In this document: piece by piece, positions 1 through 55,634 of the stretch
Layout: the number at the start of each line of letters is the position of its first letter
How positions within the stretch are numbered: the first letter of the stretch is position 1
Source of the DNA: a virus
Length of the DNA stretch: 55,634 nucleotides
IMG/VR virus record: IMGVR_UViG_3300038317_000068
Strand: one strand, 5' to 3'
Program-made: the position numbers and the translations under genes
The notes under the pieces: model-generated
Told to the model about the DNA's origin: nothing
What the model saw: the letters and a program-made list of their open reading frames with translations, nothing else
The model's database searches: none

Positions 1-98
1 GTTATCAAGTTTGTATCCTTCTTTTAATCTACCTGTAATTTCCTTTACATAACTTCGAGTTGTTGGCTTAAAGTGTGTGTCAGCTTTTACATTCAGAT
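1..98. repeat. Left copy of an exact 98-bp terminal direct repeat (identical to 55537-55634); assembly overlap of a circular or circularly permuted genome
   Basis: Base-by-base comparison of both ends: gttatcaagtttgtatcc...cagcttttacattcagat. Confidence 0.97.
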
Positions 99-666
99 AA
101 TCTATAACTGCATTTACCGTATTACAGTTATTAAGATTAAACAAAGATGGACTCTCTTTTTCTTCTTCCTTTTTTATTTTTCCTTTTTTATTATTTGTAC
201 CCCCTGCAAGGTGTACCCCTCCACCCTGCAAGGTGTACCCCTCCACCCTGCAAGGTGTACCCCCTTGTAAGGGGTCACCCTCTGTAAGGTGTATCTCTTC
301 TTCTTTCAAAGTGGCTTTTAAGAATTTATTTATTAGTGGAGTCTGATAAACTTCCAACCTAACAATATTATAAATATTAGTTGTGCCAGCCCTGTTCACT
401 TTTTCTACAAGCCCAGCATTAATCAGTTCATCAAGATATGGGCTTATATTTTTCGGTTTTTTAATACCAATTTCATCACATAAAAGTTGTTGACTCATAA
501 AACAACTGTCCTTCTGCATTGCGTGCATCGACATAATACTATATAATAATCGTGCCTGTATTGTTAGGTCTGTGCATATTAGCAAGCAATTCGGTATTTG
601 TGTAAAGCCATGCACTTTCCATTTATCTTTATCATTGAAACTAAATTGTATCATATCTTCCAACAT
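1..666 (-). CDS. Replication initiator / replisome organizer (DnaD-like), N-terminal 222 codons. The ORF leaves the left edge and continues at 55536..55303 across the circular junction (299 aa in total).
   Basis: ATG at 666-664 follows AGGAGGAA (671-678). My translation starts MLEDMIQFSFNDKDKWKVHGFTQ. A winged-helix-like segment reads IQARLLYSIMSMHAMQKDSCFMSQQLLCDEIGIKKPKNISPYLDELINAGLVEKV. The frame is continuous with ORF 55303..55485 through the 98-bp overlap. Confidence 0.85.
   Translation of the reverse strand, partial: MLEDMIQFSFNDKDKWKVHGFTQIPNCLLICTDLTIQARLLYSIMSMHAMQKDSCFMSQQLLCDEIGIKKPKNISPYLDELINAGLVEKVNRAGTTNIYNIVRLEVYQTPLINKFLKATLKEEEIHLTEGDPLQGGTPCRVEGYTLQGGGVHLAGGTNNKKGKIKKEEEKESPSLFNLNNCNTVNAVIDYLNVKADTHFKPTTRSYVKEITGRLKEGYKLDN
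152..189. other. 38-nt uninterrupted polypyrimidine (plus strand), AT-rich tract next to the iterons; candidate DNA-unwinding element
   Basis: ctctctttttcttcttccttttttatttttcctttttt contains no purine. Confidence 0.5.
204..297. repeat. Iteron array inside the initiator gene: three perfect 22-bp direct repeats plus two degenerate copies; candidate origin of replication
   Basis: ctgcaaggtgtacccctccacc occurs at 204 and 226. A third copy at 248 is truncated after its 15-nt core ctgcaaggtgtaccc. Degenerate cores ttgtaaggggtcaccc (265) and ctgtaaggtgtatctc (282) follow. The 22-nt period is not a multiple of 3, so the repeat is read in three different frames. Confidence 0.75.
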
Positions 667-720
667 TAATTCCTCCTTTTTATACAGGTAATAAGGGGGC
701 ATATCCCAGCCCCCTTCATA

Positions 721-927
721 TTATTGTTCTGCACCAACAATTTCATCAACTTGTTTTTCAACTTCGGCTTCAACTGTGTTCCATGCTTTCCTTTTTACAT
801 CTTCCACATTGTCATTTCCCTCAACCTCAATTTCAATTTCACAAGCCACCTTATGCCATGGTCCGTTCTGCCCACCAGTTTGAAAACTTGTTCCATATCC
901 TGCTCTGAATGCTTTTACTTTTGCCAT
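721..927 (-). CDS. Hypothetical protein (68 aa)
   Basis: ORF track; TAA stop; start overlaps the stop of the upstream gene (coupling). Confidence 0.6.
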   Translation of the reverse strand: MAKVKAFRAGYGTSFQTGGQNGPWHKVACEIEIEVEGNDNVEDVKRKAWNTVEAEVEKQVDEIVGAEQ

Positions 928-1196
928 TAAAACTTCGCCTCCTCTTTTACTTCTTCAACTGGGGTTCCTTTTAACAAGGTATTTTCTATTTTAGGTTCAG
1001 TCTCAAGGTTTTCAATTTTAACCGTTACTCTACCATAAAAAGTCACACCGTCTGAATATTCTTTAATGCCCATCATGTTCATTATTTCTTCGCTCAACTT
1101 TTTACCATTTACTTCGATTGCATAACTGTCAAGTTCAACCTTACCAGTGCCCTCAACCTGTAAAGTACCACCTTTTTTAATATCTGGCTTTGCCAT
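927..1196 (-). CDS. Hypothetical protein (89 aa)
   Basis: ORF track; tightly packed between neighbouring genes. Confidence 0.6.
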   Translation of the reverse strand: MAKPDIKKGGTLQVEGTGKVELDSYAIEVNGKKLSEEIMNMMGIKEYSDGVTFYGRVTVKIENLETEPKIENTLLKGTPVEEVKEEAKF

Positions 1197-1197
1197 A

Positions 1198-1584
1198 TTA
1201 TTTATCCCCCTTCTTTGATTTCTTAACCTTTTTTACAGTAAGTGTTTCAACTGGAGTAACAACTGCACAGTCTTCGAACTTAACTGCATTTACTTCATTC
1301 TTGTAAATCATGTCCTCCAGTACCTTTTCATCAACCACTTCAACGGTCTTAATACACTGGGTAAGTCCTAAATCCTTAAGCCTTTGCAATAACTTGTCTT
1401 GATTCATTGATGATTTTTCATAATTGTTGTAAACTGCTTTAATGTCATCAACTTCAAAGTCCTTAAGGTTGCCAGCCCTCATGTCTGCTTTAATACTGGC
1501 ATTAAGTTTGCTCTTTTCTGAAGTTAAACTTTTCACCTGTGTATCAACTTCATAATACTTTGTAACTTTTTCCTTGAGTTCCAC
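1198..1584 (-). CDS. Hypothetical coiled-coil protein (128 aa); first gene after a class II promoter
   Basis: GTG start 7 nt after GGAGGGG; Lys/Glu-rich N-terminal helix. Confidence 0.65.
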   Translation of the reverse strand: MELKEKVTKYYEVDTQVKSLTSEKSKLNASIKADMRAGNLKDFEVDDIKAVYNNYEKSSMNQDKLLQRLKDLGLTQCIKTVEVVDEKVLEDMIYKNEVNAVKFEDCAVVTPVETLTVKKVKKSKKGDK

Positions 1585-1613
1585 TTGAACCCCTCCTTTT
1601 ACTTATTTTGTTG

Positions 1614-1652
1614 TTACATTAAATATATAAGAAAAAGCCAGCTTTTTTAAAG
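1614..1652 (-). promoter_or_regulatory. Class II phage promoter
   Basis: Minus strand: GCTTTAA-N17-TATATATTTAATGTAA, upstream of CDS 1584. Confidence 0.7.
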
Positions 1653-1659
1653 CTGGCTC
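1631..1659 (-). terminator. Rho-independent terminator whose hairpin carries the -35 box of the next promoter
   Basis: Minus strand: AGCCAGCTT-TAAAA-AAGCTGGCT followed by TTTTT. Confidence 0.7.
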
Positions 1660-1680
1660 ATAAAAAATTTATATAATATT

Positions 1681-1989
1681 TTATTTTCTCCATCTGTGAG
1701 TTCCTCGTTCTCGTATTAGTTGCCCCCTTTCGCCCCATAGGTAACTATTAAACTCACTCATTTCACCATACTTGATATTTTCCCCGAACTTTTGCAATGC
1801 TGGAATATCCTGTTCTTTAAAATATCGTGTGCCCCTTTTATCAAGATGATAAACTTTTGGCAACTGCTTACTTTTATCCCCTGTATAGTCGACCCACTCA
1901 TACCAGTGCTTTATTGTCTGAGGGCTTTTATTAATAAGTTTTGCCGCCTCTCCAATTTTATAATATTTTACACCATCTATAATTTTCAT
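1681..1989 (-). CDS. MerR/excisionase-type helix-turn-helix DNA-binding protein (102 aa)
   Basis: YYKIGEAAKLINKSPQTIKHWYEW is a typical HTH_17/MerR N-terminal motif. Confidence 0.6.
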   Translation of the reverse strand: MKIIDGVKYYKIGEAAKLINKSPQTIKHWYEWVDYTGDKSKQLPKVYHLDKRGTRYFKEQDIPALQKFGENIKYGEMSEFNSYLWGERGQLIRERGTHRWRK

Positions 1990-2013
1990 GCCACAGCCCT
2001 CCTTTCTTGTTTA

Positions 2014-2473
2014 CTATTTTAATTTTATTGCTTCTCCTACTGTGCCGCCCAGTGCATCCCATAAATAATTATGTTCAGCAACCGCATCATGAAAATCACC
2101 TTTTACCCACCTGTTAAGCATGTTCAATAATACTTGTTTGTCATAATAATTACTCTTTGTTACTTCAACAATCAGCTTATTGCACAGGCTGGGGGGTAAT
2201 GTCTTCCTTGCCCCATATTTCGCCATCCTTTGCGATAATTTTAGTATTCGCCATTTTGTGCATCTCATCATATACTTCATCTTCTGGTCTTACCCTTATA
2301 CTGTTATCACTGGCTATTTTTTCGGGGTTCTTAACCAGTTCCTCATATTTTGTATTATTTTGTTCAACTATTTTGTGCTTCGTCACAACATATCCTCCAA
2401 TACATGCAACTATAAGCACAACAACCGAACAAGCCACTGCCAACCGTTTTCCGTTTAACCTGTACCGCTTCAT
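2014..2473 (-). pseudogene. Membrane-anchored protein split by a +1 frame change in a C6 run (G6 on the plus strand, 2191-2196); joins ORFs 2177..2473 and 2014..2280
   Basis: The 460 nt are one base more than 153 codons. Removing one C gives a continuous ...GEIWGKEDITPSLCNKLIVEVTKSNYYDKQVLLNMLNRWVKGDFHDAVAEHNYLWDALGG. N-terminal TM segment: LAVACSVVVLIVACIGGYVV. Confidence 0.6.
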
Positions 2474-2525
2474 AACTGTTCCTCCTTTTTAAAGTGTGGG
2501 GTGGGTTGCCAGCCCCTTTGTTTTA

Positions 2526-4238
2526 TTATCCAACTAACCAATCAACCATTTTACTTCTGTCAGCCTTATTGATTTTGCCATCTACAAGCATGTCAGCCAT
2601 CTCACCCTTTTCGTCTACAATCTCCCTAATCCTTTCATCGATTGTATCCTTGCAAACTATTGTTATAATATTTACTGTGCCAGTGGTTCCGATTCTGTGT
2701 GCCCTGTCTTCTGCTTGGTCTTTATTTGCCTTATTCCATGGCTCATCTAAGAATATAACTGTTTGCCCTGCTGTAAGTGTTAAGCCTGTGCCCATTGCAC
2801 CAATCGTTCCGATAATAACTTTACATTTATCATCATTTTGGAACCTGTCAACTTCATGCTGTCTGTCTTTTACTGTGCCTGTGATATATGCTGGGTTATA
2901 AACCTTAAGTTTTGCCTTTGCTATTTTAGTAACCTCTTCCCAGTTACTAAATATAATCACCTTGCCACCTTCTGCTGTGGCATCTTCAACAAGTTCAATC
3001 ATTCTGTCCATTTTAGCACTTTCAGCAATACTACTGCTTAAAATACCAGTCCAACCCGTCGCCTGTCTTAATCTTATAAGTTGTGCCAGTGGGTTCGGGC
3101 TTACCTTAATCTTATCAATATCTGCCTTTATTGCATCCCTTACCTGTTTATATAGTAAAGTTTGCTTTGCTGTCATTTCAACATATTCTGTTGTATGAAC
3201 CTTTTCTGGCAAATCAAGCACATCACATTTTAATCGCCTTAACATTACATTGTCAAGTTCTTGCCTTAATTCGGCGAGGTTCTTGTAACCAACTACTTCA
3301 TATCCACCATAGCCACCCATTACACAATATCTATTTCTAAATTGATAGAAACTATGATGTTCAACGTCCAACCATTTAAGCACATTATATAAATCAAGTG
3401 GCTGGTTCATAAGTGGGGTTCCTGTAAGTGCCATCTTGTAATAACTCTTAAGGTTGTGTATTGCTTTTCCCTGCTGGCTTTGTGCATTTTTACATTTATG
3501 AATCTCATCTATAATAACCATGCCGATTGTTCCATTACTGCACATGTCTTCAAGTTTTTTACTTACTGCCGCATCCCTTAAGGTTTCAACATTGGTAACT
3601 AAAAAATAATACTTACTGTAAATGCTTTGTCCATCTGCAATAAGGTTCAAGTCCTTAAGTCTATCCTTTACACTGCCAACTTCCATTTCGCCCTTTGCAT
3701 TTATAAAGCTACCTATTATATGCCCTTTCTCGTTGCTGTGTGTGCCTATCTCGTTAAGCCAGTTCCATTTTAAACCATTTACACCACACACAATCAAAGT
3801 ATGCTTAAACTGGCTTTTTCTTGATACTGCAATGTCTATCGCTTGCTTTGTTTTACCTAATCCCTGTTCATCACCGAGTAAAAATTTATTATGTGCAAGC
3901 CCATAATTAAATCCTTCAATTTGATGCTGGTATGGGGTTGTCTTAAATGTATAATCATTTCCGTCAACCTTATCAAACATTACTCGATTTTCAACTTTTG
4001 CCGCAACCTTTGTATTTACCTTTCCACTGATATTAATCTCTTGGTCGCTAAATAGTGCAACCACATTATTTATTTCAGCCACAGGCACTTCCCATTCATG
4101 AGTCGCTGGTATATAATGCCTTTTCGGTAAACTTTTAATCTTGCTTACACTATCAAGGCTATAAGGAAAACTCACATATAGGCTTTCTTTAGTTTTCAAG
4201 TTTGTGGCTTTTTTCTGTTTTATAGTTATCATTTTCAA
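2526..4238 (-). CDS. SNF2/RAD54-family DNA helicase or translocase (570 aa)
   Basis: Motif I DEQGLGKTKQAI; motif II IIDEIHKCKN; motif III LTGTPLMN; motif VI QAEDRAHRIGTTGTV. Confidence 0.9.
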   Translation of the reverse strand: MKMITIKQKKATNLKTKESLYVSFPYSLDSVSKIKSLPKRHYIPATHEWEVPVAEINNVVALFSDQEINISGKVNTKVAAKVENRVMFDKVDGNDYTFKTTPYQHQIEGFNYGLAHNKFLLGDEQGLGKTKQAIDIAVSRKSQFKHTLIVCGVNGLKWNWLNEIGTHSNEKGHIIGSFINAKGEMEVGSVKDRLKDLNLIADGQSIYSKYYFLVTNVETLRDAAVSKKLEDMCSNGTIGMVIIDEIHKCKNAQSQQGKAIHNLKSYYKMALTGTPLMNQPLDLYNVLKWLDVEHHSFYQFRNRYCVMGGYGGYEVVGYKNLAELRQELDNVMLRRLKCDVLDLPEKVHTTEYVEMTAKQTLLYKQVRDAIKADIDKIKVSPNPLAQLIRLRQATGWTGILSSSIAESAKMDRMIELVEDATAEGGKVIIFSNWEEVTKIAKAKLKVYNPAYITGTVKDRQHEVDRFQNDDKCKVIIGTIGAMGTGLTLTAGQTVIFLDEPWNKANKDQAEDRAHRIGTTGTVNIITIVCKDTIDERIREIVDEKGEMADMLVDGKINKADRSKMVDWLVG

Positions 4239-4278
4239 CCCTCCATCAAGTTTTATCGCTTATTTACTTTACAAGTAT

Positions 4279-4307
4279 ATTATATAATAATATGTAGTAA
4301 AATGCAA
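4279..4307 (-). promoter_or_regulatory. Class I (sigma-A consensus-like) promoter
   Basis: Minus strand: TTGCAT-N17-TATAAT, upstream of the SNF2 gene. Confidence 0.75.
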
Positions 4308-4317
4308 TAGAGAAATT

Positions 4318-4350
4318 AAAAAAAAACAAGGGGCTTTATTTGCCCCCTGT
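4318..4350 (-). terminator. Rho-independent terminator
   Basis: Minus strand: CAGGGGGC-AAATAAA-GCCCCTTG followed by a T9 run. Confidence 0.75.
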
Positions 4351-4353
4351 TTT

Positions 4354-5172
4354 TTACTTTGCTTCTGCTGTTTGTTCCTGTTTGTCATCTTCTGGCTTTG
4401 CTGGTTCTGCTGGCTTTTTCCTAAATGAAAATCCTTGTTCAAGCATTTCAACCGCTGTGTCATACTGTTCAGTCTTTGTTACTTTGTAAACACTATCAAG
4501 AGTCCAGCCATAAGTGTCGGGTACTACTTTGCACAAGTCCATATTTTTAGCACTGAGGCTCTGGCTGTTAAGGTTTATCCTTATGCCTTTTTTCTGTAAT
4601 GTAACTTCTGCAATATTTCTCTTGTCAACATATAAACCAACATATCCACCAGTTGCCCTCTTTACTGCACCCATCTCAACCATATGGTCAACCATGTTAT
4701 TAAACATTTGCTGTATTGCTGGGTCAACTGCTTGCTTTCCTCTGCCCCTGTGTTCTGGCTTGCTGTCTGCTGGTTTATTTTCTGAGGCTGGGGTTTCATC
4801 CTTCTTGTCTGTGTCATCTGCTGGCTTTTCGTTGTTGTTGGTATCAACTGGGGCTTCTTCCTGCTTTTCTGTTTCAACTATCTTGCCGTCTGCTGGGTTT
4901 TCTTCCTGTGCCTCGTGTAATTGTACCTCCATATTTCCGTCCTCCTTGTTGGCTTCTGCCACATTATTTTCTTCCTGTACTGCTGGGGTTGCTGGTTCTG
5001 CTTCTGCAACTAATTTCCACCATCTGCCTAATGTGCTTTCGCTTACCATTTTAGTTCCACCGTCTGCAAGTGTAAGTTCAACCTTGTCGCCTATTGCTGT
5101 AACTGTACCTTTCTGTCCGCTTACCTTTCTGCTTTCAAATACCTGTCCGAGTTTTACATTTTCCATTGTCAT
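4354..5172 (-). CDS. Early protein of unknown function with an acidic low-complexity centre (272 aa)
   Basis: ORF track; RBS AAGGGAG; preceded by two tandem class I promoters; central E/D/P/K-rich linker. Confidence 0.7.
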   Translation of the reverse strand: MTMENVKLGQVFESRKVSGQKGTVTAIGDKVELTLADGGTKMVSESTLGRWWKLVAEAEPATPAVQEENNVAEANKEDGNMEVQLHEAQEENPADGKIVETEKQEEAPVDTNNNEKPADDTDKKDETPASENKPADSKPEHRGRGKQAVDPAIQQMFNNMVDHMVEMGAVKRATGGYVGLYVDKRNIAEVTLQKKGIRINLNSQSLSAKNMDLCKVVPDTYGWTLDSVYKVTKTEQYDTAVEMLEQGFSFRKKPAEPAKPEDDKQEQTAEAK

Positions 5173-5235
5173 TATTAATACACTCCCTTTTAAAGTTTTT
5201 TAACTGTGTGAGGTTCATTCCCTCGCTACAATTAT

Positions 5236-5264
5236 ATTATATAATAATATGTAGGTAATTGCAA
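5236..5264 (-). promoter_or_regulatory. Class I promoter (proximal of a tandem pair)
   Basis: Minus strand: TTGCAA-N17-TATAAT. Confidence 0.75.
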
Positions 5265-5341
5265 CTCCTTTTTTAAAAATTCTTGAAGTTTTTTTTAAGT
5301 TTTTTTATCAGGGTTGCTTGTCTTTCTTTTACTGTAATTAT

Positions 5342-5370
5342 ATTATATAATAATATGATTATAAATGCAA
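5342..5370 (-). promoter_or_regulatory. Class I promoter (distal of a tandem pair)
   Basis: Minus strand: TTGCAT-N17-TATAAT. Confidence 0.75.
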
Positions 5371-5389
5371 TACCTTTTCATAAAAAAGA

Positions 5390-5424
5390 TAAAAAAAATA
5401 AGGAGGTTCATCGCCTCCTTATTT
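5390..5424 (-). terminator. Rho-independent terminator
   Basis: Minus strand: ATAAGGAGG-CGATGAA-CCTCCTTAT followed by a T8 run. Confidence 0.75.
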
Positions 5425-5425
5425 T

Positions 5426-5758
5426 TTAACCAACTGCACTATTATTAAATTTTCCATCATCAAGCAAATCCTTTGCTTTCTGATATAGCCAATGCACCAC
5501 AGGTCTCAAGGCTTCTGGGTCTCTAATAAATACCTTTACCCTTGCTGACAATATAAAGTATAAATGTTCGCAAACCCAGTCCTCTTGTTCCTTGCCACTT
5601 TGCAATACTGCATCCTTTGCCTTACTTTTGGCTCTGAGCATTGCTTGGAAAGCAAGTGTTTTAAAATTATTCCATTCAGCAATCGCATAAACTGCAACCG
5701 CTACAACCACAGCGATAACAAATCGCCAGTCCCATAATACAGCACCGATGTTATTCAT
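5426..5758 (-). CDS. Single-pass membrane protein (110 aa); possible holin-like or lysis accessory protein
   Basis: N-terminal TM segment WRFVIAVVVAVAVYAIAEW; own class II promoter and terminator; lies directly downstream of the endolysin. Confidence 0.6.
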   Translation of the reverse strand: MNNIGAVLWDWRFVIAVVVAVAVYAIAEWNNFKTLAFQAMLRAKSKAKDAVLQSGKEQEDWVCEHLYFILSARVKVFIRDPEALRPVVHWLYQKAKDLLDDGKFNNSAVG

Positions 5759-5780
5759 AACATCGCCTCCTTATTTTTTA

Positions 5781-5819
5781 TTACATTAAATATATATTAA
5801 AGGCTGGCATTTATTAAAG
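5781..5819 (-). promoter_or_regulatory. Class II phage promoter
   Basis: Minus strand: CACTTTAA-N17-TATATATTTAATGTAA. Confidence 0.7.
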
Positions 5820-5843
5820 TGCCAGCCTTAAACTTTTTATCCA

Positions 5844-7100
5844 TTACTGGATTTTAATCTTTTGTCCTACATAAATTTTATTCGGGTCAGCAATACCGTT
5901 TATCTGTGCAAGATGTTGATAAGTTGTATGGTATTTTGAAGCAATTCTTGAAAGTGAATCGCCGCCTTGCACTGTGTAAACAATACTTGAAGGAGCGGTT
6001 GAAGTTGCTGAACCTGTAACTTTCAACTTTTGTCCTGCATAAATTTTATTCGGGTCACTTAAACCATTTATTTCAGCAAGATGTTGATAAGTTGTGCCAT
6101 ACCTTGAAGCAATGCCAGAAAGTGTATCTCCAGATTTTACAGTGTAATAATTATTACTTGCTGGGGCTGGGGCACTTACTGAGGCACTGCCACCAACTGA
6201 AATATAATCTGCACTCACGAATCCACCATGGTCACCAAAATAAATACTCCACCAACCATTCGATTTAAAATCAAGTCTTACCCTTGCACCCTTTTTAAGT
6301 TGTCCAATTACTGAATGATTTGTTCCTGCACCATTACGAACATTTAATACATCGGCTGTAACTGTGCCATAAGTGTTATTAAGATGTTCGATTGCTGGCT
6401 GTGGGGCTGGGGTTACTGGGGTCGGATTTACTGGGGTTGCTGGGGTATTTTTACCATATCCATTCAAACCAGCTTTTTTAATTATGGCATCAAAATCTTC
6501 ATAACTTACATCCAAATCACAACCGCCATTTACACCAGCAAATCTTCCACCAGTTTCTCCGAACTGGCTTTGCCACATTGCACAGTTTAAATCTGGCTTG
6601 TCAACTGCTGGTCTTGCGAACCAGAAAGTGTAATTTTTCAACTGGTCTGCATATAAATGATTAATGCACCAATCTTTATTCGTATACCAGCCAACATAAT
6701 AACCAGCTTTTTCCATTTGTGAGCAGAAGGCTTTTATAATATCTGTAATGGTTTGTCTCGAAGGCATCCCATGCTTTGCCTTATAACCATCAGCATCTTC
6801 CATGTCGATATATATAGGGTAAGAAGGTTTTCTGCCCCTTAATAGTCTCAACACATGATTTACTTCACCAGTAACACCTTCAACATGAAGAGCATAACTA
6901 TAAAGGTAAACCCCATAAGGTATTCCCAGTCTTTCACATTCACTCGCATTTCTTGCAAACTGGTTGTCATCCTGTGATGCTTCATCTTGCCCAAATCCAC
7001 ATCTTAAAAGTGCAAAGTTAAGCCCTGCCGCTTTTGCTTGTTCCCAGTTTACAATTCCATTGTGTCCTGATACGTCAATTCCTTTAAACACATAAATCAC
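5844..7100 (-). CDS. Endolysin: GH25 muramidase + SH3-like domain + two LysM repeats (418 aa)
   Basis: N-terminus [29 protein letters not shown] (GH25). Two near-identical LysM units: [43 protein letters not shown] and [43 protein letters not shown]. Confidence 0.92.
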
Positions 7101-7103
7101 TCC

Positions 7104-7421
7104 TTATAATAATTTCATAATTTCTGGGGCTATTTTAATCCCCACAAGTGCCAGAATTGCAATGAGTAAAACAACAATTATTTTACCCAGCTTATCCGTC
7201 AGTTTCCATGTTTTTTCATTGTGGTCTTGCAATGTTGCCAGCACGTCATTTTTAACATTGGAAAATTCAGTTCTTAAACTCTTGATGTCGGATTTTACTT
7301 CCACATCAACAACATTCATTTTCTTCACCTTTTCTTCCAATTTTTCTATTCTGTCTTCTACACTGCTAACCCGTCGAACCAGTTCACCCATAGAAACCTT
7401 ATTTTGATTTACATCTTCCAT
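7104..7421 (-). CDS. xhlA: XhlA-like lysis-associated membrane protein (105 aa from the internal ATG)
   Basis: ATG at 7421 follows AAGGAGGAGG; coiled-coil N-terminus plus C-terminal TM segment KIIVVLLIAILALVGIKIA; immediately upstream of the endolysin. Confidence 0.65.
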   Translation of the reverse strand: MEDVNQNKVSMGELVRRVSSVEDRIEKLEEKVKKMNVVDVEVKSDIKSLRTEFSNVKNDVLATLQDHNEKTWKLTDKLGKIIVVLLIAILALVGIKIAPEIMKLL

Positions 7422-7444
7422 GTCGACCTCCTCCTTGATTAACC

Positions 7445-7483
7445 AATCATTAAATATATAAGAAAATAAGATAATTATTAAAG
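7445..7483 (-). promoter_or_regulatory. Class II phage promoter (upstream of the lysis genes)
   Basis: Minus strand: CACTTTAA-N17-TATATATTTAATGATT. Confidence 0.65.
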
Positions 7484-7497
7484 TGGTTAAAAGGATT

Positions 7498-10044
7498 TTA
7501 AGGTAAATACTTATAAAAGTTCGGGTCTTGCTGTCCGATAGCCCATGTGCCGATTCCTTGTAATTTCCATTCAAATTCGGCTCGGTTCATCCAATAAAAG
7601 TACATATTCATATCACTGTAATAGCATATAGAAGCACCATCTTTATCAACTAAATACAAACCACTTACCCACACACCAATATCATCGGCATGTATGGAAA
7701 TTGCAGTGTCTCCGCTTGCACTAAATTCGGAACTGTGCAAGTAATCCCAGTCCATTGAAATAACCACAGGTTCATTATATCGGTCAAGGTCAGTTCTATA
7801 ATTTATTTCCTCTCCACTTGGTATATAAATACAGTTGTTTACAGAATCATAATTTGCACTTCGATTAATTCTGCCTAACTGTTCCGTCCCTGCTGGGGTT
7901 GTTACCGTTACAGCCTCTCTCAACTGCATCCAGTAACTATCATAGGCTTCAAGTAATGTGCAATACATTGTCGCTGAAGTTGTATATAATCCGAAATTGT
8001 AACTGCTTACACCACTGCAAGTAAATACAGTCGAATCATTATATTGAACATCAAGTGAACCACCCCTACACCTTGCTATAATACTATTTGTTCCAGTCGT
8101 GTCCACACTGGCACTATTTACCTGTCCACCATTCAAGTATAACACAATCTGACCACTTTTTAAAGCAATTCTGGCATTACCAATATTTAATCCAGCTTCA
8201 TTTCCGCTGAATGAAAATGTTGCCTTAACTCGTATATTACTGAAATTGCTGTATTTAATACTTATACTACCGCTACCTCTTAAAGTGCTTCGGTTCATAT
8301 AGGTTCCATCAACTGTCCAGCTACCACTTACATTATAATAAGTGTTAAATAATGCACTATTAAACTGTGTTCCCTGTTCTGGGTCTGGGGCATAACTTCT
8401 AAAATCATCACTCCATACATAGGCATATTCTGGGGGTCTTCTTAATGCTTCAAGTGTCAACTTGTAACCACTTGCCGCCTGTACTGGGTTATTATTTACA
8501 TCGATGAAAGTTGCTGGTTTTACTGTAAAATTAATATCACCACAATCCATCGTATAACTGAATGAACTTGCTACCCTAAATCCATAAAGTTGAGTCCCAT
8601 CTACACTATTTGCACCATTAAAAGTAAAGGTATGAGAGCCAGCACTTAAATTAATTGAACCAACTTTAAACCAGTGCTTTTGTCTTGCCAGTGGATACCA
8701 TTGTGTCGGTTGAGTTGCTGTAAAGTTACTTCCGTCAATATTTACATTTAATGAATTTCTATCCCACCATGGAAAATTCACCCATAAAACAATATCATAA
8801 GTGCCACCAGTTGCAACATTAAATGTCGTACTTGCAACACCTTCATCTTCCATTATAGGATTACCATTTTCATCAACTGCTGGATTTCCTTCTGCATCTT
8901 TCAACTGTACTAGGGGTCTTGCCGCAACAAAGTTTCCGCCCAGTGTAAGAGTACTACTACAATCCCATCCACCGCCATCGGCTGTATTTACTACCTTGTC
9001 CACTACAATATTATTAAAGTTTGTTTTCTGCTGTTGGCTGTATGCTGTAAAAAAGGGTTTATTATTATAAGTGTCAATGTTTAAAGGGTATAAGTTATTT
9101 TTATCGCTTGTCGTGTCGTTGACATTTTGGAAGTCATAAACATCCAATAAAATATATGGGCTTATCTGGTCGTCATCCCAGTAACCAACAAAGGGGATAT
9201 ATGGTTGAGGATTATCTGTTCTTTGTCCTGCATTATAGGCGTCTTCAGTATGGTTGTATTTACCTAACATCCAATATAAAAATGCTAAATAAGTCCCCGA
9301 ATCTTCACCCCTATAGTCGTACTGGTCAGTCGGTTTTTTATATATTTGCCACCTAAATCCATAAGCTGGCAAACCCATAAACACAGTACTCGGGTCGAGT
9401 TGCTGTGTTACATAGGCATAAACTTGTTCAAGCCAATTACGAGGGCTGATAGGGCTGGGGGCACTGCCAGCCCAGCTCATACCATAACTCATAATTGTGC
9501 AACTATCCATCAATGATTTCAAGTTTGCATAATTGCACCATTTTTCAGCACCAACTGTCGTATAAGCGGCGGTCATTGCTGGGAGGTCATAGTGTACTTT
9601 TAACCCCCTACCCCTTACCGTACTGCTTATCCTACTAAATAAAGCCAGCACCAAACTTTCATCGGTTTTACTGCCACCTCTTTCAAGGTCAATATCAATA
9701 CCTGTAATATAGGTATTTTCATTTATTAATCTATTTATTTCATTAATAAAAGTATCCTGTGCACCATTTGTATTATTTTTTAGTGCATTAAAGATACTCG
9801 AATTACCGTCATTCCTTATTGTTAAATACCATCTAATGTTCGGATACTTTGCAATTAAGGTATTTATTTTATTAAGATGATAAGTGTTATTGTCAGCGGT
9901 CATCCCTGCATTTCTTGTAATTGTGCCAGTGCTGTCCACTGTAAAATCGAATATACCTAATTGGTATATTTTATCACCATTTGCATCTATTTCGTCATAC
10001 ATTCTGGTCGTCTTTGCGAATGTCCAACTCATAAATCTTCGCAT
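7498..10044 (-). CDS. Large tail fibre / host-recognition protein with an N-terminal GH18-type glycosidase domain (848 aa)
   Basis: GH18 catalytic signature YITGIDIDLERGG (DxDxE); start by TAATG overlap with the upstream gene; long beta-rich C-terminus. Confidence 0.75.
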   Translation of the reverse strand: MRRFMSWTFAKTTRMYDEIDANGDKIYQLGIFDFTVDSTGTITRNAGMTADNNTYHLNKINTLIAKYPNIRWYLTIRNDGNSSIFNALKNNTNGAQDTFINEINRLINENTYITGIDIDLERGGSKTDESLVLALFSRISSTVRGRGLKVHYDLPAMTAAYTTVGAEKWCNYANLKSLMDSCTIMSYGMSWAGSAPSPISPRNWLEQVYAYVTQQLDPSTVFMGLPAYGFRWQIYKKPTDQYDYRGEDSGTYLAFLYWMLGKYNHTEDAYNAGQRTDNPQPYIPFVGYWDDDQISPYILLDVYDFQNVNDTTSDKNNLYPLNIDTYNNKPFFTAYSQQQKTNFNNIVVDKVVNTADGGGWDCSSTLTLGGNFVAARPLVQLKDAEGNPAVDENGNPIMEDEGVASTTFNVATGGTYDIVLWVNFPWWDRNSLNVNIDGSNFTATQPTQWYPLARQKHWFKVGSINLSAGSHTFTFNGANSVDGTQLYGFRVASSFSYTMDCGDINFTVKPATFIDVNNNPVQAASGYKLTLEALRRPPEYAYVWSDDFRSYAPDPEQGTQFNSALFNTYYNVSGSWTVDGTYMNRSTLRGSGSISIKYSNFSNIRVKATFSFSGNEAGLNIGNARIALKSGQIVLYLNGGQVNSASVDTTGTNSIIARCRGGSLDVQYNDSTVFTCSGVSSYNFGLYTTSATMYCTLLEAYDSYWMQLREAVTVTTPAGTEQLGRINRSANYDSVNNCIYIPSGEEINYRTDLDRYNEPVVISMDWDYLHSSEFSASGDTAISIHADDIGVWVSGLYLVDKDGASICYYSDMNMYFYWMNRAEFEWKLQGIGTWAIGQQDPNFYKYLP

Positions 10045-10631
10045 TACCAATTCACCCCACTTTTGTCCCACTTTGTAACCGTAAATAAGCAAGTGCCTAC
10101 ATCACGATTATTAAAGTTTATTCTATAAATGGCGTCCCCTGCTGGGCACGTCATAGGAGCACCACTATAATTATCATGTGACATTTCTGAACCATTTACC
10201 AGCACATCATGATTCGCTGAATCAATTTCCAATGTATCGCCAGCCTGTAAATTATTACTATAATTGAACTGTTTTGTATTATAATAAGTGGCGATATTAA
10301 TTGCTCCAGTGGTTGCCTTTGTTGCTGTAACCTTAAGGTCAAGTCCTGTGGTTGCTGTCCCTTGGTTCGGTACAATAATAATATTTTGTCCTCTTAATAC
10401 ACCGTTGAAATATTGTGGCGGGTCAATATTTGTTCCATCAGTTCTATGCCTTAATAACATTTCTTGAGTGTTACATATATAACCTGTTAAAATACTGCCA
10501 GCTTGCAACATAAAATCTGATGCTTTAATTGTGCCAGTGCAATCATTTACTTTTAATTTCACAGTTACCTTTTTAACTTTTTTCCCATCAGAGGGAGTTG
10601 CCAGCCCCATATATCTTAAATTTCTATTCAT
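10044..10631 (-). CDS. Tail/baseplate accessory protein (195 aa); paralogous N-terminus with the 66-aa ORF upstream
   Basis: KVKKVTVKLKVNDCTGTIKASDFMLQAGS aligns with KIKKIKLRLVVSDCTGTVKATDIMLQGGS. Confidence 0.65.
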   Translation of the reverse strand: MNRNLRYMGLATPSDGKKVKKVTVKLKVNDCTGTIKASDFMLQAGSILTGYICNTQEMLLRHRTDGTNIDPPQYFNGVLRGQNIIIVPNQGTATTGLDLKVTATKATTGAINIATYYNTKQFNYSNNLQAGDTLEIDSANHDVLVNGSEMSHDNYSGAPMTCPAGDAIYRINFNNRDVGTCLFTVTKWDKSGVNW

Positions 10632-10824
10632 TATCGAAACTCCACTTTATTTCTGAGGGATGCCCTATCCATCGGGTCGCTGTGGAACCGCCTTGTAACA
10701 TAATGTCGGTTGCTTTAACTGTGCCAGTGCAATCAGATACAACCAATCTCAATTTTATTTTCTTTATTTTGGAGCTGGCTTGCTCTGGCTGTACCTTTTT
10801 AGCGAAAGATTCCATATTCATCAC
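10624..10824 (-). CDS. Short tail-module protein (66 aa); truncated paralog of the next gene
   Basis: ORF track; ATGA overlap with the Tal gene; TAG stop inside ATGAATAG overlaps the next start. Confidence 0.5.
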   Translation of the reverse strand: MMNMESFAKKVQPEQASSKIKKIKLRLVVSDCTGTVKATDIMLQGGSTATRWIGHPSEIKWSFDNE

Positions 10825-12212
10825 CCCACTGTTATAAATTGAGTTTCTGTTGTGCCATCTTCATATTCGAAAGTTACTTCAAATCCAACTTTACCATTTG
10901 CACCCTTAATCAAATTATCTATTTCAATTTCTGCACTTACTGTATAGGCGTCTCTGTTTGCTACATCAACGGTCTGGGCAAGGCTTTTTTCTACACCCAT
11001 TTCGCCAGTTGTTACAAAGGCACTGCTTCCGCTTACCCCTGCTGTATTATCAATCGTGAAGCCACTGTTTACCCAGTAATTAAACCCATCGTCGCCCCTG
11101 CTGTTAAATAACAAGTTAAACATTGATATATCTTGCATTGCATTTTCTACTGCATCACTAACACTGGCAATATCTGAAGTACCGTTATCCAGTGCCGAAC
11201 TTAATTGGTCAGCAAGTGTTTTAAGGGCTGTGTCCAGTTGTACTTCGCTATCTTCTGGCTGAAGTACATTTATTGTTCTTGCAACAACTCTCATCTGTTT
11301 GCTTAAGTTTAAATCTTTATCAAATACTGGTATATAGTCACCCAGTGAAGGTATTTCGCCACCTATAAATGAAACCTTTAAAGTGTAATTAATTGCTGGC
11401 TGGCTTATAACATCAAGGTGAGCCGCCATCCATTGTTTCATATAGTTCGGATTTGTAAACCTATTATCATCATGATATAAAGTTTTTAAAACTCTTGGCT
11501 TATTTTGGTTATCATACCAGCTATAATTTTCAAGATAATCAATGCCATTATTTACACTGCTTATCGTGATTCCGTTTGCCCCAGTTAAATAAAGTCTTGT
11601 AATTAAGTTTGTCGTATCAATAGTTCTTTTTATCTCTGAAGTATTCTTTTCATAAGTGCATAAATAATCTGTCTGTTCGCCTACTTCTTCCAATAAGTCA
11701 ACTTTCTTTTCATAAGTTCTAAAATAAAGTTCACCACCATAAAGTGTCGGCACTGCCCTTAATGCTCGCAACCTTGTCATACTTTCCTTGATATTAAAAT
11801 CATGGGGCACAGTGATTTCAACTGTGCCCACACTCCATTCAGTGCCGTCCAATATTGCCGCCATTGCCGCAGTTGGTCCAACACTGTCAAGGGTTATATT
11901 TGAAACAGGTTCGGGGTCATTAAGGTCATACCATGTGGTGTCGCAAGTTATAGCGGTTGTAAACTTATTAGCTTTATCGTCTTCAATTATCCTAATTATG
12001 AAATCCCTATAATTACCCCTATCCTTAATTCGAACTTTTGTTTCATTTGCCACATAACTCCTTTTTAAGTCTTTTGCTGGCATTTTAAATTCCAGTGTTT
12101 CATACCCGTTTGTACTTGTCATCAACTGGTCTTTAATAAGCACATCAAAGGCATTTTGAATAATGGCTTTTGGCTTACCATTATCATCGAGTATAATAGG
12201 ATAATTTTCCAT
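10821..12212 (-). CDS. Tail-associated (Tal-like) baseplate protein, prophage tail endopeptidase-type N-terminus (463 aa)
   Basis: The N-terminus MENYPIILDDNGKPKAIIQNAFDVLIKDQLMTSTNGYETLEFKMPAKD resembles siphovirus Tal proteins; position downstream of Dit. Confidence 0.7.
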   Translation of the reverse strand: MENYPIILDDNGKPKAIIQNAFDVLIKDQLMTSTNGYETLEFKMPAKDLKRSYVANETKVRIKDRGNYRDFIIRIIEDDKANKFTTAITCDTTWYDLNDPEPVSNITLDSVGPTAAMAAILDGTEWSVGTVEITVPHDFNIKESMTRLRALRAVPTLYGGELYFRTYEKKVDLLEEVGEQTDYLCTYEKNTSEIKRTIDTTNLITRLYLTGANGITISSVNNGIDYLENYSWYDNQNKPRVLKTLYHDDNRFTNPNYMKQWMAAHLDVISQPAINYTLKVSFIGGEIPSLGDYIPVFDKDLNLSKQMRVVARTINVLQPEDSEVQLDTALKTLADQLSSALDNGTSDIASVSDAVENAMQDISMFNLLFNSRGDDGFNYWVNSGFTIDNTAGVSGSSAFVTTGEMGVEKSLAQTVDVANRDAYTVSAEIEIDNLIKGANGKVGFEVTFEYEDGTTETQFITVG

Positions 12213-12229
12213 TTAAGCTACCTCCTTAA

Positions 12230-13243
12230 TTATAGTTCACAACCATGAGCAATCGCAGTTAAGTCGATACTTGCTGGGGCTACAGCATAAAATTTTAATC
12301 CAGCCGCCGCAGTACCAAACACATAACCCCTTCCGAAGTCAAGTGTTATCATCCCATTTGCTGGAATTGTAATCTTACCACTTGCCGCACCAGCATTAAT
12401 GATTGATTTTGTTGAACCTTCTCTTACATCAAACTGTATCAGTTCATTCATATTATTAATCAATTCAAGTTTCATAAGGCATATTACATTCGAGCCGCTA
12501 CTAGTCCATATATAATCGCCACTACTTGTAAGGGCTGTCATTTCTTTTGTCTTTGTGATATTCATAGCCCTTTGTCTGCCCCATTTTTCAAGTGATGCCG
12601 AATCTCTACCTAAAAATTCAAGATTAAATCCACTTATTGCCAGTGGAGCGAACATACTGGTCGATGGGGAACTTTGATATGGCGGCGTCCTTGGGTCACT
12701 GTCTGGGTTACAACAAACAGGATGCCAACCAGTGTAATCCTGTATATAAACTTTTCCGAAAGATGTTTCTGTGTTTACTGCCGCCCTTAATGCCGCAAGA
12801 TTTACATTTACTGTCTGCCCACTCATATCAGTTACAACAACCAGCTTTCCATTACTGTCAATGGTAATAGGCACAAGAGTATTATAAGTTACTGATATGC
12901 CTGTGGCATTTGCCGCACTGGTTGTCTTTCCTGCATCTGTGTATAAATGGATTGTTCCAGCCGCACCATCTACATCACCAATATAATATCCAGCAATAGT
13001 AATATCATTCGCATCAATAAGCCTTTCCCTTAAAGTACCATTGTCGTCTTTTGCGTCATGGGTTACATCAATAATCGGCTTATGTGCAACCGTTAAAATA
13101 CCATTTGCATCGGTTGCAAGCCCTGTGTCTGTTATTTGTTTAACCCCCCACAATAGCACATCCTGTATATCTGCACTGTCTTGATATCCAACAACTGGAA
13201 CATTATTAATTGAATAATCTCTTCTTGTTTTAAACTGTGCCAT
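12230..13243 (-). CDS. Baseplate/tail protein of unknown function (337 aa)
   Basis: Start MAQFKTRRDY follows GAAAGGTGG; located between Dit and Tal. Confidence 0.65.
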   Translation of the reverse strand: MAQFKTRRDYSINNVPVVGYQDSADIQDVLLWGVKQITDTGLATDANGILTVAHKPIIDVTHDAKDDNGTLRERLIDANDITIAGYYIGDVDGAAGTIHLYTDAGKTTSAANATGISVTYNTLVPITIDSNGKLVVVTDMSGQTVNVNLAALRAAVNTETSFGKVYIQDYTGWHPVCCNPDSDPRTPPYQSSPSTSMFAPLAISGFNLEFLGRDSASLEKWGRQRAMNITKTKEMTALTSSGDYIWTSSGSNVICLMKLELINNMNELIQFDVREGSTKSIINAGAASGKITIPANGMITLDFGRGYVFGTAAAGLKFYAVAPASIDLTAIAHGCEL

Positions 13244-13245
13244 TA

Positions 13246-14055
13246 TTATAACCACCTTTCTCTAAATTCTATCGTTACATTAGCACCTAATCCAGTATCA
13301 TCCGTTACTGTAATTGTATTGTCACCAACTGCCAGCTTCGGAAAATCACCCTCCCAGTACCTTAAAGCATTATCTTCGTCATAATCCATTGTCATTCCTT
13401 TTGTATCAATTACAACTTCATCACCTGTGTAAATAATACCTATATATTTAATATAGGTATCATTCACCTGTATTTTAACCCCACTTATACTAATCCCATC
13501 GCCAGCATTTACACCACCGATTCCATTTGCTGGGTTCATGCTTGCTGTATCAGTACAATGAAATCGAATTACCATGGGGGCATCCAGCCCCCCATTATTT
13601 GTAATGGTAATCGATTCGGCAGGAGCGAAAATGTGTGAAGTGCTGTTAAGTGTTGCCCCATAAGTGAACGGGTCACTCATAACAAAGGTAAGTTCAACAT
13701 CTGCAACACTTTTATCCATGCCCTTCATTTTACTGTAATCACTTGAAGCGTCAAGTTTTGTAAACCTTATCACAGATGAATCATCATCAAATAAAAATTG
13801 ACGGTCGCCTTGCCTTGGGTCGAGCCAACTTGTAAATGCTCTTAACCTACTAAATAAAGTTCCCATATCTGATTCATCTGCACATACTTTAATTTTTATT
13901 GCATTGTTGCCATAATTAGTTCCATTGTCAACACTGCCGTCTCTACCTACAATATCAATTCGCCTTGTTTTAATTTCGGGGGTTGCACTAATTGTATAAT
14001 CTTCCAGTTTAAGCCCGAAATCTTCAAGGTATTTGTCATCAATTTTAAGGCTCAT
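13246..14055 (-). CDS. Distal tail protein (Dit-like, 269 aa)
   Basis: Position immediately after the tape measure; typical size. Confidence 0.7.
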   Translation of the reverse strand: MSLKIDDKYLEDFGLKLEDYTISATPEIKTRRIDIVGRDGSVDNGTNYGNNAIKIKVCADESDMGTLFSRLRAFTSWLDPRQGDRQFLFDDDSSVIRFTKLDASSDYSKMKGMDKSVADVELTFVMSDPFTYGATLNSTSHIFAPAESITITNNGGLDAPMVIRFHCTDTASMNPANGIGGVNAGDGISISGVKIQVNDTYIKYIGIIYTGDEVVIDTKGMTMDYDEDNALRYWEGDFPKLAVGDNTITVTDDTGLGANVTIEFRERWL

Positions 14056-14069
14056 TATACATACCCCCT

Positions 14070-16703
14070 TTATACATCTCGTTTACCGAGTGCCCTTAAT
14101 ACCTTGCTATTAGTTTTATAAATACTTTGTGAAAGTTTATCAATGTCTTGGTCGTTTCTTACATATACATCGCCCTGTATTGTCAAGCCGCCTATTGTTG
14201 CTCCTGCCAGTGTTTGAGCTGGGATTGCTTCTTTAAGTGCTTTTAATACAATATATTTTAAGTCGTCGAGTGCACCAACAAATTCTGGTCTTTTTTCACC
14301 AACACCAATTATGCTTGGGCTGTTGAAAATACCACCTGTATCATACCAGTTTACACCTAAATGAGGCACGCTTGGAGGTTTGATACTAAATTTGCCGCTT
14401 ATACTAAAATGAGGGAGTGGAATGTGTGGTATCTGAAAATGAAACATATCTGCCAATCTACTCTTAATTCTTGGACCCCAGCTTGAAACTTTGTCAGCAA
14501 TGTCGCCCAGTTTGCCACCAGTTAAATTATTAAGAGCGTTAAAACCAGTTCTCCAAACACCTTTATATCCTTCCCATAGTGCCGCCATTGTACCATGCAA
14601 GCCGCCGCCTTTACTCTGGAAAGTTGATTTCATTCTGTCCCATGTGCTACTTGAATCATTATGAATTCCGCTAAATGTTGTCGATGCTGTTTGCTTCATA
14701 TCACTCCATGTCTGTGAAGTACTTTGCTTAATGTTGTTCCATGTTTCAGAAGTCTTCTTTTTAACTGCATCCCAATTTTCACCTATTACATTTTTAATCT
14801 GCCCAAACTTTTCTTTTGCCGCTGTAAATAAATCACCAAACACATTTTTAAGGAATCCGAAGAGTGCATTTACACCATCTCTGAACCATGCACATTTATT
14901 ATATAATAATACAATAGCCGCAACCAGTCCAGTAATAGCGATAATTATTAGTGTTATAGGATTTAAACTCATTACAAAGTTAAGAGCCGCCTGTGCCGCC
15001 GTCATAATTTTTGTTGCAATCGTTGAAGCCGTCATTGCTATTTTATGAGCAACCAGTTTCGCAGTTACAAGCCCCCATTGAATAGCCTGTTTTCCTAATT
15101 CGATTGTTAATTTACCAACATTTACAAGGGCTGTTCCTGCATTCTTTCCGAAGTTAAGTAAATGGCTTCCACCAGTTTTAATAAAGCCACTCAGTTTCGA
15201 GAAGCCAGTACCTAATCCAGTAACATCATTTTTCAACTTTGTTAAATTTACAGCACCAACAATTTCCTTAAATGTTTTAATGCCACCAGTTATATTCGTA
15301 ACTGATTTCATAAACCTACCAAATATCGAAATAACTGGTCCAACTGCCGCAACTATAAGAGCAAACTTTGCAATCATGTCTTTCTGCTGTGGGCTTAATT
15401 TCTGAATTGCAAGTGCCACCTTACTAATAGCTTCGGATAGCTTGCTCATTATAGGAGCAAGGCTGTCTCCCATTGCAATTCCTGCATTCTTTAACTGTGT
15501 GAGCGATTTTTGCATCTGATTTCCTGGAGTTTCATTCATCTTTTTATAAGCCGAATCAACCCTGTCAATACCGTCGCCCATTTCTTTCATGGATTCTGTA
15601 TAAAGTTTATTACCTTGGTTACTTGTTAAGGTTAAAACTGTGTTTAATCCTTCAACTGAACCAAACATTGTCGCAAACCCAGAAAGTGTTCCATTGTTTG
15701 CCTGTGCAAGAGCGTCAACCTGTTTACCACTTGCCTTATATTGTTCATTTAAGGTTTTATATGCATCAGTGTTTTTCTTGCCCTGCTTTTCAAGTGATTG
15801 CATTGCTGCACCGAGTTTATTATGGTTGTCAACTGCTTTCGCATATTCTGGAGCGGCTTTCTGTAATGCCGCTTTAACATCATTTAATGTTCCCATCCAG
15901 CCCTTTGATTTAATTGTGTTGGCATCAAATTTAATGCCCAGTGCTTGAGCCGCATCCGTTGCTTCCTTGGAAGGCTTAATAATATTACTTATTGCCGCTT
16001 TTAATCCAGTGCTGGCTTCAGATGTTCTAATACCAGCTGCAGTCAATACAGCAAAGGAACTGAATAATTCTTTAGTGCTTACATTTGCCGCCGCAAAGGT
16101 CGGGGCAACATTACCAACTACAGAAGCCAGTTCGCCGAAGGTTGTTTTACCTAAATTCTGAGCAACCATCATTTGATTAGCGATATCGTTTGCCTTGCTT
16201 GCTTCCAAACCATAAGCATTCAATGTCGAAGTAAGTCCATCAACTGCTGTCGCTGTATCAGTAAATCCACCTTTTGCCGCTTTAACTGCAACCGTTAAAT
16301 AATTCATGGCGTCCTTTGTTTGAACACCTGAAGAAAGTACATCATATAAACCTTCGCTCATGTCGTCTGTGCTCATGCCTGTTTTATTACTTAATTCAAT
16401 TACTTGATTTCCTAAATCCTTAATAGGAACCTGTGTCTGGTCGGCAATTGTTGAAACCTTTGTCATGCCTGTCTGAAAATTGCTCCATAGTTTCGTCGCC
16501 GCCACACCTACCCCCACAATGGGCAATGTTAAATGAGTTGTCATTGAACTACCAACATCGCTCAACCTATTACCAATATCTTTAAAGCCGCTGAATTTCG
16601 TTTCGGTCTGCTTAATGCTTTCCTCTGCTCGTTTCATATTTGCCGCAAAGTTATCAATATTCAAGGTAAGTTTTGCCACAATGTTTCCGATTGTAGTTGC
16701 CAT
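14070..16703 (-). CDS. Tail tape measure protein (877 aa)
   Basis: Start MATTIGN follows GGAGGTG; long helical protein with internal TM-like segments (LIVAAVGPVISIF, ITLIIIAITGLVAAIVLLY); canonical position. Confidence 0.9.
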   Translation of the reverse strand: MATTIGNIVAKLTLNIDNFAANMKRAEESIKQTETKFSGFKDIGNRLSDVGSSMTTHLTLPIVGVGVAATKLWSNFQTGMTKVSTIADQTQVPIKDLGNQVIELSNKTGMSTDDMSEGLYDVLSSGVQTKDAMNYLTVAVKAAKGGFTDTATAVDGLTSTLNAYGLEASKANDIANQMMVAQNLGKTTFGELASVVGNVAPTFAAANVSTKELFSSFAVLTAAGIRTSEASTGLKAAISNIIKPSKEATDAAQALGIKFDANTIKSKGWMGTLNDVKAALQKAAPEYAKAVDNHNKLGAAMQSLEKQGKKNTDAYKTLNEQYKASGKQVDALAQANNGTLSGFATMFGSVEGLNTVLTLTSNQGNKLYTESMKEMGDGIDRVDSAYKKMNETPGNQMQKSLTQLKNAGIAMGDSLAPIMSKLSEAISKVALAIQKLSPQQKDMIAKFALIVAAVGPVISIFGRFMKSVTNITGGIKTFKEIVGAVNLTKLKNDVTGLGTGFSKLSGFIKTGGSHLLNFGKNAGTALVNVGKLTIELGKQAIQWGLVTAKLVAHKIAMTASTIATKIMTAAQAALNFVMSLNPITLIIIAITGLVAAIVLLYNKCAWFRDGVNALFGFLKNVFGDLFTAAKEKFGQIKNVIGENWDAVKKKTSETWNNIKQSTSQTWSDMKQTASTTFSGIHNDSSSTWDRMKSTFQSKGGGLHGTMAALWEGYKGVWRTGFNALNNLTGGKLGDIADKVSSWGPRIKSRLADMFHFQIPHIPLPHFSISGKFSIKPPSVPHLGVNWYDTGGIFNSPSIIGVGEKRPEFVGALDDLKYIVLKALKEAIPAQTLAGATIGGLTIQGDVYVRNDQDIDKLSQSIYKTNSKVLRALGKRDV

Positions 16704-16759
16704 AAATCTCACCTCCTATATAAAAATAAAAGGGCTGGTTATTAAGCCAGCCCCCGTCC

Positions 16760-16969
16760 TTATTTCAAGAGTATTTGCAGTCCTTTATTTTCTTTCTCGT
16801 CTTCTTTGAAGTGGGGGGTTTTCTTGTCCTCCAGTTGTGCTATAATATAGGCACATGCTTCATCGAAGCAATATGCTGTATATTCTTCATCTATAGCAAG
16901 AAGTTCGCTGGGTCTTACTTTAAATGTTCTGGCTATCGCTATTGTGTTCAGTATCTCCTTGCTCTGCAC
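16760..16969 (-). CDS. Probable frameshift extension (T-like part) of the tail assembly chaperone
   Basis: No RBS or ATG of its own; overlaps the 3' end of ORF 16920..17342 in the +1 frame. Confidence 0.5.
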   Translation of the reverse strand: MQSKEILNTIAIARTFKVRPSELLAIDEEYTAYCFDEACAYIIAQLEDKKTPHFKEDEKENKGLQILLK

Positions 16970-17342
16970 GAAAGGATTTTAAATCTTTCACACCCCCTTG
17001 AGCATAATAAAATATTTCCATCTTCTGCTCATCTGTTAGGTCTTCACCCACGTCGGAGAATTTTGGTTCAACCATAGCATTTTCACAAACAACATCGATT
17101 ATTCCAGCAAGGTCAGTAATTGTTTTTCCCTTGTCCTTTTCAACCTGTTTGCTTACCTGTTTGCCTTCAAATAATTCAACCGCTACACCCATCAGAGCAT
17201 TCGGAATCATGCCTTTACTTACCAGCCCCATTATGCTCAATCTTCTTAATTTAAAGGTAATTGTTTCCCCCACTTCAAATCCAGTAATTTCAACTTCCTT
17301 AACTGCTTTACTCTTTATATCATTAATACTTGTTACAGCCAT
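16920..17342 (-). CDS. Tail assembly chaperone (G-like, 140 aa)
   Basis: Lies between the major tail protein and the tape measure; acidic; overlaps a downstream ORF. Confidence 0.7.
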   Translation of the reverse strand: MAVTSINDIKSKAVKEVEITGFEVGETITFKLRRLSIMGLVSKGMIPNALMGVAVELFEGKQVSKQVEKDKGKTITDLAGIIDVVCENAMVEPKFSDVGEDLTDEQKMEIFYYAQGGVKDLKSFRAEQGDTEHNSDSQNI

Positions 17343-17358
17343 TTAAAATAATCCCCCT

Positions 17359-18225
17359 TCATTCATTAATTGTGATATCTACTGGAGTGCTAATATTACC
17401 AGCCGCATCCACTGCATAAACTTTGAATGCTCCAGTTGTTGCCAGTCCACTTGTTGCAAGGTCTACATTTGTATTCACTGAAGCAACTGATGCATAAGCA
17501 CCTAATCCAACATTTACAAGAGCACTTAAATCGCTCAAACTGTCGACGGTTGCTGTGTCTATTACTAAATACAAGCCACCGAGTTCGTCTGATTTTGCTG
17601 ACACAACTGCTGGCTTTGTAACTGGGCTTACTGAAACAAGTGTTACAGTTGGCGGAGTTGTGTCGTCAGAAGGCAATGCATCAACATAATCGATTGATTT
17701 AATTGGTTTCCCTGCCTTTGTTGCTTCACGAGCATCAATTTCGAATTCTGGGCTGAAGAAGTCTTTCTTAAAGGTAAGTTTTGGGGCTTTACCTGTGCAA
17801 TTATTAAGAGTTATCTTTGTATAGTTCTTTATACTGTCGCCCTCATAATTTGCAACATAGATATCAGCCGCAAAGGGTTTCATTGTTGCACCATCAGCAA
17901 GTTTCGGGCTATCATAACCGATAATGTTATTACTGCCGTCCCTTCTAATTGTGCCACCTTCAACCAGTGAAGCCACATTTACATCAAAGGTATTATCTGT
18001 CAGTTTTAAAGTGTAACCATATAAAAGGTCTGGGGTTCTTGCAATAGCAAGTATCTGGGTATCGTCTCTTAATACTTTTTCATCACCGTTGCTAATAACT
18101 GAATCAAGTTCAGCACTTTCGGCGGTTGTTACTCTGCAAGATACTCCGCCAGCCTTAACGGTCTGGGTTGTTGGGTCAAGTTCGTTCATTACAACCAGCT
18201 TAACACCATATAAAATATCTGCCAT
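17359..18225 (-). CDS. Major tail protein with a C-terminal Ig-like domain (288 aa)
   Basis: Position; C-terminus PPTVTLVSVSPVTKPAVVSAKSDELGGLYLV...FKVYAVDAAGNISTPVDITI is Ig-like. Confidence 0.8.
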   Translation of the reverse strand: MADILYGVKLVVMNELDPTTQTVKAGGVSCRVTTAESAELDSVISNGDEKVLRDDTQILAIARTPDLLYGYTLKLTDNTFDVNVASLVEGGTIRRDGSNNIIGYDSPKLADGATMKPFAADIYVANYEGDSIKNYTKITLNNCTGKAPKLTFKKDFFSPEFEIDAREATKAGKPIKSIDYVDALPSDDTTPPTVTLVSVSPVTKPAVVSAKSDELGGLYLVIDTATVDSLSDLSALVNVGLGAYASVASVNTNVDLATSGLATTGAFKVYAVDAAGNISTPVDITINE

Positions 18226-18241
18226 AAGAATTCACTCCTTT

Positions 18242-18580
18242 TTAAATAATTTCTTGTGGGGCTCTAAACTCCACACTTCGCATATAAGCCTTTACATCAG
18301 TGTCTAAATAATCGGGGGTTTCATTCCCTGTCGGCTCAAGTTTGCCGCTTAAGGCACTTTTTACTTCATTTATAATGCCGTCCATGGGGCTTATACTTGC
18401 CATGGGCACATATACCATAACATCTATATAAAGCCAACCAGCTTTTCCGTTCCCAGTGCTTAAGGTTTTATTCTTGTACTTAATAACGAAATAAGGCTTT
18501 TTACATTCGCCCTGTGGCTGTGCCAGCCAGTAAGTCGGATGCATGGCATTTAAGATATCATAAACCTCTTTTCTGGTCAT
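18242..18580 (-). CDS. Tail completion / tail terminator-like protein (112 aa)
   Basis: Synteny in the head-tail joining block. Confidence 0.55.
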   Translation of the reverse strand: MTRKEVYDILNAMHPTYWLAQPQGECKKPYFVIKYKNKTLSTGNGKAGWLYIDVMVYVPMASISPMDGIINEVKSALSGKLEPTGNETPDYLDTDVKAYMRSVEFRAPQEII

Positions 18581-18581
18581 T

Positions 18582-18947
18582 TTAATCACCAACTATTTTC
18601 TTATACTGTGCCAGTAACTCGTCTTTATGGCTTTCAATAGCATCCTCCAGCACTGCAAATCTTTTCGCATGTGCAAGTTCCAGCCATACACCATAATCAA
18701 CACAGTGCATCACTGCACAGGTTAAATTCGTATCATTTTCCCAGTAACCTTCACCATGCAATTTCTGTTCAGCATTACCAGTTCTGTTCTGCCATGGATG
18801 ATTTTCTTTTGCCCATGTTTCCATCTTTTTAGCGGCGGCATCACATACAACCCTTAAGGCTTCTTTCATTGTTTTTTCAACACCCTTAAGCTCCAGTAAT
18901 GTCGCATCAATGCTTCCTCTTTCAACACTTATACCACTAATGTCCAT
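18582..18947 (-). CDS. Head-tail joining protein (HK97 gp10-like, 121 aa)
   Basis: Synteny and size. Confidence 0.5.
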   Translation of the reverse strand: MDISGISVERGSIDATLLELKGVEKTMKEALRVVCDAAAKKMETWAKENHPWQNRTGNAEQKLHGEGYWENDTNLTCAVMHCVDYGVWLELAHAKRFAVLEDAIESHKDELLAQYKKIVGD

Positions 18948-19323
18948 TATTATTCACCTCCAAATCGCATTCCCAATAAATATCAAGGTTAAGAATATTT
19001 ACAGCATTTTTCACAGTGTAGGTAATGCCTTTTACTGTAAAGAAATCATCTACCTGTATATCGAAGGCACTGTCATAAACTGCATACAATTTATAACTTC
19101 TTTGAGCAATTATGGTTCCAGCTTCAACCAGTATCGGTATTAATGCACTATGCTTACTATTATCAAGTAAACCGTTAAAAGTTGCCACAGTATCGGGAGT
19201 GTCAGATACTGTATAGCCACCCATTCCATCGCTGGTCTTTGTAAATCTTTGCAGTGCAACACTGGAAGGCATTTTGTTGATTGCTTGTTGTACCTTTACT
19301 CTTACAGCATTTGCATTAAGCAT
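18937..19323 (-). CDS. Head closure / head-tail adaptor protein (128 aa)
   Basis: Synteny; TAG stop overlaps the next start. Confidence 0.5.
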   Translation of the reverse strand: MLNANAVRVKVQQAINKMPSSVALQRFTKTSDGMGGYTVSDTPDTVATFNGLLDNSKHSALIPILVEAGTIIAQRSYKLYAVYDSAFDIQVDDFFTVKGITYTVKNAVNILNLDIYWECDLEVNNNGH

Positions 19324-19588
19324 TTACATCACCTTCGTCAACCCTTTGAACTATGCCTGTGCAATTACCTCGATACAACCTTGCCTGTCTTAACCAGTAT
19401 TTTTCATTACTTACTGTCTTGATAGGTCCGAGGTCAATGCTGTCATCCTGTGCCTTTATTAAACAACCTTGATAAGAGGCGGTCTGAACATCACCATATT
19501 GGTCAAGTAATATTTGTAGGTCTGCATCACTAAAATATGGGAATTGAGTTTCTTGTAAGTTAAATTTTAAAATATCTATATCAGCCAT
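19316..19588 (-). CDS. Head-tail connector (gp6-like, 90 aa)
   Basis: Synteny directly after the capsid block. Confidence 0.5.
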   Translation of the reverse strand: MADIDILKFNLQETQFPYFSDADLQILLDQYGDVQTASYQGCLIKAQDDSIDLGPIKTVSNEKYWLRQARLYRGNCTGIVQRVDEGDVNA

Positions 19589-19600
19589 TTAAGCCACCCC

Positions 19601-19801
19601 CTACTCGGGCAACTTTACAAGCTGTCTGTCCATAAAGCCATCAGCAATATCATCAGTTACCTTAAATTTATCACCTTTCAAATAAACCTTACCATTATAA
19701 ATCAATGTCTTTTCAACAATAACCTCAACGATTACAGGTTTATTTTCTGCTGGCTTTGTGGTTTTATTTTCCTCTGGCTGTGTTGCCGCATTCTTTGCCA
19801 T
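19601..19801 (-). CDS. Hypothetical small protein (66 aa)
   Basis: Start MAKNAAT lies 7-8 nt after AGGAGGTG. Confidence 0.55.
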   Translation of the reverse strand: MAKNAATQPEENKTTKPAENKPVIVEVIVEKTLIYNGKVYLKGDKFKVTDDIADGFMDRQLVKLPE

Positions 19802-19863
19802 GCACATTCACCTCCTAATAAAATACAAGGGGGCTATATAATAACCCCCTTACATAGCCAACA

Positions 19864-20958
19864 TTAAGCAACTGTCATAATACCAACACTGTCGATATTC
19901 TCGAAGGAAGGTAAGAAGATACCACTTACAATAGTAAACACATTTACAGGATGTGGCTCTTTAATTGTTGCAACTGCAATACCAGTATTTACAACCGATA
20001 CATCTGCTTCAGTTACACCATTCATCAAATCGGCTTCTTCTGGAGTTGTACCGAAGTAAGTGCTTCCGAGATTACCACTTGGAATAAGTGTAAATACATT
20101 GTCTGGGAAATACTGATATGAACCGCTTGCTTTACCATCGTCGCCGAGTAAAGCATATTTCTTTGTATATACTGCAATGGTAAGTCCTAACTTATCAGCA
20201 AGATAAGTCTTAACCATTTGTTCGGATACATTTGCAAGTGTTGCCACTGTGCCAGTTGTTAAGAACATGTCGCTTCTGATTTTGTTGGATTTAAGCAAGT
20301 AATTAAATGTCGTTCTTGTACATATTGCAGAAGTTGGTCTATTACCTGTATCTTCCTCAACTTTATCAAGTGCCGCCCTAATATCTTCAACTGGGTCTGG
20401 TTGTGCCGCATTACCAGCAACATCGTTCGCACCGCCACAAGTATCCCATTTGTTAGTAACTGTGAATTTGTGGTCTGCATCAAACTTGTAATCGTAGTCA
20501 TAAGCGATTCTGTTTGCACTAATTGAAATTAAACCAGTTGAAAGCAACTGCATTCTCATTCTTTCAGCCTGTACCCTTGCACCTTCAACAAGTTTAGTAA
20601 TATCATCAAAGATATAATTAAGCAATGGGGTAAGGTAAGCACTGTTATTCAACTGGATAAGCCTGTTGATTTCCTGTCTGTCTTTTTCACCTACTCGCAT
20701 TCCTTCTCTGAAGAATGGCATTTCAGTCTGAACGGATTTAAATCCAATTCTTTCTCTTAAAGTTGCCTTTGCGTCATAGTTTGCAGGGCTGATTGCTACT
20801 GGTAAACCCTGTGAACCTTTTATCCATTTTAAATCAATGCCCAGTTGCTTTTTAGCAGGAAATAATGTCTCGCCGAGGTAAGGCATTTTATTTTCTGGGG
20901 CATTTGTTACATAAGCCGCTATTTCTTTCGCATTTACATAATCGAAAATTGTAGGCAT
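19864..20958 (-). CDS. Major capsid protein, lambda gpE-like family (364 aa)
   Basis: N-terminus MPTIFDYVNAKEIAAYV...LGETLFPAKKQLGIDLKWIKG is typical of E-type capsid proteins; RBS GAGGAGG. Confidence 0.85.
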   Translation of the reverse strand: MPTIFDYVNAKEIAAYVTNAPENKMPYLGETLFPAKKQLGIDLKWIKGSQGLPVAISPANYDAKATLRERIGFKSVQTEMPFFREGMRVGEKDRQEINRLIQLNNSAYLTPLLNYIFDDITKLVEGARVQAERMRMQLLSTGLISISANRIAYDYDYKFDADHKFTVTNKWDTCGGANDVAGNAAQPDPVEDIRAALDKVEEDTGNRPTSAICTRTTFNYLLKSNKIRSDMFLTTGTVATLANVSEQMVKTYLADKLGLTIAVYTKKYALLGDDGKASGSYQYFPDNVFTLIPSGNLGSTYFGTTPEEADLMNGVTEADVSVVNTGIAVATIKEPHPVNVFTIVSGIFLPSFENIDSVGIMTVA

Positions 20959-20988
20959 AATTGTCAACCTCCTCTATTAATCAATTTA

Positions 20989-21399
20989 TTATTTTATAAA
21001 TACAATTCTGCCTTTGAGTGCTGTAACTGCATCAGCACATGGAGCACTTGGTAACTTGTTAAGGTCAATAAACCCATGAATTATCATTGTACCCTGTGCG
21101 TCTCCGCTTGTTACATCTACATCGTGCATCAATACACCTTCGGCGTCTACACCAGCACCAGCCGCACCAGTTGCCGCACCATTTGTATTGTGTTCGGTTG
21201 CAAGTGTTGCAGGATTTGCGAGTATAGCATTTGCTCCGCCTGTGCCGCCTATAATGGTTCCTGCTGGTACAATCTTTTTCCCGTCTGTGTCGGCAACAAT
21301 ACCAGTATCATCAACCGTTACTGAAATGCCTACATAATGGTCGGGAAACTTAACAATAGATTTCTGATTGTTTAAATAATCAGTTTCAACAAACTTCAT
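20989..21399 (-). CDS. Putative head decoration protein (136 aa)
   Basis: Lies between the scaffold and an E-type capsid gene; Gly/Ala-rich centre. Confidence 0.4.
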   Translation of the reverse strand: MKFVETDYLNNQKSIVKFPDHYVGISVTVDDTGIVADTDGKKIVPAGTIIGGTGGANAILANPATLATEHNTNGAATGAAGAGVDAEGVLMHDVDVTSGDAQGTMIIHGFIDLNKLPSAPCADAVTALKGRIVFIK

Positions 21400-21418
21400 A
21401 TCAATTACCTCCTAAAAT

Positions 21419-22060
21419 TTATTTGAAAAAGTTTGCTCTTGCATCTTCAAGCCCCTTGCTTTCTTCTGCCCTTGCCTTTGCAAGTTGCTCACCGATACTT
21501 ACAGTTGGGGTTCCACCTTTTGGCGGTTGCCCTGCATGTCCTGTTCCACCCTTGTTCACTTCACCAAACAGATAAGGCTTTGCTGTTTGCAGTCCCTTAA
21601 TTGCATCATCCAATCCTTCAACTGAACCATCATCATTAAGTTTTAACTTGCTTTTATCTATAAAAGCAAGCACATCAGCACCAGTTTTATCGATTGAGTT
21701 TGCACCCATAGCCTTCATTTTAATGGCTGTATCAAGGGCTTGCTGTTTTAGTTTCGTGTCAAGGTCTTTGTTTGAGTTTTGTAAAGTTTCAATTTGCTTT
21801 ACAAGTGTCTCATTGTCTTTGTTGGCTGTCTTGATTTTTTCAAGTTCGCCATTTGCTGTGTCGAGTTGGTCTTTCAATGATTTCTTTTTACCAATTTCAT
21901 CGTCCAATCTTGCCTTTGGCACATAGATGTCATCCTTGCCATCGTCAATTAATACTTTTGCCTTGAGCTCTGAGGCTTTGTCATTAATAAACTTGGCAAT
22001 GCCTTCAATGGTTGTAACCTTTGTTAAGTCAACTCCTTGAAGCAATTCATCAATTTTCAT
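21419..22060 (-). CDS. Capsid scaffolding protein (GP20-like, 213 aa)
   Basis: Helical, charged, coiled-coil; N-terminus MKIDELLQGVDLTK; position before the capsid gene. Confidence 0.75.
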   Translation of the reverse strand: MKIDELLQGVDLTKVTTIEGIAKFINDKASELKAKVLIDDGKDDIYVPKARLDDEIGKKKSLKDQLDTANGELEKIKTANKDNETLVKQIETLQNSNKDLDTKLKQQALDTAIKMKAMGANSIDKTGADVLAFIDKSKLKLNDDGSVEGLDDAIKGLQTAKPYLFGEVNKGGTGHAGQPPKGGTPTVSIGEQLAKARAEESKGLEDARANFFK

Positions 22061-22183
22061 ATCTTGTCCCTCCTAATTTTAACGGTATTAGTACCGAACT
22101 TTTAATTTACAACCATGTATTATTTAATCAGTTGTATGCCCCATGGAGGCAAGGCATATTAATATATAATATCTTACAATATT

Positions 22184-22224
22184 ATTATACATGATTATAT
22201 ATCACATTAAGTGTAAAGATAGTG
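22184..22224 (-). promoter_or_regulatory. Class III (late) promoter with a conserved upstream box
   Basis: Minus strand: CACTATCTTTACACTTAA-N17-TATAAT. The 21-mer CACTATCTTTACACTTAATGT is identical to the one at 28845-28865. Confidence 0.65.
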
Positions 22225-22232
22225 TAATTCAG

Positions 22233-22264
22233 AGAAAAAAATAAGCCCAGCAATGGGCTTATTC
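22233..22264 (-). terminator. Rho-independent terminator
   Basis: Minus strand: AATAAGCCCA-TTGC-TGGGCTTATT followed by a T7 run. Confidence 0.8.
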
Positions 22265-22438
22265 AGTTGGTTCTCTTTTCGGGCAATCCGCTTTATTTTC
22301 CCTGTACTTTGTGGGCTTAACAATAAACTGCTTGCAAGTTTTCAAATCCTTATTAAACTTGCAACCGCAACACTGGGGCACAAAGGTAATTTCTATTTCT
22401 TCGGGTTGCTGTGTGAACCGTTTTTCTTCATCGTTCAT
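22259..22438 (-). CDS. Small Cys-rich protein (59 aa) in a self-contained promoter-gene-terminator cassette
   Basis: Start MNDEEKRF follows GAGGTG; motif CCGCKFNKDLKTC...DC; flanked by a class I promoter and a terminator. Confidence 0.6.
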   Translation of the reverse strand: MNDEEKRFTQQPEEIEITFVPQCCGCKFNKDLKTCKQFIVKPTKYRENKADCPKREPTE

Positions 22439-22466
22439 ATAGAACACCTCACTTTATTACAATATT

Positions 22467-22495
22467 ATTATATAATATTTATACTGTAAATGCAA
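22467..22495 (-). promoter_or_regulatory. Class I promoter
   Basis: Minus strand: TTGCAT-N17-TATAAT. Confidence 0.75.
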
Positions 22496-22498
22496 CTC

Positions 22499-24160
22499 TT
22501 ATTTTAAAATTTTCGCTTGCATAACTAAAATATTTTTTATTCTACCATACTCCTTCACTTGTTTTGTGGTAAACCCCAGTATTTCAATATTTGTATCCTT
22601 GTCAAATACCACTTCTGATTCTGCCCAGTTATCTGTCATTAATGCCTTTGTACCTTTATTGGCATAAAATTCAATCTGAACTGGTCTACCTTTAAATACA
22701 TTTGCACCAGCATTAAATGAGGTACTTATAAAAGATTGATTGTTATACTTAACACCAGCCAAACTCTTTGTCATTTCATCAGCAAGTGCCTTCGCTTCTT
22801 CTTCAGTTGTACCATATTCAATATTTACAAGCCCTTCCTGTATTTCATTGCTCATTTTAATGCCGCCCTGCTTAAATATATAGTTCATAGTATTAGTATC
22901 AACATTTCTTACAAGTTGCATACTATCAGTGAGTTTATCCTTGTTTATTACTGCACTAAAATTATCAATCTGTTCAAGATATCTTGATTTTGTTGCCAGC
23001 CCTGCCGCTATTTCATTATCATAGTTACCAGTATATAGATATTCATTAAGGTTGAAACTATTTCCAGTTCTTACATAATGCCTTATGGCGTCCCTATCGT
23101 CACCGCTTAACTTACTATAAAACTGATTTACTTTATCTTCGATTTCTGCCTGTGTTATAATTTTATAGTCATTTGCGTCAAAGGCTTTCGCTATTACATC
23201 AAATAAAGTTGGATGGTCTTTTCGCCACTGATTAAGTGTCTGCCCTTTGCCATTGTTTAACCAATCAACAAGGTCATCACCAATTTCATCAAGGCTTTTC
23301 GGTATGAATGCCTCTTGCCAGCACATACCATTCGGATGGTCAAAGGGTACTTTATCAAAGGGATAAACTCCTGCCCCCATTTCATAACCGTTTTGACTTG
23401 CCCATGTGTCGCATATATCAGTTCTGCCATGCATCCTCGCCGAATGGCTTGAACTTAAATGCCACTTTATACCCTCAACATAAGGATTATTTTTACAACT
23501 TTCAATCATGGATAATTCTGCACTGTGAGTAATTGTTGTCCTTGCCAACCTTAAGGCATTATATTCAAGGTTGTTGTTCCATGTTGCATATCCATCACCC
23601 AGTATATCTCTTATTTTATCATTGTCCCATAACTTTCGGGCTTCTGGGTTGACATAGTCCTGTAATAACTTACTTAATTCGGTTGCTGATAATTGCTGGG
23701 CTTGCCCAGCGGCAATAATCTTTTGTAAGTTTATGCCGCTGGATTTTGCATAGCCCCATATTCTATCTGATAAACCGATTCCATCTTTATACAGGTTTCT
23801 GCTGTAAAATTGTCTCATTACGTCATAAGGTATTTTCCCGAATGCCTTTCCGAAGTTTGCGTCAGTAATACCAGCATTTTTAAATATATCTTCTGTCATT
23901 AATTGCATCATGCTTGCTGGTATAGTTGCCGCCTTAATGCCATACTGGTCGGTAATTCTTAATATATCGTCATGCAACCCTCTGATATAACTTGCATAAT
24001 ATGCTCGGGTTGCACTGCCTTCCTTGCTTCGTCTAAACTTATCCACAAGTTCATCCCCAGCCTGTTTATAAGCCCTCAATATATCAAGGTCTACATTCAT
24101 TCCCAGTCTTATTTTCTGTCCCAGTGCTATATTATACAGACTTTGCAAGTATTCGTTCAT
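22499..24160 (-). CDS. Head morphogenesis protein (SPP1 gp7/MuF family) fused to a C-terminal ADP-ribosyltransferase domain (553 aa)
   Basis: MuF part: LARTTITHSAELSM...IKWHLSSSHSARMHGRTDICD...FDHPNGMCWQE. ART part: AIRHYVRTGNSFNLNEYLY, LVRNVD (Arg), FISTSFN (STS) and NWAESEVVF (ExE). Confidence 0.85.
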   Translation of the reverse strand: MNEYLQSLYNIALGQKIRLGMNVDLDILRAYKQAGDELVDKFRRSKEGSATRAYYASYIRGLHDDILRITDQYGIKAATIPASMMQLMTEDIFKNAGITDANFGKAFGKIPYDVMRQFYSRNLYKDGIGLSDRIWGYAKSSGINLQKIIAAGQAQQLSATELSKLLQDYVNPEARKLWDNDKIRDILGDGYATWNNNLEYNALRLARTTITHSAELSMIESCKNNPYVEGIKWHLSSSHSARMHGRTDICDTWASQNGYEMGAGVYPFDKVPFDHPNGMCWQEAFIPKSLDEIGDDLVDWLNNGKGQTLNQWRKDHPTLFDVIAKAFDANDYKIITQAEIEDKVNQFYSKLSGDDRDAIRHYVRTGNSFNLNEYLYTGNYDNEIAAGLATKSRYLEQIDNFSAVINKDKLTDSMQLVRNVDTNTMNYIFKQGGIKMSNEIQEGLVNIEYGTTEEEAKALADEMTKSLAGVKYNNQSFISTSFNAGANVFKGRPVQIEFYANKGTKALMTDNWAESEVVFDKDTNIEILGFTTKQVKEYGRIKNILVMQAKILK

Positions 24161-24165
24161 AATTA

Positions 24166-24465
24166 TCACCTACCATTGAAAGCGTCCAGCTTTGCCTTAT
24201 ATTCTCTTTGTAACAATGCCACATGAAGAACGTCATCTGGGGTTGCCCCCTCTGGCTTGCCTTTTAACCTATCTATAAATTTCTGAAGTTTTGCCTGTGC
24301 AAACCTTATATCTGGGTTCGTTCTCATTACTATAAATTCAGTCTTACATTTTGGGCATTCATAATAAGTTATTTCAATGCCCTTGCCTATCTTACGAGTC
24401 TTCAAATTTACTTTATCAGTATTAAAATGCTTACCGCAGTAAGTGCATTTTACTTTTAAACTCAT
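24166..24465 (-). CDS. Zinc-ribbon protein (99 aa)
   Basis: CTYCGKHF...CPKCKTEF (CxxC...CxxC). Confidence 0.6.
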   Translation of the reverse strand: MSLKVKCTYCGKHFNTDKVNLKTRKIGKGIEITYYECPKCKTEFIVMRTNPDIRFAQAKLQKFIDRLKGKPEGATPDDVLHVALLQREYKAKLDAFNGR

Positions 24466-26075
24466 TACTTATTTCCCCCTTCATCATTGCCTTCTTCTGC
24501 TGGGTTGCTACCCCCTTTTCCTGCTGTACCACCGCCAACATTGCCTTCATTACCCTTGCCGCCATTAAGATTCTGCTGGTCTAAATTATTTCCAGTCTGA
24601 AATTGGTCTTGGGTTGCATTATTAATATCAGTCTGTTCAGTAAGGATTTCATTCCATTCGCCATCTTCATCCTCAATATCACTGTAATCCCTAATATATG
24701 ATTTATGGCTTCGAACATTACCTTGCACTTCTTTAATTGCAAGTTCTTTCTTTGCTTCCTCATCTTCTGGGATAGGATAATTATGATTAATTACCATGTT
24801 TGTCGCTGTGTTGATATATTGTTTTGCCTTTAAATCTGGATATAGGTTAAACTGATTAATGCACTTTGCAACAAATCGAATCATCCATTTAATAGCAGGT
24901 TCCCAGTCAAGCCATTTTTCTTTACACCTTGCAATTAAGTCATAAAACATAAATCTCAATGCCTTTGCACTTGGCACATTTCTTAAATCTTCTGGTCTCG
25001 GCTGGTCCATGATTTCATACATATCACTCTTAAGTCTGTCAAGATAACTATCGGCTGGGTCTTTAAATGAAAAACTACTGCTTAACATTTTGGCATCTGC
25101 TGATTTACCGTCTTCAATGGCTGGGTCTGTTTGCAAATCAATAATTGCATTCGGGGCAATCTTGATATTCTTTAAACTGTTGCTGTCTGCATTTGTAAAC
25201 ACTGGCTGTTCAAACATTCTAAACCTTAAGGCATCTCTATAATCTGAAGATACATGGTTGTAAGCATTTTGCATATCCATTAATTCCTTCACATCACTAT
25301 CGCCATCAATGTCCCCAGTTAAGCCACCGTTTATAATTACCCTGCAAGGAAGTTCATCTAATAAAGTATCTTTATTTTCAATCTCCCCGATTGGTTCTGC
25401 AAACCCATTATAAACACCACTTTCAATAAAACAATGCCCATTTTCACCCATATAATATTTCCATCTATGCCATAACTGTTCGCCCAGTGGTTTATTAGCA
25501 GTTTCAGCATCCATATAAGCGATAATTACTTGATTTACTTTTGTATAATCGTTCGGGTCAACTTCATAAGTGAATTCTGTCATTGTGTAATACTTAAACA
25601 CAATTTCTTCATCTGGGTTCGCTTGCACTGTTAAAAGTACTCTTTTGCCTATGGTACAATCAAGAAATGCCCTGCTGGTTTTACCCCAGAAATCTTCGTC
25701 ATCAAGTATTTTGTCAAGTATCATTCTTTTCTGTTCTGCATTGTCCTTGTCCTTTTTATCAAGTGGCTTGAACAATATATCTGGCTTTGCACCAAACATA
25801 AATCGTCTTTGTTTCTGTAATAGCTTTTTAGTGTGGTTTCTTATATCCTGTGATGGCACATAATCAAGGTCTGTCGGTATAATCCAACTTTGCCCCTGTG
25901 TTAGTTCATGCAATGCATCTTCTGGGGTTGTCGCCTTGCCACCATAGAAATAATAATACTTTAATACCTCATTTCTCTCTTTTAATAAATCTGGATTAGC
26001 ACTGTAAACACCGAGCAAGTTCATTGAAATACTGTTATTACTTGCACTCATGTTCGCATTAATTGGATTTTCCAT
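24465..26075 (-). CDS. Portal protein (536 aa)
   Basis: Size; position after the terminase; RBS AAGGAGGAA; Gly/Asn-rich C-terminal tail. Confidence 0.85.
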   Translation of the reverse strand: MENPINANMSASNNSISMNLLGVYSANPDLLKERNEVLKYYYFYGGKATTPEDALHELTQGQSWIIPTDLDYVPSQDIRNHTKKLLQKQRRFMFGAKPDILFKPLDKKDKDNAEQKRMILDKILDDEDFWGKTSRAFLDCTIGKRVLLTVQANPDEEIVFKYYTMTEFTYEVDPNDYTKVNQVIIAYMDAETANKPLGEQLWHRWKYYMGENGHCFIESGVYNGFAEPIGEIENKDTLLDELPCRVIINGGLTGDIDGDSDVKELMDMQNAYNHVSSDYRDALRFRMFEQPVFTNADSNSLKNIKIAPNAIIDLQTDPAIEDGKSADAKMLSSSFSFKDPADSYLDRLKSDMYEIMDQPRPEDLRNVPSAKALRFMFYDLIARCKEKWLDWEPAIKWMIRFVAKCINQFNLYPDLKAKQYINTATNMVINHNYPIPEDEEAKKELAIKEVQGNVRSHKSYIRDYSDIEDEDGEWNEILTEQTDINNATQDQFQTGNNLDQQNLNGGKGNEGNVGGGTAGKGGSNPAEEGNDEGGNK

Positions 26076-26092
26076 CAATAATTCCTCCTTTA

Positions 26093-26125
26093 TAAATATA
26101 TAGTTAAAGTTATGCCTTTTTAAAG
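26093..26125 (-). promoter_or_regulatory. Class II phage promoter (downstream element truncated by the RBS)
   Basis: Minus strand: CACTTTAA-N17-TATATATTTATAAAGGAGG. Confidence 0.6.
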
Positions 26126-26203
26126 TGCTTAAACCCTTATTTTCGGGTATTTCGTTTCATCTATCTTGCCATGTAAAGGGTTTTCTTGGAATGCCTCTTA
26201 TAG

Positions 26204-26467
26204 TTATACCTTCGCATTTTGCTTGCTTATAATAAATCCGATATTTTTTAATGGTATCGGAGCATTTACTGCAATAGCCGCCACATTTCTTAAATCTATA
26301 AATACACTGCCATCGGTATCCTTTAAATCATAAAAACGATATTTTCTTCCTTTTATTTTGTGCACCTTATAATAATAAAAATTGTTCACTACATTATCGA
26401 GTTCTTGTTCGCTTGCTGTACCTTCTATACATTGCCCCCCTTTTAACCATATTAGATAATCATACAT
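26204..26467 (-). CDS. Hypothetical protein (87 aa)
   Basis: Start MYDYLIWLKGG follows AAGGAGGAG; TAATATG junction with the terminase stop. Confidence 0.6.
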   Translation of the reverse strand: MYDYLIWLKGGQCIEGTASEQELDNVVNNFYYYKVHKIKGRKYRFYDLKDTDGSVFIDLRNVAAIAVNAPIPLKNIGFIISKQNAKV

Positions 26468-26468
26468 A

Positions 26469-27839
26469 TTATCTCCTCCTTGCACCTCTGCCGCTGTAAT
26501 TCTTTCTATGCCTGTATAACAAACTATCTGTATATACTGCATAACGATTTCTGTCCATACAGTGGTCATTTTCTTTTAATGGTTCATCAATGCCTCTTTG
26601 TGTGGCTTTTTCATCCCATATATAAGCACTGAATTCCCTTTTATCTTCAATGCAATCGGGTTCGATTGTAAACTTCCCTTCTTGTAATTTCACCCCCACT
26701 GCCTGAATACCTTTTATTACATTGTTCTTCGCTGGCACTATCTGAATATTTCTTTCTTTAAAGAATGTCCTTGTTCTCATTTCAGCGATTAAACTGGTTG
26801 CACTTGGGTCAACTGTAACATATCTTACATTGTTGCCACCTATAAAATCAATCAAGTCATTTACATAATCCCTATCTGTTTTCTGTTTACCTTTGTCCCT
26901 GCCGCTGTAATAATAATAATCAAATAAATGGTAATGCCCATCCCTTACACCATATAATCCGAAAGTACATGGGTTCTGTGTACCGTAGTCGATTGATATA
27001 AACAACCTTTCTGCTTGCCTTTTATTAAATGGTTCATGTTTAATATTTCTTTCTTCATCAAACATATCATAAATAACACCTTCTGCCAGCACCCACAAAC
27101 CCAGTATATATCTCTTATAGAATATGCCAGCATACATTCGCTTATATCTGTCTTTTACTTTTTCATTTAAACTTAAATTGTCATCCATAGTAAAATGAAG
27201 ATATAATGCAAGTTTTTCATCTTTTTTATCAATCCAGTTTGTCTTGAACCAATGATAAGGTCCGTCTGGGTTACAGTTAAACCAGTATTTTGAACCTTCT
27301 ACTGAACAACGTCCTGTCGCTTGGTTCACGAAACTTTCTGGCATAAGTGCAACTTCATCAAAGAAACACCCTGCAAGTGTAATACCTTGAATTAAATCTT
27401 GGCTGGCTTCATCTTTGCCGCCGAATATATAATAATAGTTGCTTGCTACTGTACCATCTTTCCTCTTATTGCTAATAATTAAAAGGTTGTCCGCCCTGTG
27501 GTCTTGTACTACATAGCCTCTACTTTTCAACATTCGCTTAAGTGGTTGCACAACATTTCTTCGAAATGAACCTATTGTTTTTCCACACATACCGAGGTTC
27601 TCACCATTAAATGTCTCATTTCCCCATATTACATATGATAAAGCCATTGAAACAGTTTTACCGCTTCTTATTGCTCCATCTGCTATAATAGCATCATAAT
27701 CTCTGTATGGGCTTGCTGGCATATACCATGTCAAGACCTTTTTCTGTTTTGTACTAAATGGCTGAAACTTAAATACTGGTATAGCCAATTTATTCATCAT
27801 TGCCATTGTCATCACCCCAGACTTCGTCAGCCTGTGCAT
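26469..27839 (-). CDS. terL: Terminase large subunit (about 447-456 aa; the start among several ATGs at 27812-27797 is uncertain)
   Basis: Walker A-like ADGAIRSGKT; Walker B GCFFDEV; C-terminal nuclease-like ISIDYG... Confidence 0.88.
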   Translation of the reverse strand: MHRLTKSGVMTMAMMNKLAIPVFKFQPFSTKQKKVLTWYMPASPYRDYDAIIADGAIRSGKTVSMALSYVIWGNETFNGENLGMCGKTIGSFRRNVVQPLKRMLKSRGYVVQDHRADNLLIISNKRKDGTVASNYYYIFGGKDEASQDLIQGITLAGCFFDEVALMPESFVNQATGRCSVEGSKYWFNCNPDGPYHWFKTNWIDKKDEKLALYLHFTMDDNLSLNEKVKDRYKRMYAGIFYKRYILGLWVLAEGVIYDMFDEERNIKHEPFNKRQAERLFISIDYGTQNPCTFGLYGVRDGHYHLFDYYYYSGRDKGKQKTDRDYVNDLIDFIGGNNVRYVTVDPSATSLIAEMRTRTFFKERNIQIVPAKNNVIKGIQAVGVKLQEGKFTIEPDCIEDKREFSAYIWDEKATQRGIDEPLKENDHCMDRNRYAVYTDSLLYRHRKNYSGRGARRR

Positions 27840-28362
27840 TCATTGCATCTATAAAGCCATCATTTTCGGGCACTGTAATTTCACCACTTGCCTTCTTCCT
27901 TTCAAGGTCAAGTTTCTGTTCTGCAACAATAACCTTTCTCAGGTCAAGAGCATTTGCAAGCCCTGTCGCCAACCTTTGCCCCTCTTGTATCTTTTCAAGA
28001 ATATTTGCAATTCTTTCAAGTGTACCGACTTTATATTGTCCACTGTCATATTGCAACTGTTCCTCTTTATGGTCTAATATATCATTCACAATACTTAATA
28101 TTTTTTCCCATGTATCATAATGCTTAACACTTAATTCCGCTCGCCTATCACTTAAACTGGTTGCAATTTTATTTTCTGCCTCGGATATAACCTTTTCTTT
28201 TAAGTCCCTTCTGGATTCTCGCCATTGGTCTTTTAGTGCTATTTTTTTCACTGATTCATAGGAAATACCGTATTTTTTAGCGATATCATTATATGTGCAA
28301 TCACTGTTCACATATTCGAGTTTCATTTTGGCATTACGATGAGCCTTTTCATCCATATTCAT
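27790..28362 (-). CDS. terS: Terminase small subunit (190 aa)
   Basis: N-terminal HTH CTYNDIAKKYGISYESVKKIALKDQW; position upstream of terL. Confidence 0.75.
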   Translation of the reverse strand: MNMDEKAHRNAKMKLEYVNSDCTYNDIAKKYGISYESVKKIALKDQWRESRRDLKEKVISEAENKIATSLSDRRAELSVKHYDTWEKILSIVNDILDHKEEQLQYDSGQYKVGTLERIANILEKIQEGQRLATGLANALDLRKVIVAEQKLDLERKKASGEITVPENDGFIDAMNAQADEVWGDDNGNDE

Positions 28363-28377
28363 TTCAAACACACCACC

Positions 28378-28689
28378 TCATTTATTAAATAATTTTCGCT
28401 TCCTACATGATAACTTTTTTCCCTTTTGTTTCCTTACCTTAATTAAGTCTTCTATCTTGTTTATATAGCGGCTGTTTGTGCTTAACCTTACCAAACTCCT
28501 TAAATAATAATTGCTTGCCCTGCTGGGTATTTTCTGCATAAGCACAAAGTTAATCGCATCCCTGCCAGCCTTAAAACTTTTTAAGTGGGTATGCCCTTTA
28601 TCAAAGTCTTTGTCTGTATTATATACCACAATGCCACCATCAGCATTAAATATAATAAAATTGTCTTTATGATATTTCATACAGCCCAT
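28378..28689 (-). CDS. Hypothetical basic protein (103 aa); first gene of the packaging operon
   Basis: ORF track; follows a class III promoter and a leader of about 130 nt. Confidence 0.55.
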   Translation of the reverse strand: MGCMKYHKDNFIIFNADGGIVVYNTDKDFDKGHTHLKSFKAGRDAINFVLMQKIPSRASNYYLRSLVRLSTNSRYINKIEDLIKVRKQKGKKLSCRKRKLFNK

Positions 28690-28824
28690 TGATATTATTT
28701 CATCCCCTTCTTTTTATTTGTGTTGTTTTTCCTATATAGAGAAACACCACTTAAATAACTTTTTCCCTGTTGAACACCGTTCATCAAGGAGTTGAAATGT
28801 GGTTCAACTTGTTTCCACACTATT

Positions 28825-28865
28825 ATTATATAATACGACGACGAACATTAAGTGTAAAGATAGTG
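28825..28865 (-). promoter_or_regulatory. Class III (late) promoter with a conserved upstream box
   Basis: Minus strand: CACTATCTTTACACTTAA-N17-TATAAT. Confidence 0.65.
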
Positions 28866-29034
28866 CGTCGCCGCATCTTTCTCATAGGTTTTTTATAATT
28901 TTTTATGATTTTACATATATTTTTATATAATATTCAAAGTAAATAATTTCACTGGTTGCAAAGTTTACCAGTTGACAAGTATATAAATATTCTATTTTTT
29001 ACCTATATTATTCCTTATGTTATTACTTATATGT

Positions 29035-29077
29035 ATAAAAAAAGTAACTACCTATGTCAATTCATAAGTAATTACTT
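29035..29077 (-). terminator. Rho-independent terminator closing the middle operon
   Basis: Minus strand: AAGTAATTAC-loop-GTAGTTACTT followed by a T-run. Confidence 0.65.
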
Positions 29078-29137
29078 CTCTTTTCTTCGCCCCTACCAAC
29101 TGGGGATTTTCTTTTGTACCGCCGCCCTTGCTGGGTT

Positions 29138-29275
29138 TTATCTCTTGTTCTTGCTGTGTTCTTTATCATATTGTTCCGATAAATATAAATTCTTCTTTGC
29201 CTCTACACCGCCAGCCTTCCAACATACCCATAATATTCCGATTATAATTATGCCGCTAATAACCAGCACATCCAT
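29138..29275 (-). CDS. Small membrane protein (45 aa); below the ORF-track length cutoff
   Basis: My translation: MDVLVISGIIIIGILWVCWKAGGVEAKKNLYLSEQYDKEHSKNKR; RBS AAGGGGGAA. Confidence 0.5.
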   Translation of the reverse strand: MDVLVISGIIIIGILWVCWKAGGVEAKKNLYLSEQYDKEHSKNKR

Positions 29276-29277
29276 TC

Positions 29278-29862
29278 TTATTTCCCCCTTTCGATTACTC
29301 TTGCCGCCCACATGTCAGCACTATGCAATAATAAATATAATGGAGTCTCTTTGCCTTTAATGTCCTGCCCTGCTGGAGTATATAAACCATTATGATATAA
29401 TATTGCATTATATTCATCTATGGTTAAATCTATATACTGGCTTATTGTGGTTACACTAATAAATTCATGTCGAATATTTAATAGTTTTTTATTTCCCTCA
29501 AATCCACCAGTTGGAATCTTTTCTGTCCTTACTACCTGTCCGCTTACTATTAAATTCTTTTCCTCATATGCTGGCACATAATAAGGTTCTCCATTAAGTC
29601 CCATTTTACCAATGTCATGAAGTAAACCTGTAATCTTTATTGAATTTTCGTCTACCCCTGCATTAAGTGCCTCGTTCATCTTTGTCATAGTTTCATATAC
29701 ATTAAGGCTGTGTTCTGCCAACCCTCCCTCTTTTGCAAGATGATATTTACTACTACATGGGGCTTCATAAAATCCATGTATAGCCATATACAATGTCAGT
29801 TCTGCAATTCCTTTCCTTTCTGTACTGTGTAAAAGATTCATAATTTTATCTTTATTTACCAT
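29278..29862 (-). CDS. HD-domain phosphohydrolase (YhaM-type HD, 194 aa)
   Basis: KYHLAKEGGLAEHSLNV and ITGLLHDIGK. Confidence 0.8.
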   Translation of the reverse strand: MVNKDKIMNLLHSTERKGIAELTLYMAIHGFYEAPCSSKYHLAKEGGLAEHSLNVYETMTKMNEALNAGVDENSIKITGLLHDIGKMGLNGEPYYVPAYEEKNLIVSGQVVRTEKIPTGGFEGNKKLLNIRHEFISVTTISQYIDLTIDEYNAILYHNGLYTPAGQDIKGKETPLYLLLHSADMWAARVIERGK

Positions 29863-30352
29863 TATTATCCTCCTCTGGATTAATAAATTTACTTTTACAT
29901 TGTTGTCGCCCTTTTAAGATTACCATCATATTTGATATCGCCTGTGCCTTTAACTTTTTAATGCTGTCCTCACTACAATTTAAATCCAATGCTATATCTA
30001 AAATATCAGCACCATCAATATAATATTTCCTTAATATTTTACTGTATGCCTTGTCTGCCCTTTTTACATCAATGGTATCAATTATTTCATTTATTTCCTT
30101 TATAGTTACCTCCAATTCAGCGATTTCTGTTTGCACCTGTGTAAGTCTATTCAATTCTGTCTCTGTGTTGGTTACATGGGTTGCATGAGGCATTCCATCA
30201 AATCTCATGGCTGATATGGGTTTTGGTCCACTATTTAATATTCGTCGTTGTTCACTTTTTAATTTTAATAATCGTCCTTTTAATAAGCAGTACTCCCTAA
30301 AAAATTGTTCAATTTCTTTATAGGATTTTCTGCCGCTACCTTTTGCACCCAT
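29852..30352 (-). CDS. Putative late-gene transcription regulator (sigma-70 region-4-like; ArpU/RinA/DUF1492-type, 166 aa)
   Basis: C-terminal HTH ADILDIALDLNCSEDSIKKLKAQAISNM; coiled-coil centre; lies close upstream of the packaging module. Confidence 0.55.
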   Translation of the reverse strand: MGAKGSGRKSYKEIEQFFREYCLLKGRLLKLKSEQRRILNSGPKPISAMRFDGMPHATHVTNTETELNRLTQVQTEIAELEVTIKEINEIIDTIDVKRADKAYSKILRKYYIDGADILDIALDLNCSEDSIKKLKAQAISNMMVILKGRQQCKSKFINPEEDNNGK

Positions 30353-30364
30353 AGGAACACCCCC

Positions 30365-30769
30365 TTAATTCTTACCTCTTCTCCTTTTCTTACCCTGCCT
30401 TTTTCTTATTAGTATGATACTAATAATTGCATAGTTTGCAAGGTCAAGCAATGTGTCGATTATTGTTTCATCCTTTACCTTTTGCACACCCTTTTTAATA
30501 ATACTTTTGAACCTGTTTACCTTATCTGATAACCTTACTGCCAAACTTACTTCACCGAACTCGTTATATAAGTCTTCAACACTACTGCCATAATCAGCAT
30601 TTTTCGCTATATAGGTATCCAACATCTGTTCAGTTATTTCCCTAAACATAACAACATCTTCGGGTTCTTCTTGTTGCCCCAGTGCTTGCCGCATTGTTTT
30701 CCCCACATCCTGCATACCTTTATTGAAATTATTTATTGCCTGTGTAAGTGGGTCGTTTTGCTGTGCCAT
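30365..30769 (-). CDS. All-alpha protein with a KNADYG...DKxxR signature (DUF1599 / MazG-like nucleotide-associated fold, tentative; 134 aa)
   Basis: IAKNADYGSSVEDL...VRLSDKVNRFK...DTLLDLANYAI; basic C-terminal tail. Confidence 0.4.
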   Translation of the reverse strand: MAQQNDPLTQAINNFNKGMQDVGKTMRQALGQQEEPEDVVMFREITEQMLDTYIAKNADYGSSVEDLYNEFGEVSLAVRLSDKVNRFKSIIKKGVQKVKDETIIDTLLDLANYAIISIILIRKRQGKKRRRGKN

Positions 30770-30773
30770 AAAA

Positions 30774-31100
30774 TCAACTCCTCTTGAATTCAGTTGCAAC
30801 AATGTCATTATATGTGCCATACATTGCCGCCAGTGTTTGCTCCATACCTTGCTTTAATGCCTCCATATACTTTATTGTGTCCATAAATTCCTCTGCTGTC
30901 TCTGCTATAAAATAGCCGCCTTGATTACTGCATATAGGTTTCCCCTGCCTTCTTAATTCACCAATCATTATTCTGGCTGTGGCTGGGCTTGCATGTAATG
31001 CACTACTATGAATCGGGTCATCCTTTGTATGCCCCAGTATTTTTTCATATACAGAGTCAAGTTCTGACTGTTCAAACTTTCGTTCTTTTTTCTGTTTCAT
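30774..31100 (-). CDS. Hypothetical protein, possible winged-helix (108 aa)
   Basis: ORF track; first gene after a class II promoter. Confidence 0.55.
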   Translation of the reverse strand: MKQKKERKFEQSELDSVYEKILGHTKDDPIHSSALHASPATARIMIGELRRQGKPICSNQGGYFIAETAEEFMDTIKYMEALKQGMEQTLAAMYGTYNDIVATEFKRS

Positions 31101-31122
31101 AAGCCTTTCCTCCTTTTTTATC

Positions 31123-31161
31123 TTACACTAAATATATAGTATTTTCTGCTAAAAATTAAAG
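31123..31161 (-). promoter_or_regulatory. Class II phage promoter
   Basis: Minus strand: TGCTTTAA-N17-TATATATTTAGTGTAA. Confidence 0.7.
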
Positions 31162-31168
31162 CAAAGAA

Positions 31169-31201
31169 TAAAAAAAAATAAGGGCTTTTGTGCCCTTATT
31201 T
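31169..31201 (-). terminator. Rho-independent terminator
   Basis: Minus strand: AATAAGGGC-ACAAAA-GCCCTTATT followed by a T8 run. Confidence 0.8.
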
Positions 31202-31405
31202 TGATTTATATTTTTCAATTAAATCATTGCTGTATCCCCTTTTATTTAACTCCCTTGCTAATACACCAGCCTCAAATTCGGCGTCCCCCAGTGCAACCAT
31301 TACACCCTCATTCATTATACCCTTTTTATTTATTGTATAATTTATTCGCCTTATAGTTTCATCCGCCTTTTGTAAATTCCTTAATTCCTCAACTGCATCA
31401 AACAT
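31196..31405 (-). CDS. Hypothetical early protein (69 aa)
   Basis: ORF track. Confidence 0.55.
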   Translation of the reverse strand: MFDAVEELRNLQKADETIRRINYTINKKGIMNEGVMVALGDAEFEAGVLARELNKRGYSNDLIEKYKSK

Positions 31406-31452
31406 ATCTTTCCCTCCTTAAATTGGAGGGGGCTTTGTGCCCCCTGCTTACT

Positions 31453-31752
31453 TTAATATAATGCCACTGGGTTTTCCAACCACTCAAGGGCTTCTTCTAA
31501 TGTTTCCCATTCTCCATATGTGCTATAATCAAATTCACCATCAAATCCTTCAACTGGGGTTTTACCTAATATAGTAAGCGGTTCATCTTCATCCCCATCC
31601 ATCAGTTGTATTGTATTGCCTTCAATATCCTTCGGGTCATCTTCGTAAACTGTCATCCATAATGTAACACCTTTGTAAGTTACCACATACCCCCATTCTG
31701 GGTCATACTTTGTAACACATTCTTCAGTTATGTCTTTTAATACTTTGCTCAT
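31453..31752 (-). CDS. Highly acidic early protein (99 aa)
   Basis: About 28 of 99 residues are D or E by eye; first gene behind a class I promoter; RBS AAGGAGGTG. Confidence 0.65.
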   Translation of the reverse strand: MSKVLKDITEECVTKYDPEWGYVVTYKGVTLWMTVYEDDPKDIEGNTIQLMDGDEDEPLTILGKTPVEGFDGEFDYSTYGEWETLEEALEWLENPVALY

Positions 31753-31802
31753 ATGAGCACCTCCTTAAAGTTTTTTATCGTGTACCCCTTCGGTACAATT
31801 AT

Positions 31803-31831
31803 ATTATATTATATAATAATATAAATTGCAA
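31803..31831 (-). promoter_or_regulatory. Class I promoter
   Basis: Minus strand: TTGCAA-N17-TATAAT. Confidence 0.7.
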
Positions 31832-31841
31832 TACTTTTCAA

Positions 31842-31873
31842 TAAAAAAGATGAGGTTTTTTTTATGCCTCATC
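31842..31873 (-). terminator. Rho-independent terminator
   Basis: Minus strand: GATGAGG-loop-CCTCATC followed by a T6 run. Confidence 0.65.
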
Positions 31874-32029
31874 TAAATATCTTTCATACAAGCCCCACAT
31901 TTTAGTAAATTTCTTATCTGCCCTTTTTTCGCCCAGTTTTTCCAAATCCTTGTCATAATCATAATTGTTTTGTTTGCACCATTCATCAAAGGTAAGTTTC
32001 GGCTGGCTGTTTACTGTATATTCGTCCAT
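31862..32029 (-). CDS. Small hypothetical protein (55 aa); below the ORF-track cutoff
   Basis: My translation: MDEYTVNSQPKLTFDEWCKQNNYDYDKDLEKLGEKRADKKFTKMWGLYERYLDEA; RBS GGGGGTGA. Confidence 0.5.
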   Translation of the reverse strand: MDEYTVNSQPKLTFDEWCKQNNYDYDKDLEKLGEKRADKKFTKMWGLYERYLDEA

Positions 32030-32041
32030 ACTATCACCCCC

Positions 32042-32971
32042 TTAAAAGGGTAATTGACTTCTTTCACTTAATGCTAAAATATCAACCATTAATTTTTCCA
32101 TTGCCATATCCTGTTCGATTTTACCAGTCTTAATTCCAAATTCTGCCCCCTGTATATATCGCAACACAGCCAGTAAATTATTAAGACTGTAATTACCTAC
32201 CTTATCCCTCACATGATTTATCTGCCAACTACTTAAACCAGTTGCCGCAGTTATTTCCCTGTTCTGCTTATCCTGCATGGCTTGCACCATCATCACATTT
32301 TTAAAGTTCATATATAGTATGGCAATTATTTTAATCGGGCTTTCATTCCTTTCCTTCAATTCCTTATATAACTGAAATGCAAGGTCTGCATCCCCTGCCA
32401 GCATTGCCGCACTCATATCAAATACAACATCTTCGGGGAGTGGGGTTACTAATTCCTCAATAGTTTTGTTATCCACAAAGGGTAATCTTTTTAATTTATC
32501 CAATTCGAGTTCAATCCTATTAAAATCATAATTGCACCTTTCAGCAATCATTTCAGCGGTTGCCTTATTTACAGTTATATTTTTCATCACATAACTTACC
32601 AACTGGGATTCAGTAAGTTTATCAAACTCAACAACATCGTCCTTCATTGCATGGTAAAAAGAACTTCTTTTATCAAGGTTGTAATATATAAGCACAACCT
32701 TATTTTTTCCGATAAGTTCTTTTATTCTATCCCAGCCACAATCCACATTTAATAATTCACTGTCATTATATACTGCATACAATGCCTTTTTTCTGAATAG
32801 GCTGGGGGCTTCCAGTTTTGGTATTAAGTCCGAAAATTTATCCGTTCTTATAATGTTACTGCACATTTTATTCATATACATTTTCATCATACCACTTTCA
32901 ACACCAGTAAACACATATAAATTTTTAGTCATTCCAGTAACAATTTCATTTTTCAAATCAACTAAATCCAT
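32042..32971 (-). CDS. holA: Clamp-loader delta subunit (HolA-like, 309 aa)
   Basis: N-terminus KNLYVFTGVESGMM; clamp-wrench-like EAPSLFRKKALY; follows the delta-prime and DnaX genes. Confidence 0.7.
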   Translation of the reverse strand: MDLVDLKNEIVTGMTKNLYVFTGVESGMMKMYMNKMCSNIIRTDKFSDLIPKLEAPSLFRKKALYAVYNDSELLNVDCGWDRIKELIGKNKVVLIYYNLDKRSSFYHAMKDDVVEFDKLTESQLVSYVMKNITVNKATAEMIAERCNYDFNRIELELDKLKRLPFVDNKTIEELVTPLPEDVVFDMSAAMLAGDADLAFQLYKELKERNESPIKIIAILYMNFKNVMMVQAMQDKQNREITAATGLSSWQINHVRDKVGNYSLNNLLAVLRYIQGAEFGIKTGKIEQDMAMEKLMVDILALSERSQLPF

Positions 32972-32974
32972 TAA

Positions 32975-33775
32975 TTAAACCTCCCTCCATATTTTTCTCA
33001 TGTCCAGTATAAACATATCGAATAATGATTGTTTGCTTACACCCTTAAGAGTAAACTTTTTCTTATAGTCATAAAGAATATACATAGTTTTAAGGTATCG
33101 GTCATCCTTTGTTTCAATAATTCTTTTCCTGCCAACATTAATCATCATATAGAAAAATAATTCCAGTGGATATCCATCTTGGTCATCCTTTATCTGTATA
33201 TGCTTACCGATATTAAAACTGTTTAATGTGCTTACCCTGCCAACATTATCATAAACAGTTTCACAGAACTTGTATAACTTTGCCGCCCCTATATCCTGCA
33301 ATTCTTTTATCTGCCCTATATTTTGAGCACACTGCAATATTAATTTATCGTCAGTTACTTGCTTTAATTGTTCCACTGTATAAGGTTCCAGCCAGTAAGT
33401 TTGTCCCCTGCTTTTTATTGTACTTAATATATTTGCTGGGTCTGTAATACTCATTAAAATATAACAATGCTTCGGCGGTTCTTCTGCCACCTTAAGCAAG
33501 GCATTTTCTGCCTGTGGAGTCATATCATCGGCATCCTTTAAATAATATATAATATCATGGCTTAACTTATTTGCTTCATCAATCAATGCCCTAATATTAT
33601 CCACCTTTAAAGCCTCTGGCTGTACTACTGGCACACCCATTATTTCCGCCAGTGCCTTAACCATTGTGCTTTTTCCCTGCCCTTTGTCCCCTGCTAATAT
33701 AATAAACTGGGGGAGGGCATTTTGTGCCCTTAAATCCCTAAATTTATTGAAAAGTTTTGTTTGTCCTATAAGCAT
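32975..33775 (-). CDS. holB: Clamp-loader delta-prime-like AAA+ subunit (HolB-like, 266 aa)
   Basis: Start MLIGQTKLFNKF follows GGAGGTG; P-loop-like ILAGDKGQGKST; LLKVAEEPP sensor block. Confidence 0.7.
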   Translation of the reverse strand: MLIGQTKLFNKFRDLRAQNALPQFIILAGDKGQGKSTMVKALAEIMGVPVVQPEALKVDNIRALIDEANKLSHDIIYYLKDADDMTPQAENALLKVAEEPPKHCYILMSITDPANILSTIKSRGQTYWLEPYTVEQLKQVTDDKLILQCAQNIGQIKELQDIGAAKLYKFCETVYDNVGRVSTLNSFNIGKHIQIKDDQDGYPLELFFYMMINVGRKRIIETKDDRYLKTMYILYDYKKKFTLKGVSKQSLFDMFILDMRKIWREV

Positions 33776-34806
33776 AACATCAGCACCTCCGCCTCGATAA
33801 GCGGTTTTACATTGCTTTCCCATTTAATCTTCGCATTAAGTTCGATAAATGTTTGTAATACTTCCTTAAAGAAATCAGTTTCATTATCCCTGTATTCATC
33901 CAAATCTTCGGCATATAATTTCGGGATACTAATATAATCAAAGTTACCCAGCAACTTATATTTTATAATATCGAGTAAAAAATAACTGTATAACTTTGCA
34001 AACTGCTTAAGGTCTTTGCCGTCCATGTAAAGCCCTTCAATTATTTCAATACATTTATCGGCATGTTCTGCCAGTATTTCATCAGTAAGTTTGAAAAATG
34101 TTGCATAATCTGCCGAACCGAGTGCATTTACCACATTTTCAAGGGTTATATTTTCATTATAACCACAACATTTATCCAGCATGGTAATTGCATCTCGCAT
34201 TCCACCCTCTGCCAGCTTTGCAATATATTCGAGGGCATCCTGTTCATAATTATAAAATCCATCTGGTCCACCCTTACCCATTATTTCTTCATTTTCCATT
34301 GTGAGTATATATTGCAACCTTTTAACGATATTTACTGTACTGTGTTTTTTAATATCAAACCTTTGCACCCTGCTTAATATTGTTGCTGGTATTTTCTGAG
34401 GGTCAGTTGTGCACATCATAAAAATTGTTTTAACTGGGGGTTCCTCTAATACTTTCAGCATTGCATTCCATGCACCAGTTGTCAACATATGGCACTCATC
34501 TATAATATAAACTTTCCATTCACAGTCCATGGCTTTAAACTTGCTGTCGTCTATAATAGCCCTTACATTATCAACTCCGTTATTACTTGCACCATCTACT
34601 TCAATCGGTTGCCCTTTGCCGCCATTTATTGCACTTGCTAATATTCTCGCCAGTGTTGTTTTTCCTGTCCCTGCTGGTCCTGTGAATAAATATGCTTGCT
34701 TAACTTCCTTTTTATCAATTTGATTCTGTAAAATATGCTTAACATTTTCCTGTCCAACCACATCATCAAAGGTTTTAGGTCTGTACTTTGTTGCTAAAGA
34801 TTCCAT
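33766..34806 (-). CDS. dnaX: Clamp-loader ATPase DnaX (gamma-like, 346 aa)
   Basis: KYRPKTFDDVVGQENV, GPAGTGKTT, IIDECHML, LKVLEEPP, SRVQRF. Confidence 0.9.
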   Translation of the reverse strand: MESLATKYRPKTFDDVVGQENVKHILQNQIDKKEVKQAYLFTGPAGTGKTTLARILASAINGGKGQPIEVDGASNNGVDNVRAIIDDSKFKAMDCEWKVYIIDECHMLTTGAWNAMLKVLEEPPVKTIFMMCTTDPQKIPATILSRVQRFDIKKHSTVNIVKRLQYILTMENEEIMGKGGPDGFYNYEQDALEYIAKLAEGGMRDAITMLDKCCGYNENITLENVVNALGSADYATFFKLTDEILAEHADKCIEIIEGLYMDGKDLKQFAKLYSYFLLDIIKYKLLGNFDYISIPKLYAEDLDEYRDNETDFFKEVLQTFIELNAKIKWESNVKPLIEAEVLMLCL

Positions 34807-34817
34807 CGAAATCCCTC

Positions 34818-35149
34818 CTAATTTAATCCCAAACTTATTTTTAATCTATCATCAAGTTCCTGCATTTGTGGGTCAGTTAAATGCCCCACCCATTCACCCA
34901 GTCTCCTCTTATCAACTGTTCTAACCTGTTCCAGTAATATTGTCGAAGGCATAAATAATCTAATATTCATATGCACTGGCAATTTCTTTTTATGTTGTGA
35001 AGTTAGAAAAGCCACTATTGTCGTCGGGCTATAAGTGTTACCCACATCATTCTGAATTACTACTGCATACCTGTCATTACATTGTTCTGAACCTACTTTT
35101 CATTGCCTAATTCTACAAAGTAAATATCACCCCTCTTCACTTGTTTCAT
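34818..35149 (-). pseudogene. mazF: MazF/PemK (EndoA-like) endoribonuclease toxin gene interrupted by a 1-nt frame change in an A4 run (T4 on the plus strand, 35097-35100)
   Basis: Frame 1 gives MKQVKRGDIYFVELGNEK then stop. Frame 2 gives VGSEQCNDRYAVVIQNDVGNTYSPTTIVAFLTS...ILLEQVRTVDKRRLGEWVGHLTDPQMQELDDRLKISLGL. The 332 nt are one base short of 111 codons. Strong RBS AGGGAGG. Confidence 0.8.
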
Positions 35150-35164
35150 ATATATTACCTCCCT

Positions 35165-35506
35165 TTAATCCTCACCATACAATTCCTTCCATGCCTTATA
35201 TAATTCATTAAAATCATCTTCGGGTAATGCCACATAAGATTTTCGAGGGTCACCATAATTAAACCTTATGCCACAGAACCTTCGCCCCATACTAAACATT
35301 TCTTCTTTTATCTTGTCAAACCATGATTTTTTTAGACTTACACTTTGTTGAAGTTTTGTTACTGTTTTATCATCAAGCAATGTATATTTATCTATTAAAT
35401 CACCTTTCATAAAAGGGGTTGCACCACTGTTCGGCTGTTGTTTCATACCCAGTGTTTTCGCCCCTTGTTTTTCACTCTTATCGCTGTAATATCTTGTTGG
35501 CTTCAT
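35165..35506 (-). CDS. Putative PD-(D/E)XK-type nuclease or resolvase-like protein (113 aa)
   Basis: PNSGATPFMKGDLIDKYTLLDDKT resembles the SG..KGD...(D/E)xK pattern of small phage nucleases. Confidence 0.35.
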   Translation of the reverse strand: MKPTRYYSDKSEKQGAKTLGMKQQPNSGATPFMKGDLIDKYTLLDDKTVTKLQQSVSLKKSWFDKIKEEMFSMGRRFCGIRFNYGDPRKSYVALPEDDFNELYKAWKELYGED

Positions 35507-35928
35507 TCACTTTCCTCCTTTTTTATATCCCTGCTTATCCTTAATAAATATGATGCTGTGCCTGTAACCCATGGGTCATCCAGTGGTAAGTGAAATCCTG
35601 TACCGGCATCCCAGTCTGAAAAGGCTTCAGCATATGGCACTTTCGCCGCTATTTCTGGATATTGTGCTTGTAATTTTACAAGTTCCCTGCCCCAGTGGTC
35701 AAACTGCTGGTCAGTTATAAGATTTTCATTTATCCTATAATATAAACAACTATGAACCAGCATTTGTCTTCGTCGCCTATTTATTAGTTCATATATTTTC
35801 TGGTCTTCTGGGCTTAAATGTAGGGGCTGGGGCTTATGGATTGGCTCTTGGTTTTTCCTTGCCTGTGCCTTTGCCTGTGCCTTTTTCTGTGGCTTTACTG
35901 GCATATTAAATAATGTTTTCTGTGCCAT
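35503..35928 (-). CDS. Small protein with an N-terminal QxTLF peptide and an NAD-ligase domain-Ia-like helical segment (141 aa)
   Basis: MAQKTLFNMPVKP...; LVHSCLYYRINENLITDQQFDHWGRELVKLQAQYPEI resembles the LigA Ia pattern (YY..d.P.isD.eyD.L..eL..lE..yPe). Confidence 0.45.
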   Translation of the reverse strand: MAQKTLFNMPVKPQKKAQAKAQARKNQEPIHKPQPLHLSPEDQKIYELINRRRRQMLVHSCLYYRINENLITDQQFDHWGRELVKLQAQYPEIAAKVPYAEAFSDWDAGTGFHLPLDDPWVTGTASYLLRISRDIKKEESE

Positions 35929-35949
35929 TTATAAGCCCCCCTTTGTTAC

Positions 35950-36345
35950 CTAACTGTTTACAATATCGTCATATTTCTTAAGCAATTCCACCATGTCTGG
36001 GTCATCCTTTGCCATCATTTCATAAATCTTTCTTTCCTCAATTTCCTTTTTTCTGCTGTCAAGTTTATCCTTAATGGCATTAAGTGCAACCAGCTTTTCC
36101 TTCTTGTTTACCAATGAAGCAACATCAATCTTCTGAATAATCCATGCTGTCGCTAAATCCCTGTCATTCTGTGTATTACTGTATTTCTCGAATATTGCTA
36201 CATTAATTCCGTACTGGGTTTCAACTGCAACATATTCACCTTTCTTTAAATCTGTGATGTCAATTAAATAACAATACTGCTTTGTAGTCTTTCTCCCTTC
36301 TGTGTAAACATTACCTTCATAAATAACCTTTGCAACTTTTATCAT
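35950..36345 (-). CDS. Hypothetical protein (131 aa)
   Basis: ORF track; first gene after a class II promoter. Confidence 0.6.
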   Translation of the reverse strand: MIKVAKVIYEGNVYTEGRKTTKQYCYLIDITDLKKGEYVAVETQYGINVAIFEKYSNTQNDRDLATAWIIQKIDVASLVNKKEKLVALNAIKDKLDSRKKEIEERKIYEMMAKDDPDMVELLKKYDDIVNS

Positions 36346-36367
36346 CTTGTTACCTCTTAATTTTTAT

Positions 36368-36406
36368 TTACACTAAATATATAATAAAATAAGCCACTTA
36401 TTAAAG
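36368..36406 (-). promoter_or_regulatory. Class II phage promoter
   Basis: Minus strand: CACTTTAA-N17-TATATATTTAGTGTAA. Confidence 0.7.
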
Positions 36407-36422
36407 TGGCTCATTAAAATAT

Positions 36423-36524
36423 TTAAAAATTTTTACCAACCATAGCAATTCGCTTTTTACCATTTTTATCAGTCCATGTAACAATTCTGATTTTAAATGG
36501 TCTTCTCTTCTTGGTTTCCTTCAT
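36423..36524 (-). CDS. Possible 33-aa basic peptide overlapping the end of the previous gene
   Basis: AAGGAGG lies 9 nt before the ATG; translation MKETKKRRPFKIRIVTWTDKNGKKRIAMVGKNF. Confidence 0.35.
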   Translation of the reverse strand: MKETKKRRPFKIRIVTWTDKNGKKRIAMVGKNF

Positions 36525-36885
36525 CTTCAATTACCTCCTTTTCCTCAATTGCACTTTTAACAACCCAGCCAGTCCATTTAATTTCTGCCATCTTTGCCTT
36601 AAGTGCTTCATATTCCTGCTGTAATTCTGCTTCAGTATTATAAGGGTTTATGTGAAAGTGTCCGCCGCACTCTGGTCCGATTCCATAATGTAAACTTACA
36701 GGATGTGTCAACTTTCTACCGCATACCATGCAAACACTTGTCGGCATTGGTTGCCCCCATAGTTCCATTTTCACCATACCTTTTGTCTCCTGTAATACTT
36801 TGCCAACCATAACCCTCATCGGCATTGGTTGCCCATTATTCCACTTATCATTAAAATCCCACTGCTTGGTCATGTATTGTCGCAC
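36493..36885 (-). CDS. Zinc-ribbon protein (DUF6011-like motif, 130 aa)
   Basis: CMVCGRKLTHPVSLHYGIGPECGGHF. Confidence 0.55.
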   Translation of the reverse strand: MRQYMTKQWDFNDKWNNGQPMPMRVMVGKVLQETKGMVKMELWGQPMPTSVCMVCGRKLTHPVSLHYGIGPECGGHFHINPYNTEAELQQEYEALKAKMAEIKWTGWVVKSAIEEKEVIEDEGNQEEKTI

Positions 36886-36904
36886 CTTAATTCGGTATAT
36901 CGTA

Positions 36905-37096
36905 TCATCTATCTTGCCGTCTGCTGGCTTTTCTTGTGCCCCCCTCTTGTATTAGTACCTTCGTTTCTTGCTTAAAATTAAGTTGTATTGTTATCTCGCC
37001 ATCAAAGTCCTTAAGGGCTGTATAAGCGGCGGCACTATTTTTATAAATTGTGCCATTCACTTTTAAAGGTTTTTCCCAGTTTAAAAGGTTCAACAT
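36905..37096 (-). CDS. Hypothetical early protein (63 aa)
   Basis: Start MLNLLNW follows GGAGGGA; behind a class I promoter. Confidence 0.55.
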   Translation of the reverse strand: MLNLLNWEKPLKVNGTIYKNSAAAYTALKDFDGEITIQLNFKQETKVLIQEGGTRKASRRQDR

Positions 37097-37125
37097 TTTT
37101 ATCCCTCCAACCATTTTATAAGTAT

Positions 37126-37154
37126 ATTATATAATAATATTGAAGGTAATGCAA
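37126..37154 (-). promoter_or_regulatory. Class I promoter
   Basis: Minus strand: TTGCAT-N17-TATAAT. Confidence 0.75.
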
Positions 37155-37164
37155 CTCTTTTTTA

Positions 37165-37196
37165 TAAAAAGAATAGGGCTTTTTATGCCCTATTCT
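37165..37196 (-). terminator. Rho-independent terminator
   Basis: Minus strand: GAATAGGGC-ATAAAAA-GCCCTATTC followed by TTTTT. Confidence 0.75.
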
Positions 37197-38359
37197 GATA
37201 TAACTTTGTTTACTTGTTTTGCAATATCATTAAACACAATCGGTTCACTTCTTAAATATTCGAGAAGTTTTGGTCTACCTTGAAATTTAAGTGGTTCATC
37301 ATTTTCATCACACATTATTTCCCCAGTTTCAATATCTAAAATATTAAACCATGCACCGCTCTGTCTTATAATGTCATACTTAATAGCAAGGTCAACGGTA
37401 TCCGCCAGCACATCAATTCCAGTTTTATATTTCAGTGTATAAAATCCCATTCGGCGGTCTGGTCTACATATTTTAGTTTTAGCAATATCCATATTTACGA
37501 GATTTCCTGCTGGTTCTGTCGCCTTATTATTTGCCAGTTCTTGATTATCCTCAGTTATAAATACCCCTTTTCTAAATAAGATTCGCACTGCATACAGATG
37601 TTTTAATGCCCTGCCGCCACTTGTCTTATACAGGTTATAAGGGTTCTCAATATCTTCCCTTACTTGGTTTATCATAATTAAGGCAACTTTATACTTATTC
37701 AGTAAAGGCGAAACCCTTGCTGAAAATTGTGCCATTGTGCCAGCAACACCACAATAAGCCTTCTTTTCCAGTGTTTCCTCATATAGTTGCTGTGGTATTA
37801 GCATCGGGATACTATCAACAACCACAATGCAAACATCCCCCGATTTAATAATATCAAGTACCATTTGTAATATCTGTTCGGCTGTTTGATTTTGTGGTCT
37901 GATTAAATACAAGTTATCAACATCAACACCGTTAAGCCTTGCCCAGTCTTCGTCCAGTGTATTTTCGGCGTCAACATATACAGCCTTTTTCGGTCCTTGT
38001 TCTTTAATGTTATCAATATCCTGCTGTAACTGCTGAATCCTTTTCTGGTCAGATTTATTATTCTTTGCTTGTAATTCATCCAATTCGGTTTCCATGCTAT
38101 CGAGTGCTTCATTATATTCCCTTAAGGCTTTTTTCTGTGCTTGCCCTACACAATCAAGGGCTGTGGTTGTTTTGCCGCCACCCTCACTTCCAAAGAATTC
38201 AACTGCCTTACCTACTGGGATTCCACCATAAAGCAAGTAATTTGCTCTCGGGCTGGAAAATGGTATTCTTTCACTATAAATAATGCTCGTGCCTTTTACC
38301 ACAATATTTTCCTTAAACTTTTTATTTATATCATTCATTAGTAAATCAAGATTATTCAT
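37190..38359 (-). CDS. recA: RecA-like recombinase with a coiled-coil insertion of about 45 aa after the Walker A helix (389 aa)
   Basis: FFGSEGGGKTTTAL (Walker A); AVYVDAENTLD; VVVDSIPML (Walker B); insertion KALREYNEALDSMETELDELQAKNNKSDQKRIQQLQQDIDNIKEQGP. Confidence 0.85.
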   Translation of the reverse strand: MNNLDLLMNDINKKFKENIVVKGTSIIYSERIPFSSPRANYLLYGGIPVGKAVEFFGSEGGGKTTTALDCVGQAQKKALREYNEALDSMETELDELQAKNNKSDQKRIQQLQQDIDNIKEQGPKKAVYVDAENTLDEDWARLNGVDVDNLYLIRPQNQTAEQILQMVLDIIKSGDVCIVVVDSIPMLIPQQLYEETLEKKAYCGVAGTMAQFSARVSPLLNKYKVALIMINQVREDIENPYNLYKTSGGRALKHLYAVRILFRKGVFITEDNQELANNKATEPAGNLVNMDIAKTKICRPDRRMGFYTLKYKTGIDVLADTVDLAIKYDIIRQSGAWFNILDIETGEIMCDENDEPLKFQGRPKLLEYLRSEPIVFNDIAKQVNKVISE

Positions 38360-39035
38360 TAAGTGCACCCCCTGCATATTTACAATCTTCATGGCATACT
38401 GGGCATTTAATAATATTAAATGTCAATACAGGGCACTCCTTTTTCAATAAGTCGAACAACTTAAGGGATAATTCTCTGATTTCCCATTGTGCTCGCTGGC
38501 ATAACCTTAATTGTAAGAAGTGTCTTAATTCCCTTGCATTCATAGTCATAACCATATTCGAATCTGTTGCAATAGGTAAGGTATATCTTGCATCTTCCTT
38601 TGGTATATCCAAACCCCTTAAATCCTTGTATGCCTGTTTCATGTTATTCATGGCACTTATATAAATTTTCAGTGCCTTTTCATTTTCTCTTATTGTTGGC
38701 GGCACAACATAACTAAAATATTCAGCATCAACATACCTTTGAGATTGTATGGAATAACTTGAAACCCTGTGTCGAGTAAGTTGCTGTTGTGTAACCCTAC
38801 TTACACCCTCAATATAGAATGTAAAGTTTACATGTTCAATCGGGCTTTCATGCCCCATTAATAACTTTTCCCTTACAAACTTCTCCATCTTTTCCTTATC
38901 TGGAATATCACCTATGCTGGTTTCAGTCACAGGTATTTTAATCTCATGTGGCTTTACTTTGCTATAACATGTCTTATATGCCACATACAATAATTCGAGT
39001 GGGCTTTGTGTGTCCCTTGCTAAATATACCTCCAT
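38352..39035 (-). CDS. thyX: Flavin-dependent thymidylate synthase ThyX (227 aa)
   Basis: ThyX signature LTRHRVSSYSIQSQRYV. Confidence 0.92.
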   Translation of the reverse strand: MEVYLARDTQSPLELLYVAYKTCYSKVKPHEIKIPVTETSIGDIPDKEKMEKFVREKLLMGHESPIEHVNFTFYIEGVSRVTQQQLTRHRVSSYSIQSQRYVDAEYFSYVVPPTIRENEKALKIYISAMNNMKQAYKDLRGLDIPKEDARYTLPIATDSNMVMTMNARELRHFLQLRLCQRAQWEIRELSLKLFDLLKKECPVLTFNIIKCPVCHEDCKYAGGALNE

Positions 39036-39214
39036 TATAACACCTCCAAATCGGTATATACAAAGTCGTGAATATTTGCAGTATATTTATCGTCTGAATC
39101 AATATTTACATCAACCAATCCATTTGAATAAACTGCAACAACTTCGCCAACTTTGCCGCTGTATTTTCCTTTCAAGATTCTAACCCTTTGTCCTGTATAA
39201 AATTTATTATTCAT
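39035..39214 (-). CDS. Small KOW/SH3-like protein (59 aa); below the ORF-track cutoff
   Basis: My codon-by-codon translation: MNNKFYTGQRVRILKGKYSGKVGEVVAVYSNGLVDVNIDSDDKYTANIHDFVYTDLEVL; TAATG overlap with thyX. Confidence 0.55.
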   Translation of the reverse strand: MNNKFYTGQRVRILKGKYSGKVGEVVAVYSNGLVDVNIDSDDKYTANIHDFVYTDLEVL

Positions 39215-39240
39215 AACACAACCCCTCTTTATTAAATTCT

Positions 39241-39279
39241 TTACACTAAATATATAGTAAAAAAGGGCACTTCTTAAAG
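39241..39279 (-). promoter_or_regulatory. Class II phage promoter
   Basis: Minus strand: CACTTTAA-N17-TATATATTTAGTGTAA. Confidence 0.7.
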
Positions 39280-39299
39280 TGTCCTTTTTAAAGTTTATA

Positions 39300-39815
39300 T
39301 TATTTTACCCCAGTGCTACCTATGCCGCCCCTGTTCGGGTTTCCCAGTTTTTCAACCTCTTGAAATAACACTGGGGGCATTTTCGGCATAATTCTGAATT
39401 GAAGTAATCTGTCATACTTTGCAACCTTGCCGTCTTTTAGTGCATAAAACATTCCTATCCACTGGTCGTCATCACCACAGTAACAATTATCAATCATGCC
39501 AACACTGTTCACCAGTATTAAGCCATAATGTTTAAATGTCGAACTTCTTGGCAATACATGAGCTTCAGCATTATTCGGCAACTGCATTGCAACCCCTAAA
39601 TTAAATTTTACAACATCACCAGCCTTATAAGAAAGTTCACCCTTTTCATCATATGATACAGGCTTACCATTTACTTCGGCTTCTGCAATTCTTAAATCAA
39701 CCCAGTCCCCTTTTTCTGTAACTGCCAGCTTCGGCATACTTTTGTCAAAGTATTTAATTTTTATGCCCAGTTTTGGCATTTGTCCGATTACTGGTATTCC
39801 TTTAATTCCTGCCAT
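39300..39815 (-). CDS. dut: dUTPase (trimeric type, 171 aa)
   Basis: PRSSTFKHYGLILVNSVGMIDNCYCG and C-terminal NRGGIGSTG. Confidence 0.88.
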   Translation of the reverse strand: MAGIKGIPVIGQMPKLGIKIKYFDKSMPKLAVTEKGDWVDLRIAEAEVNGKPVSYDEKGELSYKAGDVVKFNLGVAMQLPNNAEAHVLPRSSTFKHYGLILVNSVGMIDNCYCGDDDQWIGMFYALKDGKVAKYDRLLQFRIMPKMPPVLFQEVEKLGNPNRGGIGSTGVK

Positions 39816-39850
39816 ATTATCTTCTCCCCCTTAATTTACTGATAAAGTCT

Positions 39851-40192
39851 TCAAAATCTTCCCCCCATTTTTTCCTTCATGCCAGCCATTTCCTTATCAT
39901 GATGGTCGCAGTGTTCACAATCACCATCACAATCTTCATTTTCTGCACCCATAACATCCTTCATGATTGCACCTAATACATCACCCAGCCCACCGCTTAA
40001 ATGTGCATTAATCTGTTCGGTTAAAAGTTTGTGAGCGATTATGGTCTACTTAAAATCTGCATTTCTGGCGGCTGTAACACCAACACCCTCCTCCTTATTA
40101 TCGAAGCCAAACAATACAAAGTTATCAAACTCCTGTGTTGTGCCGTCTTCCTTTGTCAATACTACCTTTACAACTTTACTTATTATCATCAT
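39851..40192 (-). other. 114-codon reading frame interrupted by a single in-frame TAG (40046-40048). It is either a 48-aa ORF plus an untranslated or short downstream ORF, or an amber-interrupted gene.
   Basis: Translation: MMIISKVVKVVLTKEDGTTQEFDNFVLFGFDNKEEGVGVTAARNADFK-TAG-TIIAHKLLTEQINAHLSGGLGDVLGAIMKDVMGAENEDCDGDCEHCDHHDKEMAGMKEKMGGRF-TGA; RBS AAAAGGAGA. Confidence 0.5.
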
Positions 40193-40736
40193 TCTCCTTT
40201 TCTAATATATTATTATTTTTAACATAATCAGGTTCCATTTGATGGATTTCTATTTCAGCAATTCTTTTCTGTAATACCTTTCTGCTTGCTTGGCATAACT
40301 GCACAGCCATGTCCAGCTTTGTTTTAAGTTTCTTGTATGCCCTGCTAAATGCTACATCTGTCAAATATTCATTTAATGTGGCATTTTCAGCATAACTTTC
40401 CTTGTCTCTTATTGTACCGTCAATCGCCATTACTGCATTATTGTAAGCCTCCATTTTTATCGCCTTTGCATTATCACCCTGTATGCCGAGGGTTTCAAGC
40501 CCATTACTTGCCCAGTACATGTAAACAGGTACTCGCAAAGTAATATTTTCAACTTCATCATCAGTCAATCGTTCATTTTTATCCAGCATACCCTTAACTT
40601 TTTCCATAAAATCGTCAAGGTCTTTATTATACTGCCTTACCAGCGAATCCACTATTCTTTCAATGGTTTCACTATATTTCTCGGCTTGATGCTTTAAACT
40701 TCTACATTTATCTTCATCTACTTTGCCGCCAGCCAT
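40176..40736 (-). CDS. Hypothetical coiled-coil protein (186 aa)
   Basis: Start MAGGKVDEDK follows AGAAGGAGGGG. Confidence 0.6.
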   Translation of the reverse strand: MAGGKVDEDKCRSLKHQAEKYSETIERIVDSLVRQYNKDLDDFMEKVKGMLDKNERLTDDEVENITLRVPVYMYWASNGLETLGIQGDNAKAIKMEAYNNAVMAIDGTIRDKESYAENATLNEYLTDVAFSRAYKKLKTKLDMAVQLCQASRKVLQKRIAEIEIHQMEPDYVKNNNILEKENDDNK

Positions 40737-40737
40737 T

Positions 40738-41214
40738 TTATTCCCCTCCTTCTGGGGCAATACCCTTAAGCAAATCTTTCACATTATAGATAAAGGTCTT
40801 AATCCTTTTCCTACTTGCCACTTTGTAACCCTTATCCCTTGCCCAGTCTATATTTAAACTTTTACTTCCATGTTCTGCTAAATACTGCAACAACTTAATA
40901 TCCACAAAGTAAGTTTCTTCATAATCTGTATAATGGATTAATATGCCAGCCCTTACCCCTGTAATATTACTCTTTTTCACCAACCCTGTCCATTGATAAT
41001 CTGTTATACAACTGAAGGGAAGTGTATTGCCTTTGTGTGCCTTCAGTTCCATATAATATTCAAAGGGATGGCGGTATAGCACAAAGTCGCATATATTTTT
41101 TATACCAGCATAGCCGCCAACATTGTCATAAAATCTGTCAATACTTATATCTTCATAGTTGCCAGCACTTTCCTTAAAATCTTTTTCAAAGTCCTTGCCG
41201 CTATATCCGCTCAT
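40738..41214 (-). CDS. recU: RecU-like Holliday junction resolvase (158 aa)
   Basis: ICDFVLYRHPFEYYMELKAHKGNTLPFSCITDYQ matches the RecU D...E.K...fp...hQ core. Confidence 0.6.
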   Translation of the reverse strand: MSGYSGKDFEKDFKESAGNYEDISIDRFYDNVGGYAGIKNICDFVLYRHPFEYYMELKAHKGNTLPFSCITDYQWTGLVKKSNITGVRAGILIHYTDYEETYFVDIKLLQYLAEHGSKSLNIDWARDKGYKVASRKRIKTFIYNVKDLLKGIAPEGGE

Positions 41215-41226
41215 TTGTTCGCCCCC

Positions 41227-42000
41227 TTACCACTTATTACATTCTTTTTTATACCTGCAATAAGTGCAATCCTTTTTTATAGTGCTTTTCGGAGGAACTT
41301 CACCCTTTGCAACATATTCATCACAAGTGTTTATTTTACCAACAACTCGCTCCTCTTTCATTTCATCTGTAACATGCACTAAAAAAGTTTTCAAATCACA
41401 ACTATCACGATTTTCGTAAATAAATATAATGTTATCAACACCTAAACAAACACTGTAAGAGCTTGCCTGTGTAATGTGGTCATCATATGGTTGAACTTGC
41501 CCTTGCCATTTGTAAAAACTCTCAGTCTTAATTTCAACAATATAATATTTGCCCTTATACTTTATTAAACCATCACAAAGGAAATTGATATTTAATATTG
41601 TATTTCGGCATTTTGTTTCCATCCCTGATTGTCTTTCAACAATGGTTCCCTCTACTGGATGTGTCTTTAAAAATTCAGCCACATTAATCCATTCACAGTC
41701 AAACCCCATAGCTTGCATCTTACTAATTGCCGTCTGTATGGTTACATGTCGGTCAGTTCCGCTGGCTGTTTGCCCTATATTTGTATAACTTCTATCTTCG
41801 TCATCTGGGGTTGCCCCAGTAACTTGAAAATATAAGTTTCTCATACAGCCCCCCAGTGAAGAAGGTTTATAGGTCTTACTGGGAGTATGGCTTTCATCGG
41901 CTTTTTCAATGGTAACTGTTAAGTCCTGTAAAAATTGGTCTTGTATGGGCTTAACCTTTGAAGCCTCATTTATAAGTTTTGCAAGGTTCTTAAGTGCCAT
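41227..42000 (-). CDS. Cas4/RecB-family PD-(D/E)XK exonuclease with a 4-Cys cluster (257 aa)
   Basis: N-terminal Cys in LGGCMRNLYF; DGLIKYKGKYYIVEIKT; QASSYS; C-terminal CTYCRYKKEC. Confidence 0.8.
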   Translation of the reverse strand: MALKNLAKLINEASKVKPIQDQFLQDLTVTIEKADESHTPSKTYKPSSLGGCMRNLYFQVTGATPDDEDRSYTNIGQTASGTDRHVTIQTAISKMQAMGFDCEWINVAEFLKTHPVEGTIVERQSGMETKCRNTILNINFLCDGLIKYKGKYYIVEIKTESFYKWQGQVQPYDDHITQASSYSVCLGVDNIIFIYENRDSCDLKTFLVHVTDEMKEERVVGKINTCDEYVAKGEVPPKSTIKKDCTYCRYKKECNKW

Positions 42001-43055
42001 TACTTATCATCCCCACCCATTAAGCACAGGATTTCGGTTACTGCACCATCTTTTAATTTAATTACTGTATCGTTACCATAATACAGTTCGAATGTGTCTG
42101 CCTGTATTGCATTGATTAAAGCCGATAAAAGTGTGATATTTACTGTACCCATATAATCCGCAAAGTTTTCACTTGAAAGATAAGGTACAAGTTCAGTATT
42201 TTCACCCTTTACATCTGTAAGCATTAATCCTTCCTTTGTAAAGGTAAGCACCACACCATTATTATCATAAGGGCTTACAAAGATATTCAATCTGTCAAGT
42301 ACATTGCTTATTGCTACCTTTGAAAGTTTGCACTTGCTGGGATATTCGAATGCTAAAATATTATTCAAATCTGGATAATCTTCTATGCCAGCCAGTTCAG
42401 CACCAAACACCACAATATTATCACTGGTAAACAGTAATTTTCCGTCACTGTGTTTTATCATAACTTTTTCGGCTGTCAATGTGCTTAACAAGTTTGCCAA
42501 TTCCTGTGTCAAGAGCACTGGTTCATCCAATACCTTAACTTCATTGATACACATTTTCACCCCATCTGTAGTAATTGCTTTATCTCCTAAATTAAATCCA
42601 GTTAAGCAAGGCATTGTCATATCAGTTGCAAGTGAAGCCTTATTTACTGTAAAAATGTTCTTTAATTGTGCTGTACTTATCACCTTACCTTCCACACTGT
42701 CATCAAATTCATATTCTGGGTATTCTTCATTTAATACAGGGATTTTATAATTACCATTTCCCTTTACTGCCAGATGGTCTTCCTTAAGTTCCATTTTAAT
42801 TGTTTCAACGGTTGTCCTGCTTACCAATTTCATAAACTGGTTGGCTGGCACAATTACCTCACCGTCTTCACCTACCACATTCTTTTCAATTACATTAATG
42901 TAATTATTAATATCTGTGGCTGTAATTGTCAAGGTTCTGTCTTTTTCCTGTAAGTGTAAAAAACTTGTTATCGGCAATAATTTATTATTACCAACACCCT
43001 TCTGAGCCTTCCCGAGCATATCGCTCAAGGTTGCTGTCTTGATTTCAAGTTTCAT
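42000..43055 (-). CDS. dnaN: DNA sliding clamp, bacterial beta (DnaN) type (351 aa)
   Basis: N-terminus MKLEIKTATLSDMLGKAQKGVGNNKLLPITSFLHLQEKDRTLTITATD; three-domain length. Confidence 0.85.
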   Translation of the reverse strand: MKLEIKTATLSDMLGKAQKGVGNNKLLPITSFLHLQEKDRTLTITATDINNYINVIEKNVVGEDGEVIVPANQFMKLVSRTTVETIKMELKEDHLAVKGNGNYKIPVLNEEYPEYEFDDSVEGKVISTAQLKNIFTVNKASLATDMTMPCLTGFNLGDKAITTDGVKMCINEVKVLDEPVLLTQELANLLSTLTAEKVMIKHSDGKLLFTSDNIVVFGAELAGIEDYPDLNNILAFEYPSKCKLSKVAISNVLDRLNIFVSPYDNNGVVLTFTKEGLMLTDVKGENTELVPYLSSENFADYMGTVNITLLSALINAIQADTFELYYGNDTVIKLKDGAVTEILCLMGGDDK

Positions 43056-43089
43056 TTTGTATCCTCCTTTAAATACTGTGTTATTTTGT

Positions 43090-43128
43090 TTACATTAAAT
43101 ATATAGTAAATAACCAGCTTTATTAAAG
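43090..43128 (-). promoter_or_regulatory. Class II phage promoter
   Basis: Minus strand: AGCTTTAA-N17-TATATATTTAATGTAA. Confidence 0.7.
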
Positions 43129-43947
43129 CTGGTTATTAAAATCTTTTAAATTTTTTCTTATGCCTACAACCCACAACAAATCATCAGGCTGTATATATGG
43201 CAAACATTTTGCTTCATATATGGGGTCTAATAAATAGCCATGATATTCATTATTTTCATATGGCTTATGATAATCATAATCACTTTGTATGAGTGTAAGC
43301 ATTTGCCGCCATTCTTTCGGGGCATATTCATTAAGTCTTTTCAATGGGTCTGCACCCACTTGAACCCCGATTACTGGTATCCTTTTATTAAAATGCTTAA
43401 GCCCCCACAATACACCAGCACAACTCATCCCACTGCCTATCGGTACAATAATTCTTTTTACTTCATCTGGAATATTTTTTACTTGGAGTAATGTTTGTCT
43501 TACTGCACCCCAGCACTCCATTCCGAACGGTATTTCTGTCCATTTACTTTTAAAGGCATCTTCTCTCGCCCTTGCAATTATTACTGAATTATGCCATATA
43601 TCATCATGTATTATTAATTCAGCACCAGCGTCAATCGCTGTTTGTAGTTCGGGAGTAATACCGCCCCTTATTGTGTGCACCCTACAAGGGATATTCATAT
43701 ACTTTGCAATATTAGCAACAATCTCAATCTGTGGGCTTTGCCTTGCTCCTGCTGTAACCAACCCTTTCGCTCCCTGTGCTAAATAATAAGCACTTCGCAC
43801 CTTGCCACCAGCCACTCCAGCAAGTTCATACAGGTCATCCCTTTTAATAAAAATATCTCCTATCTTTTGCACAGGGGTAAGGGGATAATCCCCGTCTGCC
43901 CTTGCAATTAAAGTATCCAAATCAAATAAAGTATTTTGTTTCATCAT
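43123..43947 (-). CDS. PLP-dependent enzyme of the D-cysteine desulfhydrase / ACC deaminase family (fold type II) with an N-terminal QNTLF peptide (274 aa)
   Basis: Blocks align by eye with E. coli DcyD: IFIKRDD, GGKVRS (PLP lysine), LVTAGARQS, IIVPIGSGMSCAG, VIGVQV, GYLLDPIYEAK. The ATG overlaps the methyltransferase stop (ATATGATGA). Confidence 0.8.
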   Translation of the reverse strand: MMKQNTLFDLDTLIARADGDYPLTPVQKIGDIFIKRDDLYELAGVAGGKVRSAYYLAQGAKGLVTAGARQSPQIEIVANIAKYMNIPCRVHTIRGGITPELQTAIDAGAELIIHDDIWHNSVIIARAREDAFKSKWTEIPFGMECWGAVRQTLLQVKNIPDEVKRIIVPIGSGMSCAGVLWGLKHFNKRIPVIGVQVGADPLKRLNEYAPKEWRQMLTLIQSDYDYHKPYENNEYHGYLLDPIYEAKCLPYIQPDDLLWVVGIRKNLKDFNNQL

Positions 43948-44930
43948 ATAATCACTTCCCCGAAGATATCTTTTATTTTACTGGTATCCCCTTTATAAAA
44001 TACAAGGATATTCTGATGCATTTTACCGAACTTCCTGCCGCTGTTAAACTGTTTATTTATTCTCACTGGGAGTGTTCCTGCTGTATTTACTAATATGGCT
44101 TCATTGTAATACTGCAAGCCAGCATTTTTAAAGGCTCTAATTGTATCACCTACAAAGTTTCTATAAATGCCATCTTTATCTCTTATTTCACCAACAACAA
44201 ACACCGCAAACCTATTTTCCTTCAAGTGCCTTGCACAATTTTCGATTATTAAATTATACACCCTTAAAAAATCTCCATAGGTTTCTTTATTACTTAAGTC
44301 CACAGGGTTGTCGCTATATACTTCAAGGTCATAATAAGGAGGGCAACTAAATATTAAATCATATTCAGCCTGTGGGTCTATTATACCAACATTTACACTA
44401 TTGCCACATATCCATTCTGGGGGATATTCCTTATCCCTTTTATCAATTATTTTGCCTTTAATTGCATTATAATTAATGTTGTTGGCATCTATCTGTTCCT
44501 GTCTTAAATCAATTCCCCTGTAATTCCTTTTTAAATAACTTGCTACCACACCCCTAACACTTCCACCAGCAAAGGGGTCTATAATTCTCCAACCTTCCAA
44601 ACTGAACCAGCGATAAACTATTTCACATAATACAGGGTCGAAAATACTGGTTGCCTGTATTTTTCTTCCATACTTTTCACCTATGCTATCAGGTAAACAT
44701 TTTCCGAACTTTGTTTTATCATCATTTCCGTCAAGTTGATTGTCGCCCCTACCCAGTTCGCTCTTAATACCTAAATTAAGCCAATCATGTTTCCTCTCCT
44801 GCCAGTAACCTTGTTTCGTATCAAATACACTAAATGGGGGCACTAAAAATCTATCTGTCAATGCTCTGCTGTCCCCCTTTTTCATTTTAAATAAAGTGCC
44901 TTGTTTATTTGTTATTTTTTCAACTGCCAT
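43944..44930 (-). CDS. DNA amino-methyltransferase-fold enzyme (N6-A/N4-C type; motif I precedes motif IV) with a QGTLF peptide near the N-terminus (328 aa)
   Basis: SIFDPVLCEIVYRWFSLEGWRIIDPFAGGSVRG (motif I); DLIFSCPPYYDLEVY (motif IV, CPPY); start by TAATG overlap with the PolA stop; RBS GAGGAGG. Confidence 0.8.
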   Translation of the reverse strand: MAVEKITNKQGTLFKMKKGDSRALTDRFLVPPFSVFDTKQGYWQERKHDWLNLGIKSELGRGDNQLDGNDDKTKFGKCLPDSIGEKYGRKIQATSIFDPVLCEIVYRWFSLEGWRIIDPFAGGSVRGVVASYLKRNYRGIDLRQEQIDANNINYNAIKGKIIDKRDKEYPPEWICGNSVNVGIIDPQAEYDLIFSCPPYYDLEVYSDNPVDLSNKETYGDFLRVYNLIIENCARHLKENRFAVFVVGEIRDKDGIYRNFVGDTIRAFKNAGLQYYNEAILVNTAGTLPVRINKQFNSGRKFGKMHQNILVFYKGDTSKIKDIFGEVII

Positions 44931-47260
44931 TATACAGCAACCTCCTCGCCATACCATTTTTCAGTAATTTCAATATCGCACTTCATAGGAACTTTTAAGT
45001 GTGAAGCCCCTATCATTGTTTCTTGTATCAATTCCCTTACCCTTCTTGCATTTTCTTTCGGGCATGTGCCTATTATTTCATCATGCACTGTAAGCAATAA
45101 CTTAAATTGTAATTGTCTTAATTCTTCATTGTTATAAAGATGGATTATTGCCAACTTGGTCATATCTGCCGAACTACCTTGAATTCTGGCATTTACACAC
45201 TGTCTCTCCGCCTGTGCAATAAAGCCGCCATTATCCTTTATCTTTATACCTTCCGCCTTTGCCTTTGCTTTAATATTGTTTTTCTCTGATACTTTCCATG
45301 TGTTGTTCAATAATGCTGAATAACTTTGCACTAAATATTCGGGCACTTCTGTATTTACTTCAGTTATGCCGTCATCGTCAAAGAATGGATTAAATGTTGC
45401 CACATTGTTGATATAATTGAATTCATATTTTGGTAACTGTATATCTGGCAATCTTCTTTTTCTGCCATAAATTGTCGTAACATAACCGAATTCCTTTGCC
45501 ATTGTAATTGATTGTTCGACGAAGGCTTTAACTTTTGGAAACATTGTAAAGAATTCATCAATAATACTTTGTGCTTCCTTTTTACTAATGTTCAACTCTG
45601 ATGCAATACTTGCCGCACCCCTGCCATACATAATTCCTAATACAACACCCTTAATATTTCCTCTTCGTTTTTTACCTTCTGGGTTCGTTGTACCGTCTGG
45701 GAAAAACTCCAAACAATCTTCATAAGGTAACTTATAAACCATGCTCGCTATTGTTGCATAAATATCTTTCCCGTCATTGTATGCCTTAATTAAATTTTCA
45801 TCACCGCTAAAATGTGCAAGGCATCGAGGTTCCTGCTGGCTATAGTCACCGCCTATTAATACCCAGCCATTTTCAGCAACAAACATTTTTCGTATATCCT
45901 TATTATGACTCGGGATATTTTGTAGGTTCGGGTCACTACTTGAAAATCTACCAGTTGCCGCACCATATTGATTAAAACTACCATGAACCTTTCCTGTCTT
46001 TTGATTTACAACTGCTGGCAACTTTTCAATATAAGTGCTTAAAAGTTTAAAGATACCTCGATATTCAAGTATTGCCTTTGTAATAGGTAACTTGAAAGTC
46101 TCAATAATCTCTTCACCTGTGCCCCTTGGTTTATCTTTGTCTGGGCTTTTTAACCCCAGCACATCATATAATAAAATTGCCAACTGTTTCGGGCTATTTA
46201 CATTAATAGGGTTTTCCAGTGAAGCATATCCTTTCGGGTTCTTCTTTTTAAATGTCTTAAGTTGTGGCTCAAGCCTTGCATATTCATCATTAATATGGGA
46301 TTGTGCTTTGTCAAGCAACTTATTATATTTTACAGATAATTCCTCTGCATAATCTTCATCTATTTTAACCCCATTACTTTCCATGTTTGCCACTGCTGGT
46401 ATTAATGGCATCTCTATATTTCTAAAGACATAAGCCAAACCATCATATTTCTCGCCCTTATATACAGGGCTGGCACTGTCCAGAAATTGTTCTTGAAATT
46501 TACCTAATACATAAGTCATATATGGGTCTTTTGCCGCATACAGGTAAGCAACCTCAAGCGGTATCCTTGTAAATGGCATCCCCTCAAATAACTTTTCATA
46601 TGTTGCCAGTTCATCGGCACTCTTGCCACTATTTACAACATACTTTTCATATAGATACTTCAAGTTATGAGGTTCGTTTTCGTTAAGCAAGAAACCGCCT
46701 AACATTGTATCCCAGTAAGGTATTAAACCCTCGACCCCTAATTGCCAGTAACATTCTTCAATATCGAACTTTGCATTGTGATAATAAACTTTTACATCCT
46801 GTAAATTCCTTAATTCTTCAGCAACAACTTCCTTCGGGATTTGTCCCTTAACCTTTGCACCAGTAATATAATTAATATGGTTTATAGGAACATAAGCTGG
46901 CTTTTCATCTGGGGTATAAATACAAGCCCCTGCAATCTGGTCATCTATCCAATTTAATCCATCGGTTTCAGTATCCAGCCCCAGCACACCATTTTTTCGA
47001 GCATGTGCCATATATCGCCTAAATTCACCCTCATCCATTATAAGCTGGTATTTTTCTTTTTCTGCACCGAGTTCCCTGTTTACAAGTTCAGTAATTGCTT
47101 TAATTTTCAAGATTATATTATTGCCGCCGCCCCTGCCGCCGCCTTTAATGGTTATAATGTTACCTGTATTGATACGACTCTTGGTTCTACCTACTGCCTT
47201 TTTATCGGCGGCTCTACCAGTTGGTCGGCTTGGCATTTTAAATAATGTGTTTTGTGCCAT
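44930..47260 (-). CDS. polA: Family A DNA polymerase with a 3'-5' exonuclease domain and a 75-aa N-terminal extension starting MAQNTLFKMP (776 aa)
   Basis: Exo motifs LGLDTETDGL, YYHNAKFDIE and YAAKDPYMTY. Pol motif A GGDYSQQEPR; motif B KRRGNIKGVVLGIMYGRG; motif C LTVHDEI. Confidence 0.93.
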   Translation of the reverse strand: MAQNTLFKMPSRPTGRAADKKAVGRTKSRINTGNIITIKGGGRGGGNNIILKIKAITELVNRELGAEKEKYQLIMDEGEFRRYMAHARKNGVLGLDTETDGLNWIDDQIAGACIYTPDEKPAYVPINHINYITGAKVKGQIPKEVVAEELRNLQDVKVYYHNAKFDIEECYWQLGVEGLIPYWDTMLGGFLLNENEPHNLKYLYEKYVVNSGKSADELATYEKLFEGMPFTRIPLEVAYLYAAKDPYMTYVLGKFQEQFLDSASPVYKGEKYDGLAYVFRNIEMPLIPAVANMESNGVKIDEDYAEELSVKYNKLLDKAQSHINDEYARLEPQLKTFKKKNPKGYASLENPINVNSPKQLAILLYDVLGLKSPDKDKPRGTGEEIIETFKLPITKAILEYRGIFKLLSTYIEKLPAVVNQKTGKVHGSFNQYGAATGRFSSSDPNLQNIPSHNKDIRKMFVAENGWVLIGGDYSQQEPRCLAHFSGDENLIKAYNDGKDIYATIASMVYKLPYEDCLEFFPDGTTNPEGKKRRGNIKGVVLGIMYGRGAASIASELNISKKEAQSIIDEFFTMFPKVKAFVEQSITMAKEFGYVTTIYGRKRRLPDIQLPKYEFNYINNVATFNPFFDDDGITEVNTEVPEYLVQSYSALLNNTWKVSEKNNIKAKAKAEGIKIKDNGGFIAQAERQCVNARIQGSSADMTKLAIIHLYNNEELRQLQFKLLLTVHDEIIGTCPKENARRVRELIQETMIGASHLKVPMKCDIEITEKWYGEEVAV

Positions 47261-47274
47261 TACAGCAACCCCCC

Positions 47275-47313
47275 TTACATTAAATATATATTAAAAAGAG
47301 GCACTTCTTAAAG
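47275..47313 (-). promoter_or_regulatory. Class II phage promoter; the -35 box lies inside the terminator hairpin of the SSB gene
   Basis: Minus strand: AGAGGCACTTTAAGAAGTGCCTCTTTTTAA-TATATATTTAATGTAA. Confidence 0.7.
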
Positions 47314-47332
47314 TGCCTCTTCCTAAAATATT

Positions 47333-47965
47333 TTAAAATACATCCGAGCCATTTACAGGTTCTCTTCTCCTTCTTGTTGTGTGATGGTTGCCGCCCTGCT
47401 GGTTGTTACCCTGTGGGGCATCATTTTCTTCTGTATAAGTGCCATTAATCATCGCTTTCATTTCTTCGGCTGATTTAACTAAAATTAAACCATCCTCAAG
47501 GTCTTGCTTATCTGGAAAATCTTCAAGTGTCTGGTCATCTTTATCCATAGCATAAAGTTGATATTGTGTTTGTGTATCACCCTTTTTACCATGTCTTTCG
47601 ATTTCAAATTCCCTGTTTACCAATGCACCATATTTATTAAACAAGCCTAAAATAATCGGGATAAACTTGTTTCCTCTTTCCCATGTGCACACCTTGCTCG
47701 TTTTAGGTACAAACATCTGAAGAAACATTCTTGCTTTCGCTCTATTGCCAGCTACACAAAGAGGGCAATCTGCTGTTCTTAAGCACTCAACATATCTCTT
47801 CTTTCCACCAATTTCAACTTCATGCACTGCATAAATATCGAGGTCATCTTCGTTGTCATATAAAAATCTTACAACTTCAGTATCACCGTCGTCCTTAAGG
47901 GTAAAGAACTCATTACTTCCACCCTTGTATTCTTCCATTGCAGTATTAGCACTAATTTTTCCCAT
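47333..47965 (-). CDS. Single-stranded DNA-binding protein, T4 gp32-like zinc type (210 aa)
   Basis: HEVEIGGKKRYVECLRTADCPLC gives H-x12-C-x5-C-x2-C (gp32 has H-x12-C-x9-C-x2-C); flexible Gln/Asn-rich tail ending VNGSDVF. Confidence 0.65.
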   Translation of the reverse strand: MGKISANTAMEEYKGGSNEFFTLKDDGDTEVVRFLYDNEDDLDIYAVHEVEIGGKKRYVECLRTADCPLCVAGNRAKARMFLQMFVPKTSKVCTWERGNKFIPIILGLFNKYGALVNREFEIERHGKKGDTQTQYQLYAMDKDDQTLEDFPDKQDLEDGLILVKSAEEMKAMINGTYTEENDAPQGNNQQGGNHHTTRRRREPVNGSDVF

Positions 47966-48008
47966 AATAAAATCTCTCCTTTATAAGTTTATTTTTTATA
48001 AGTTTATT

Positions 48009-48188
48009 TTAAGAAAGGTTATAAACCTCTCTAAAAAACAAGGTTGCAACCTTTTCAAGGTCACCTTTTTTAAACTTGCTGGGGTATATAAGCACTTCCT
48101 TATTATCCCCGTCTTTCATTGTGATAACTGTCGCCTTACCTGTTATAATAGCAATTAAGGTTCTTATATTTTTAATTAGTGCCCCCAT
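48009..48188 (-). CDS. Small hypothetical protein (59 aa); below the ORF-track cutoff
   Basis: Translation: MGALIKNIRTLIAIITGKATVITMKDGDNKEVLIYPSKFKKGDLEKVATLFFREVYNLS; RBS GGAAAGGGGG. Confidence 0.5.
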   Translation of the reverse strand: MGALIKNIRTLIAIITGKATVITMKDGDNKEVLIYPSKFKKGDLEKVATLFFREVYNLS

Positions 48189-48218
48189 TTTATACCCCCT
48201 TTCCTTTACTTATTTGCC

Positions 48219-48257
48219 TTACATTAAATATATATTTTCTTCGGCAAGATATTAAAG
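48219..48257 (-). promoter_or_regulatory. Class II phage promoter
   Basis: Minus strand: CACTTTAA-N17-TATATATTTAATGTAA. Confidence 0.7.
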
Positions 48258-48264
48258 TGCAAGC

Positions 48265-48708
48265 CTAAAATTTTTTAATCTGCTGATTACTGGTTGCCAA
48301 CTTAATCCCATACTGTATATTACAATCAGTTTTCTGTGTTTCATCATATGCACCGAACTTAATATAACAATCGTGCATTATATCACCAAACTGTGCTGCA
48401 AACTGTTCTTCCATTTTATTAGTAAAAATAATCACTTGCAATCCATGATTAAGGGCTTCATGATATAATGCCTTTAAATCATCTGGCTGTTCTGTCCATT
48501 CCAGTCCTGCAAGGATTACCCCCTTGTTAAACTTGTCCCTTAACACTGCCGCTATAATTTCACTGGCTGTCATTTCTATTGCTGGCAACTTCCTTAAATG
48601 CTGATTAAAGCAACCTTTACAATTATTATGACAATCATTTGCAATAATGAGAGCCCCTATAAATGGGGCATCTTCTGTTCGTTCATGTGTTATACCTTTA
48701 ATTTTCAT
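48265..48708 (-). CDS. nrdG: Anaerobic ribonucleotide reductase activating protein (radical SAM, 147 aa)
   Basis: CHNNCKGC (CX3CX2C); adjacent to nrdD. Confidence 0.88.
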   Translation of the reverse strand: MKIKGITHERTEDAPFIGALIIANDCHNNCKGCFNQHLRKLPAIEMTASEIIAAVLRDKFNKGVILAGLEWTEQPDDLKALYHEALNHGLQVIIFTNKMEEQFAAQFGDIMHDCYIKFGAYDETQKTDCNIQYGIKLATSNQQIKKF

Positions 48709-48718
48709 AATATCACCT

Positions 48719-50482
48719 CTACTTTAATAACTGATTTCTATCATTAAATTCTCCACTTTTACCGTTGTTATAGTTTGCAACATCTCTGATATAGCCAGTT
48801 ATTTTCTGCATATAACTTGTCTTTGCACCACATACAGGGCACTTTTCAACCACCTCATTTAATGCACCATGGTTCGGGCAATAACAAATCAAAGGAGATA
48901 ATGATAAATAAGGTATAGCATAATTTTCACATGCTGTCCTTACTATTGATTTCGCTTGCTCGCCATTTATTGCACCACCAATAAATAAATGAACTACTGT
49001 GCCGCCTGTGTACTTAACTTGTAATTTATTTTGATGGTCGAGCACTTGCTGTATTGTATGAACGAGATTTACTGGTATATGGCAACTATTTGTATAATAA
49101 ACATGGTCACCTTTTCCCTGTGTAAATATATCGTCCCCAAACAATTTCTTATCCTTAATTGCCAAACTGTAACAAGTGCTTTCGGCTGGGCTTGCTTCAA
49201 GGTTGTAAAGGTTGCCTGTTTCCTGTTGAAAATCTATTAGTTTTTCCCTCATGAAATCCAATGTTTCTTCACATAACTTTTCGCCATCTGGGTCAAGTAT
49301 ATTTTTATTCATGAAATTCATTGCCATTTCATTAAGCCCTACATGTCCAATGGTACTAAAATGATTATCGAATGTGCCAACATAAGCGTCAAAGGCTGGG
49401 ATTAAACCTGTGCCCAGTAAGTGCTTATTAAGCCAGTCCCTTTTTATTTCAAGACTATCTTTTGCGATATTCATTAAGTTTTCAATATGCTTAAATAATT
49501 CCTTTTCAGTTTTATCCCTGTTTAAATATCCAGCCCTTGGAAGATTCAACGATACATTTCCGATACTGCCTGTGCTGTCGCCACTGCCAAACAAGCCACC
49601 ATTTCTTTTCCTTAACTGTCTCAAATCAAGGTTCATCCTGCAACACATACTTCTTAAATCAGAAGGTTTCATGTCGCTGTTCATAAAATTACTAAAATAG
49701 GGATATCCATACCTACCAGTCATTTCCCATAGTTTATCATTATTCGGATTATCCCAGTCAAACCCCTTCATAATACTGTAAGTTGGTATCGGGTAAGCGA
49801 AAGGCTTTTTCTTATGGTCGCCAGCCAGCATGACCTCGAAAAATGCCTTATTAAGCATATCGATTTCTTTCTGGCATTCACCATAAGTGAATTCTGCTGG
49901 TTCGCCGCCGATTATTGCTGGCATACCTTTTAAATCATCTGGGGCAAACAGGTCAAAGGTTAAATTACTAAATGCTGGTTCAGCCCCAGACCTTGAATTA
50001 CTATTTACACTATAAACATAATTCTGAATGCTTTGCTTTACTTCCTTATAACTTAAATGGTCAGCCTTTATAAATGGAGCAAGCAAGGTATCGAATGAAC
50101 TAAATGCAACCGCACCCATAATTTCATTTTGAAATATTGTTGTTAAGTTTGCCAACTGATTTAATACAGCATCGAAATGTCTTGCTGGGGCACTTGTTGG
50201 AATATTCGGTATCCCCTGCACTCCCATCATAAGAACCCTTTGTAATGAATAACCACAGCAATAAACAGTTAAACCGCCGAGGTCGTGTATGTGCCCGTCC
50301 CCACTTTCATGAAATTTTCTAATCCTTTCGGGATATACTTTTGTAAGCCAGTAATTCTTCGAGTTCTCCTCTATTACAAACTTATTCATCGCCCCGAAAC
50401 TGTATGGGGCATTTGAATTTCGTTTTATTCTCCAGTCTTTTCTTGATAGGTAACTATCAAATAAACCATTTGTATCAAGCAT
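48719..50482 (-). CDS. nrdD: Anaerobic ribonucleoside-triphosphate reductase (class III, 587 aa)
   Basis: SMCCRMNL active-site block; C-terminal CPNHG...CPVCGAKT zinc site; glycyl-radical motif KITGYIRDVANYNNGK. Confidence 0.92.
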   Translation of the reverse strand: MLDTNGLFDSYLSRKDWRIKRNSNAPYSFGAMNKFVIEENSKNYWLTKVYPERIRKFHESGDGHIHDLGGLTVYCCGYSLQRVLMMGVQGIPNIPTSAPARHFDAVLNQLANLTTIFQNEIMGAVAFSSFDTLLAPFIKADHLSYKEVKQSIQNYVYSVNSNSRSGAEPAFSNLTFDLFAPDDLKGMPAIIGGEPAEFTYGECQKEIDMLNKAFFEVMLAGDHKKKPFAYPIPTYSIMKGFDWDNPNNDKLWEMTGRYGYPYFSNFMNSDMKPSDLRSMCCRMNLDLRQLRKRNGGLFGSGDSTGSIGNVSLNLPRAGYLNRDKTEKELFKHIENLMNIAKDSLEIKRDWLNKHLLGTGLIPAFDAYVGTFDNHFSTIGHVGLNEMAMNFMNKNILDPDGEKLCEETLDFMREKLIDFQQETGNLYNLEASPAESTCYSLAIKDKKLFGDDIFTQGKGDHVYYTNSCHIPVNLVHTIQQVLDHQNKLQVKYTGGTVVHLFIGGAINGEQAKSIVRTACENYAIPYLSLSPLICYCPNHGALNEVVEKCPVCGAKTSYMQKITGYIRDVANYNNGKSGEFNDRNQLLK

Positions 50483-50711
50483 TTTGTATCAACTCCTTGT
50501 CAATCCTTGCCTTATCAAATCCTTTAATAACTGTGTTACCTTTTACCGTTACTGGGATTGATAGTACATTCATTTTAATTAAATCATCTTTTGCCGCTTC
50601 ATCTTGGTCAACATTCTTTTCGATAAAGCTAATACCCTTCTGGGTAAGATACTTTTTAAGCATCTTGCAGATAGGGCATGTGGTTGAACCATATACTTTT
50701 ATTTCATTCAT
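50475..50711 (-). CDS. nrdH: NrdH/glutaredoxin-like redoxin (78 aa)
   Basis: YGSTTCPICKMLKKYL (CxxC); thioredoxin-fold length. Confidence 0.85.
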   Translation of the reverse strand: MNEIKVYGSTTCPICKMLKKYLTQKGISFIEKNVDQDEAAKDDLIKMNVLSIPVTVKGNTVIKGFDKARIDKELIQNA

Positions 50712-50722
50712 ATTGCCACCTC

Positions 50723-51325
50723 CTAAATAACACCAGCCAACTTCACAGCAATTCTTTTCTTAAGGTATCCAACCCCTGCACTGGTCATTCCTAACATATC
50801 AGCAATCTCGGTATTTTTTAAAGCATGTGGTTCCTGCATTATTATTTTACAGCAAGCCATTTCTGATTCTGTAAGTTGTGCACTACATAACAAACTACTC
50901 ATTTCAATATCTTGATATTGTAGGCACTCAACTTCATCATTTTCCTTGGTTGCTATTATTTCCTCATAACTGTCAGCCGCATTGTTGGCACTTCTTTTAT
51001 CGTGTTGAAGTTGTTGTGTTTCTGTTCTTAATCTGTTATTTACATAAATACTGATTAAAGTTTGCACCTTTGCCCCTTTGTCTGGGTTATAATGCAACAT
51101 GGCTCTGTCAACTTCCTCCAGCATGAAACTTTCCTTATCTTCTTCAGTTAAACCCCAGTATTTATTCGTCTGAGTTTTAAGGTAATGTTCCAATCTACAA
51201 ACTACATAAGCAAGTTTTGCAGGGCTTTTATCCTGTTGGTAATTTTCAGCCACCTCAGATAAATCGTCAGAACCGATATAAAGATTTGCAAGTGTTTTAA
51301 GATTTGAAAAAGTATTGTTGTTCAT
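50723..51325 (-). CDS. Phage-encoded sigma-70-family sigma factor (200 aa)
   Basis: Region 2-like AMLHYNPDKGAKVQTLISIYVNNRLRTE; region 4 HTH LTESEMACCKII...NTEIADMLGMTSAGVGYLKKRIAVKL; transcribed from a class I promoter. Confidence 0.8.
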   Translation of the reverse strand: MNNNTFSNLKTLANLYIGSDDLSEVAENYQQDKSPAKLAYVVCRLEHYLKTQTNKYWGLTEEDKESFMLEEVDRAMLHYNPDKGAKVQTLISIYVNNRLRTETQQLQHDKRSANNAADSYEEIIATKENDEVECLQYQDIEMSSLLCSAQLTESEMACCKIIMQEPHALKNTEIADMLGMTSAGVGYLKKRIAVKLAGVI

Positions 51326-51417
51326 AAAAGAACCCCCCATTTTAAAAATTTTTTAAAAGTGTGTATAAGGTTTTACTTTGTTGGCAATAATATTAAGTTA
51401 CCCTTATTACAATATAT

Positions 51418-51446
51418 ATTATATAATAATATATTGAATTGTGCAA
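51418..51446 (-). promoter_or_regulatory. Class I promoter (drives the sigma factor and nrd operon)
   Basis: Minus strand: TTGCAC-N17-TATAAT. Confidence 0.75.
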
Positions 51447-51461
51447 CCCATTTTTTAAAAT

Positions 51462-52469
51462 TTATAATACTTTTTTTATTGCCTCAAATTGTTCCCATGT
51501 TAAATCATTAAGGTCTTTCTTATTGTCAATCATCCACTGTGGATAATCCAGCCTGTATATTAATTTATGAGGGCTTAACCTTTTTACCAGTTTATCAGTT
51601 CCCTTAAACCCTGCCTCATCTGGGTCAAGACCTGTAATAAGTGTTCTTACTGGTAACTCACTCAATAATTTATATTGATTTTCTGCACCTGTGCCCAGTA
51701 ATGCCACCGCTGGTCTTTTATGCACCCAGCAAGTTAAACAGTTGATAATACTTTCTGTGATTATTACTTCCTTTATTCTGTCAATGTTTTGGTAAATCTT
51801 ATCTATGCCATAAAGTGTCTGGCTTTTTACCGTTTCCTCAATGGCATTAAAAAACTTGCTTGCAACACTCCTTCGATAAATAAATAATACATTACCAGCT
51901 TTATCACACACTGGAAAAGTTAAGCAGTTAGTTTCGGGGTCATAACCAATATCAAACCATTCAATAATCGGGTCAGTAAGTTTTCTTTCATACATATAAG
52001 GATGAATGTTTCGATATTTATCCAATTCTTCCTCAGTAATAAAAGTCGGGGGTTGAACTTGCTTAACCTTTGCGTCCCTGCTAAAATTTAAGTTTAAAGG
52101 TTTTCGCTCTTCAACTTGTACCGTTACAAAGTTTTTCATCAACCACTTGTAACCAAACACTCCACCGTCTAAATTATGACCGAAACAATCGGATACAAAC
52201 TCTGGAAGACTTGTAGTATAGCCGCAAGTAAAACAATGAACTGTCCCTGCTGGGTAAAATTTACCGTTTCTATACTTGTCAACTGTACTTATGCCGCAAC
52301 TGGGTTTCCTTTCATGCCCCCCTCCATGTGCAATACAAGTAAATTGTATATCCTTATTCGATGGCTTTATATCATCAAGTAAAAATATCTTGTTAAGTGC
52401 AAGCTGGTTTTTTATTTCATATATTACAGTCTGCATATCCGTCAGTATAGGCACACCGTTTATATCCAT
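51462..52469 (-). CDS. dnaG: DNA primase (CHC2 zinc finger + TOPRIM, 335 aa)
   Basis: CIAHGGGHERKPSC...HCFTCGY; TOPRIM EVIITESIINCL and GLDPDEAGFKG. Confidence 0.85.
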   Translation of the reverse strand: MDINGVPILTDMQTVIYEIKNQLALNKIFLLDDIKPSNKDIQFTCIAHGGGHERKPSCGISTVDKYRNGKFYPAGTVHCFTCGYTTSLPEFVSDCFGHNLDGGVFGYKWLMKNFVTVQVEERKPLNLNFSRDAKVKQVQPPTFITEEELDKYRNIHPYMYERKLTDPIIEWFDIGYDPETNCLTFPVCDKAGNVLFIYRRSVASKFFNAIEETVKSQTLYGIDKIYQNIDRIKEVIITESIINCLTCWVHKRPAVALLGTGAENQYKLLSELPVRTLITGLDPDEAGFKGTDKLVKRLSPHKLIYRLDYPQWMIDNKKDLNDLTWEQFEAIKKVL

Positions 52470-52490
52470 ATTTTCGCCTCCTTTATATGG

Positions 52491-52529
52491 TTACACTAAA
52501 TATATAGTAAAAAGTTTCTTTTCTTAAAG
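52491..52529 (-). promoter_or_regulatory. Class II phage promoter
   Basis: Minus strand: TACTTTAA-N17-TATATATTTAGTGTAA. Confidence 0.7.
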
Positions 52530-52540
52530 TAAAAAACATA

Positions 52541-52572
52541 AAAAAAATAAGGGGCTTTTTACAGCCCCTCAT
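52541..52572 (-). terminator. Rho-independent terminator
   Basis: Minus strand: AGGGGCT-GTAAAA-AGCCCCT followed by TATTTTTTTT. Confidence 0.8.
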
Positions 52573-52583
52573 CTTTGTTTTGC

Positions 52584-53093
52584 TTACCAGTTACCTCTCA
52601 CAGATGGGCTTGTCGAACTTACCTTAACACCAGTATCAACAAATCCATACTCCCATGTCGGGTCTGGGTCGCCATTTACATAATCACAGTATCCATGAAT
52701 ATAACAATATTCCTTATGGCTTGAGCCACATGTGCAATCATCAGCAACTAACACATATCCAGCCCTTGCCGCATAAAGTGTCGTTATAAGGCTACCACTT
52801 GAATTATAAACATTTGTATCTCTCTTTACATTAAGCTTTGAATATCCGTCGATTGTTCCTGCTGGCAATTCGTTAAACTGCACAAACCCATAAGTGAAGT
52901 CAAATTCATTTACATAACCGAACCTTGGAAAATACATTAATGGGTCTTTGAAATAAATTGTGTGCCAGTTATCTTGATAGTTGTCAACAAAAATATAAAT
53001 TTCTTTGCTATATAACTGCCCGATAACATTGCCCCAGACGCCGTCATAAACATTGATTGAGTGCCCCGAGTTATTAACACACCAATTCGCCAT
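52584..53093 (-). CDS. Aromatic/Cys-rich protein of unknown function (169 aa); stand-alone transcription unit
   Basis: Start MANWCVNN follows GGAGG; own class II promoter and terminator. Confidence 0.6.
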   Translation of the reverse strand: MANWCVNNSGHSINVYDGVWGNVIGQLYSKEIYIFVDNYQDNWHTIYFKDPLMYFPRFGYVNEFDFTYGFVQFNELPAGTIDGYSKLNVKRDTNVYNSSGSLITTLYAARAGYVLVADDCTCGSSHKEYCYIHGYCDYVNGDPDPTWEYGFVDTGVKVSSTSPSVRGNW

Positions 53094-53134
53094 TAAAACA
53101 ACCTCCATATAATTTATTTATAAGGGCTTTACCC

Positions 53135-53173
53135 TTACACTAAATATATATTTTCGTCAGTGGATTATTAAAG
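53135..53173 (-). promoter_or_regulatory. Class II phage promoter (no hairpin around the -35 box)
   Basis: Minus strand: TACTTTAA-N17-TATATATTTAGTGTAA. Confidence 0.7.
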
Positions 53174-53211
53174 TACCTATATAAAAAATTTTAAGAGGGC
53201 TTTTATACCCC

Positions 53212-54525
53212 TTAAAATACCTCTGTGCCATTTACCGCAAACTCGCCCTCACTTGCCGCCTGTACTGGTTGTTCGCTGTGTGTTGGCAACATATTAATTT
53301 TCTTAAAGTACCCTTTGTCTATATCCCAGAAGTAAAGAAATTCCTTATTATTTAAGCCATACCTGTTCTTCTTAACTGTAACCTTAAGCCCTGCCGCACT
53401 TTGTTTAATACTTATTACTCTTGAACTGTTCTGCCCTATTGCATCGGCTTCCTGTATTTCGTCAAGTTCTGGGGTATCTGCTTCAGTATCACCCTTTTTC
53501 TTTTCACTCGCCTTTCTGTTTGCCTGTGCATCTGCAATAATAGGCTTACTATATTTTTCACTCGAATTATATAAATCTTCGCTTATATGTGCCAACTTAA
53601 TTCTTGTCGGGTCACCCTTTTCCGCCCTTGCATCATTCATAAGTGAAAACTGGTCAATGCCTATAATATCGGGCTTATACTTTTCAATCAAACCATTAAG
53701 CACTGGCACAGTCATTCGCTTACCACCTAAATCCTTCGGGGTTACTACCATAAAAGGAACAGTCTTTTCACTTAATTCATGCAACCAACTTGAATAATCC
53801 TCTGGGGTTAAACTGCCGAGTTCTTTGCCACCAGTTAAAAGGGATAAATTACTAAAGTGCTTTGCAAGTGTATCAAATCTAAATCCTATCATCAAGGCAC
53901 TCATTTCACCGCTGTATAATAGCACCCTTTTTCCTGCCAGCCATGCAGTACAAAGAAAATATAATAATATCCATGTTTTACCTTCATTGGTTCGCCCTAC
54001 AATGGTAATTAAATCTTCACCAGCAAGCCAGCCATGAGTTACTTCATCAAGGTCATCAAGCCCACTGCTTATCCCCAGCAACCCCTTACAATCTTGTCGT
54101 TCTTTATAACTTTGCAACCTATCCAGTGCATTCCTTACAAGGTCATATCCTTCATTAAATCCTGTCTGCATGGTTGCCAGTTCTTGAATTTTAGGTAACA
54201 AGTATTCAATCGCTTGATTTGTATCTGTTTGCACCAATTCCGCAACTTTATTCAATATTGGTACAAGTTTGCTGTATAAATGTTCTTCCTGTATCTTTTC
54301 AACAAGATACTTATCACTTTCGGCAACATCCAGAAATTCGAATTCGGGAAACTTGTCTGCCATAGTTTCGACGTCTGGCACATTGCCATATTTATTATAA
54401 TGGTCGATAATATATTTATATTCATCTGGATAACTTATAAAATAATCAGTATCGAGATTATTTTGTGTTAAAATATTAAGGCTTTGCTGTTTTATTACTT
54501 TGTTGAGGATTTGCAATTCGACCAT
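53212..54525 (-). CDS. dnaB: Replicative DNA helicase (DnaB family, 437 aa)
   Basis: GISSGLDDLDEVTHGWLAGEDLITIVGRTNEGKTW (Walker A); IIGIDQFSLM (Walker B); ends VNGTEVF. Confidence 0.9.
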   Translation of the reverse strand: MVELQILNKVIKQQSLNILTQNNLDTDYFISYPDEYKYIIDHYNKYGNVPDVETMADKFPEFEFLDVAESDKYLVEKIQEEHLYSKLVPILNKVAELVQTDTNQAIEYLLPKIQELATMQTGFNEGYDLVRNALDRLQSYKERQDCKGLLGISSGLDDLDEVTHGWLAGEDLITIVGRTNEGKTWILLYFLCTAWLAGKRVLLYSGEMSALMIGFRFDTLAKHFSNLSLLTGGKELGSLTPEDYSSWLHELSEKTVPFMVVTPKDLGGKRMTVPVLNGLIEKYKPDIIGIDQFSLMNDARAEKGDPTRIKLAHISEDLYNSSEKYSKPIIADAQANRKASEKKKGDTEADTPELDEIQEADAIGQNSSRVISIKQSAAGLKVTVKKNRYGLNNKEFLYFWDIDKGYFKKINMLPTHSEQPVQAASEGEFAVNGTEVF

Positions 54526-55223
54526 ATTCTTTTCCCCCTCTCATCTGGTCCTGTTATTTCAATAACTTCACTATCAAGTATCCTGCTTGTAAACCTTTGT
54601 CCTAAATTATTCATCATTTCTTCTTTATTTGCATTACTGGTAAAAATGTTCGCCCTTTTGTTTGCCAACCTGTAATCTAAAATATCCATAAGCAAATCAT
54701 ATTCATATTTTGATAAATCATTTGCACCAACATCATCCCATATTACAAGGTCGCTTTCCCTTAAGTTTTCAATAAGGTCATCAAGTTCTGGGTCTTTTAC
54801 ACTTATTGCTCGCTTGTTCCTTATTATAAATGAAATTACATTTATAAATACACCCCTACATCTAAATCCATTTCCATTCAGCAACTTTGTAAAATAATTA
54901 AGCATAATTTTTATCGCCCATGTGGTTTTTCCATTGCCGCATTGTGCACTATGAATTAATAAATTATAGCCGCCATCTACCCAGCTATATATATTATCCT
55001 TAATTTCTGCCAGCCTTTTAAATGCCGTCATGTCTGCTTCTATGGGTACAAGTTTTAAATTGTCGGGCTGTTGCATTGCTTTCGGTATCTGGCTTGTATA
55101 ACACAGATAATCCATTACCATATAATTAATACAACCCCTATAACATTCTTCGGGGTTATTATAATTCGGACACTTGCTTCGAAACCAGCAAGCATTTTTA
55201 TCGAAATTATAATTGTATGCCAT
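54495..55223 (-). CDS. dnaC: DnaC/IstB-like AAA+ helicase loader (242 aa)
   Basis: IHSAQCGNGKTTWAI (Walker A); LVIWDDVG (Walker B); located between the initiator and the helicase. Confidence 0.8.
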   Translation of the reverse strand: MAYNYNFDKNACWFRSKCPNYNNPEECYRGCINYMVMDYLCYTSQIPKAMQQPDNLKLVPIEADMTAFKRLAEIKDNIYSWVDGGYNLLIHSAQCGNGKTTWAIKIMLNYFTKLLNGNGFRCRGVFINVISFIIRNKRAISVKDPELDDLIENLRESDLVIWDDVGANDLSKYEYDLLMDILDYRLANKRANIFTSNANKEEMMNNLGQRFTSRILDSEVIEITGPDERGKRIWSNCKSSTK

Positions 55224-55250
55224 AAGTGTTCCTCCTTCTTATAAAATTAC

Positions 55251-55289
55251 CTACAATAAATATATAAGAAAATGGGGCACTCCTTAAAG
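55251..55289 (-). promoter_or_regulatory. Class II phage promoter (slightly degenerate downstream box)
   Basis: Minus strand: CACTTTAA-N17-TATATATTTATTGTAG. Confidence 0.65.
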
Positions 55290-55302
55290 TGCCCCAGCAA
55301 GT

Positions 55303-55634
55303 TTAGAAAACAACATCGCTCTTTTTCGAAGTTTCCTGTATTTTATGCAACCTGTTAAGGTCATCATAATCAATGCCTTCCATCTCTTGAGTCTTGCTTA
55401 CTTGTTTTGCTGGCATTGGTTGATTTAAATATCTGTCGAAATTACTTACCCTAAATAATGTCTCTGGGTTCAAGTATTGTCGCATTTTCTTATCGTCTTT
55501 CCATTCTGCAACCTTTACATCTATAACATATTTAAAGTTATCAAGTTTGTATCCTTCTTTTAATCTACCTGTAATTTCCTTTACATAACTTCGAGTTGTT
55601 GGCTTAAAGTGTGTGTCAGCTTTTACATTCAGAT
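55303..55634 (-). CDS. C-terminal part of the DnaD-like replication organizer that starts at 666 (conserved phage C-terminal domain)
   Basis: TVNAVIDYLNVKADTHFKPTTRSYVKEITGRLKEGYKLDNFKYVIDVKVAEWKDDKKMRQYLNPETLFRVSNFDRYLNQ is the typical phage replisome-organizer C-terminal domain. It is in frame with 1..666 across the overlap. TAA stop at 55303-55305. Confidence 0.85.
   Translation of the reverse strand, partial: LNVKADTHFKPTTRSYVKEITGRLKEGYKLDNFKYVIDVKVAEWKDDKKMRQYLNPETLFRVSNFDRYLNQPMPAKQVSKTQEMEGIDYDDLNRLHKIQETSKKSDVVF
55537..55634. repeat. Right copy of the exact 98-bp terminal direct repeat
   Basis: Identical to bases 1-98. Confidence 0.97.

Follow-up and report, generated by a model that had tools for sequence, protein, structure and literature searches.

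The viral DNA analysed here (the window, 55,634 nt) carries a rigid two-block element, CTTTAA-N17-TATATATTTA, termed class II, ahead of replication, portal and lysis genes. This raises the question of whether these copies form a promoter class of their own and, if so, which sigma factor would read them. A previous reading made from the sequence alone (the sequence-only reading) had proposed a phage-specific class that organises these operons and is possibly read by a phage sigma factor, and its claims are revisited below.

Anatomy of the class II element

A pattern scan of the window returned 13 exact matches to CTTTAA-N17-TATATATTTA, all of them on the minus strand, the number expected from 100 shuffles being 0. 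The positions of the 13 copies, their spacer of exactly 17 nt and the invariance of the TATATATTTA block had all been described in the sequence-only reading and were confirmed. Within the window no copies with 1 or 2 mismatches were seen in a scan to 3 mismatches, and the 7 matches with 3 mismatches are near the shuffle level (mean of 4.5 at up to 3 mismatches), so that the set is a discrete one. The earlier placement of the -10 hexamer, in contrast, had to be corrected. Comparison with relatives places it at TATATT (positions 3–8 of the block) and the element therefore reads CTTTAA-N19-TATATT, or TTTAAn-N18-TATATT when the -35 hexamer is aligned to TTGACA. The block is followed by RTGTAA in 10 of the 13 copies, a count that was exact in the earlier reading; the exceptions are those at 55251 (TTGTAG), 26093 (TAAAGG) and 7451 (ATGATT).

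Every copy is intergenic, as previously claimed, and co-oriented with the genes (13/13) in a genome that is 91% coding, and the elements sit directly after stop codons. The end of the -10 hexamer is placed 19–49 nt from the start codon, and the RBS lies 3–33 nt past the TATATATTTA block, not at the 20–60 nt given in the sequence-only reading. Two blocks near -35 and -10, with fixed spacing and shortly upstream of genes, make up the arrangement of a promoter class. In agreement with the operon organisation proposed before, genes of replication, portal and lysis are found downstream of the copies.

Hairpins and putative terminators at the class II modules

Seven of the 13 copies fold at -10 to -21 kcal/mol into a hairpin whose apex is on the CTTTAA box, the 3' arm and the T-tract filling the promoter 'spacer'. 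The module before the operon of the DnaC-like loader and DnaB (55251–55296; minus strand, as all features described in this section) contains the hairpin 55273–55296, formed by TGGGGCACTT-TAAG-GAGTGCCCCA and followed by TTTTCTT. A 16-bp hairpin (47291–47326, dG -21 kcal/mol) is nested in the module before the DNA polymerase gene (47275–47326) and one of 13 bp (43109–43137) in that before the sliding-clamp gene (43090–43137), where the TAA of the box doubles as the stop codon of ORF 43123–43947. The hairpin of module 39241–39289, ahead of a small ORF and the thymidylate synthase gene, has one mismatch (39260–39289, dG -10.4 kcal/mol), and that of module 36368–36415, ahead of g27 and the ligase-like and resolvase genes, has 12 bp (36388–36415). 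The module placed after the endolysin gene and before g72 (5781–5833) carries the hairpin 5796–5833 (dG -18 kcal/mol), and an 11-bp hairpin followed by TTTCTT (1635–1659) is seen in the module before g78–g80 (1614–1659).

Three more copies have a separate, stand-alone putative terminator 20–40 nt upstream. The hairpin AAGGGGTATAAAAGCCCTCTT (53193–53213), after the DnaB-like gene, is placed 20 nt upstream of module 53141 (53135–53173), which precedes g04 (52584–53108, function unknown) and has no nested hairpin. The hairpin GAGGGGCTGTAAAAAGCCCCTT, with its T-run (52549–52570), is just upstream of module 52497 (52491–52529), which precedes the primase gene and has no strong nested hairpin. The terminator AAGGGCACAAAAGCCCTT plus T9 (31180–31197) is upstream of module 31129 (31123–31161), whose nested hairpin is weak and which precedes g37 and the genes of DUF1599, a 166-aa sigma-4-like regulator and an HD protein. 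Module 48219–48257, which precedes a small ORF and the SSB gene, has no hairpin and is therefore predicted to be an internal promoter. The one before a 105-aa ORF and the endolysin gene (7445–7483) lacks both RTGTAA and a hairpin, and the portal module (26087–26125) lacks RTGTAA and a strong hairpin, its RBS beginning 3 nt past the block. A putative terminator wrapped around the -35 box, which makes the spacer more than neutral sequence, is a feature absent from the sequence-only reading.

A stem of 10 bp or more, free of interruptions and with its centre on the box, was found in 5/13 copies versus 0.3% of random positions. Since 20% of the random 47-mers of this genome reach -8 kcal/mol, only this register-specific test is stringent. 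The arms vary between copies yet stay complementary; in a set picked because its members fold, 94% of cells pair and 6/10 pairs change on both sides, a level reached by 0/500 shuffles. A T-rich tract follows each nested hairpin, several of these tracts being short or interrupted. The terminator scan flagged four nested hairpins on the gene strand (55257, 47281, 36374 and 1620) and those at 43096 and 5787 solely as plus-strand matches. With a stable, G+C-containing stem-loop and a T-tract located downstream of, and co-oriented with, a gene, the nested hairpins have the sequence characters of intrinsic terminators and would act as such for the upstream genes, inside the promoters. They were also seen in most related lineages (L128, L142, L130/L140/L141/L139, Flasso and L147). 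Their absence from 6/13 window copies and from the phiCTP1 lineage (0/8) indicates that the nested hairpin is not required for promoter function. At the class I promoters of the window, the terminators are upstream of the -35 with no overlap.

The phage sigma factor and its relatives

The ORF 50723–51325 (minus strand; 200 aa if translation begins with the ATG at 51325, or 205 aa if it begins at 51340) had been proposed as a sigma factor and is the candidate reader of class II. Its AlphaFold model (pLDDT 76) was compared with the PDB using Foldseek, and the top 50 matches were all sigma factors, including sigma-32, SigB, SigH, sigma-E and WhiG. A profile of 127 homologues matched WhiG (3e-10), SigH (5e-8) and then SigF and FliA, covering sigma-2 and sigma-4, and the match to WhiG spans its residues 27–160 (E 3e-10). 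Among these homologues Pfam detected GerE in 35, Sigma70_r4 or r4_2 in 20 and Sigma70_r2 in 7; the window sequence alone remained below the thresholds of Pfam and PHROGs. As judged from modelled fold and profile, the ORF is a divergent sigma-70-family protein with predicted sigma-2 and sigma-4 domains, which upholds the earlier assignment, and the start codon assigned to it at 51325 is consistent with the N-termini of the homologues.

Directly upstream of the gene there is a TTGCAC-N17-TATAAT (51418–51446, minus strand), a host sigma-A-type (class I) promoter by sequence, again as previously read, and comparable sequences precede the sigma homologues in lineages L128 and L129 and in MS1. A second sigma-4-like regulator (29852–30352) is also encoded; it has no assigned target and was counted against the preferred explanation.

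A class II-type element recurs in every relative with this sigma, as found by the motif search in related phages that had been suggested as a check, including phiCTP1, pneumophage MS1 and Bacillus phage Flasso (Clostridium, Streptococcus and Bacillus hosts, respectively). The shared architecture is a 6-mer box, N19, TATAWT and RTGTA, and the DNA polymerase of those relatives is 45–57% identical to that of the window. The description of the element as specific to this phage is thus too narrow, as it is family-wide and recurs together with a related sigma. In all nine relatives examined primase is followed by sigma and, further downstream, by SSB and/or DNA polymerase, an order that is conserved. 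The nearest non-conspecific homologues of the window sigma are 53–58% identical. Identity to the window sigma by tblastn is 24.6% for the MS1 homologue gp74 (KY629621.2), annotated as 'RNA polymerase sigma factor', and 34.2% for that of phiCTP1, annotated as 'putative response regulator'. Both belong to the same protein family and occupy the same place after primase, with the nearby elements GTTTAC-N19-TATATY (MS1) and CTTTAA-N19-TATAAT (phiCTP1). The GenBank records of these two phages draw no link between the protein and a promoter class, only sigma-A-like promoters being annotated in that of MS1, and the phiCTP1 copies, unlike those of the window, are devoid of nested hairpins.

A correspondence was observed between the recognition helix (MTSAGVGYLKK in the window sigma) and the box. 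In the hhalign alignment, TSAGVGY is placed on TRERIRQ of sigma-70, and therefore its S is the equivalent of R584 and its second G that of R588. In sigma-70, R584 reads position -31, with the R584A mutant favouring A:T over C:G, and E585 and R588 affect -33 (PMC2613000). The phage residues aligned to region 4.2 of E. coli sigma-70 covary with the same two box positions. In 12/12 lineages, boxes with C at -31 (STTTAC) belong to sigmas with R at the 584 position, and boxes with A there (CTTTAA, CTTAAA) to sigmas with S or P. The direction is that of the R584A phenotype, A taking the place of C where R is lost. Boxes with A at -33 (CTTAAA) belong to sigmas with N, F or H at the 588 position, and those with T to sigmas with G, K or R (12 lineages). 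The boxes of L145 (TRAGVGY, CTTTAC) and L146 (TSAGVNW, CTTAAA) were predicted from the protein, ahead of any reading of the DNA. The R/C and S/A states interleave on an NJ tree without support values, and the CTTAAA group counts as one event since it is a single clade. Unlike sigma-70, the phage sigmas carry S/P/R and G/K/N/F/H at these positions, the box has T or A, never G, where TTGACA has its G(-33), and the class II spacer is 18 nt in the sigma-70 -35 alignment. This variation of the box with the recognition helix argues for the phage sigma as the reader and against an invariant host sigma-A.

Proposed reading of class II as promoters and comparison with known systems

Class II copies are thus probably phage-specific promoters read by the phage sigma 50723–51325, with putative terminators nested in seven of them. 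The host sigma-A holoenzyme would first transcribe from the class I TTGCAt-N17-TATAAT promoters, one of which would drive the phage sigma gene. The phage sigma would then bind the host core RNA polymerase and direct it to the class II promoters, which precede the replication operons as well as the portal-to-tail operon and the lysis genes. The predicted transcription start is close to the first A of the conserved TGTAA (-35 TTTAAn, 18-nt spacer, -10 TATATT). In the seven folding copies the constant -35 box would form the loop and top of the hairpin, with the variable 3' arm and the T-tract in the spacer, so that the same 50 nt would end the upstream unit and start the next. The suggestion of a distinct class, possibly read by a phage sigma, is in this way supported in silico by the sigma fold, the covariation and the co-inheritance. 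Class II precedes replication as well as late (portal, lysis) genes, a misfit for a simple 'middle' class that counts against this explanation.

The nesting may have a function of its own, the module being a hand-over point that recycles polymerase between units, although we consider this rather doubtful. A core terminating at the hairpin would come off or slide onto the next class II promoter and reload phage sigma, with the release exactly on that promoter because the U-tract ends 2–5 nt before the -10. If true, sigma-A-initiated transcription would be converted to phage-sigma-initiated transcription.

It seems unlikely that the copies are instead promoters of host sigma-A that combine a weak -35, either TTAAnA at 17 nt or TTTAAn at 18 nt, with a good -10 (TATATT) and are kept uniform by recent duplication or gene conversion, the phage sigma reading something else. 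The sigma-70 scan does score them 9/12, as TTAAnA-17-TATATT, the phiCTP1 copies have a perfect extended -10 (TGATATAAT) and the L130-clade box contains TTTACA, matching TTGACA at 5/6 positions. Moreover, the class I promoters of the window are as uniform as class II, so rigidity alone implies no special factor. However, the box varies together with the phage sigma helix, while Firmicute sigma-A keeps the TRER motif, and the element is conserved across Clostridium, Streptococcus and Bacillus phages and is inherited together with the sigma gene. In Flasso, the -10 region (TATATGTAC) contains no sigma-A-like hexamer and is poor as a sigma-A -10, and the two promoter classes are discrete, without intermediates. 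Host sigma-A could use at least some class II sites, since their -10 is sigma-A-like and the TTTACA variant of the box is near the sigma-A -35.

A sigma-A-like -10 next to a non-canonical -35, covariation confined to the box-reading HTH and the GerE/LuxR-type HTH scores of 35/127 homologues would also suit a scenario of sigma appropriation. Here host sigma-A would read the -10, with the 200-aa phage protein as an activator or sigma-region-4 substitute at the CTTTAA box, as T4 MotA. We regard it as highly improbable, given that profile and fold both place sigma region 2 in the N-terminal half, that the whole-chain Foldseek matches are to sigma factors and that an activator would need no core-binding sigma-2 domain; no MotA/AsiA-annotated PHROG was found among the 50 ORFs scanned (E<=1e-5). 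Only a very slight probability is assigned to class II acting chiefly as a structural signal with a conserved loop, in RNA or DNA (a terminator, a processing site or a 'stoperator'-like protein-binding site), and not as a promoter. The six hairpin-less copies show the same invariance of box and TATATATTTA block, and likewise all 8 copies of the phiCTP1 lineage, and the second block is -10-like and at a fixed distance, 19–49 nt ahead of the start codon. Rfam returned no known RNA family and no integrase- or repressor-annotated PHROG was matched among the 50 ORFs scanned. These points stand against the variable-stem, constant-apex hairpins of 7/13 copies and many relatives, and the location directly after stop codons, which would fit such a signal.

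The phage sigma reading can be set beside several known systems. As in the MotA-box middle promoters of T4, a non-canonical box replaces the -35 with a sigma-A-like -10 downstream. T4 middle promoters depend on both MotA and AsiA, and their MotA box has its centre at -30, at a distance of 12 nt from the -10. A promoter of this type was rejected on the PHROG scan of 50 ORFs described above. One class II copy even reads TTTGCTTTAA, but the likeness to the T4 promoters is a resemblance only. An N4-type virion RNA polymerase hairpin promoter was also discarded; it would call for a phage-encoded single-subunit RNA polymerase, whereas the ORFs scanned yielded no RNA polymerase gene, and the N4-type hairpin is near -12, as opposed to a class II apex at about -33 and half of the copies without hairpin.

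Among known systems, the SPO1-type phage sigma cascade and the PeSL cassettes of T4-like phages come nearest as analogues. The SPO1 gp28 promoter consensus is AGGAGA/TTTNTTT, unlike the CTTTAA-N19-TATATT of class II, the comparison being made by promoters and cascade layout. As in the cascade of Bacillus phage SPO1 (gp28 for middle and gp33/34 for late promoters, summarised in PMC13401047), sigma-A early promoters are proposed here to drive a phage sigma that redirects the host core RNA polymerase, and replication and later genes are preceded by a bipartite promoter class that is uniform and separate. Unlike SPO1, the window is a 55-kb siphovirus of phiCTP1/Dp-1 type, in which the -10 stays sigma-A-like and the promoters carry nested terminators.

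PeSLs (promoter-early stem-loops) are composite terminator/promoter cassettes of T4-like phages (PMC2839356, PMC4122927). Class II modules combine promoter and stem-loop as in the PeSL description (PMC2839356); each is an intergenic module that occurs repeatedly and contains a stem-loop terminator, in an AT-rich region including the upstream stop codon, and some PeSL subclasses have their stem-loop overlapping the -35 or placed between -35 and -10. However, PeSL promoters have the host sigma-70 consensus and are early, a consensus that class II does not show, its box being CTTTAA and not TTGACA. The PeSL stem-loop varies in position (five subclasses) and is often polyG/polyC, whereas the class II apex is fixed on the -35 box, and PeSLs cluster in ORFan-rich hyperplastic regions, whereas the operons headed by class II modules are those of core replication, of the portal and of lysis. 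PeSLs and class II modules are analogous rather than homologous. A reading related to the hand-over one, and likewise rather doubtful, is that the constant-box, variable-stem modules are in addition recombination sites for the exchange of cassettes, as proposed for PeSLs. In one case among few relatives, g04, a cassette with a module on either side, is missing together with its module from the close relative L081, with the junction in the twin terminators; the indel in L037 is not module-flanked.

Class II elements and the hairpins nested in them

The class II feature is real. The thirteen copies of this bipartite element proposed in the sequence-only reading were all recovered at their coordinates as CTTTAA-N17-TATATATTTA, all of them on the minus strand and with 0 expected from shuffled sequences, and the count of 10 copies out of 13 with RTGTAA after the block was reproduced. 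A scan of the window at up to three mismatches gave no copies with one or two mismatches and three-mismatch matches at the background level, so the set is discrete. Every gene of the window is on the minus strand and the coding share is 91%, yet the 13 copies are without exception intergenic. This placement had been described together with a distance of 20–60 nt to the ribosome-binding site; the former stands, while the measured distance is somewhat shorter (3–33 nt after the block). The end of the -10 hexamer lies 19–49 nt from the start codon. Behind the copies are the DnaC/DnaB operon, gene g04, the primase, g10-SSB, PolA, the clamp, ThyX, g27-ligase-like, g37-DUF1599-regulator, the portal, a 105-aa ORF with the endolysin, and two units past the lysis genes; class II thus heads portal and lysis units beside those of replication.

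Alignment of the flanks showed that the CTTTAA box forms the top of a hairpin in 7 of the 13 copies. The 5' arm ends with CTT, the loop is TAAn and the 3' arm starts with AAG, the remainder of this arm and a T-rich tract filling the "spacer" up to the -10. The folding energies (MFE) of these nested hairpins run from -10 to -21 kcal/mol and their z-scores from -4 to -9. An MFE cut-off of -8 kcal/mol is not stringent, being passed by 20% of random genomic 47-mers, and was replaced by a register-specific test, which requires an uninterrupted stem with the box at its centre. Such a stem reaches 10 bp or more in 5 of the 13 copies versus 0.3% of random positions, and 7 bp or more in only one of the 37 other CTTTAA sites on the same strand. 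The arms differ in sequence among copies yet remain complementary: in ten same-register hairpins from four phages, 94% of cells pair and both partners are changed in 6 of 10 pairs, figures that were not approached by any shuffle or slide. These ten were picked because they fold, and therefore inform on structure versus sequence and not on frequency; within the set, structure is kept rather than sequence. A protein-binding palindrome was ruled out by the variation of the arms between copies.

A terminator scan flagged the nested hairpins on the gene strand at the copies 55257, 47281, 36374 and 1620, with plus-strand matches at 43096 and 5787. The hairpin-less copies 53141, 52497 and 31129 have a classical terminator 20–40 nt upstream, and only 48225, 26093 and 7451 show neither a nested nor an adjacent one. 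An Rfam search returned no family match to the element.

At window 43123-43128 the TAA of the CTTTAA box is also the stop codon of the ORF 43123-43947 (a PALP-like enzyme), and coding sequence, hairpin and -35 box share bases. The predicted leader from copy 53141 carries a small hairpin of its own, AAGGGTAAAGCCCTT (53095-53140), between the start region and the ribosome-binding site.

Class I promoters, genome context and the phage sigma factor

The second promoter class, class I, reads TTGCAt-N17-TATAAT-ATAATTGTA and is host sigma-A-like; its 7 intergenic copies are as uniform as those of class II. One of them (51418-51446, minus strand) lies immediately upstream of ORF 50723-51340, confirming that the phage sigma gene is behind a class I promoter. 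The -35 boxes of the others start at 37154, 31831, 22495, 5370, 5264 and 4307, also on the minus strand, and several copies are found just downstream of separate strong terminators (e.g. 4355-4321 and 5427-5393) whose hairpin is clear of the -35. The copy at 22495 falls within the structural module.

The ORF that had been proposed as a phage sigma factor (50723-51325; 205 aa if started at 51340) gave no match when searched alone in Pfam and PHROGs, and segments resembling regions 2 and 4 could be seen by eye. With a four-sequence profile sigma factors rank first in the PDB. A word-indexed search gave just 14 relatives; an exhaustive HMM search defined a family of 364 clusters at 50% identity, of about 200 aa each. 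A 127-sequence profile, spanning sigma-2 and sigma-4, matches WhiG (3e-10), SigH, SigF, FliA, SigB, SigK and SigA, and family members score for GerE, Sigma70_r4 and Sigma70_r2 in Pfam. The AlphaFold model (pLDDT 76) has sigma factors as all of its top 50 Foldseek matches, so that fold and profile both uphold the assignment. In the relatives examined the gene is always placed after the primase. The homologue of MS1 is labelled sigma factor and that of phiCTP1 "response regulator"; the family is largely missed by standard domain libraries, its members being entered in records as "hypothetical" or "response regulator". This sizeable protein family would thereby gain a function and a target sequence.

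A second sigma-like ORF (29852-30352, minus strand, 166 aa), which lies between class II copy 31129 and the terminase genes, shows a weak Sigma70_r4_2 match and PHROG matches to "transcriptional regulator/activator", and is a candidate late activator. It was not adopted as the reader of class II, given that neither a significant similarity to the Sigma70_r2/r4 protein from the related lineage L129 nor a sequence match in the PDB was found. Before the terminase genes there is a gene-free gap of 448 nt (28690-29137) in which neither promoter class has a motif.

The first and last 98 nt of the window (1-98 and 55537-55634) are an exact repeat and two relatives, L092 and L121, are continuous over the junction, which shows the assembly to be complete and circular (or circularly permuted), with a length of 55,536 bp. 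PHROG scans identify a siphovirus with a replication module (DnaC-like loader, DnaB, primase, NrdD/G, SSB, PolA, clamp and clamp loader, RecA-like, ThyX and dUTPase), a terminase-portal-head-tail module and an endolysin. The junction-spanning stretch (55486-55634 and 1-720, about 770 nt) has no minus-strand ORF of at least 40 aa and no class I or II motif, and close relatives differ by replacements at window 283-446. The relative L037 (96.7% identical) has 343 nt more at window 31413-31423 (L037 9312-9655), a small ORF bordered by a duplicated AATTTAAGGAGG ribosome-binding sequence and not by promoter modules. Gene sets for 7-deazaguanine (QueC/D/E/F, GTP cyclohydrolase) follow the polymerase gene in L130, L141, L142, L144 and L147; no match to them was found among the window ORFs scanned, and what the window has instead are a PALP-like enzyme, an HD protein and a protein with DUF1599 ("nucleotide modification associated").

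Covariation of the sigma helix and the box across relatives

Megablast of the window (40-55.6 kb) against cultured phages gave no match at the DNA level, and relatives were therefore reached via proteins. By DNA polymerase the closest cultured ones are the Clostridium phages phiCTP1 and FA88 (55-56%) and the pneumophages Dp-1 and MS1 (45%). When the motif was searched for in related phages, as the sequence-only reading had proposed, the element was found family-wide together with the sigma, and lineages with no DNA similarity to the window share its architecture: CTTTAA-N17-TATATATTA in L128/L133 (Pol 54%), CTTTAA-N19-TATAAT with TG and then AAATGTAA in phiCTP1 and L129/L138, CTTAAA-N19-TATATT in L142/L135, (C/G)TTTAC-N19-TATATT in L130/L139/L140/L141, GTTTAC-N19-TATATY in MS1, and CACTTAAAAA-N13-TATATGTAC-TTATGTAA in Bacillus phage Flasso (108 kb). 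Aligned on the downstream TGTAA, the elements have TATATT or TATAAT as -10. Some TACTTA(ACA) sites of the L130 clade may be sigma-A-type promoters instead (TTAACA-16-TATATT). In IMG/VR, a long-pattern scan found only near-identical genomes (92-99.7%) and one chance match (L126), and a short-pattern scan mainly single chance matches in AT-rich contigs. Most lineages have nested hairpins: the same MFE test detected them in L128 (5/7), L142 (4/6), L130 (2/4), L140 (2/5), L141 (1/3) and L139 (1/2), and in none of 8 copies of the phiCTP1 lineage; by eye they were seen in several copies of Flasso and at least one of L147.

The window helix MTSAGVGYLKK was aligned by hhalign on VTRERIRQIEA of sigma-70, where R584 reads -31, R584A prefers A:T over C:G, and E585 and R588 affect -33 (PMC2613000). 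For the comparison of helices and boxes, the -35 hexamer was taken as box positions 2-7. The box CTTTAA accompanies the helices TSAGVGY (window, L128) and TSAGVKY (phiCTP1 type). Boxes ending in C go with TRAGVGY (L145, CTTTAC/GTTTAC), SRAGVGH or SRAGVGD (L130 clade, (C/G)TTTAC) and TRASVRA (MS1, GTTTAC), and CTTAAA with SSAAINY (L142), SPSAIFQ (L135), TSAGVNH (Flasso), TSAGVNW (L146) and SSAAVHY (L147). Among these lineages, R at the 584 position always occurs with C at -31 and a non-R residue with A, and N, F or H at the 588 position occurs with A at -33. L145 and L146 were picked from the protein alignment and their boxes predicted before the DNA was inspected. R/C lineages fall among S/A ones in a neighbour-joining tree (no support values), a pattern implying that residue and base changed together several times, and the CTTAAA group is one clade.

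Since the box covaries with the helix and the host sigma-A is invariant in this respect, these sequences make the phage sigma the likely reader of the box. The Flasso TATATGTAC, a poor -10 for sigma-A, points the same way. Two residues of the helix are matched one to one with two positions of the box, a -35 recognition code that is directly testable, and useful for orthogonal sigma/promoter pairs in Gram-positive hosts.

Proposed transcription programme and known systems

For initiation, sigma dependence, termination and timing at class II we infer the following scheme. Early in infection, host sigma-A would act at the class I promoters, from which the phage sigma, a helicase of the SNF2 type and small ORFs would be expressed; together with the host core RNA polymerase, the phage sigma would then transcribe from the class II promoters. 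Early units would stop at terminators nested in, or abutting, class II promoters (from 51446 to the hairpin at 47281, from 37154 to 36374, and from 5370, 5264 and 4307 to 1620), so that downstream genes would be insulated from read-through and dependent on the new sigma. A terminator around a -35 box would be a compact insulator design. With the box in the loop and stem top, and the 3' arm and U-tract in the sequence-neutral spacer, the arrangement is the tightest superposition of both signals. The scheme also offers a predicted transcription map for widespread Firmicute siphoviruses, relatives of phiCTP1, Dp-1/MS1 and Flasso.

The earlier, hedged interpretation as promoters served by the phage sigma is supported in silico by the observed anatomy, sigma fold, conservation and covariation, and the nested terminator, the family-wide conservation and the recognition code are added to it here. 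Readings as a MotA box, an N4-type hairpin promoter or a stoperator array were rejected, since their defining features were not found in the element or among the ORFs scanned. No paper describing this promoter class was found in the literature on Dp-1/phiCTP1 transcription or on the motif.

Both aspects have precedents, in phage sigma factors that read a promoter class of their own and in punctuation of the PeSL type. The SPO1-type cascade follows the same logic, although its sigma family, consensus and phage type differ from those of the window. The promoter-early stem-loops (PeSLs) of T4-like phages are composite terminator/promoter modules analogous to those of class II; their stem-loops may overlap the -35 or sit between it and the -10, and exchangeable ORFans have these cassettes on their flanks. 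An event that may be comparable is seen in L081 (IMGVR_UViG_3300038321_000320; 93-96% identical), which is without g04 (52584-53108) and one class II module. The junction falls in the near-identical twin terminators that precede modules 53141 and 52497 (window 52497-53213; L081 300-470), and this difference, a single case, appears to be a PeSL-like cassette indel between repeated punctuation elements. Unlike class II, PeSL promoters are early, have the host sigma-70 consensus and vary in the placement of the stem-loop; PeSL-like punctuation would extend beyond the T4-like phages.

What the first reader, a model, noticed from the sequence alone, without database searches (positions are those of the whole stretch)
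33749..47254. The N-terminal peptide Q-x-T-L-F (beta-clamp-binding-motif-like) recurs on four functionally unrelated proteins
Seen in sequence:
- PolA starts MAQNTLFKMPSRP (47240-47254).
- The 141-aa LigA-Ia-like protein starts MAQKTLFNMPVKP (35908-35922).
- The methyltransferase starts MAVEKITNKQGTLFKMKKG (44889-44903).
- The PLP enzyme starts MMKQNTLFDLD (43924-43938).
- A fifth, more ambiguous case is the HolB-like subunit, MLIGQTKLFNKF (33749-33763).

Established knowledge: bacterial beta-clamp partners use a short QL[SD]LF / QxxLxF peptide. It is often at a terminus, as in the N-terminus of Hda.

Inference: the phage encodes its own DnaN-type clamp (42000-43055), and these peptides probably dock the proteins onto it. 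A family-A polymerase would then gain processivity from a beta-type clamp. A methyltransferase and a PLP enzyme would become replisome passengers.
Basis: partly seen in the sequence, partly recalled or inferred. Interest (0 to 1): 0.8.

Follow-up and report, generated by a model that had tools for sequence, protein, structure and literature searches.

The report
Phage clamp-docking peptides on replication enzymes
A Clostridium-type phage that encodes its own ring-shaped DNA clamp puts the same short "Q-x-x-L-F" docking peptide on the flexible tip of its DNA polymerase and of three other DNA-related enzymes. Related phages do the same with DNA-modifying enzymes, which suggests that copying and chemically marking the phage DNA are coupled on one sliding platform.

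Summary
Q-x-T-L-F occurs four times in the 16.6-kaa proteome (0.1 expected). All four copies lie within the first 14 residues of PolA, a stand-alone LigA-Ia-domain protein, a DNA methyltransferase and a PLP enzyme. Each lies ahead of the folded domain.

The fifth case (HolB) is the AAA+ "GQ" box and is rejected.

Comparative data support the clamp-binding reading:
- The window's DnaN is a bona fide three-domain beta clamp, and a three-gene loader is present.
- PolA residues 1-46 are predicted disordered.
- Every PolA found next to a DnaN of this family has an N-terminal L-F-type peptide. PolAs in clamp-less relatives lack it.
- In about 80 related loci the peptide also appears as a basic C-terminal "...KKxLF" tail on DpdA, several DNA methyltransferases, DUF6884 and Nlig-Ia. 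That is 110 ORFs against 8 expected.
- Nlig-Ia proteins carry the peptide in 25 of 25 loci with a clamp system, and lack it in 46 of 55 loci without one.

The conserved core is L-F; Q is lineage-specific. I rate this a new variant of the known beta-clamp "toolbelt": a family-A replicase and DNA-modification enzymes tethered to a phage clamp.

The parts
44930..47260 (-). Family-A DNA polymerase (3'-5' exo + pol domains, no 5'-nuclease domain), 776 aa. It has a roughly 46-residue disordered N-terminal tether.
   Evidence: Pfam PF01612 + PF00476. AF2 mean pLDDT 87.7, with residues 1-46 below 50. 120 homologues all share an N-terminal peptide followed by a basic linker.
47240..47254 (-). QNTLF pentapeptide of PolA (residues 3-7); putative clamp-binding motif.
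   Evidence: L6 is invariant in 55/55 aligned homologues and F7 is present in 37/55. Extended consensus: LFx(L/V/M)PxRx(T/S)(K/R)xxD.
43944..44930 (-). DNA methyltransferase (ParB-like N-terminal segment + N6_N4_Mtase), 328 aa counted from the supported start at 44930.
   Evidence: Pfam PF01555. PHROG 12517/498 matches begin at residue 20. RBS and TAATG coupling support the start.
44889..44903 (-). QGTLF pentapeptide of the methyltransferase (residues 10-14).
   Evidence: Orthologues carry KQGMLF (L001), NRLFDF (phiCTP1), AQKSLF (L177) and MALISVKRK (L067).
43123..43947 (-). PLP-dependent enzyme of fold type II, in the ACC-deaminase / D-cysteine-desulfhydrase family, 274 aa.
   Evidence: Pfam PF00291. 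PDB phmmer hit to 4d8t D-cysteine desulfhydrase at E = 4e-6, with the GGK lysine aligned. The PHROG 3650 match starts at residue 13.
43924..43938 (-). QNTLF pentapeptide of the PLP enzyme (residues 4-8).
   Evidence: Its three closest homologues start MIQNVLF, MNKNLF and MALFEIF. Most of the 120 homologues have no N-terminal extension.
42000..43055 (-). Phage DnaN: three-domain beta-type sliding clamp, 351 aa; the proposed receptor.
   Evidence: Pfam PF00712. PDB phmmer E = 2.7e-9. AF2 pLDDT 95.9. Foldseek TM 0.84-0.90 to E. coli, B. subtilis and S. pyogenes beta clamps. hhalign probability 97% with the cleft loop TDG.(K/R)(L/M) conserved.
35503..35928 (-). Stand-alone NAD-ligase domain-Ia protein (Nlig-Ia), 141 aa.
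   Evidence: Pfam PF22745 covers residues 45-133. PHROG 6466 covers residues 41-138.
35908..35922 (-). QKTLF pentapeptide of Nlig-Ia (residues 3-7), followed by a roughly 35-residue K/Q/A/P-rich linker.
   Evidence: Orthologues carry the peptide at the N-terminus (MNLFSI, MQKSLF), at the C-terminus (...KKRLF*...KGGLF*), or at both.
33766..34806 (-). DnaX-like clamp-loader ATPase.
   Evidence: Pfam PF13177, PF00004, PF22608, PF12169.
32975..33775 (-). HolB-like (delta') clamp-loader subunit. Its GQTKLF (33749-33763) is not a docking motif.
   Evidence: Pfam PF13177. Start supported. Orthologues read GQEELK (L001), GQVKLL (phiCTP1) and GQGLVK (Dp-1).
32042..32971 (-). HolA-like (delta) clamp-loader subunit.
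   Evidence: Pfam PF21694.

Best explanation
The phage carries a complete bacterial-type clamp system: a DnaN beta clamp plus a DnaX/HolB/HolA-like loader.

Its family-A polymerase, a stand-alone Nlig-Ia protein, a DNA methyltransferase and a PLP enzyme each carry a Q-x-x-L-F clamp-binding motif at the N-terminus, ahead of the folded domain. In PolA the motif sits at the tip of a predicted disordered tether.

Proposed mechanism (inferred, not shown):
1. The L-F pair inserts into the hydrophobic cleft between domains II and III of the loaded phage clamp.
2. PolA is thereby held on the primer-template and becomes processive.
3. The second cleft of the dimer, or exchange on the same cleft, recruits the other proteins as a toolbelt.
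4. Nascent phage DNA is then methylated or otherwise processed directly behind the fork. In relatives, deazaguanine is inserted by DpdA in the same way.

Shown here: the motif, its placement, its conservation, its portability between termini, its association with phage clamp genes, the clamp fold and partial conservation of the cleft loop.

Inferred: physical binding, the identity of the receptor, the processivity gain, and replication-coupled modification.
For: 1. **Motif and placement.** There are 4 of 4 Q.TLF copies at N-termini against 0.1 expected. Domain models begin after the motif. PolA residues 1-46 have pLDDT below 50.

2. **Receptor present.** The DnaN model has pLDDT 95.9 and TM 0.84-0.90 to beta clamps, many of them solved with bound peptides. 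E. coli cleft residues L155, T172, D173, G174, L177, P242 and V247 align to L150, T162, D163, G164, M167, P227 and I232. A three-gene loader is present.

3. **Conservation in PolA.** All 120 closest PolA homologues start with an L-F or L-L peptide followed by a basic linker, with one apparent exception (P0100). So do the full-length PolAs in 80 DnaN-anchored loci. L6 is invariant.

4. **Portability.** In those loci 110 of 2375 ORFs end in LF against 8.3 expected. They are concentrated in DpdA (36/40), Nlig-Ia (24/26 at either end), an N6/N4 MTase (17/19), a C5 MTase (5/6), a SAM-MTase-like family (5/5) and DUF6884. There are none in DnaN, the Cas4-like nuclease, SSB or UvsX, and one N-terminal regex match in the DnaX/HolB cluster. 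The tails are 42% K/R against 13% background.

5. **Phyletic link.** Nlig-Ia carries the peptide in 25 of 25 loci with DnaN or a loader, and lacks it in 46 of 55 loci without (Fisher P about 1e-13). ORFs ending in LF number 27/835 in clamp loci against 10/1423 in others. The clamp-less relative phi8074-B1 has the same SSB-PolA-Cas4-RecU-UvsX backbone, but its PolA has no peptide or linker. PolAs in other clamp-less loci also lack it. The DpdA of clamp-less mycobacteriophage Bipper has no tail.

6. **Clade-specific flavours shared by partners.**
   - Window: QNTLF / QKTLF / QGTLF / QNTLF.
   - L177: QNLLF / QNVLF / QKSLF.
   - Dp-1: QKGLF / QKSLF / QRRLF*.
   - phiCTP1: ALFNF / RLFDF / NLFSI.
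   - L121 clade: SLI on DpdA (both ends) and on Nlig-Ia.

7. **Precedent.** QxxLF is the accepted beta-clamp motif. An actinobacterial PolA2 with an internal QxxLF was modelled on the clamp in 2026 (PMC12926913).
Against: - No binding evidence of any kind.
- Q, which is canonical in cellular motifs, is absent in most relatives (MALF, SGLF, AGLL, ALSF).
- PolA conserves about 19 N-terminal residues (LFxxPxRxTKxxD), more than a minimal clamp-binding motif needs. This could reflect an additional or different partner.
- The phyletic statistics are not corrected for shared ancestry or for IMG/VR redundancy.
- The C-terminal strand of the cleft could not be aligned to E. coli beta.
- The host beta clamp could be the receptor, either instead of or in addition to the phage clamp.
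- The PLP-enzyme motif is limited to a small subset of that family.
Confidence: 0.72

Rival explanations
1. The peptides dock on the host's beta clamp rather than the phage clamp. They would either borrow it or titrate it away from the host replisome.
For: QxxLF is the consensus for cellular clamps as well (PMC12926913). Phage proteins that bind host clamps are known, for example Twort Gp168 (PDB 7evp, listed) and MuC (PMC12867686).
Against: The peptides track phage-encoded clamp and loader genes, and are absent from clamp-less relatives that infect similar hosts. The motif flavour changes clade by clade (LF, LL, LI, with or without Q). That is expected for co-evolution with a fast-evolving phage receptor, not with a conserved host clamp.
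Confidence: 0.1
2. The peptides bind a different phage hub that is co-inherited with the clamp module. Candidates are the clamp loader, the Cas4-like nuclease that almost always follows dnaN, or the helicase. The clamp association would then be indirect.
For: The PolA N-terminus conserves a longer stretch (LFxxPxRxTKxxD) than a canonical clamp motif. A Cas4-like gene accompanies DnaN in 76 of 83 loci. Clamp loaders co-occur with the peptide as tightly as DnaN does.
Against: The Cas4-like, SSB, DnaB and UvsX genes are all present in clamp-less phi8074-B1, where PolA lacks the peptide. A terminal hydrophobic pair on a basic or disordered tail, shared by polymerases and DNA-modifying enzymes, is the signature of clamp clients. 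In Pseudomonas, E. coli and Cellulophaga phages the clamp gene is the neighbour of the tail-bearing DpdA module.
Confidence: 0.12
3. The recurrence is a by-product of nucleotide-level selection at gene starts (A/U-rich, unstructured 5' coding regions, shared RBS contexts) or of chance. The peptide would then have no function.
For: The codons are A/T-rich (ACA TTA TTT AAA). PolA and the MTase share GGTTGCTGTA just upstream of their starts. A look-elsewhere test gives P about 0.005, not an astronomically small value.
Against: The same peptide occurs at C-termini in orthologues. It persists across very different codon contexts and hosts (Pseudomonas, Cellulophaga, Streptococcus). L-F is invariant while the flanks vary. 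It correlates with clamp genes.
Confidence: 0.03

Closest known systems
Bacterial beta-clamp-binding motif (QL[SD]LF / QxxLF) and the clamp 'toolbelt' (Pol II, III, IV and V, Hda, MutS/L, LigA)
   Same: A pentapeptide with Q at position 1 and L-F at positions 4-5, located at an extreme terminus or in a disordered segment. Several DNA-transaction proteins share one cleft on a DnaN dimer. An N-terminal location has a precedent in Hda (established knowledge).
   Different: Here both the clamp and the clients are phage-encoded. The replicase is family A, not family C. Clients include DNA methyltransferases, DpdA, a PLP enzyme and a stand-alone ligase Ia domain. In most relatives Q is dispensable, and C-terminal versions are preceded by a K/R-rich run.
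Actinobacterial PolA2 (APEX) with an internal QxxLF (Nucleic Acids Res 2026, PMC12926913)
   Same: A family-A polymerase predicted from sequence to use a beta clamp through QxxLF.
   Different: PolA2 is a cellular enzyme, probably of low fidelity. Its motif lies in a loop of a dead exonuclease domain and it uses the host clamp. The window's PolA has an intact exo domain profile, an N-terminal tethered motif and its own clamp and loader, so it looks like the replicase. That paper calls PolA2 the first bacterial family-A polymerase with such a motif.
T4/RB69 gp45 clamp with C-terminal clamp-interaction peptides on gp43, gp33, gp55 and T4 ligase
   Same: A phage-encoded clamp and loader. Terminal hydrophobic peptides on the polymerase and on non-polymerase clients.
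   Different: gp45 is a PCNA-like trimer and its polymerase is family B. The motifs are PIP-like and C-terminal. No DNA-modification enzymes are known clients.
Eukaryotic DNMT1-PCNA (PIP box) replication-coupled maintenance methylation
   Same: A DNA methyltransferase tethered to the sliding clamp by a short N-terminal Q-containing peptide, which couples modification to the fork.
   Different: The clamp family and motif differ (Qxx[ILM]xx[FY][FY], which the window peptides do not satisfy). The parallel is by analogy only.
PolA + polIII-beta + gamma co-occurrence noted in phages Ma-LMM01 and RSL1 (Kazlauskas & Venclovas 2011, PMC3201878)
   Same: Co-occurrence of a family-A polymerase with a beta-clamp homologue and a loader subunit in phage genomes. 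The clamp was suggested as the processivity factor.
   Different: Those are phages above 150 kb. No interaction motif was identified and no other clients were proposed.

Membership tests
Beta-clamp-binding motif (QL[SD]LF / QxxLF short linear motif) | Pentapeptide with Q at position 1 and a hydrophobic pair L-F at positions 4-5. | tested here: met
   QNTLF, QKTLF, QGTLF, QNTLF. Position 2 is not L and position 3 is T rather than S/D, so these match the relaxed QxxLF form.
Beta-clamp-binding motif (QL[SD]LF / QxxLF short linear motif) | Lies in a disordered or terminal segment outside the folded domain. | tested here: met
   PolA residues 1-46 have pLDDT below 50. Pfam and PHROG domain matches start at residues 71 (PolA), 20 (MTase), 13 (PLP enzyme) and 41 (Nlig-Ia).
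Beta-clamp-binding motif (QL[SD]LF / QxxLF short linear motif) | Conserved as an island in otherwise variable sequence across orthologues. | tested here: met
   L6 is invariant in 55/55 PolAs and F7 is present in 37/55. The C-terminal tails selected for ending in LF have otherwise variable residues. Q itself is not conserved outside some lineages.
Beta-clamp-binding motif (QL[SD]LF / QxxLF short linear motif) | A cognate beta clamp with the domain II/III hydrophobic cleft is available. | tested here: inconclusive
   The clamp fold is confirmed. The cleft loop TDG.(K/R)(L/M), P227, L150 and I232 align to E. coli T172-L177, P242, L155 and V247.
Beta-clamp-binding motif (QL[SD]LF / QxxLF short linear motif) | Physically binds the cleft, and binding is lost on mutation of the L-F pair. 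| not testable with these tools
No multimer prediction or experiment was available.
Beta-clamp-binding motif (QL[SD]LF / QxxLF short linear motif) | Presence correlates with presence of the clamp (phyletic coupling). | tested here: met
   Nlig-Ia contingency of 25/25 against 9/55, Fisher P about 1e-13. LF-ending ORFs number 27/835 against 10/1423. Clamp-less outgroups lack the peptide. None of this is corrected for phylogeny.
Bacterial-type beta sliding clamp (DnaN) | Three structurally similar domains per protomer. Pfam DNA_pol3_beta N-terminal, central and C-terminal domains. | tested here: met
   PF00712 at E = 5e-16. The central domain is sub-threshold in the window protein, but PF02767 and PF02768 are recorded on many homologues. 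The AF2 model has a three-fold repeated beta-alpha-beta pattern and TM 0.84-0.90 to solved beta clamps.
Bacterial-type beta sliding clamp (DnaN) | A dedicated clamp loader (DnaX/delta'/delta) is present. | tested here: met
   Three adjacent genes at 32042-34806 with PF13177, PF22608, PF12169 and PF21694.
PCNA-interacting PIP box (Qxx[ILM]xx[FY][FY]) | An aromatic pair at positions 7-8 after Q. | tested here: not met
   QNTLFKMP, QKTLFNMP, QGTLFKMK and QNTLFDLD have no aromatic pair at positions 7-8.
   GQTKLF aligns with GQEELK, GQVKLL and GQGLVK in orthologues. G-Q is the conserved AAA+ N-terminal box, also seen in DnaX (VVGQENV).

The most novel reading that the evidence does not exclude
The phage beta clamp may be a platform for replication-coupled DNA modification, not just for the polymerase. 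In the window, the ParB/MTase-like enzyme and the ACC-deaminase-family PLP enzyme form a gene pair conserved across many contigs. One relative has an adjacent SAM synthetase. Both enzymes are clamp-tethered, and together they might install a not-yet-described SAM-derived hypermodification on nascent DNA. In relatives, DpdA, QueC and several methyltransferases ride the clamp in the same way. This would be a prokaryotic-virus counterpart of DNMT1-PCNA.
Probability: 0.2. Interest if true: 0.85.

Novelty: new variant of a known kind. Interest (0 to 1): 0.68.

Why it matters
If the peptides bind the phage clamp, three things follow.

1. A widespread group of Firmicutes phages (relatives of Dp-1, phiCTP1 and Flasso, plus many metagenomic genomes) replicates with a family-A polymerase made processive by a beta-type clamp. 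This architecture has no experimentally characterised example. It also gives a compact, self-contained replisome for biochemistry and biotechnology.

2. DNA-modifying enzymes would be delivered to DNA by the replication clamp. These include DpdA (7-deazaguanine insertion), C5 and N6/N4 methyltransferases and others. This would explain how phages modify their genomes quickly and completely enough to escape host restriction.

3. The terminal "...KKxLF" or "M(x)nLF" tag becomes a simple sequence rule for spotting new DNA-acting proteins in these phages. Candidates already visible are DUF6884, an unknown 132-aa family and the PLP enzyme.

I found no paper in the searchable library that links DpdA or phage methyltransferases to a sliding clamp. 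A 2026 survey calls an actinobacterial PolA2 the first bacterial family-A polymerase with such a motif.

Tried and rejected
**Things tried that led nowhere**
- Co-folding.
- The search for related loci with a 7-sequence DnaN alignment failed because no stretch was conserved enough. A 4-sequence alignment worked.
- The Dp-1 intraviral interactome paper (PMC3019816) is not held. The phage-host interactome paper does not mention DnaN.
- Megablast of the replication module found only a 4% match, so no close isolate exists in the phage collection.

**Readings considered and rejected**
- HolB 'GQTKLF' as a fifth motif. It is not conserved and is the AAA+ GQ box.
- A generic N-terminal regex (M.{0,4}LF) is not enriched overall (22 observed against 17 expected in clamp loci). 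The N-terminal signal is family-specific (PolA, Nlig-Ia, a 132-aa family). Families such as MKKLFISQ and MEDRYLFKAK look structural and were not counted as clients.
- The YELFTG segment at the start of many Nlig-Ia domains is part of the fold, not a docking peptide.
- A PIP-box reading is rejected because there is no aromatic pair.
- A DNA-repeat origin of the similarity is rejected because of synonymous differences between copies.
- The PolA N-terminal extension as receptor for the acidic C-terminal tails of SSB and DnaB. This is unlikely, because those tails persist in clamp-less phi8074-B1 whose PolA lacks the extension.

Full report
**What the window is.** All credible genes lie on the minus strand. 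The window is close to a complete siphophage-type genome of about 56 kb. An ENA contig of 56 kb encodes a PolA that is 99% identical. The nearest isolates are Clostridium phages phiCTP1 and FA88 (PolA about 55% identical, DnaN about 42%). More distant are Bacillus phage Flasso and Streptococcus phages Dp-1 and MS1.

The replication module (about 32-55 kb) encodes, in gene order:
- a DnaC-like loader, DnaB, primase, NrdD/NrdG, an SSB-like protein and PolA;
- a methyltransferase, a PLP enzyme, DnaN, a Cas4-like nuclease and a RecU-like resolvase;
- dUTPase, ThyX, a UvsX/RecA-like recombinase and Nlig-Ia;
- a resolvase-like protein and a DnaX/HolB/HolA-like clamp loader.

**The observation.**
- The PolA and Nlig-Ia starts have strong RBSs.
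- The methyltransferase most likely starts at the ATG at 44930 (MAVEK...). That start has a GGAGG RBS and a TAATG overlap with the polA stop, and it places QGTLF at residues 10-14.
- The PLP enzyme start overlaps the methyltransferase stop (ATGA).
- HolB most likely starts at 33775.

In a proteome of 68 ORFs and 16,632 residues, Q.TLF occurs four times against 0.105 expected. All four copies are N-terminal, where 0.0087 are expected (Poisson P about 2e-10). With a look-elsewhere correction, any pattern of four fixed residues shared by at least four N-termini arose in 10 of 2000 shuffles. Synonymous codon differences show that the similarity is at the protein level.

**Identity of the carriers, and where the motif sits.**
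- PolA has 3'-5' exo and pol domains, and the profile matches start at residue 71. An AF2 model built on 55 homologues has mean pLDDT 87.7, but residues 1-46 are below 50. QNTLF therefore sits at the tip of a predicted disordered tether.
- In Nlig-Ia the domain spans residues 41-138 and is preceded by a K/Q/A/P-rich linker.
- The methyltransferase profiles begin at residue 20.
- The PLP-enzyme profile begins at residue 13.
- The PLP enzyme belongs to the ACC-deaminase / D-cysteine-desulfhydrase branch of fold-type II, and its GGK lysine aligns.

**The candidate receptor.**
- The window DnaN has the Pfam beta-clamp N-terminal domain.
- It finds solved beta clamps by sequence at E = 3e-9.
- It models at pLDDT 95.9.
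- It superposes on E. coli, B. subtilis and S. pyogenes beta clamps at TM 0.84-0.90 over the full three-domain protomer. Many of those structures were solved with peptides in the cleft.
- A profile alignment to E. coli beta gives probability 97%.
- The alignment puts E. coli cleft residues L155, T172, D173, G174, H175, R176, L177, P242 and V247 opposite L150, T162, D163, G164, V165, K166, M167, P227 and I232. The C-terminal strand of the cleft did not align.

**Conservation in PolA.** The 120 closest PolA homologues all begin with a short hydrophobic peptide followed by a basic linker of about 30 residues and a (I/V)KGG element, with one apparent exception (P0100). Nine begin with QxxLF. The others include MRTLF..., MSGLFNLPPR..., MAGLLKSLPPR..., MKKGLLGDL... 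and MALFNF.... In a 55-sequence alignment L6 is invariant and F7 is present in 37 of 55. The consensus extends to LFx(L/V/M)PxRx(T/S)(K/R)xxD. Dp-1 PolA starts MAQKGLFGAKPR and Flasso PolA starts (M)FQNSLFKN.

**Portability between proteins and between termini.** I collected 80 IMG/VR loci around DnaN relatives, called ORFs and clustered them. Of 2375 ORFs, 110 end in L-F against 8.3 expected. They concentrate in a few families:

| Family | Members carrying the terminal peptide |
|---|---|
| DpdA (7-deazaguanine DNA transglycosylase) | 36/40 |
| Nlig-Ia | 18/26 C-terminal, 10/26 N-terminal, 24/26 at either end |
| N6/N4 DNA methyltransferase | 17/19 |
| C5 cytosine methyltransferase | 5/6 |
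| Methyltransf_23-like protein | 5/5 |
| DUF6884 (two groups) | 4/4 and 4/4 |
| Unknown family, about 320 aa | 2/2 |

An unknown 132-aa family carries the peptide N-terminally (15/23). DnaN, the Cas4-like nuclease, SSB and UvsX never carry it; the DnaX/HolB cluster gave a single N-terminal regex match. The ten residues before the C-terminal L-F are 42% K/R (background 13%) and 2.7% D/E (background 14%), and are otherwise variable.

Within a clade the different client proteins share the same flavour of peptide:
- The window has four Q.TLF copies.
- L001 has QSTLF, QQTLF and QGMLF.
- L177 has QNLLF (PolA), QNVLF (PLP enzyme) and QKSLF (MTase).
- Dp-1 has QKGLF (PolA), QKSLF (Nlig-Ia) and ...QRRLF* (DpdA).
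- phiCTP1 has no Q: MALFNF, NRLFDF, MNLFSI and VDLFNN.
- One clade uses S-L-I on both ends of DpdA and on Nlig-Ia.

**Link to the clamp.** Three lines of evidence connect the peptide to phage clamp genes.
1. Clostridium phage phi8074-B1 has the same SSB-PolA-Cas4-RecU-UvsX backbone but no DnaN, loader or Nlig-Ia. Its PolA starts MFYTRDNIKAHIWK..., with no peptide and no basic linker. Seven other PolAs in clamp-less loci also lack it.
2. Stand-alone Nlig-Ia proteins are widespread: 882 cluster representatives, of which about one third carry a terminal L-F. In 80 loci anchored on Nlig-Ia, all 25 loci with DnaN or at least two loader genes have a peptide-bearing Nlig-Ia. In the 55 loci without a clamp system, 46 lack it (Fisher P about 1e-13, or about 6e-12 on unique sequences).
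   - Of the nine exceptions, three lie on short or edge-cut contigs and five are regex false positives.
   - The ninth, L144 (from a 92-kb contig), has four further ORFs ending in (K/R)(K/R)LF. I predict a clamp gene elsewhere on that contig.
3. ORFs ending in L-F number 27 of 835 in clamp loci and 10 of 1423 in the rest.

These statistics are not corrected for shared ancestry.

**Beyond Firmicutes phages.** The pattern reappears in unrelated hosts.
- Pseudomonas phage PSASB_03: DpdA ends ...NEQMELF* and overlaps the start of a 'DNA polymerase processivity factor' gene. Its QueC starts MSEQQLELFEGE.
- NP1: DpdA ends ...RIQELF* and the next gene is annotated 'replicative clamp'.
- CAjan: DpdA ends ...RVMELF*, with a clamp gene and PolB just downstream.
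- Cellulophaga phage phiSM: DnaN sits inside the Que cluster, and two neighbours of DpdA end ...QVNLF* and ...SVNLF*.
- Mycobacteriophage Bipper: DpdA ends ...AKENGQ* and there is no clamp gene nearby.

**The PLP enzyme.** Most of its 120 closest homologues start directly at the catalytic core. The three closest (56-60% identity) start MIQNVLF, MNKNLF and MALFEIF, and roughly a dozen others have similar N-terminal extensions. Two of these lie in PolA- or loader-containing phage contigs. A homologue without the peptide lies in a DnaE-type phage locus with no clamp gene. The PLP passenger is therefore real but confined to a sub-lineage.

**The fifth case.** HolB's GQTKLF aligns with GQEELK (L001), GQVKLL (phiCTP1) and GQGLVK (Dp-1). 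G-Q is the conserved box that also opens DnaX (VVGQENV). I reject it as a docking motif.

**Mechanism.** The best-supported model is a phage-encoded beta-clamp toolbelt. The L-F pair at a flexible terminus inserts into the clamp cleft. PolA gains processivity. The other cleft, or exchange on the same cleft, brings the methyltransferase, the PLP enzyme and Nlig-Ia to nascent DNA. In relatives the same route brings DpdA and other methyltransferases.

The role of Nlig-Ia is unclear. It is a ligase Ia domain with no catalytic core, so it may be an adaptor or regulator for the host NAD-dependent ligase. This is inference only.

Steps shown: motif, placement, disorder, conservation, portability, clamp fold and phyletic coupling. 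Steps inferred: binding, the choice of the phage clamp over the host clamp, processivity and replication-coupled modification. A co-folding test was not possible.

**Comparison with what is known.**
- The peptides meet the relaxed QxxLF definition of the bacterial clamp-binding motif, but not the PIP box.
- Co-occurrence of PolA with a beta homologue and a gamma subunit was noted in two large phages in 2011, without any motif (PMC3201878). A 2016 survey adds nothing on this point.
- A 2026 survey reports an internal QxxLF in actinobacterial PolA2 and calls it the first bacterial family-A polymerase with such a motif (PMC12926913).
- I found no paper linking DpdA or phage methyltransferases to a clamp.

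I therefore class this as a new variant of a known kind.

Noticed in passing
window 47333-47965 (SSB-like), 53212-54525 (DnaB), 55303-55485 (60-aa ORF): A second shared terminal peptide. SSB ends ...REPVNGSDVF*, DnaB ends ...EFAVNGTEVF*, and the small ORF ends ...KKSDVVF*. The same pattern occurs in L001, L003 and Flasso. It also occurs in clamp-less phi8074-B1 (SSB ...EDIPF*, Cas4-like ...DEEVF*, DnaB ...NEFGF*). It resembles the bacterial SSB C-terminal tip and the T7 gp2.5/gp4 acidic tails that bind the polymerase. It is independent of the clamp system.
   Followed up: partly
window 43123-44930; L067, L072, L177, L175: The ParB/MTase-like gene and the ACC-deaminase-family PLP gene form a conserved pair. 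One database protein (P0441) even reads through from the MTase C-terminus into the PLP enzyme. In L175 the gene upstream of the PLP enzyme is a SAM synthetase. This could be an uncharacterised SAM-dependent DNA-modification module.
   Followed up: partly
L172 (Pseudomonas phage PSASB_03), L088 (NP1), L089 (CAjan), L174 (Cellulophaga phiSM): In 7-deazaguanine phages of Gram-negative hosts, dpdA lies next to or near a phage clamp gene, and DpdA ends in ...ELF*. PSASB_03 QueC starts with a canonical QLELF. In phiSM, dnaN sits inside the Que cluster, and the neighbours of DpdA carry ...VNLF* tails.
   Followed up: partly
window 47123-47260 (PolA residues 1-46): The PolA N-terminus conserves more than a pentapeptide: LFx(L/V/M)PxRx(T/S)(K/R)xxD (D19 in 52/54), followed by a variable basic stretch and a (I/V)KGG element. 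The extra conserved positions may contact the clamp surface or a second partner.
   Followed up: partly
L144 (IMGVR_UViG_3300031867_000027, 92.7-kb contig): There is no clamp or loader in the 20 kb fetched. Even so, Nlig-Ia starts MGSISLFAIPK and four other ORFs end in (K/R)(K/R)LF*. The model predicts a clamp gene elsewhere on this contig.
   Followed up: no
window 47261-47276 and 44931-44947: PolA and the methyltransferase share the nucleotide string GGTTGCTGTA between the RBS and the start codon, and both proteins begin ATG GCA. This may be a coincidence of the PolA C-terminal coding sequence, or a shared translation-initiation context.
   Followed up: no
window 35503-35928 and 882 database representatives: Stand-alone LigA domain-Ia proteins of about 95-180 aa form a large, mostly viral family. 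No ligase catalytic core was noticed among the window's annotated genes. The function of a free Ia domain, clamp-tethered or not, is unknown.
   Followed up: partly
window 55303-55485 and 48719-50482: Two further N-terminal x-L-F strings are present: MRQYLNPETLFRV in a 60-aa ORF, and MLDTNGLFDSY in NrdD. The NrdD one is not conserved in phiCTP1 NrdD (MLDVVKTIDDY), so it is probably chance. The small ORF was not examined further.
   Followed up: partly

What the first reader, a model, noticed from the sequence alone, without database searches (positions are those of the whole stretch)
43123..47260. PolA, methyltransferase-fold enzyme and DcyD/ACC-deaminase-like PLP enzyme form one translationally coupled unit: candidate co-replicative DNA-modification module
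Seen in sequence:
- One class II promoter (47275-47313) precedes three ORFs whose stops and starts overlap: TAATG at 44930 and ATATGATGA at 43944-43947.
- The second ORF has amino-methyltransferase motifs. Motif I is IDPFAGGSVRG. Motif IV is SCPPYY, with an unusual Cys before PPY.
- The third ORF aligns block by block with fold-type-II PLP enzymes of the DcyD/ACC-deaminase family: IFIKRDD, GGK(PLP-Lys), TAGARQS, GSGMSCAG, LLDPIYEAK.
- All three proteins begin with a QxTLF peptide that resembles a clamp-binding motif (see the separate finding).

Established knowledge:
- Fold-type-II PLP enzymes catalyse beta-elimination and beta-replacement on amino acids. Some attach nucleobase-like nucleophiles to an alanyl skeleton.
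- Known phage hypermodification pathways do use PLP enzymes.
- From memory, I know of no described phage DNA-modification system that uses a DcyD/ACCD-type enzyme, and none in which such an enzyme is tethered to the clamp.

Inference: a small-molecule PLP enzyme has no obvious reason to be co-translated with a replicative polymerase or to carry a clamp-binding-like peptide. The pair may install a non-methyl (amino-acid-derived) adduct or a sulfur-related modification on nascent DNA. Alternatively, the PLP enzyme may process the by-product or co-substrate of the transferase at the fork.
Basis: partly seen in the sequence, partly recalled or inferred. Interest (0 to 1): 0.85.

Follow-up and report, generated by a model that had tools for sequence, protein, structure and literature searches.

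The report
Clamp-tethered methyltransferase–PLP DNA modification pair
Right behind its DNA polymerase gene, this phage encodes a DNA-methyltransferase-like enzyme and a vitamin-B6 (PLP) enzyme that many other phages fuse into a single protein, which points to an undescribed chemical decoration of phage DNA rather than plain methylation or amino-acid metabolism.

Summary
PolA, an N6/N4-type methyltransferase (MTase) with an S-C-P-P-Y motif IV, and a 274-aa fold-type-II PLP enzyme (PALP) form one promoter-to-hairpin unit with overlapping stop and start codons. Each begins with a Q..LF peptide.

- **The MTase–PALP link is real and general.** The PALP family is largely confined to phage sequence. 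In 73 of 88 PALP-centred loci the same CPPY MTase is fused or nearby, and in about 54 the PALP domain is inserted inside the MTase fold. Of the 150 best cluster representatives, 87 carry both MTase motifs in the same chain.
- **The reverse dependence does not hold.** Only 11 of 86 MTase-centred loci have PALP, so PALP is an MTase-dependent accessory.
- **PALP has a known phage relative.** It scores closer to the ViI gp226-type PLP decarboxylase, which acts on amino-acid adducts in DNA, than to DcyD/ACC deaminase.
- **Extra fused domains** (GNAT, a 2OG hydroxylase and a weak aminoacyl-transferase-like match) suggest an amine-bearing adduct.
- **The Q..LF peptide** also heads the phage's ligase-like and clamp-loader proteins, and LF peptides replace ParB in ParB-less MTases.

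Best reading: a SAM- and PLP-dependent, clamp-tethered DNA hypermodification module, possibly giving aminocarboxypropyl or aminopropyl adducts. The chemistry is untested. I found no description of it in the searchable literature.

The parts
47291..47326 (-). Terminator-like hairpin after the SSB gene, insulating the unit from upstream transcription
   Evidence: 16-pair stem followed by a T run, on the minus strand
47275..47289 (-). Phage promoter-like motif ATATATTTAATGTAA upstream of PolA
   Evidence: 13 copies in the window against 1.3 expected; none between this copy and 43104
44930..47260 (-). Family A DNA polymerase with 3'-5' exonuclease domain (776 aa)
   Evidence: DNA_pol_A 3e-105, exo 1e-12; NCBIfam PolI 2e-132, below the equivalog cut-off
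47240..47254 (-). N-terminal QNTLF peptide of PolA (residues 3-7), putative beta-clamp-binding motif
43944..44930 (-). N6/N4 amino-methyltransferase-fold enzyme of the 'CPPY' family (328 aa). It is circularly permuted relative to beta-class MTases and lacks the ParB domain found in most relatives
   Evidence: (phrog_12517 9e-99; phrog_498 8e-86)
44889..44903 (-). QGTLF peptide of the MTase (residues 10-14), putative clamp-binding motif
   Evidence: LF peptides in 54/86 ParB-less homologues against 2/24 with ParB
44550..44582 (-). MTase motif I, IDPFAGGSVRG (SAM-binding loop)
   Evidence: D118, F120, G122, G123 invariant
44331..44348 (-). MTase motif IV, S-C-P-P-Y-Y (catalytic loop; Cys in place of D/N/S)
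43123..43947 (-). Fold-type-II PLP enzyme (PALP, 274 aa) of a largely phage-confined clade related to the ViI gp226-type DNA-adduct decarboxylase
43924..43938 (-). QNTLF peptide of PALP (residues 4-8) in a low-confidence, probably flexible N-terminal tail that precedes the conserved core start LTP(V/I)
   Evidence: pLDDT below 50 for residues 1-7
43801..43803 (-). Codon of Lys49, the predicted PLP Schiff-base lysine (GGKVR)
   Evidence: K49 invariant in 37 sequences
43109..43137 (.). Inverted repeat spanning the PALP stop codon; possible end of the transcription unit
   Evidence: reported as terminator-like on the + strand only
43090..43104 (-). Next copy of the promoter-like motif, in front of the beta-clamp gene
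42000..43055 (-). Phage beta sliding clamp (351 aa), presumed docking partner of the Q..LF peptides
   Evidence: DNA_pol3_beta 5e-16; phrog_947 2e-43

Best explanation
The MTase-fold enzyme and the PLP enzyme are the two halves of one DNA hypermodification machine. In most phages the two halves form a single polypeptide.

Proposed mechanism (inferred)
- The MTase-fold half binds SAM and flips out a target base with an exocyclic amine (N4-C or N6-A type).
- The PLP half works on the amino-acid part of SAM or of the adduct. The base therefore ends up with an amino-acid-derived side chain instead of, or besides, a methyl group.
- The most likely chemistry is transfer of the 3-amino-3-carboxypropyl group of SAM, followed by PLP-dependent decarboxylation on DNA to a 3-aminopropyl group.
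- A close variant is PLP-activated gamma-replacement on SAM held in the MTase pocket.

In this phage
- The ParB domain that most relatives use is absent.
- Both enzymes carry an N-terminal Q..LF peptide shared with PolA, a ligase-like protein and a clamp-loader subunit.
- They would therefore ride on the phage beta clamp and modify nascent DNA.
- They are made from the same promoter as PolA, by translational coupling.

Shown: the operon anatomy, the homologies, the fusion and co-occurrence statistics, and the conservation of the SAM- and PLP-binding motifs.
Inferred: clamp binding, the DNA substrate of PALP, and the chemistry.
For: 1. Physical and functional coupling
- PALP is inserted between the motif I-II region and the III-IV half of the MTase in Pam4 gp70 and in about 54 of 88 PALP-centred metagenomic loci. 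It is adjacent or nearby in about 19 more, making 73/88.
- Of the 150 best of 486 cluster representatives (E<=1e-30), 87 carry MTase motifs I and IV in the same chain.
- More than 100 clusters with PALP and MTase domains in one chain were listed, about 40 of them also with a ParB hit.
- Mycobacteriophage Vincenzo gp1/gp2 overlap.

2. PALP is an MTase-dependent accessory
- Only 11 of 86 MTase-centred loci have PALP.
- No residue distinguishes PALP-linked from PALP-less MTases.

3. Both cofactor sites are conserved. The SAM motif I and the acidic motif II residue, together with PLP Lys49 and the GSG phosphate loop, are invariant in stand-alone and fused forms.

4. Kinship with DNA-acting PLP decarboxylases
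- hhalign of the family against a ViI gp226 homologue gives probability 98%, E 6.5e-14.
- The same HMM gives 51 bits for the gp226 homologue and 73 bits for the aGPT-Pplase2-linked Montesquieu enzyme, against 40 bits for DcyD.
- They share an S-P-Q loop and a P-x-Y-E-x-K motif.
- The activities of gp226 and gp52 are published (PMC8989533).

5. Tailoring domains attached to PALP
- A PALP-GNAT fusion lies directly downstream of a CPPY MTase.
- An Asp/Arg beta-hydroxylase domain follows PALP in the fusion P0353.
- A weak LPG_synthase_C-like match (E 5e-4, below the Pfam cut-off) follows PALP in P0318. Clearer matches lie next to a stand-alone PALP in L041.
- A SAM synthetase gene overlaps the PALP start in L189.

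6. No other conserved partner gene. The substrates must therefore be ubiquitous, such as SAM, PLP and DNA.

7. DNA tethering
- Q..LF peptides sit on five replication proteins.
- LF peptides substitute for ParB in the MTase family. About 11 of 97 stand-alone PALPs also carry one.
- The N-terminus is disordered in the AF2 model.
- ParB-like partners of phage DNA-modifying enzymes have experimental precedent (PMC13229309).
Against: - No experiment bears on the adduct.
- The MTase family is closest to ordinary beta-class m4C/m6A MTases (TTHA0409, an N4-cytosine MTase, MboIIA, CcrM, PvuII). Cys for Ser in motif IV is a conservative change.
- 87% of MTase-centred loci lack PALP, so the parsimonious default is that the MTase simply methylates. 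A methylated base gives PLP nothing to act on.
- Homology to M6 gp52 is weak (probability 45%; 21.6 bits). Reaction type is hard to predict within PLP fold type II.
- The AF2 model of a fusion has pTM 0.56, so no confident inter-domain geometry is available.
- SAM synthetase adjacency was seen in 1 of 189 loci only.
- Clamp binding of the peptide is inferred from sequence only.
- I know of no report of aminocarboxypropyl or aminopropyl DNA bases. Literature searches found none.
Confidence: 0.5

Rival explanations
1. Ordinary methylation plus cofactor housekeeping. The MTase makes m4C or m6A. PALP, held next to it, destroys the inhibitory by-product S-adenosylhomocysteine, or otherwise processes SAM, through its amino-acid moiety.
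For: - The MTase is a close relative of plain beta-class MTases and mostly occurs without PALP.
- MTase residues are the same with and without PALP.
- SAH and SAM are the only amino-acid-bearing molecules in a plain methylation reaction (inference).
- The MetK-PALP adjacency in L189 fits any SAM-linked role.
Against: - This does not explain fusion of PALP to a GNAT, a 2OG hydroxylase or an aminoacyl-transferase-like domain.
- It does not explain the closer kinship to a DNA-adduct decarboxylase than to cellular lyases.
- It does not explain a separate clamp-type peptide on stand-alone PALP.
- From memory, no PLP-dependent SAH lyase of this fold is known, and hosts already have SAH nucleosidase.
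Confidence: 0.2
2. Cofactor editing. PALP decarboxylates SAM to decarboxy-SAM. The MTase-fold enzyme then acts like an aminopropyl transferase (as spermidine synthase does) on the exocyclic amine of a base.
For: - PALP relatives are decarboxylases.
- Spermidine synthase is an MTase-fold enzyme that transfers aminopropyl to an amine (established knowledge, from memory).
- The module is self-contained.
Against: - The same MTase active-site residues occur with and without PALP. Nothing suggests discrimination for decarboxy-SAM or a changed attack geometry.
- A small-molecule role does not need a clamp peptide on PALP.
Confidence: 0.1
3. PALP performs beta-elimination or beta-replacement, generating an aminoacrylate from Ser, Cys or O-acetylserine and attaching an alanyl group to the base flipped by the MTase domain. 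Or it supplies sulfur for a thio-modification.
For: - The fold and the nearest solved structures are beta-eliminating lyases: DcyD, threonine deaminase, ACC deaminase.
- The domain insertion could build a composite site.
Against: - SAM-binding motifs are strictly conserved in the fusions, which an alanyl-transfer scaffold would not need.
- The Asn of the S-N-H/Q loop of DcyD/ACCD is replaced by an invariant Pro.
- No sulfur-transfer or ATP-activating partner is conserved nearby.
Confidence: 0.1
4. PALP is an auxiliary metabolic gene (D-cysteine desulfhydrase, ACC deaminase or threonine dehydratase acting on free amino acids) that merely sits in the polymerase operon.
For: Database names given to homologues ('1-aminocyclopropane-1-carboxylate deaminase/D-cysteine desulfhydrase', 'threonine ammonia lyase').
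Against: - NCBIfam scores are far below every equivalog cut-off (48.6 bits against 289 for TIGR01275).
- The family is scarce in cellular genomes: 8 loci, all MAGs, in representative genomes of 185,579 species, against 166 IMG/VR loci.
- It is fused into a DNA MTase in most members.
Confidence: 0.03

Closest known systems
PLP-dependent decarboxylases of thymidine hypermodification (Salmonella phage ViI gp226, Pseudomonas phage M6 gp52; Lee et al. 2021, PMC8989533)
   Same: - A phage-encoded fold-type-II PLP enzyme of about 280-400 aa.
- ViI gp226 was modelled on the ACC-deaminase homologue 1j0a.
- Significant profile similarity to the gp226 homologue: probability 98%, 51 bits. It shares the S-P-Q loop and the P-x-Y-E-x-K motif.
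- These enzymes act on an amino acid appended to a base in polymeric DNA.
- They are accompanied in other phages by acetyltransferases and similar tailoring enzymes.
   Different: - There is no 5-hmdU pathway here. No DNA kinase or aGPT-Pplase/AADT was found among the genes scanned next to the unit.
- The partner is a SAM-dependent amino-MTase-fold enzyme, often in the same polypeptide.
- Similarity to M6 gp52 is marginal.
- Decarboxylase activity is not shown for this clade.
ParB-fused N6/N4 MTases of phage 'ParB-terminase large subunit' loci (clade 6 of Iyer, Zhang and Aravind 2016, PMC4738411)
   Same: - The same kind of MTase, to judge from architecture and neighbourhood: a ParB N-terminal domain in many relatives and terminase neighbours.
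- It is predicted to modify phage DNA.
   Different: - That paper does not mention a PLP domain (0 occurrences).
- The window protein lacks ParB and has an LF peptide instead.
- It sits in a polymerase/clamp operon, not next to the terminase.
- Equivalence with 'clade 6' is by description only and was not tested by sequence.
D-cysteine desulfhydrase / ACC deaminase family (TIGR01275; PDB 4d8t, 1j0a, 1tzk)
   Same: - The fold: Foldseek E 9e-13, TM about 0.7.
- The PLP lysine in G-G-K-x-R, the G-S-G phosphate loop, and the D-P-x-Y-x-x-K motif near the C-terminus.
   Different: - About 60 residues shorter.
- Asn of the S-N-H/Q loop is replaced by Pro.
- Scores are far below the family cut-offs.
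- Largely confined to phage sequence and mostly embedded in an MTase.
SAM-dependent aminocarboxypropyl and aminopropyl transferases (TYW2, Tsr3, spermidine synthase) and PLP-dependent alkyl transfer from SAM (Mur24). Chemical analogies recalled from memory.
   Same: - They show that MTase-fold enzymes can transfer the aminobutyryl or aminopropyl part of SAM to N-nucleophiles.
- They show that PLP can activate SAM for gamma-replacement.
   Different: - No detectable sequence relationship: only N6_N4_Mtase was hit in Pfam.
- Those enzymes act on RNA or small molecules, not DNA.
- The analogy is a lead, not a test.
Beta-clamp-binding peptides of bacterial replication and repair proteins (consensus QL[SD]LF; N-terminal in Hda). 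From memory.
   Same: - Q-x-x-L-F pentapeptide in a flexible terminal tail.
- Present on the polymerase, a ligase-like protein and a clamp-loader subunit of a phage that encodes its own beta clamp.
   Different: - Position 2 is not Leu.
- All copies are N-terminal.
- Clients include two DNA-modification enzymes.
- Binding was not tested.

Membership tests
N6/N4 amino-DNA-methyltransferases (Pfam PF01555, beta class) | Score above the Pfam gathering threshold | tested here: met
   49.2 bits against 26.7
N6/N4 amino-DNA-methyltransferases (Pfam PF01555, beta class) | SAM-binding motif I (F-x-G-x-G) followed by an acidic residue at the end of strand 2 | tested here: met
   DPFAGGSVRG and GIDL. 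D118, F120, G122 and G123 are invariant and D141 nearly invariant in 42 homologues
N6/N4 amino-DNA-methyltransferases (Pfam PF01555, beta class) | Catalytic motif IV (D/N/S)-P-P-(Y/F/W) | tested here: inconclusive
   The motif is C-P-P-Y. Cys aligns with the Ser of TSPPY in TTHA0409. Cys is found in 96-99% of family members
N6/N4 amino-DNA-methyltransferases (Pfam PF01555, beta class) | Beta-class motif order (IV ... I) | tested here: not met
   Motif I (residues 117-127) precedes motif IV (195-200). The two halves align to beta-class enzymes in swapped order
N6/N4 amino-DNA-methyltransferases (Pfam PF01555, beta class) | Transfers a methyl group to an exocyclic amine of DNA | not testable with these tools
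   Needs nucleoside mass spectrometry or an in-vitro assay
D-cysteine desulfhydrase / ACC deaminase family (NCBIfam TIGR01275, TIGR01274, NF003030) | Score above the curated cut-off | tested here: not met
   48.6 bits against 289.4 (TIGR01275); 20.4 against 392 (TIGR01274)
D-cysteine desulfhydrase / ACC deaminase family (NCBIfam TIGR01275, TIGR01274, NF003030) | PLP lysine, phosphate-binding glycine loop, C-terminal D-P-x-Y-x-G-K | tested here: met
   K49 (GGKVR), GSGMS, LLDPIYEAK. K49, G171, S172, Y244, E245 and K247 are invariant
D-cysteine desulfhydrase / ACC deaminase family (NCBIfam TIGR01275, TIGR01274, NF003030) | S-N-(H/Q) loop, whose Asn contacts PLP O3' (role recalled from memory) | tested here: not met
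   The loop is S71-P72-Q73, with Pro invariant. The same S-P-Q occurs in the ViI gp226 homologue and in Vincenzo gp2
Phage PLP decarboxylases acting on amino-acid-modified bases in DNA (ViI gp226 / M6 gp52) | Detectable homology to the characterised enzymes | tested here: met
   gp226 homologue: hhalign probability 98%, E 6.5e-14; 51 bits. M6 gp52: marginal, probability 45%, 21.6 bits
Phage PLP decarboxylases acting on amino-acid-modified bases in DNA (ViI gp226 / M6 gp52) | Encoded with 5-hmdU DNA kinase and aGPT-Pplase/AADT | tested here: not met
   None was found among the window genes scanned around the unit or among 150 neighbours of 38 MTase-PALP loci. The intermediate relative in phage Montesquieu does have that context
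Phage PLP decarboxylases acting on amino-acid-modified bases in DNA (ViI gp226 / M6 gp52) | Decarboxylates a DNA-linked alpha-amino acid | not testable with these tools
   Needs a biochemical assay
Beta-clamp-binding proteins | Short Q-L-[SD]-L-F-like peptide in a flexible terminus (consensus from memory) | tested here: inconclusive
   QNTLF, QGTLF and QNTLF. The same peptide is on a ligase-like protein and a clamp-loader subunit. The N-terminal pLDDT is below 50. Binding was not tested

The most novel reading that the evidence does not exclude
The CPPY MTase-PALP enzyme is a composite SAM- and PLP-dependent DNA-modifying enzyme. It installs an aminocarboxypropyl or aminopropyl (or otherwise amino-acid-derived) side chain from SAM on an exocyclic amine of phage DNA. 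Such a base modification has not been reported in DNA. In this phage both enzymes would be delivered to nascent DNA through clamp-binding peptides, which would make them the first clamp-tethered hypermodification enzymes.
Probability: 0.35. Interest if true: 0.9.

Novelty: new variant of a known kind. Interest (0 to 1): 0.75.

Why it matters
- **A possible new source of hypermodification.** Known phage DNA hypermodifications start from hydroxymethyl-pyrimidines, from 7-deazaguanine, or from Mom. A SAM- and PLP-dependent route starting from an amino-MTase fold would add a new source of hypermodified bases and a new use of SAM on DNA.
- **It is widespread and overlooked.** The family has 486 clusters at 50% identity and is mostly annotated as plain 'methylase' or 'ACC deaminase'. 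One example is ORF1 of Erythrobacter phage R6L.
- **Practical consequences.** Such DNA would affect restriction and CRISPR sensitivity, sequencing signal and phage engineering.
- **It is testable now.** Cultured phages carry it: Pam4, Vincenzo/AlanGrant and probably R6L.
- **Recruitment is a general question.** ParB domains and LF peptides alternate at the N-terminus of the same enzyme. This suggests two interchangeable ways of delivering modification enzymes to DNA, at packaging or at the replication fork.

Tried and rejected
- **Literature.** Ten full-text searches covered ParB + MTase + PLP, ACC deaminase in phages, 'CPPY', aminocarboxypropyl or aminopropyl DNA, and the named phages. None found a description of the MTase-PALP pair. 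The 2013 NAR paper of Iyer et al. could not be fetched, so a prediction there cannot be excluded.
- **Cys as a marker of PALP partnership.** Rejected. Cys is family-wide, and the two Ser exceptions include one PALP-linked locus.
- **Specificity-determining residues** between PALP-linked and PALP-less MTases. None was found; the best column score was 0.49, in a variable column. A first attempt was spoiled by alignment gaps caused by the insert and was redone after excising PALP.
- **Plasmid ParB-MTases as characterised relatives.** Only one plasmid hit, so no help.
- **Enrichment of SAM, MTA or SAH metabolism genes** around the module. None among 150 neighbours. SAM synthetase was seen once in 189 loci.
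- **AF2 of a 702-aa fusion.** Domains are confident (pLDDT 86), but pTM 0.56 and no coordinates were available, so inter-site geometry could not be judged.
- **phiCTP1 gp52**, which occupies the PALP slot, is not a detectable PALP relative.
- **BFVD fold search** added little.

Full report
**1. What is in the window**

On the minus strand, three ORFs follow one another with overlapping stop and start codons.
- PolA is 44930-47260 (776 aa).
- The MTase is 43944-44930 (328 aa). Its junction with PolA is TAATG.
- PALP is 43123-43947 (274 aa). Its junction with the MTase is ATGA.

Pfam confirms all three.
- PolA: DNA_pol_A 3e-105, plus a 3'-5' exonuclease domain.
- MTase: N6_N4_Mtase, 49.2 bits against a cut-off of 26.7.
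- PALP: 36.5 bits against a cut-off of 35.

The flanking genes are replication genes.
- Upstream lie an SSB gene and, further on, an NrdD-like anaerobic ribonucleotide reductase with a small ORF (48265-48708) at the position of its activase. These two assignments rest on synteny with phiCTP1 gp46/gp47.
- Downstream lie a beta clamp (42000-43055), a Cas4-like exonuclease and a RecU-like resolvase.

- It occurs 13 times against 1.3 expected. All but one copy are on the minus strand.
- One copy lies at 47275-47289, before PolA. The next lies at 43090-43104, before the clamp gene. None lies in between.
- A strong terminator-like hairpin (47291-47326) precedes the unit.
- An inverted repeat (43109-43137) spans the PALP stop codon.

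The three genes are therefore plausibly one transcription and translation unit. The closest cultured relative is Clostridium phage phiCTP1, at about 67% nucleotide identity and with the same gene order.

**2. The PLP enzyme**

By sequence and by predicted structure it is a fold-type-II PLP enzyme.
- The AF2 model has pLDDT 91 and pTM 0.89.
- Its nearest solved relatives are D-cysteine desulfhydrase, threonine deaminase and the ACC-deaminase homologue 1j0a. Foldseek E is about 1e-12 and TM about 0.7. Sequence E-values are 4e-6 and 7e-5.

It is not a member of those cellular families.
- NCBIfam scores are far below the cut-offs, for example 48.6 bits against 289.
- It is about 60 residues shorter.
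- The Asn of the S-N-H/Q loop is an invariant Pro.

The family is largely confined to phage sequence.
- A homologue search found 936 proteins, the best 120 at 50-60% identity.
- There were 166 confirmed IMG/VR loci.
- There were only 8 loci, all MAGs, in representative genomes of 185,579 species.
- An exhaustive HMMER search gave 486 cluster representatives at E<=1e-30.

**3.

Lee et al. 2021 (PMC8989533) purified M6 gp52 and ViI gp226. They showed that both are PLP-dependent decarboxylases acting on amino-acid-conjugated thymidines in DNA.
- ViI gp226 was modelled there on 1j0a.
- The profile of the window's family matches a ViI gp226 homologue (Maynard_28) at probability 98%, E 6.5e-14.
- At equal database size the same HMM gives 73 bits for the Glutamicibacter phage Montesquieu enzyme, 51 bits for the gp226 homologue, 40 bits for DcyD and 22 bits for M6 gp52.
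- The Montesquieu enzyme lies between an aGPT-Pplase2 gene and the kinase of a thymidine hypermodification cluster.
- The S-P-Q loop and the P-x-Y-E-x-K motif are shared with the gp226 homologue.

The window's enzyme therefore sits with the phage DNA-hypermodification PLP enzymes. It lacks their usual partners.

**4. The partner is the MTase**

PALP-centred survey:
- Pseudanabaena phage Pam4 gp70 is a single 829-aa protein. In it the PALP domain is inserted between the motif I-II region and the motif III-IV half of the MTase.
- Mycobacteriophage Vincenzo gp1 (annotated ParB-like, containing the MTase) overlaps gp2 (PALP).
- In 88 PALP-centred loci, 73 have this MTase. About 54 are insertional fusions, and the rest are adjacent or nearby genes or split forms.
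- Of the best 150 cluster representatives, 87 carry MTase motifs I and IV in the same chain, and 21 are short stand-alone proteins like the window's.
- A search with one fusion listed more than 100 clusters with PALP and MTase domains in one chain, about 40 of them also with a ParB hit.

MTase-centred survey:
- Only 11 of 86 MTase-centred loci have PALP within 8 kb.
- PALP-linked and PALP-less MTases are interspersed. Mean identity is 0.505 between the groups, against 0.485 and 0.533 within them. No group-specific residue was found.

PALP is therefore an accessory that depends on the MTase, and the MTase active site is the same with or without it.

**5. The MTase**

- Its best solved relatives are ordinary beta-class enzymes: TTHA0409, an N4-cytosine MTase, MboIIA, CcrM and PvuII.
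- The two halves align in swapped order, so it is a circular permutation. The PALP insertion point is where the termini of beta-class enzymes lie.
- The Cys of S-C-P-P-Y aligns with the Ser of SPPY.
- Cys is a family hallmark: 118/120, 85/86 and 96/98. It is not a marker of PALP partnership. phiCTP1 gp51 and the PALP-adjacent L089 enzyme have Ser.
- Many relatives carry an N-terminal ParB domain, and where immediate neighbours of the fused or paired unit could be named, a terminase was the commonest one. This matches the 'ParB-terminase' MTases described by Iyer et al. (PMC4738411). That paper does not mention PLP.
- The SAM-binding motifs are invariant in stand-alone and fused forms.

**6. 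Hints on chemistry**

Additional domains or genes attached to PALP are of the 'tailoring' type.
- A PALP-GNAT fusion lies directly downstream of a CPPY MTase (P0030, L190/L191).
- An Asp/Arg beta-hydroxylase domain follows PALP in the fusion P0353.
- A weak aminoacyl-tRNA-transferase-like match (LPG_synthase_C, E 5e-4, below the Pfam cut-off) follows PALP in P0318. Clearer matches lie next to a stand-alone PALP in L041.
- Thy1-like and NUDIX genes flank a stand-alone PALP in L024.
- A SAM synthetase gene overlaps the PALP start in L189. This was one locus of 189.
- No other partner is conserved among 150 neighbours of 38 loci.

The module therefore seems to need only ubiquitous substrates. A methylated base offers no primary amine to PLP. 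The only amino-acid moiety in the system is that of SAM, or of a SAM-derived adduct or by-product.

I therefore favour this reading: the pair puts an amino-acid-derived side chain from SAM on the base.
- One route is aminocarboxypropyl transfer followed by decarboxylation to aminopropyl, by analogy with gp226. In that case the adduct has the same three-atom spacing between ring and C-alpha as O-seryl-thymidine.
- The other route is PLP-activated gamma-replacement on SAM.

This is inference. The precedents (TYW2, Tsr3, spermidine synthase, Mur24) are recalled from memory, and no sequence relationship to them was found.

**7. Tethering to the clamp**

- The Q..LF peptide heads five minus-strand proteins: PolA, the MTase, PALP, a ligase-like protein (35503-35928, phrog_6466) and a clamp-loader subunit (32975-33823, phrog_5846). 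From general knowledge, polymerases, ligases and clamp-loader subunits are classic clamp partners.
- In the AF2 model the peptide lies in a low-confidence N-terminal tail.
- Across the MTase family, 54 of 86 ParB-less members carry an [LMI]F within the first 22 residues (typically MxLFEV), against 2 of 24 ParB-containing members.
- About 11 of 97 stand-alone PALPs carry an x-L-F extension before the conserved core.
- ParB-like proteins are experimentally required partners of some phage thymine dioxygenases (PMC13229309).

The picture is of two alternative ways to bring the same enzyme to DNA. One is a ParB domain, often next to a terminase gene. The other is a clamp-binding peptide next to the polymerase. 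Binding itself was not tested.

**8. The PolA-clamp slot is variable**

In relatives of this phage the CPPY MTase stays in place, but its neighbours change.
- A TET-associated glycosyltransferase plus UDP-sugar enzymes (L182).
- A PAPS-reductase-like protein plus Mom (L183).
- A class I MTase plus a C5 DNA methylase (L185).
- gp50 and gp52 in phiCTP1.

PolA is thus part of the expression unit but not of the conserved functional pair.

**9. Verdict**

The coupling of MTase and PLP enzyme on DNA is strongly supported by comparative genomics. The clamp link is plausible. The chemistry is open.
- I found no description of this composite enzyme in the searchable literature. Published genomes annotate it as a plain methylase, for example R6L ORF1 (PMC5463345).
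- I class it as a new variant of a known kind, namely phage DNA hypermodification with a PLP tailoring enzyme. There is a fair chance of new base chemistry.

Noticed in passing
window 1614-55265 (13 sites, e.g. 47275-47289, 43090-43104, 48219-48233): A phage-specific promoter-like motif, ATATATTTA[A/G]TGTAA, occurs 13 times against 1.3 expected. Almost all copies are on the minus strand, in front of gene blocks. In phiCTP1 the syntenic region has a gene annotated as a sigma factor.
   Followed up: partly
window 35503-35928 and 32975-33823 (minus strand): A 141-aa ligase-like protein (MAQKTLFNMP...) and a clamp-loader subunit carry the same N-terminal Q..LF peptide as PolA, the MTase and PALP. 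That makes five putative clamp clients in one phage.
   Followed up: partly
L182 1418-5984; L183 5001-7902; L185 3186-5939; L001 (phiCTP1) 7350-9358: In relatives, the slot between PolA and the beta clamp is a variable DNA-modification island around the CPPY MTase. Contents seen: TAGT glycosyltransferase + UDP-glucose dehydrogenase + epimerase; PAPS_reduct + Mom; class I MTase + C5 DNA methylase; or two proteins of unknown function.
   Followed up: partly
L035 11010-13421; L044 10506-13112; window MTase residues about 21-67 (44730-44870): The conserved N-terminal module 'RFxVPPFSVLDxxxGxWQxRKxxW' of the MTase is fused to a family A DNA polymerase in two loci, while the MTase there lacks it. 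It is an independent domain of unknown role.
   Followed up: no
L190/L191 5156-8257; proteins P0030, P0353, P0318: Extra domains ride on PALP: GNAT acetyltransferase, Asp/Arg beta-hydroxylase, and a weak (below cut-off) aminoacyl-transferase-like LPG_synthase_C match. This suggests further elaboration of the adduct in some phages.
   Followed up: partly
L189 4917-6801: A SAM synthetase gene overlaps the start of a stand-alone PALP gene that carries an N-terminal MALFEIF peptide, in a contig that also encodes clamp-loader subunits. This was seen in only 1 of 189 loci.
   Followed up: partly
L024 6591-8756; L041 7974-11460; L017 6517-8789: PALP relatives without the MTase nearby sit next to a Thy1-like protein + NUDIX, next to two LPG_synthase_C-like proteins + a class I MTase, or next to an SNF2 helicase. 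Some of these loci are on jumbo-phage-sized contigs.
   Followed up: no
L186 6744-8294: The MTase downstream of PALP is split into N- and C-terminal halves by an HNH_3 endonuclease gene. The split lies at the same junction where PALP is inserted in the fusions.
   Followed up: no
window 47080-47150 (PolA residues about 38-60): PolA has a basic, Gly-rich N-terminal extension (…IKGGGRGGGNN…) between the Q..LF peptide and the exonuclease domain. phiCTP1 PolA starts MALFNF and has a similar basic stretch.
   Followed up: no
window 38352-39035 and 39300-39815: Matches to thymidylate synthase (phrog_85) and dUTPase families lie a few kb downstream of the unit. No hydroxymethylase, kinase or aGPT-Pplase genes were seen among the genes scanned.
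   Followed up: partly
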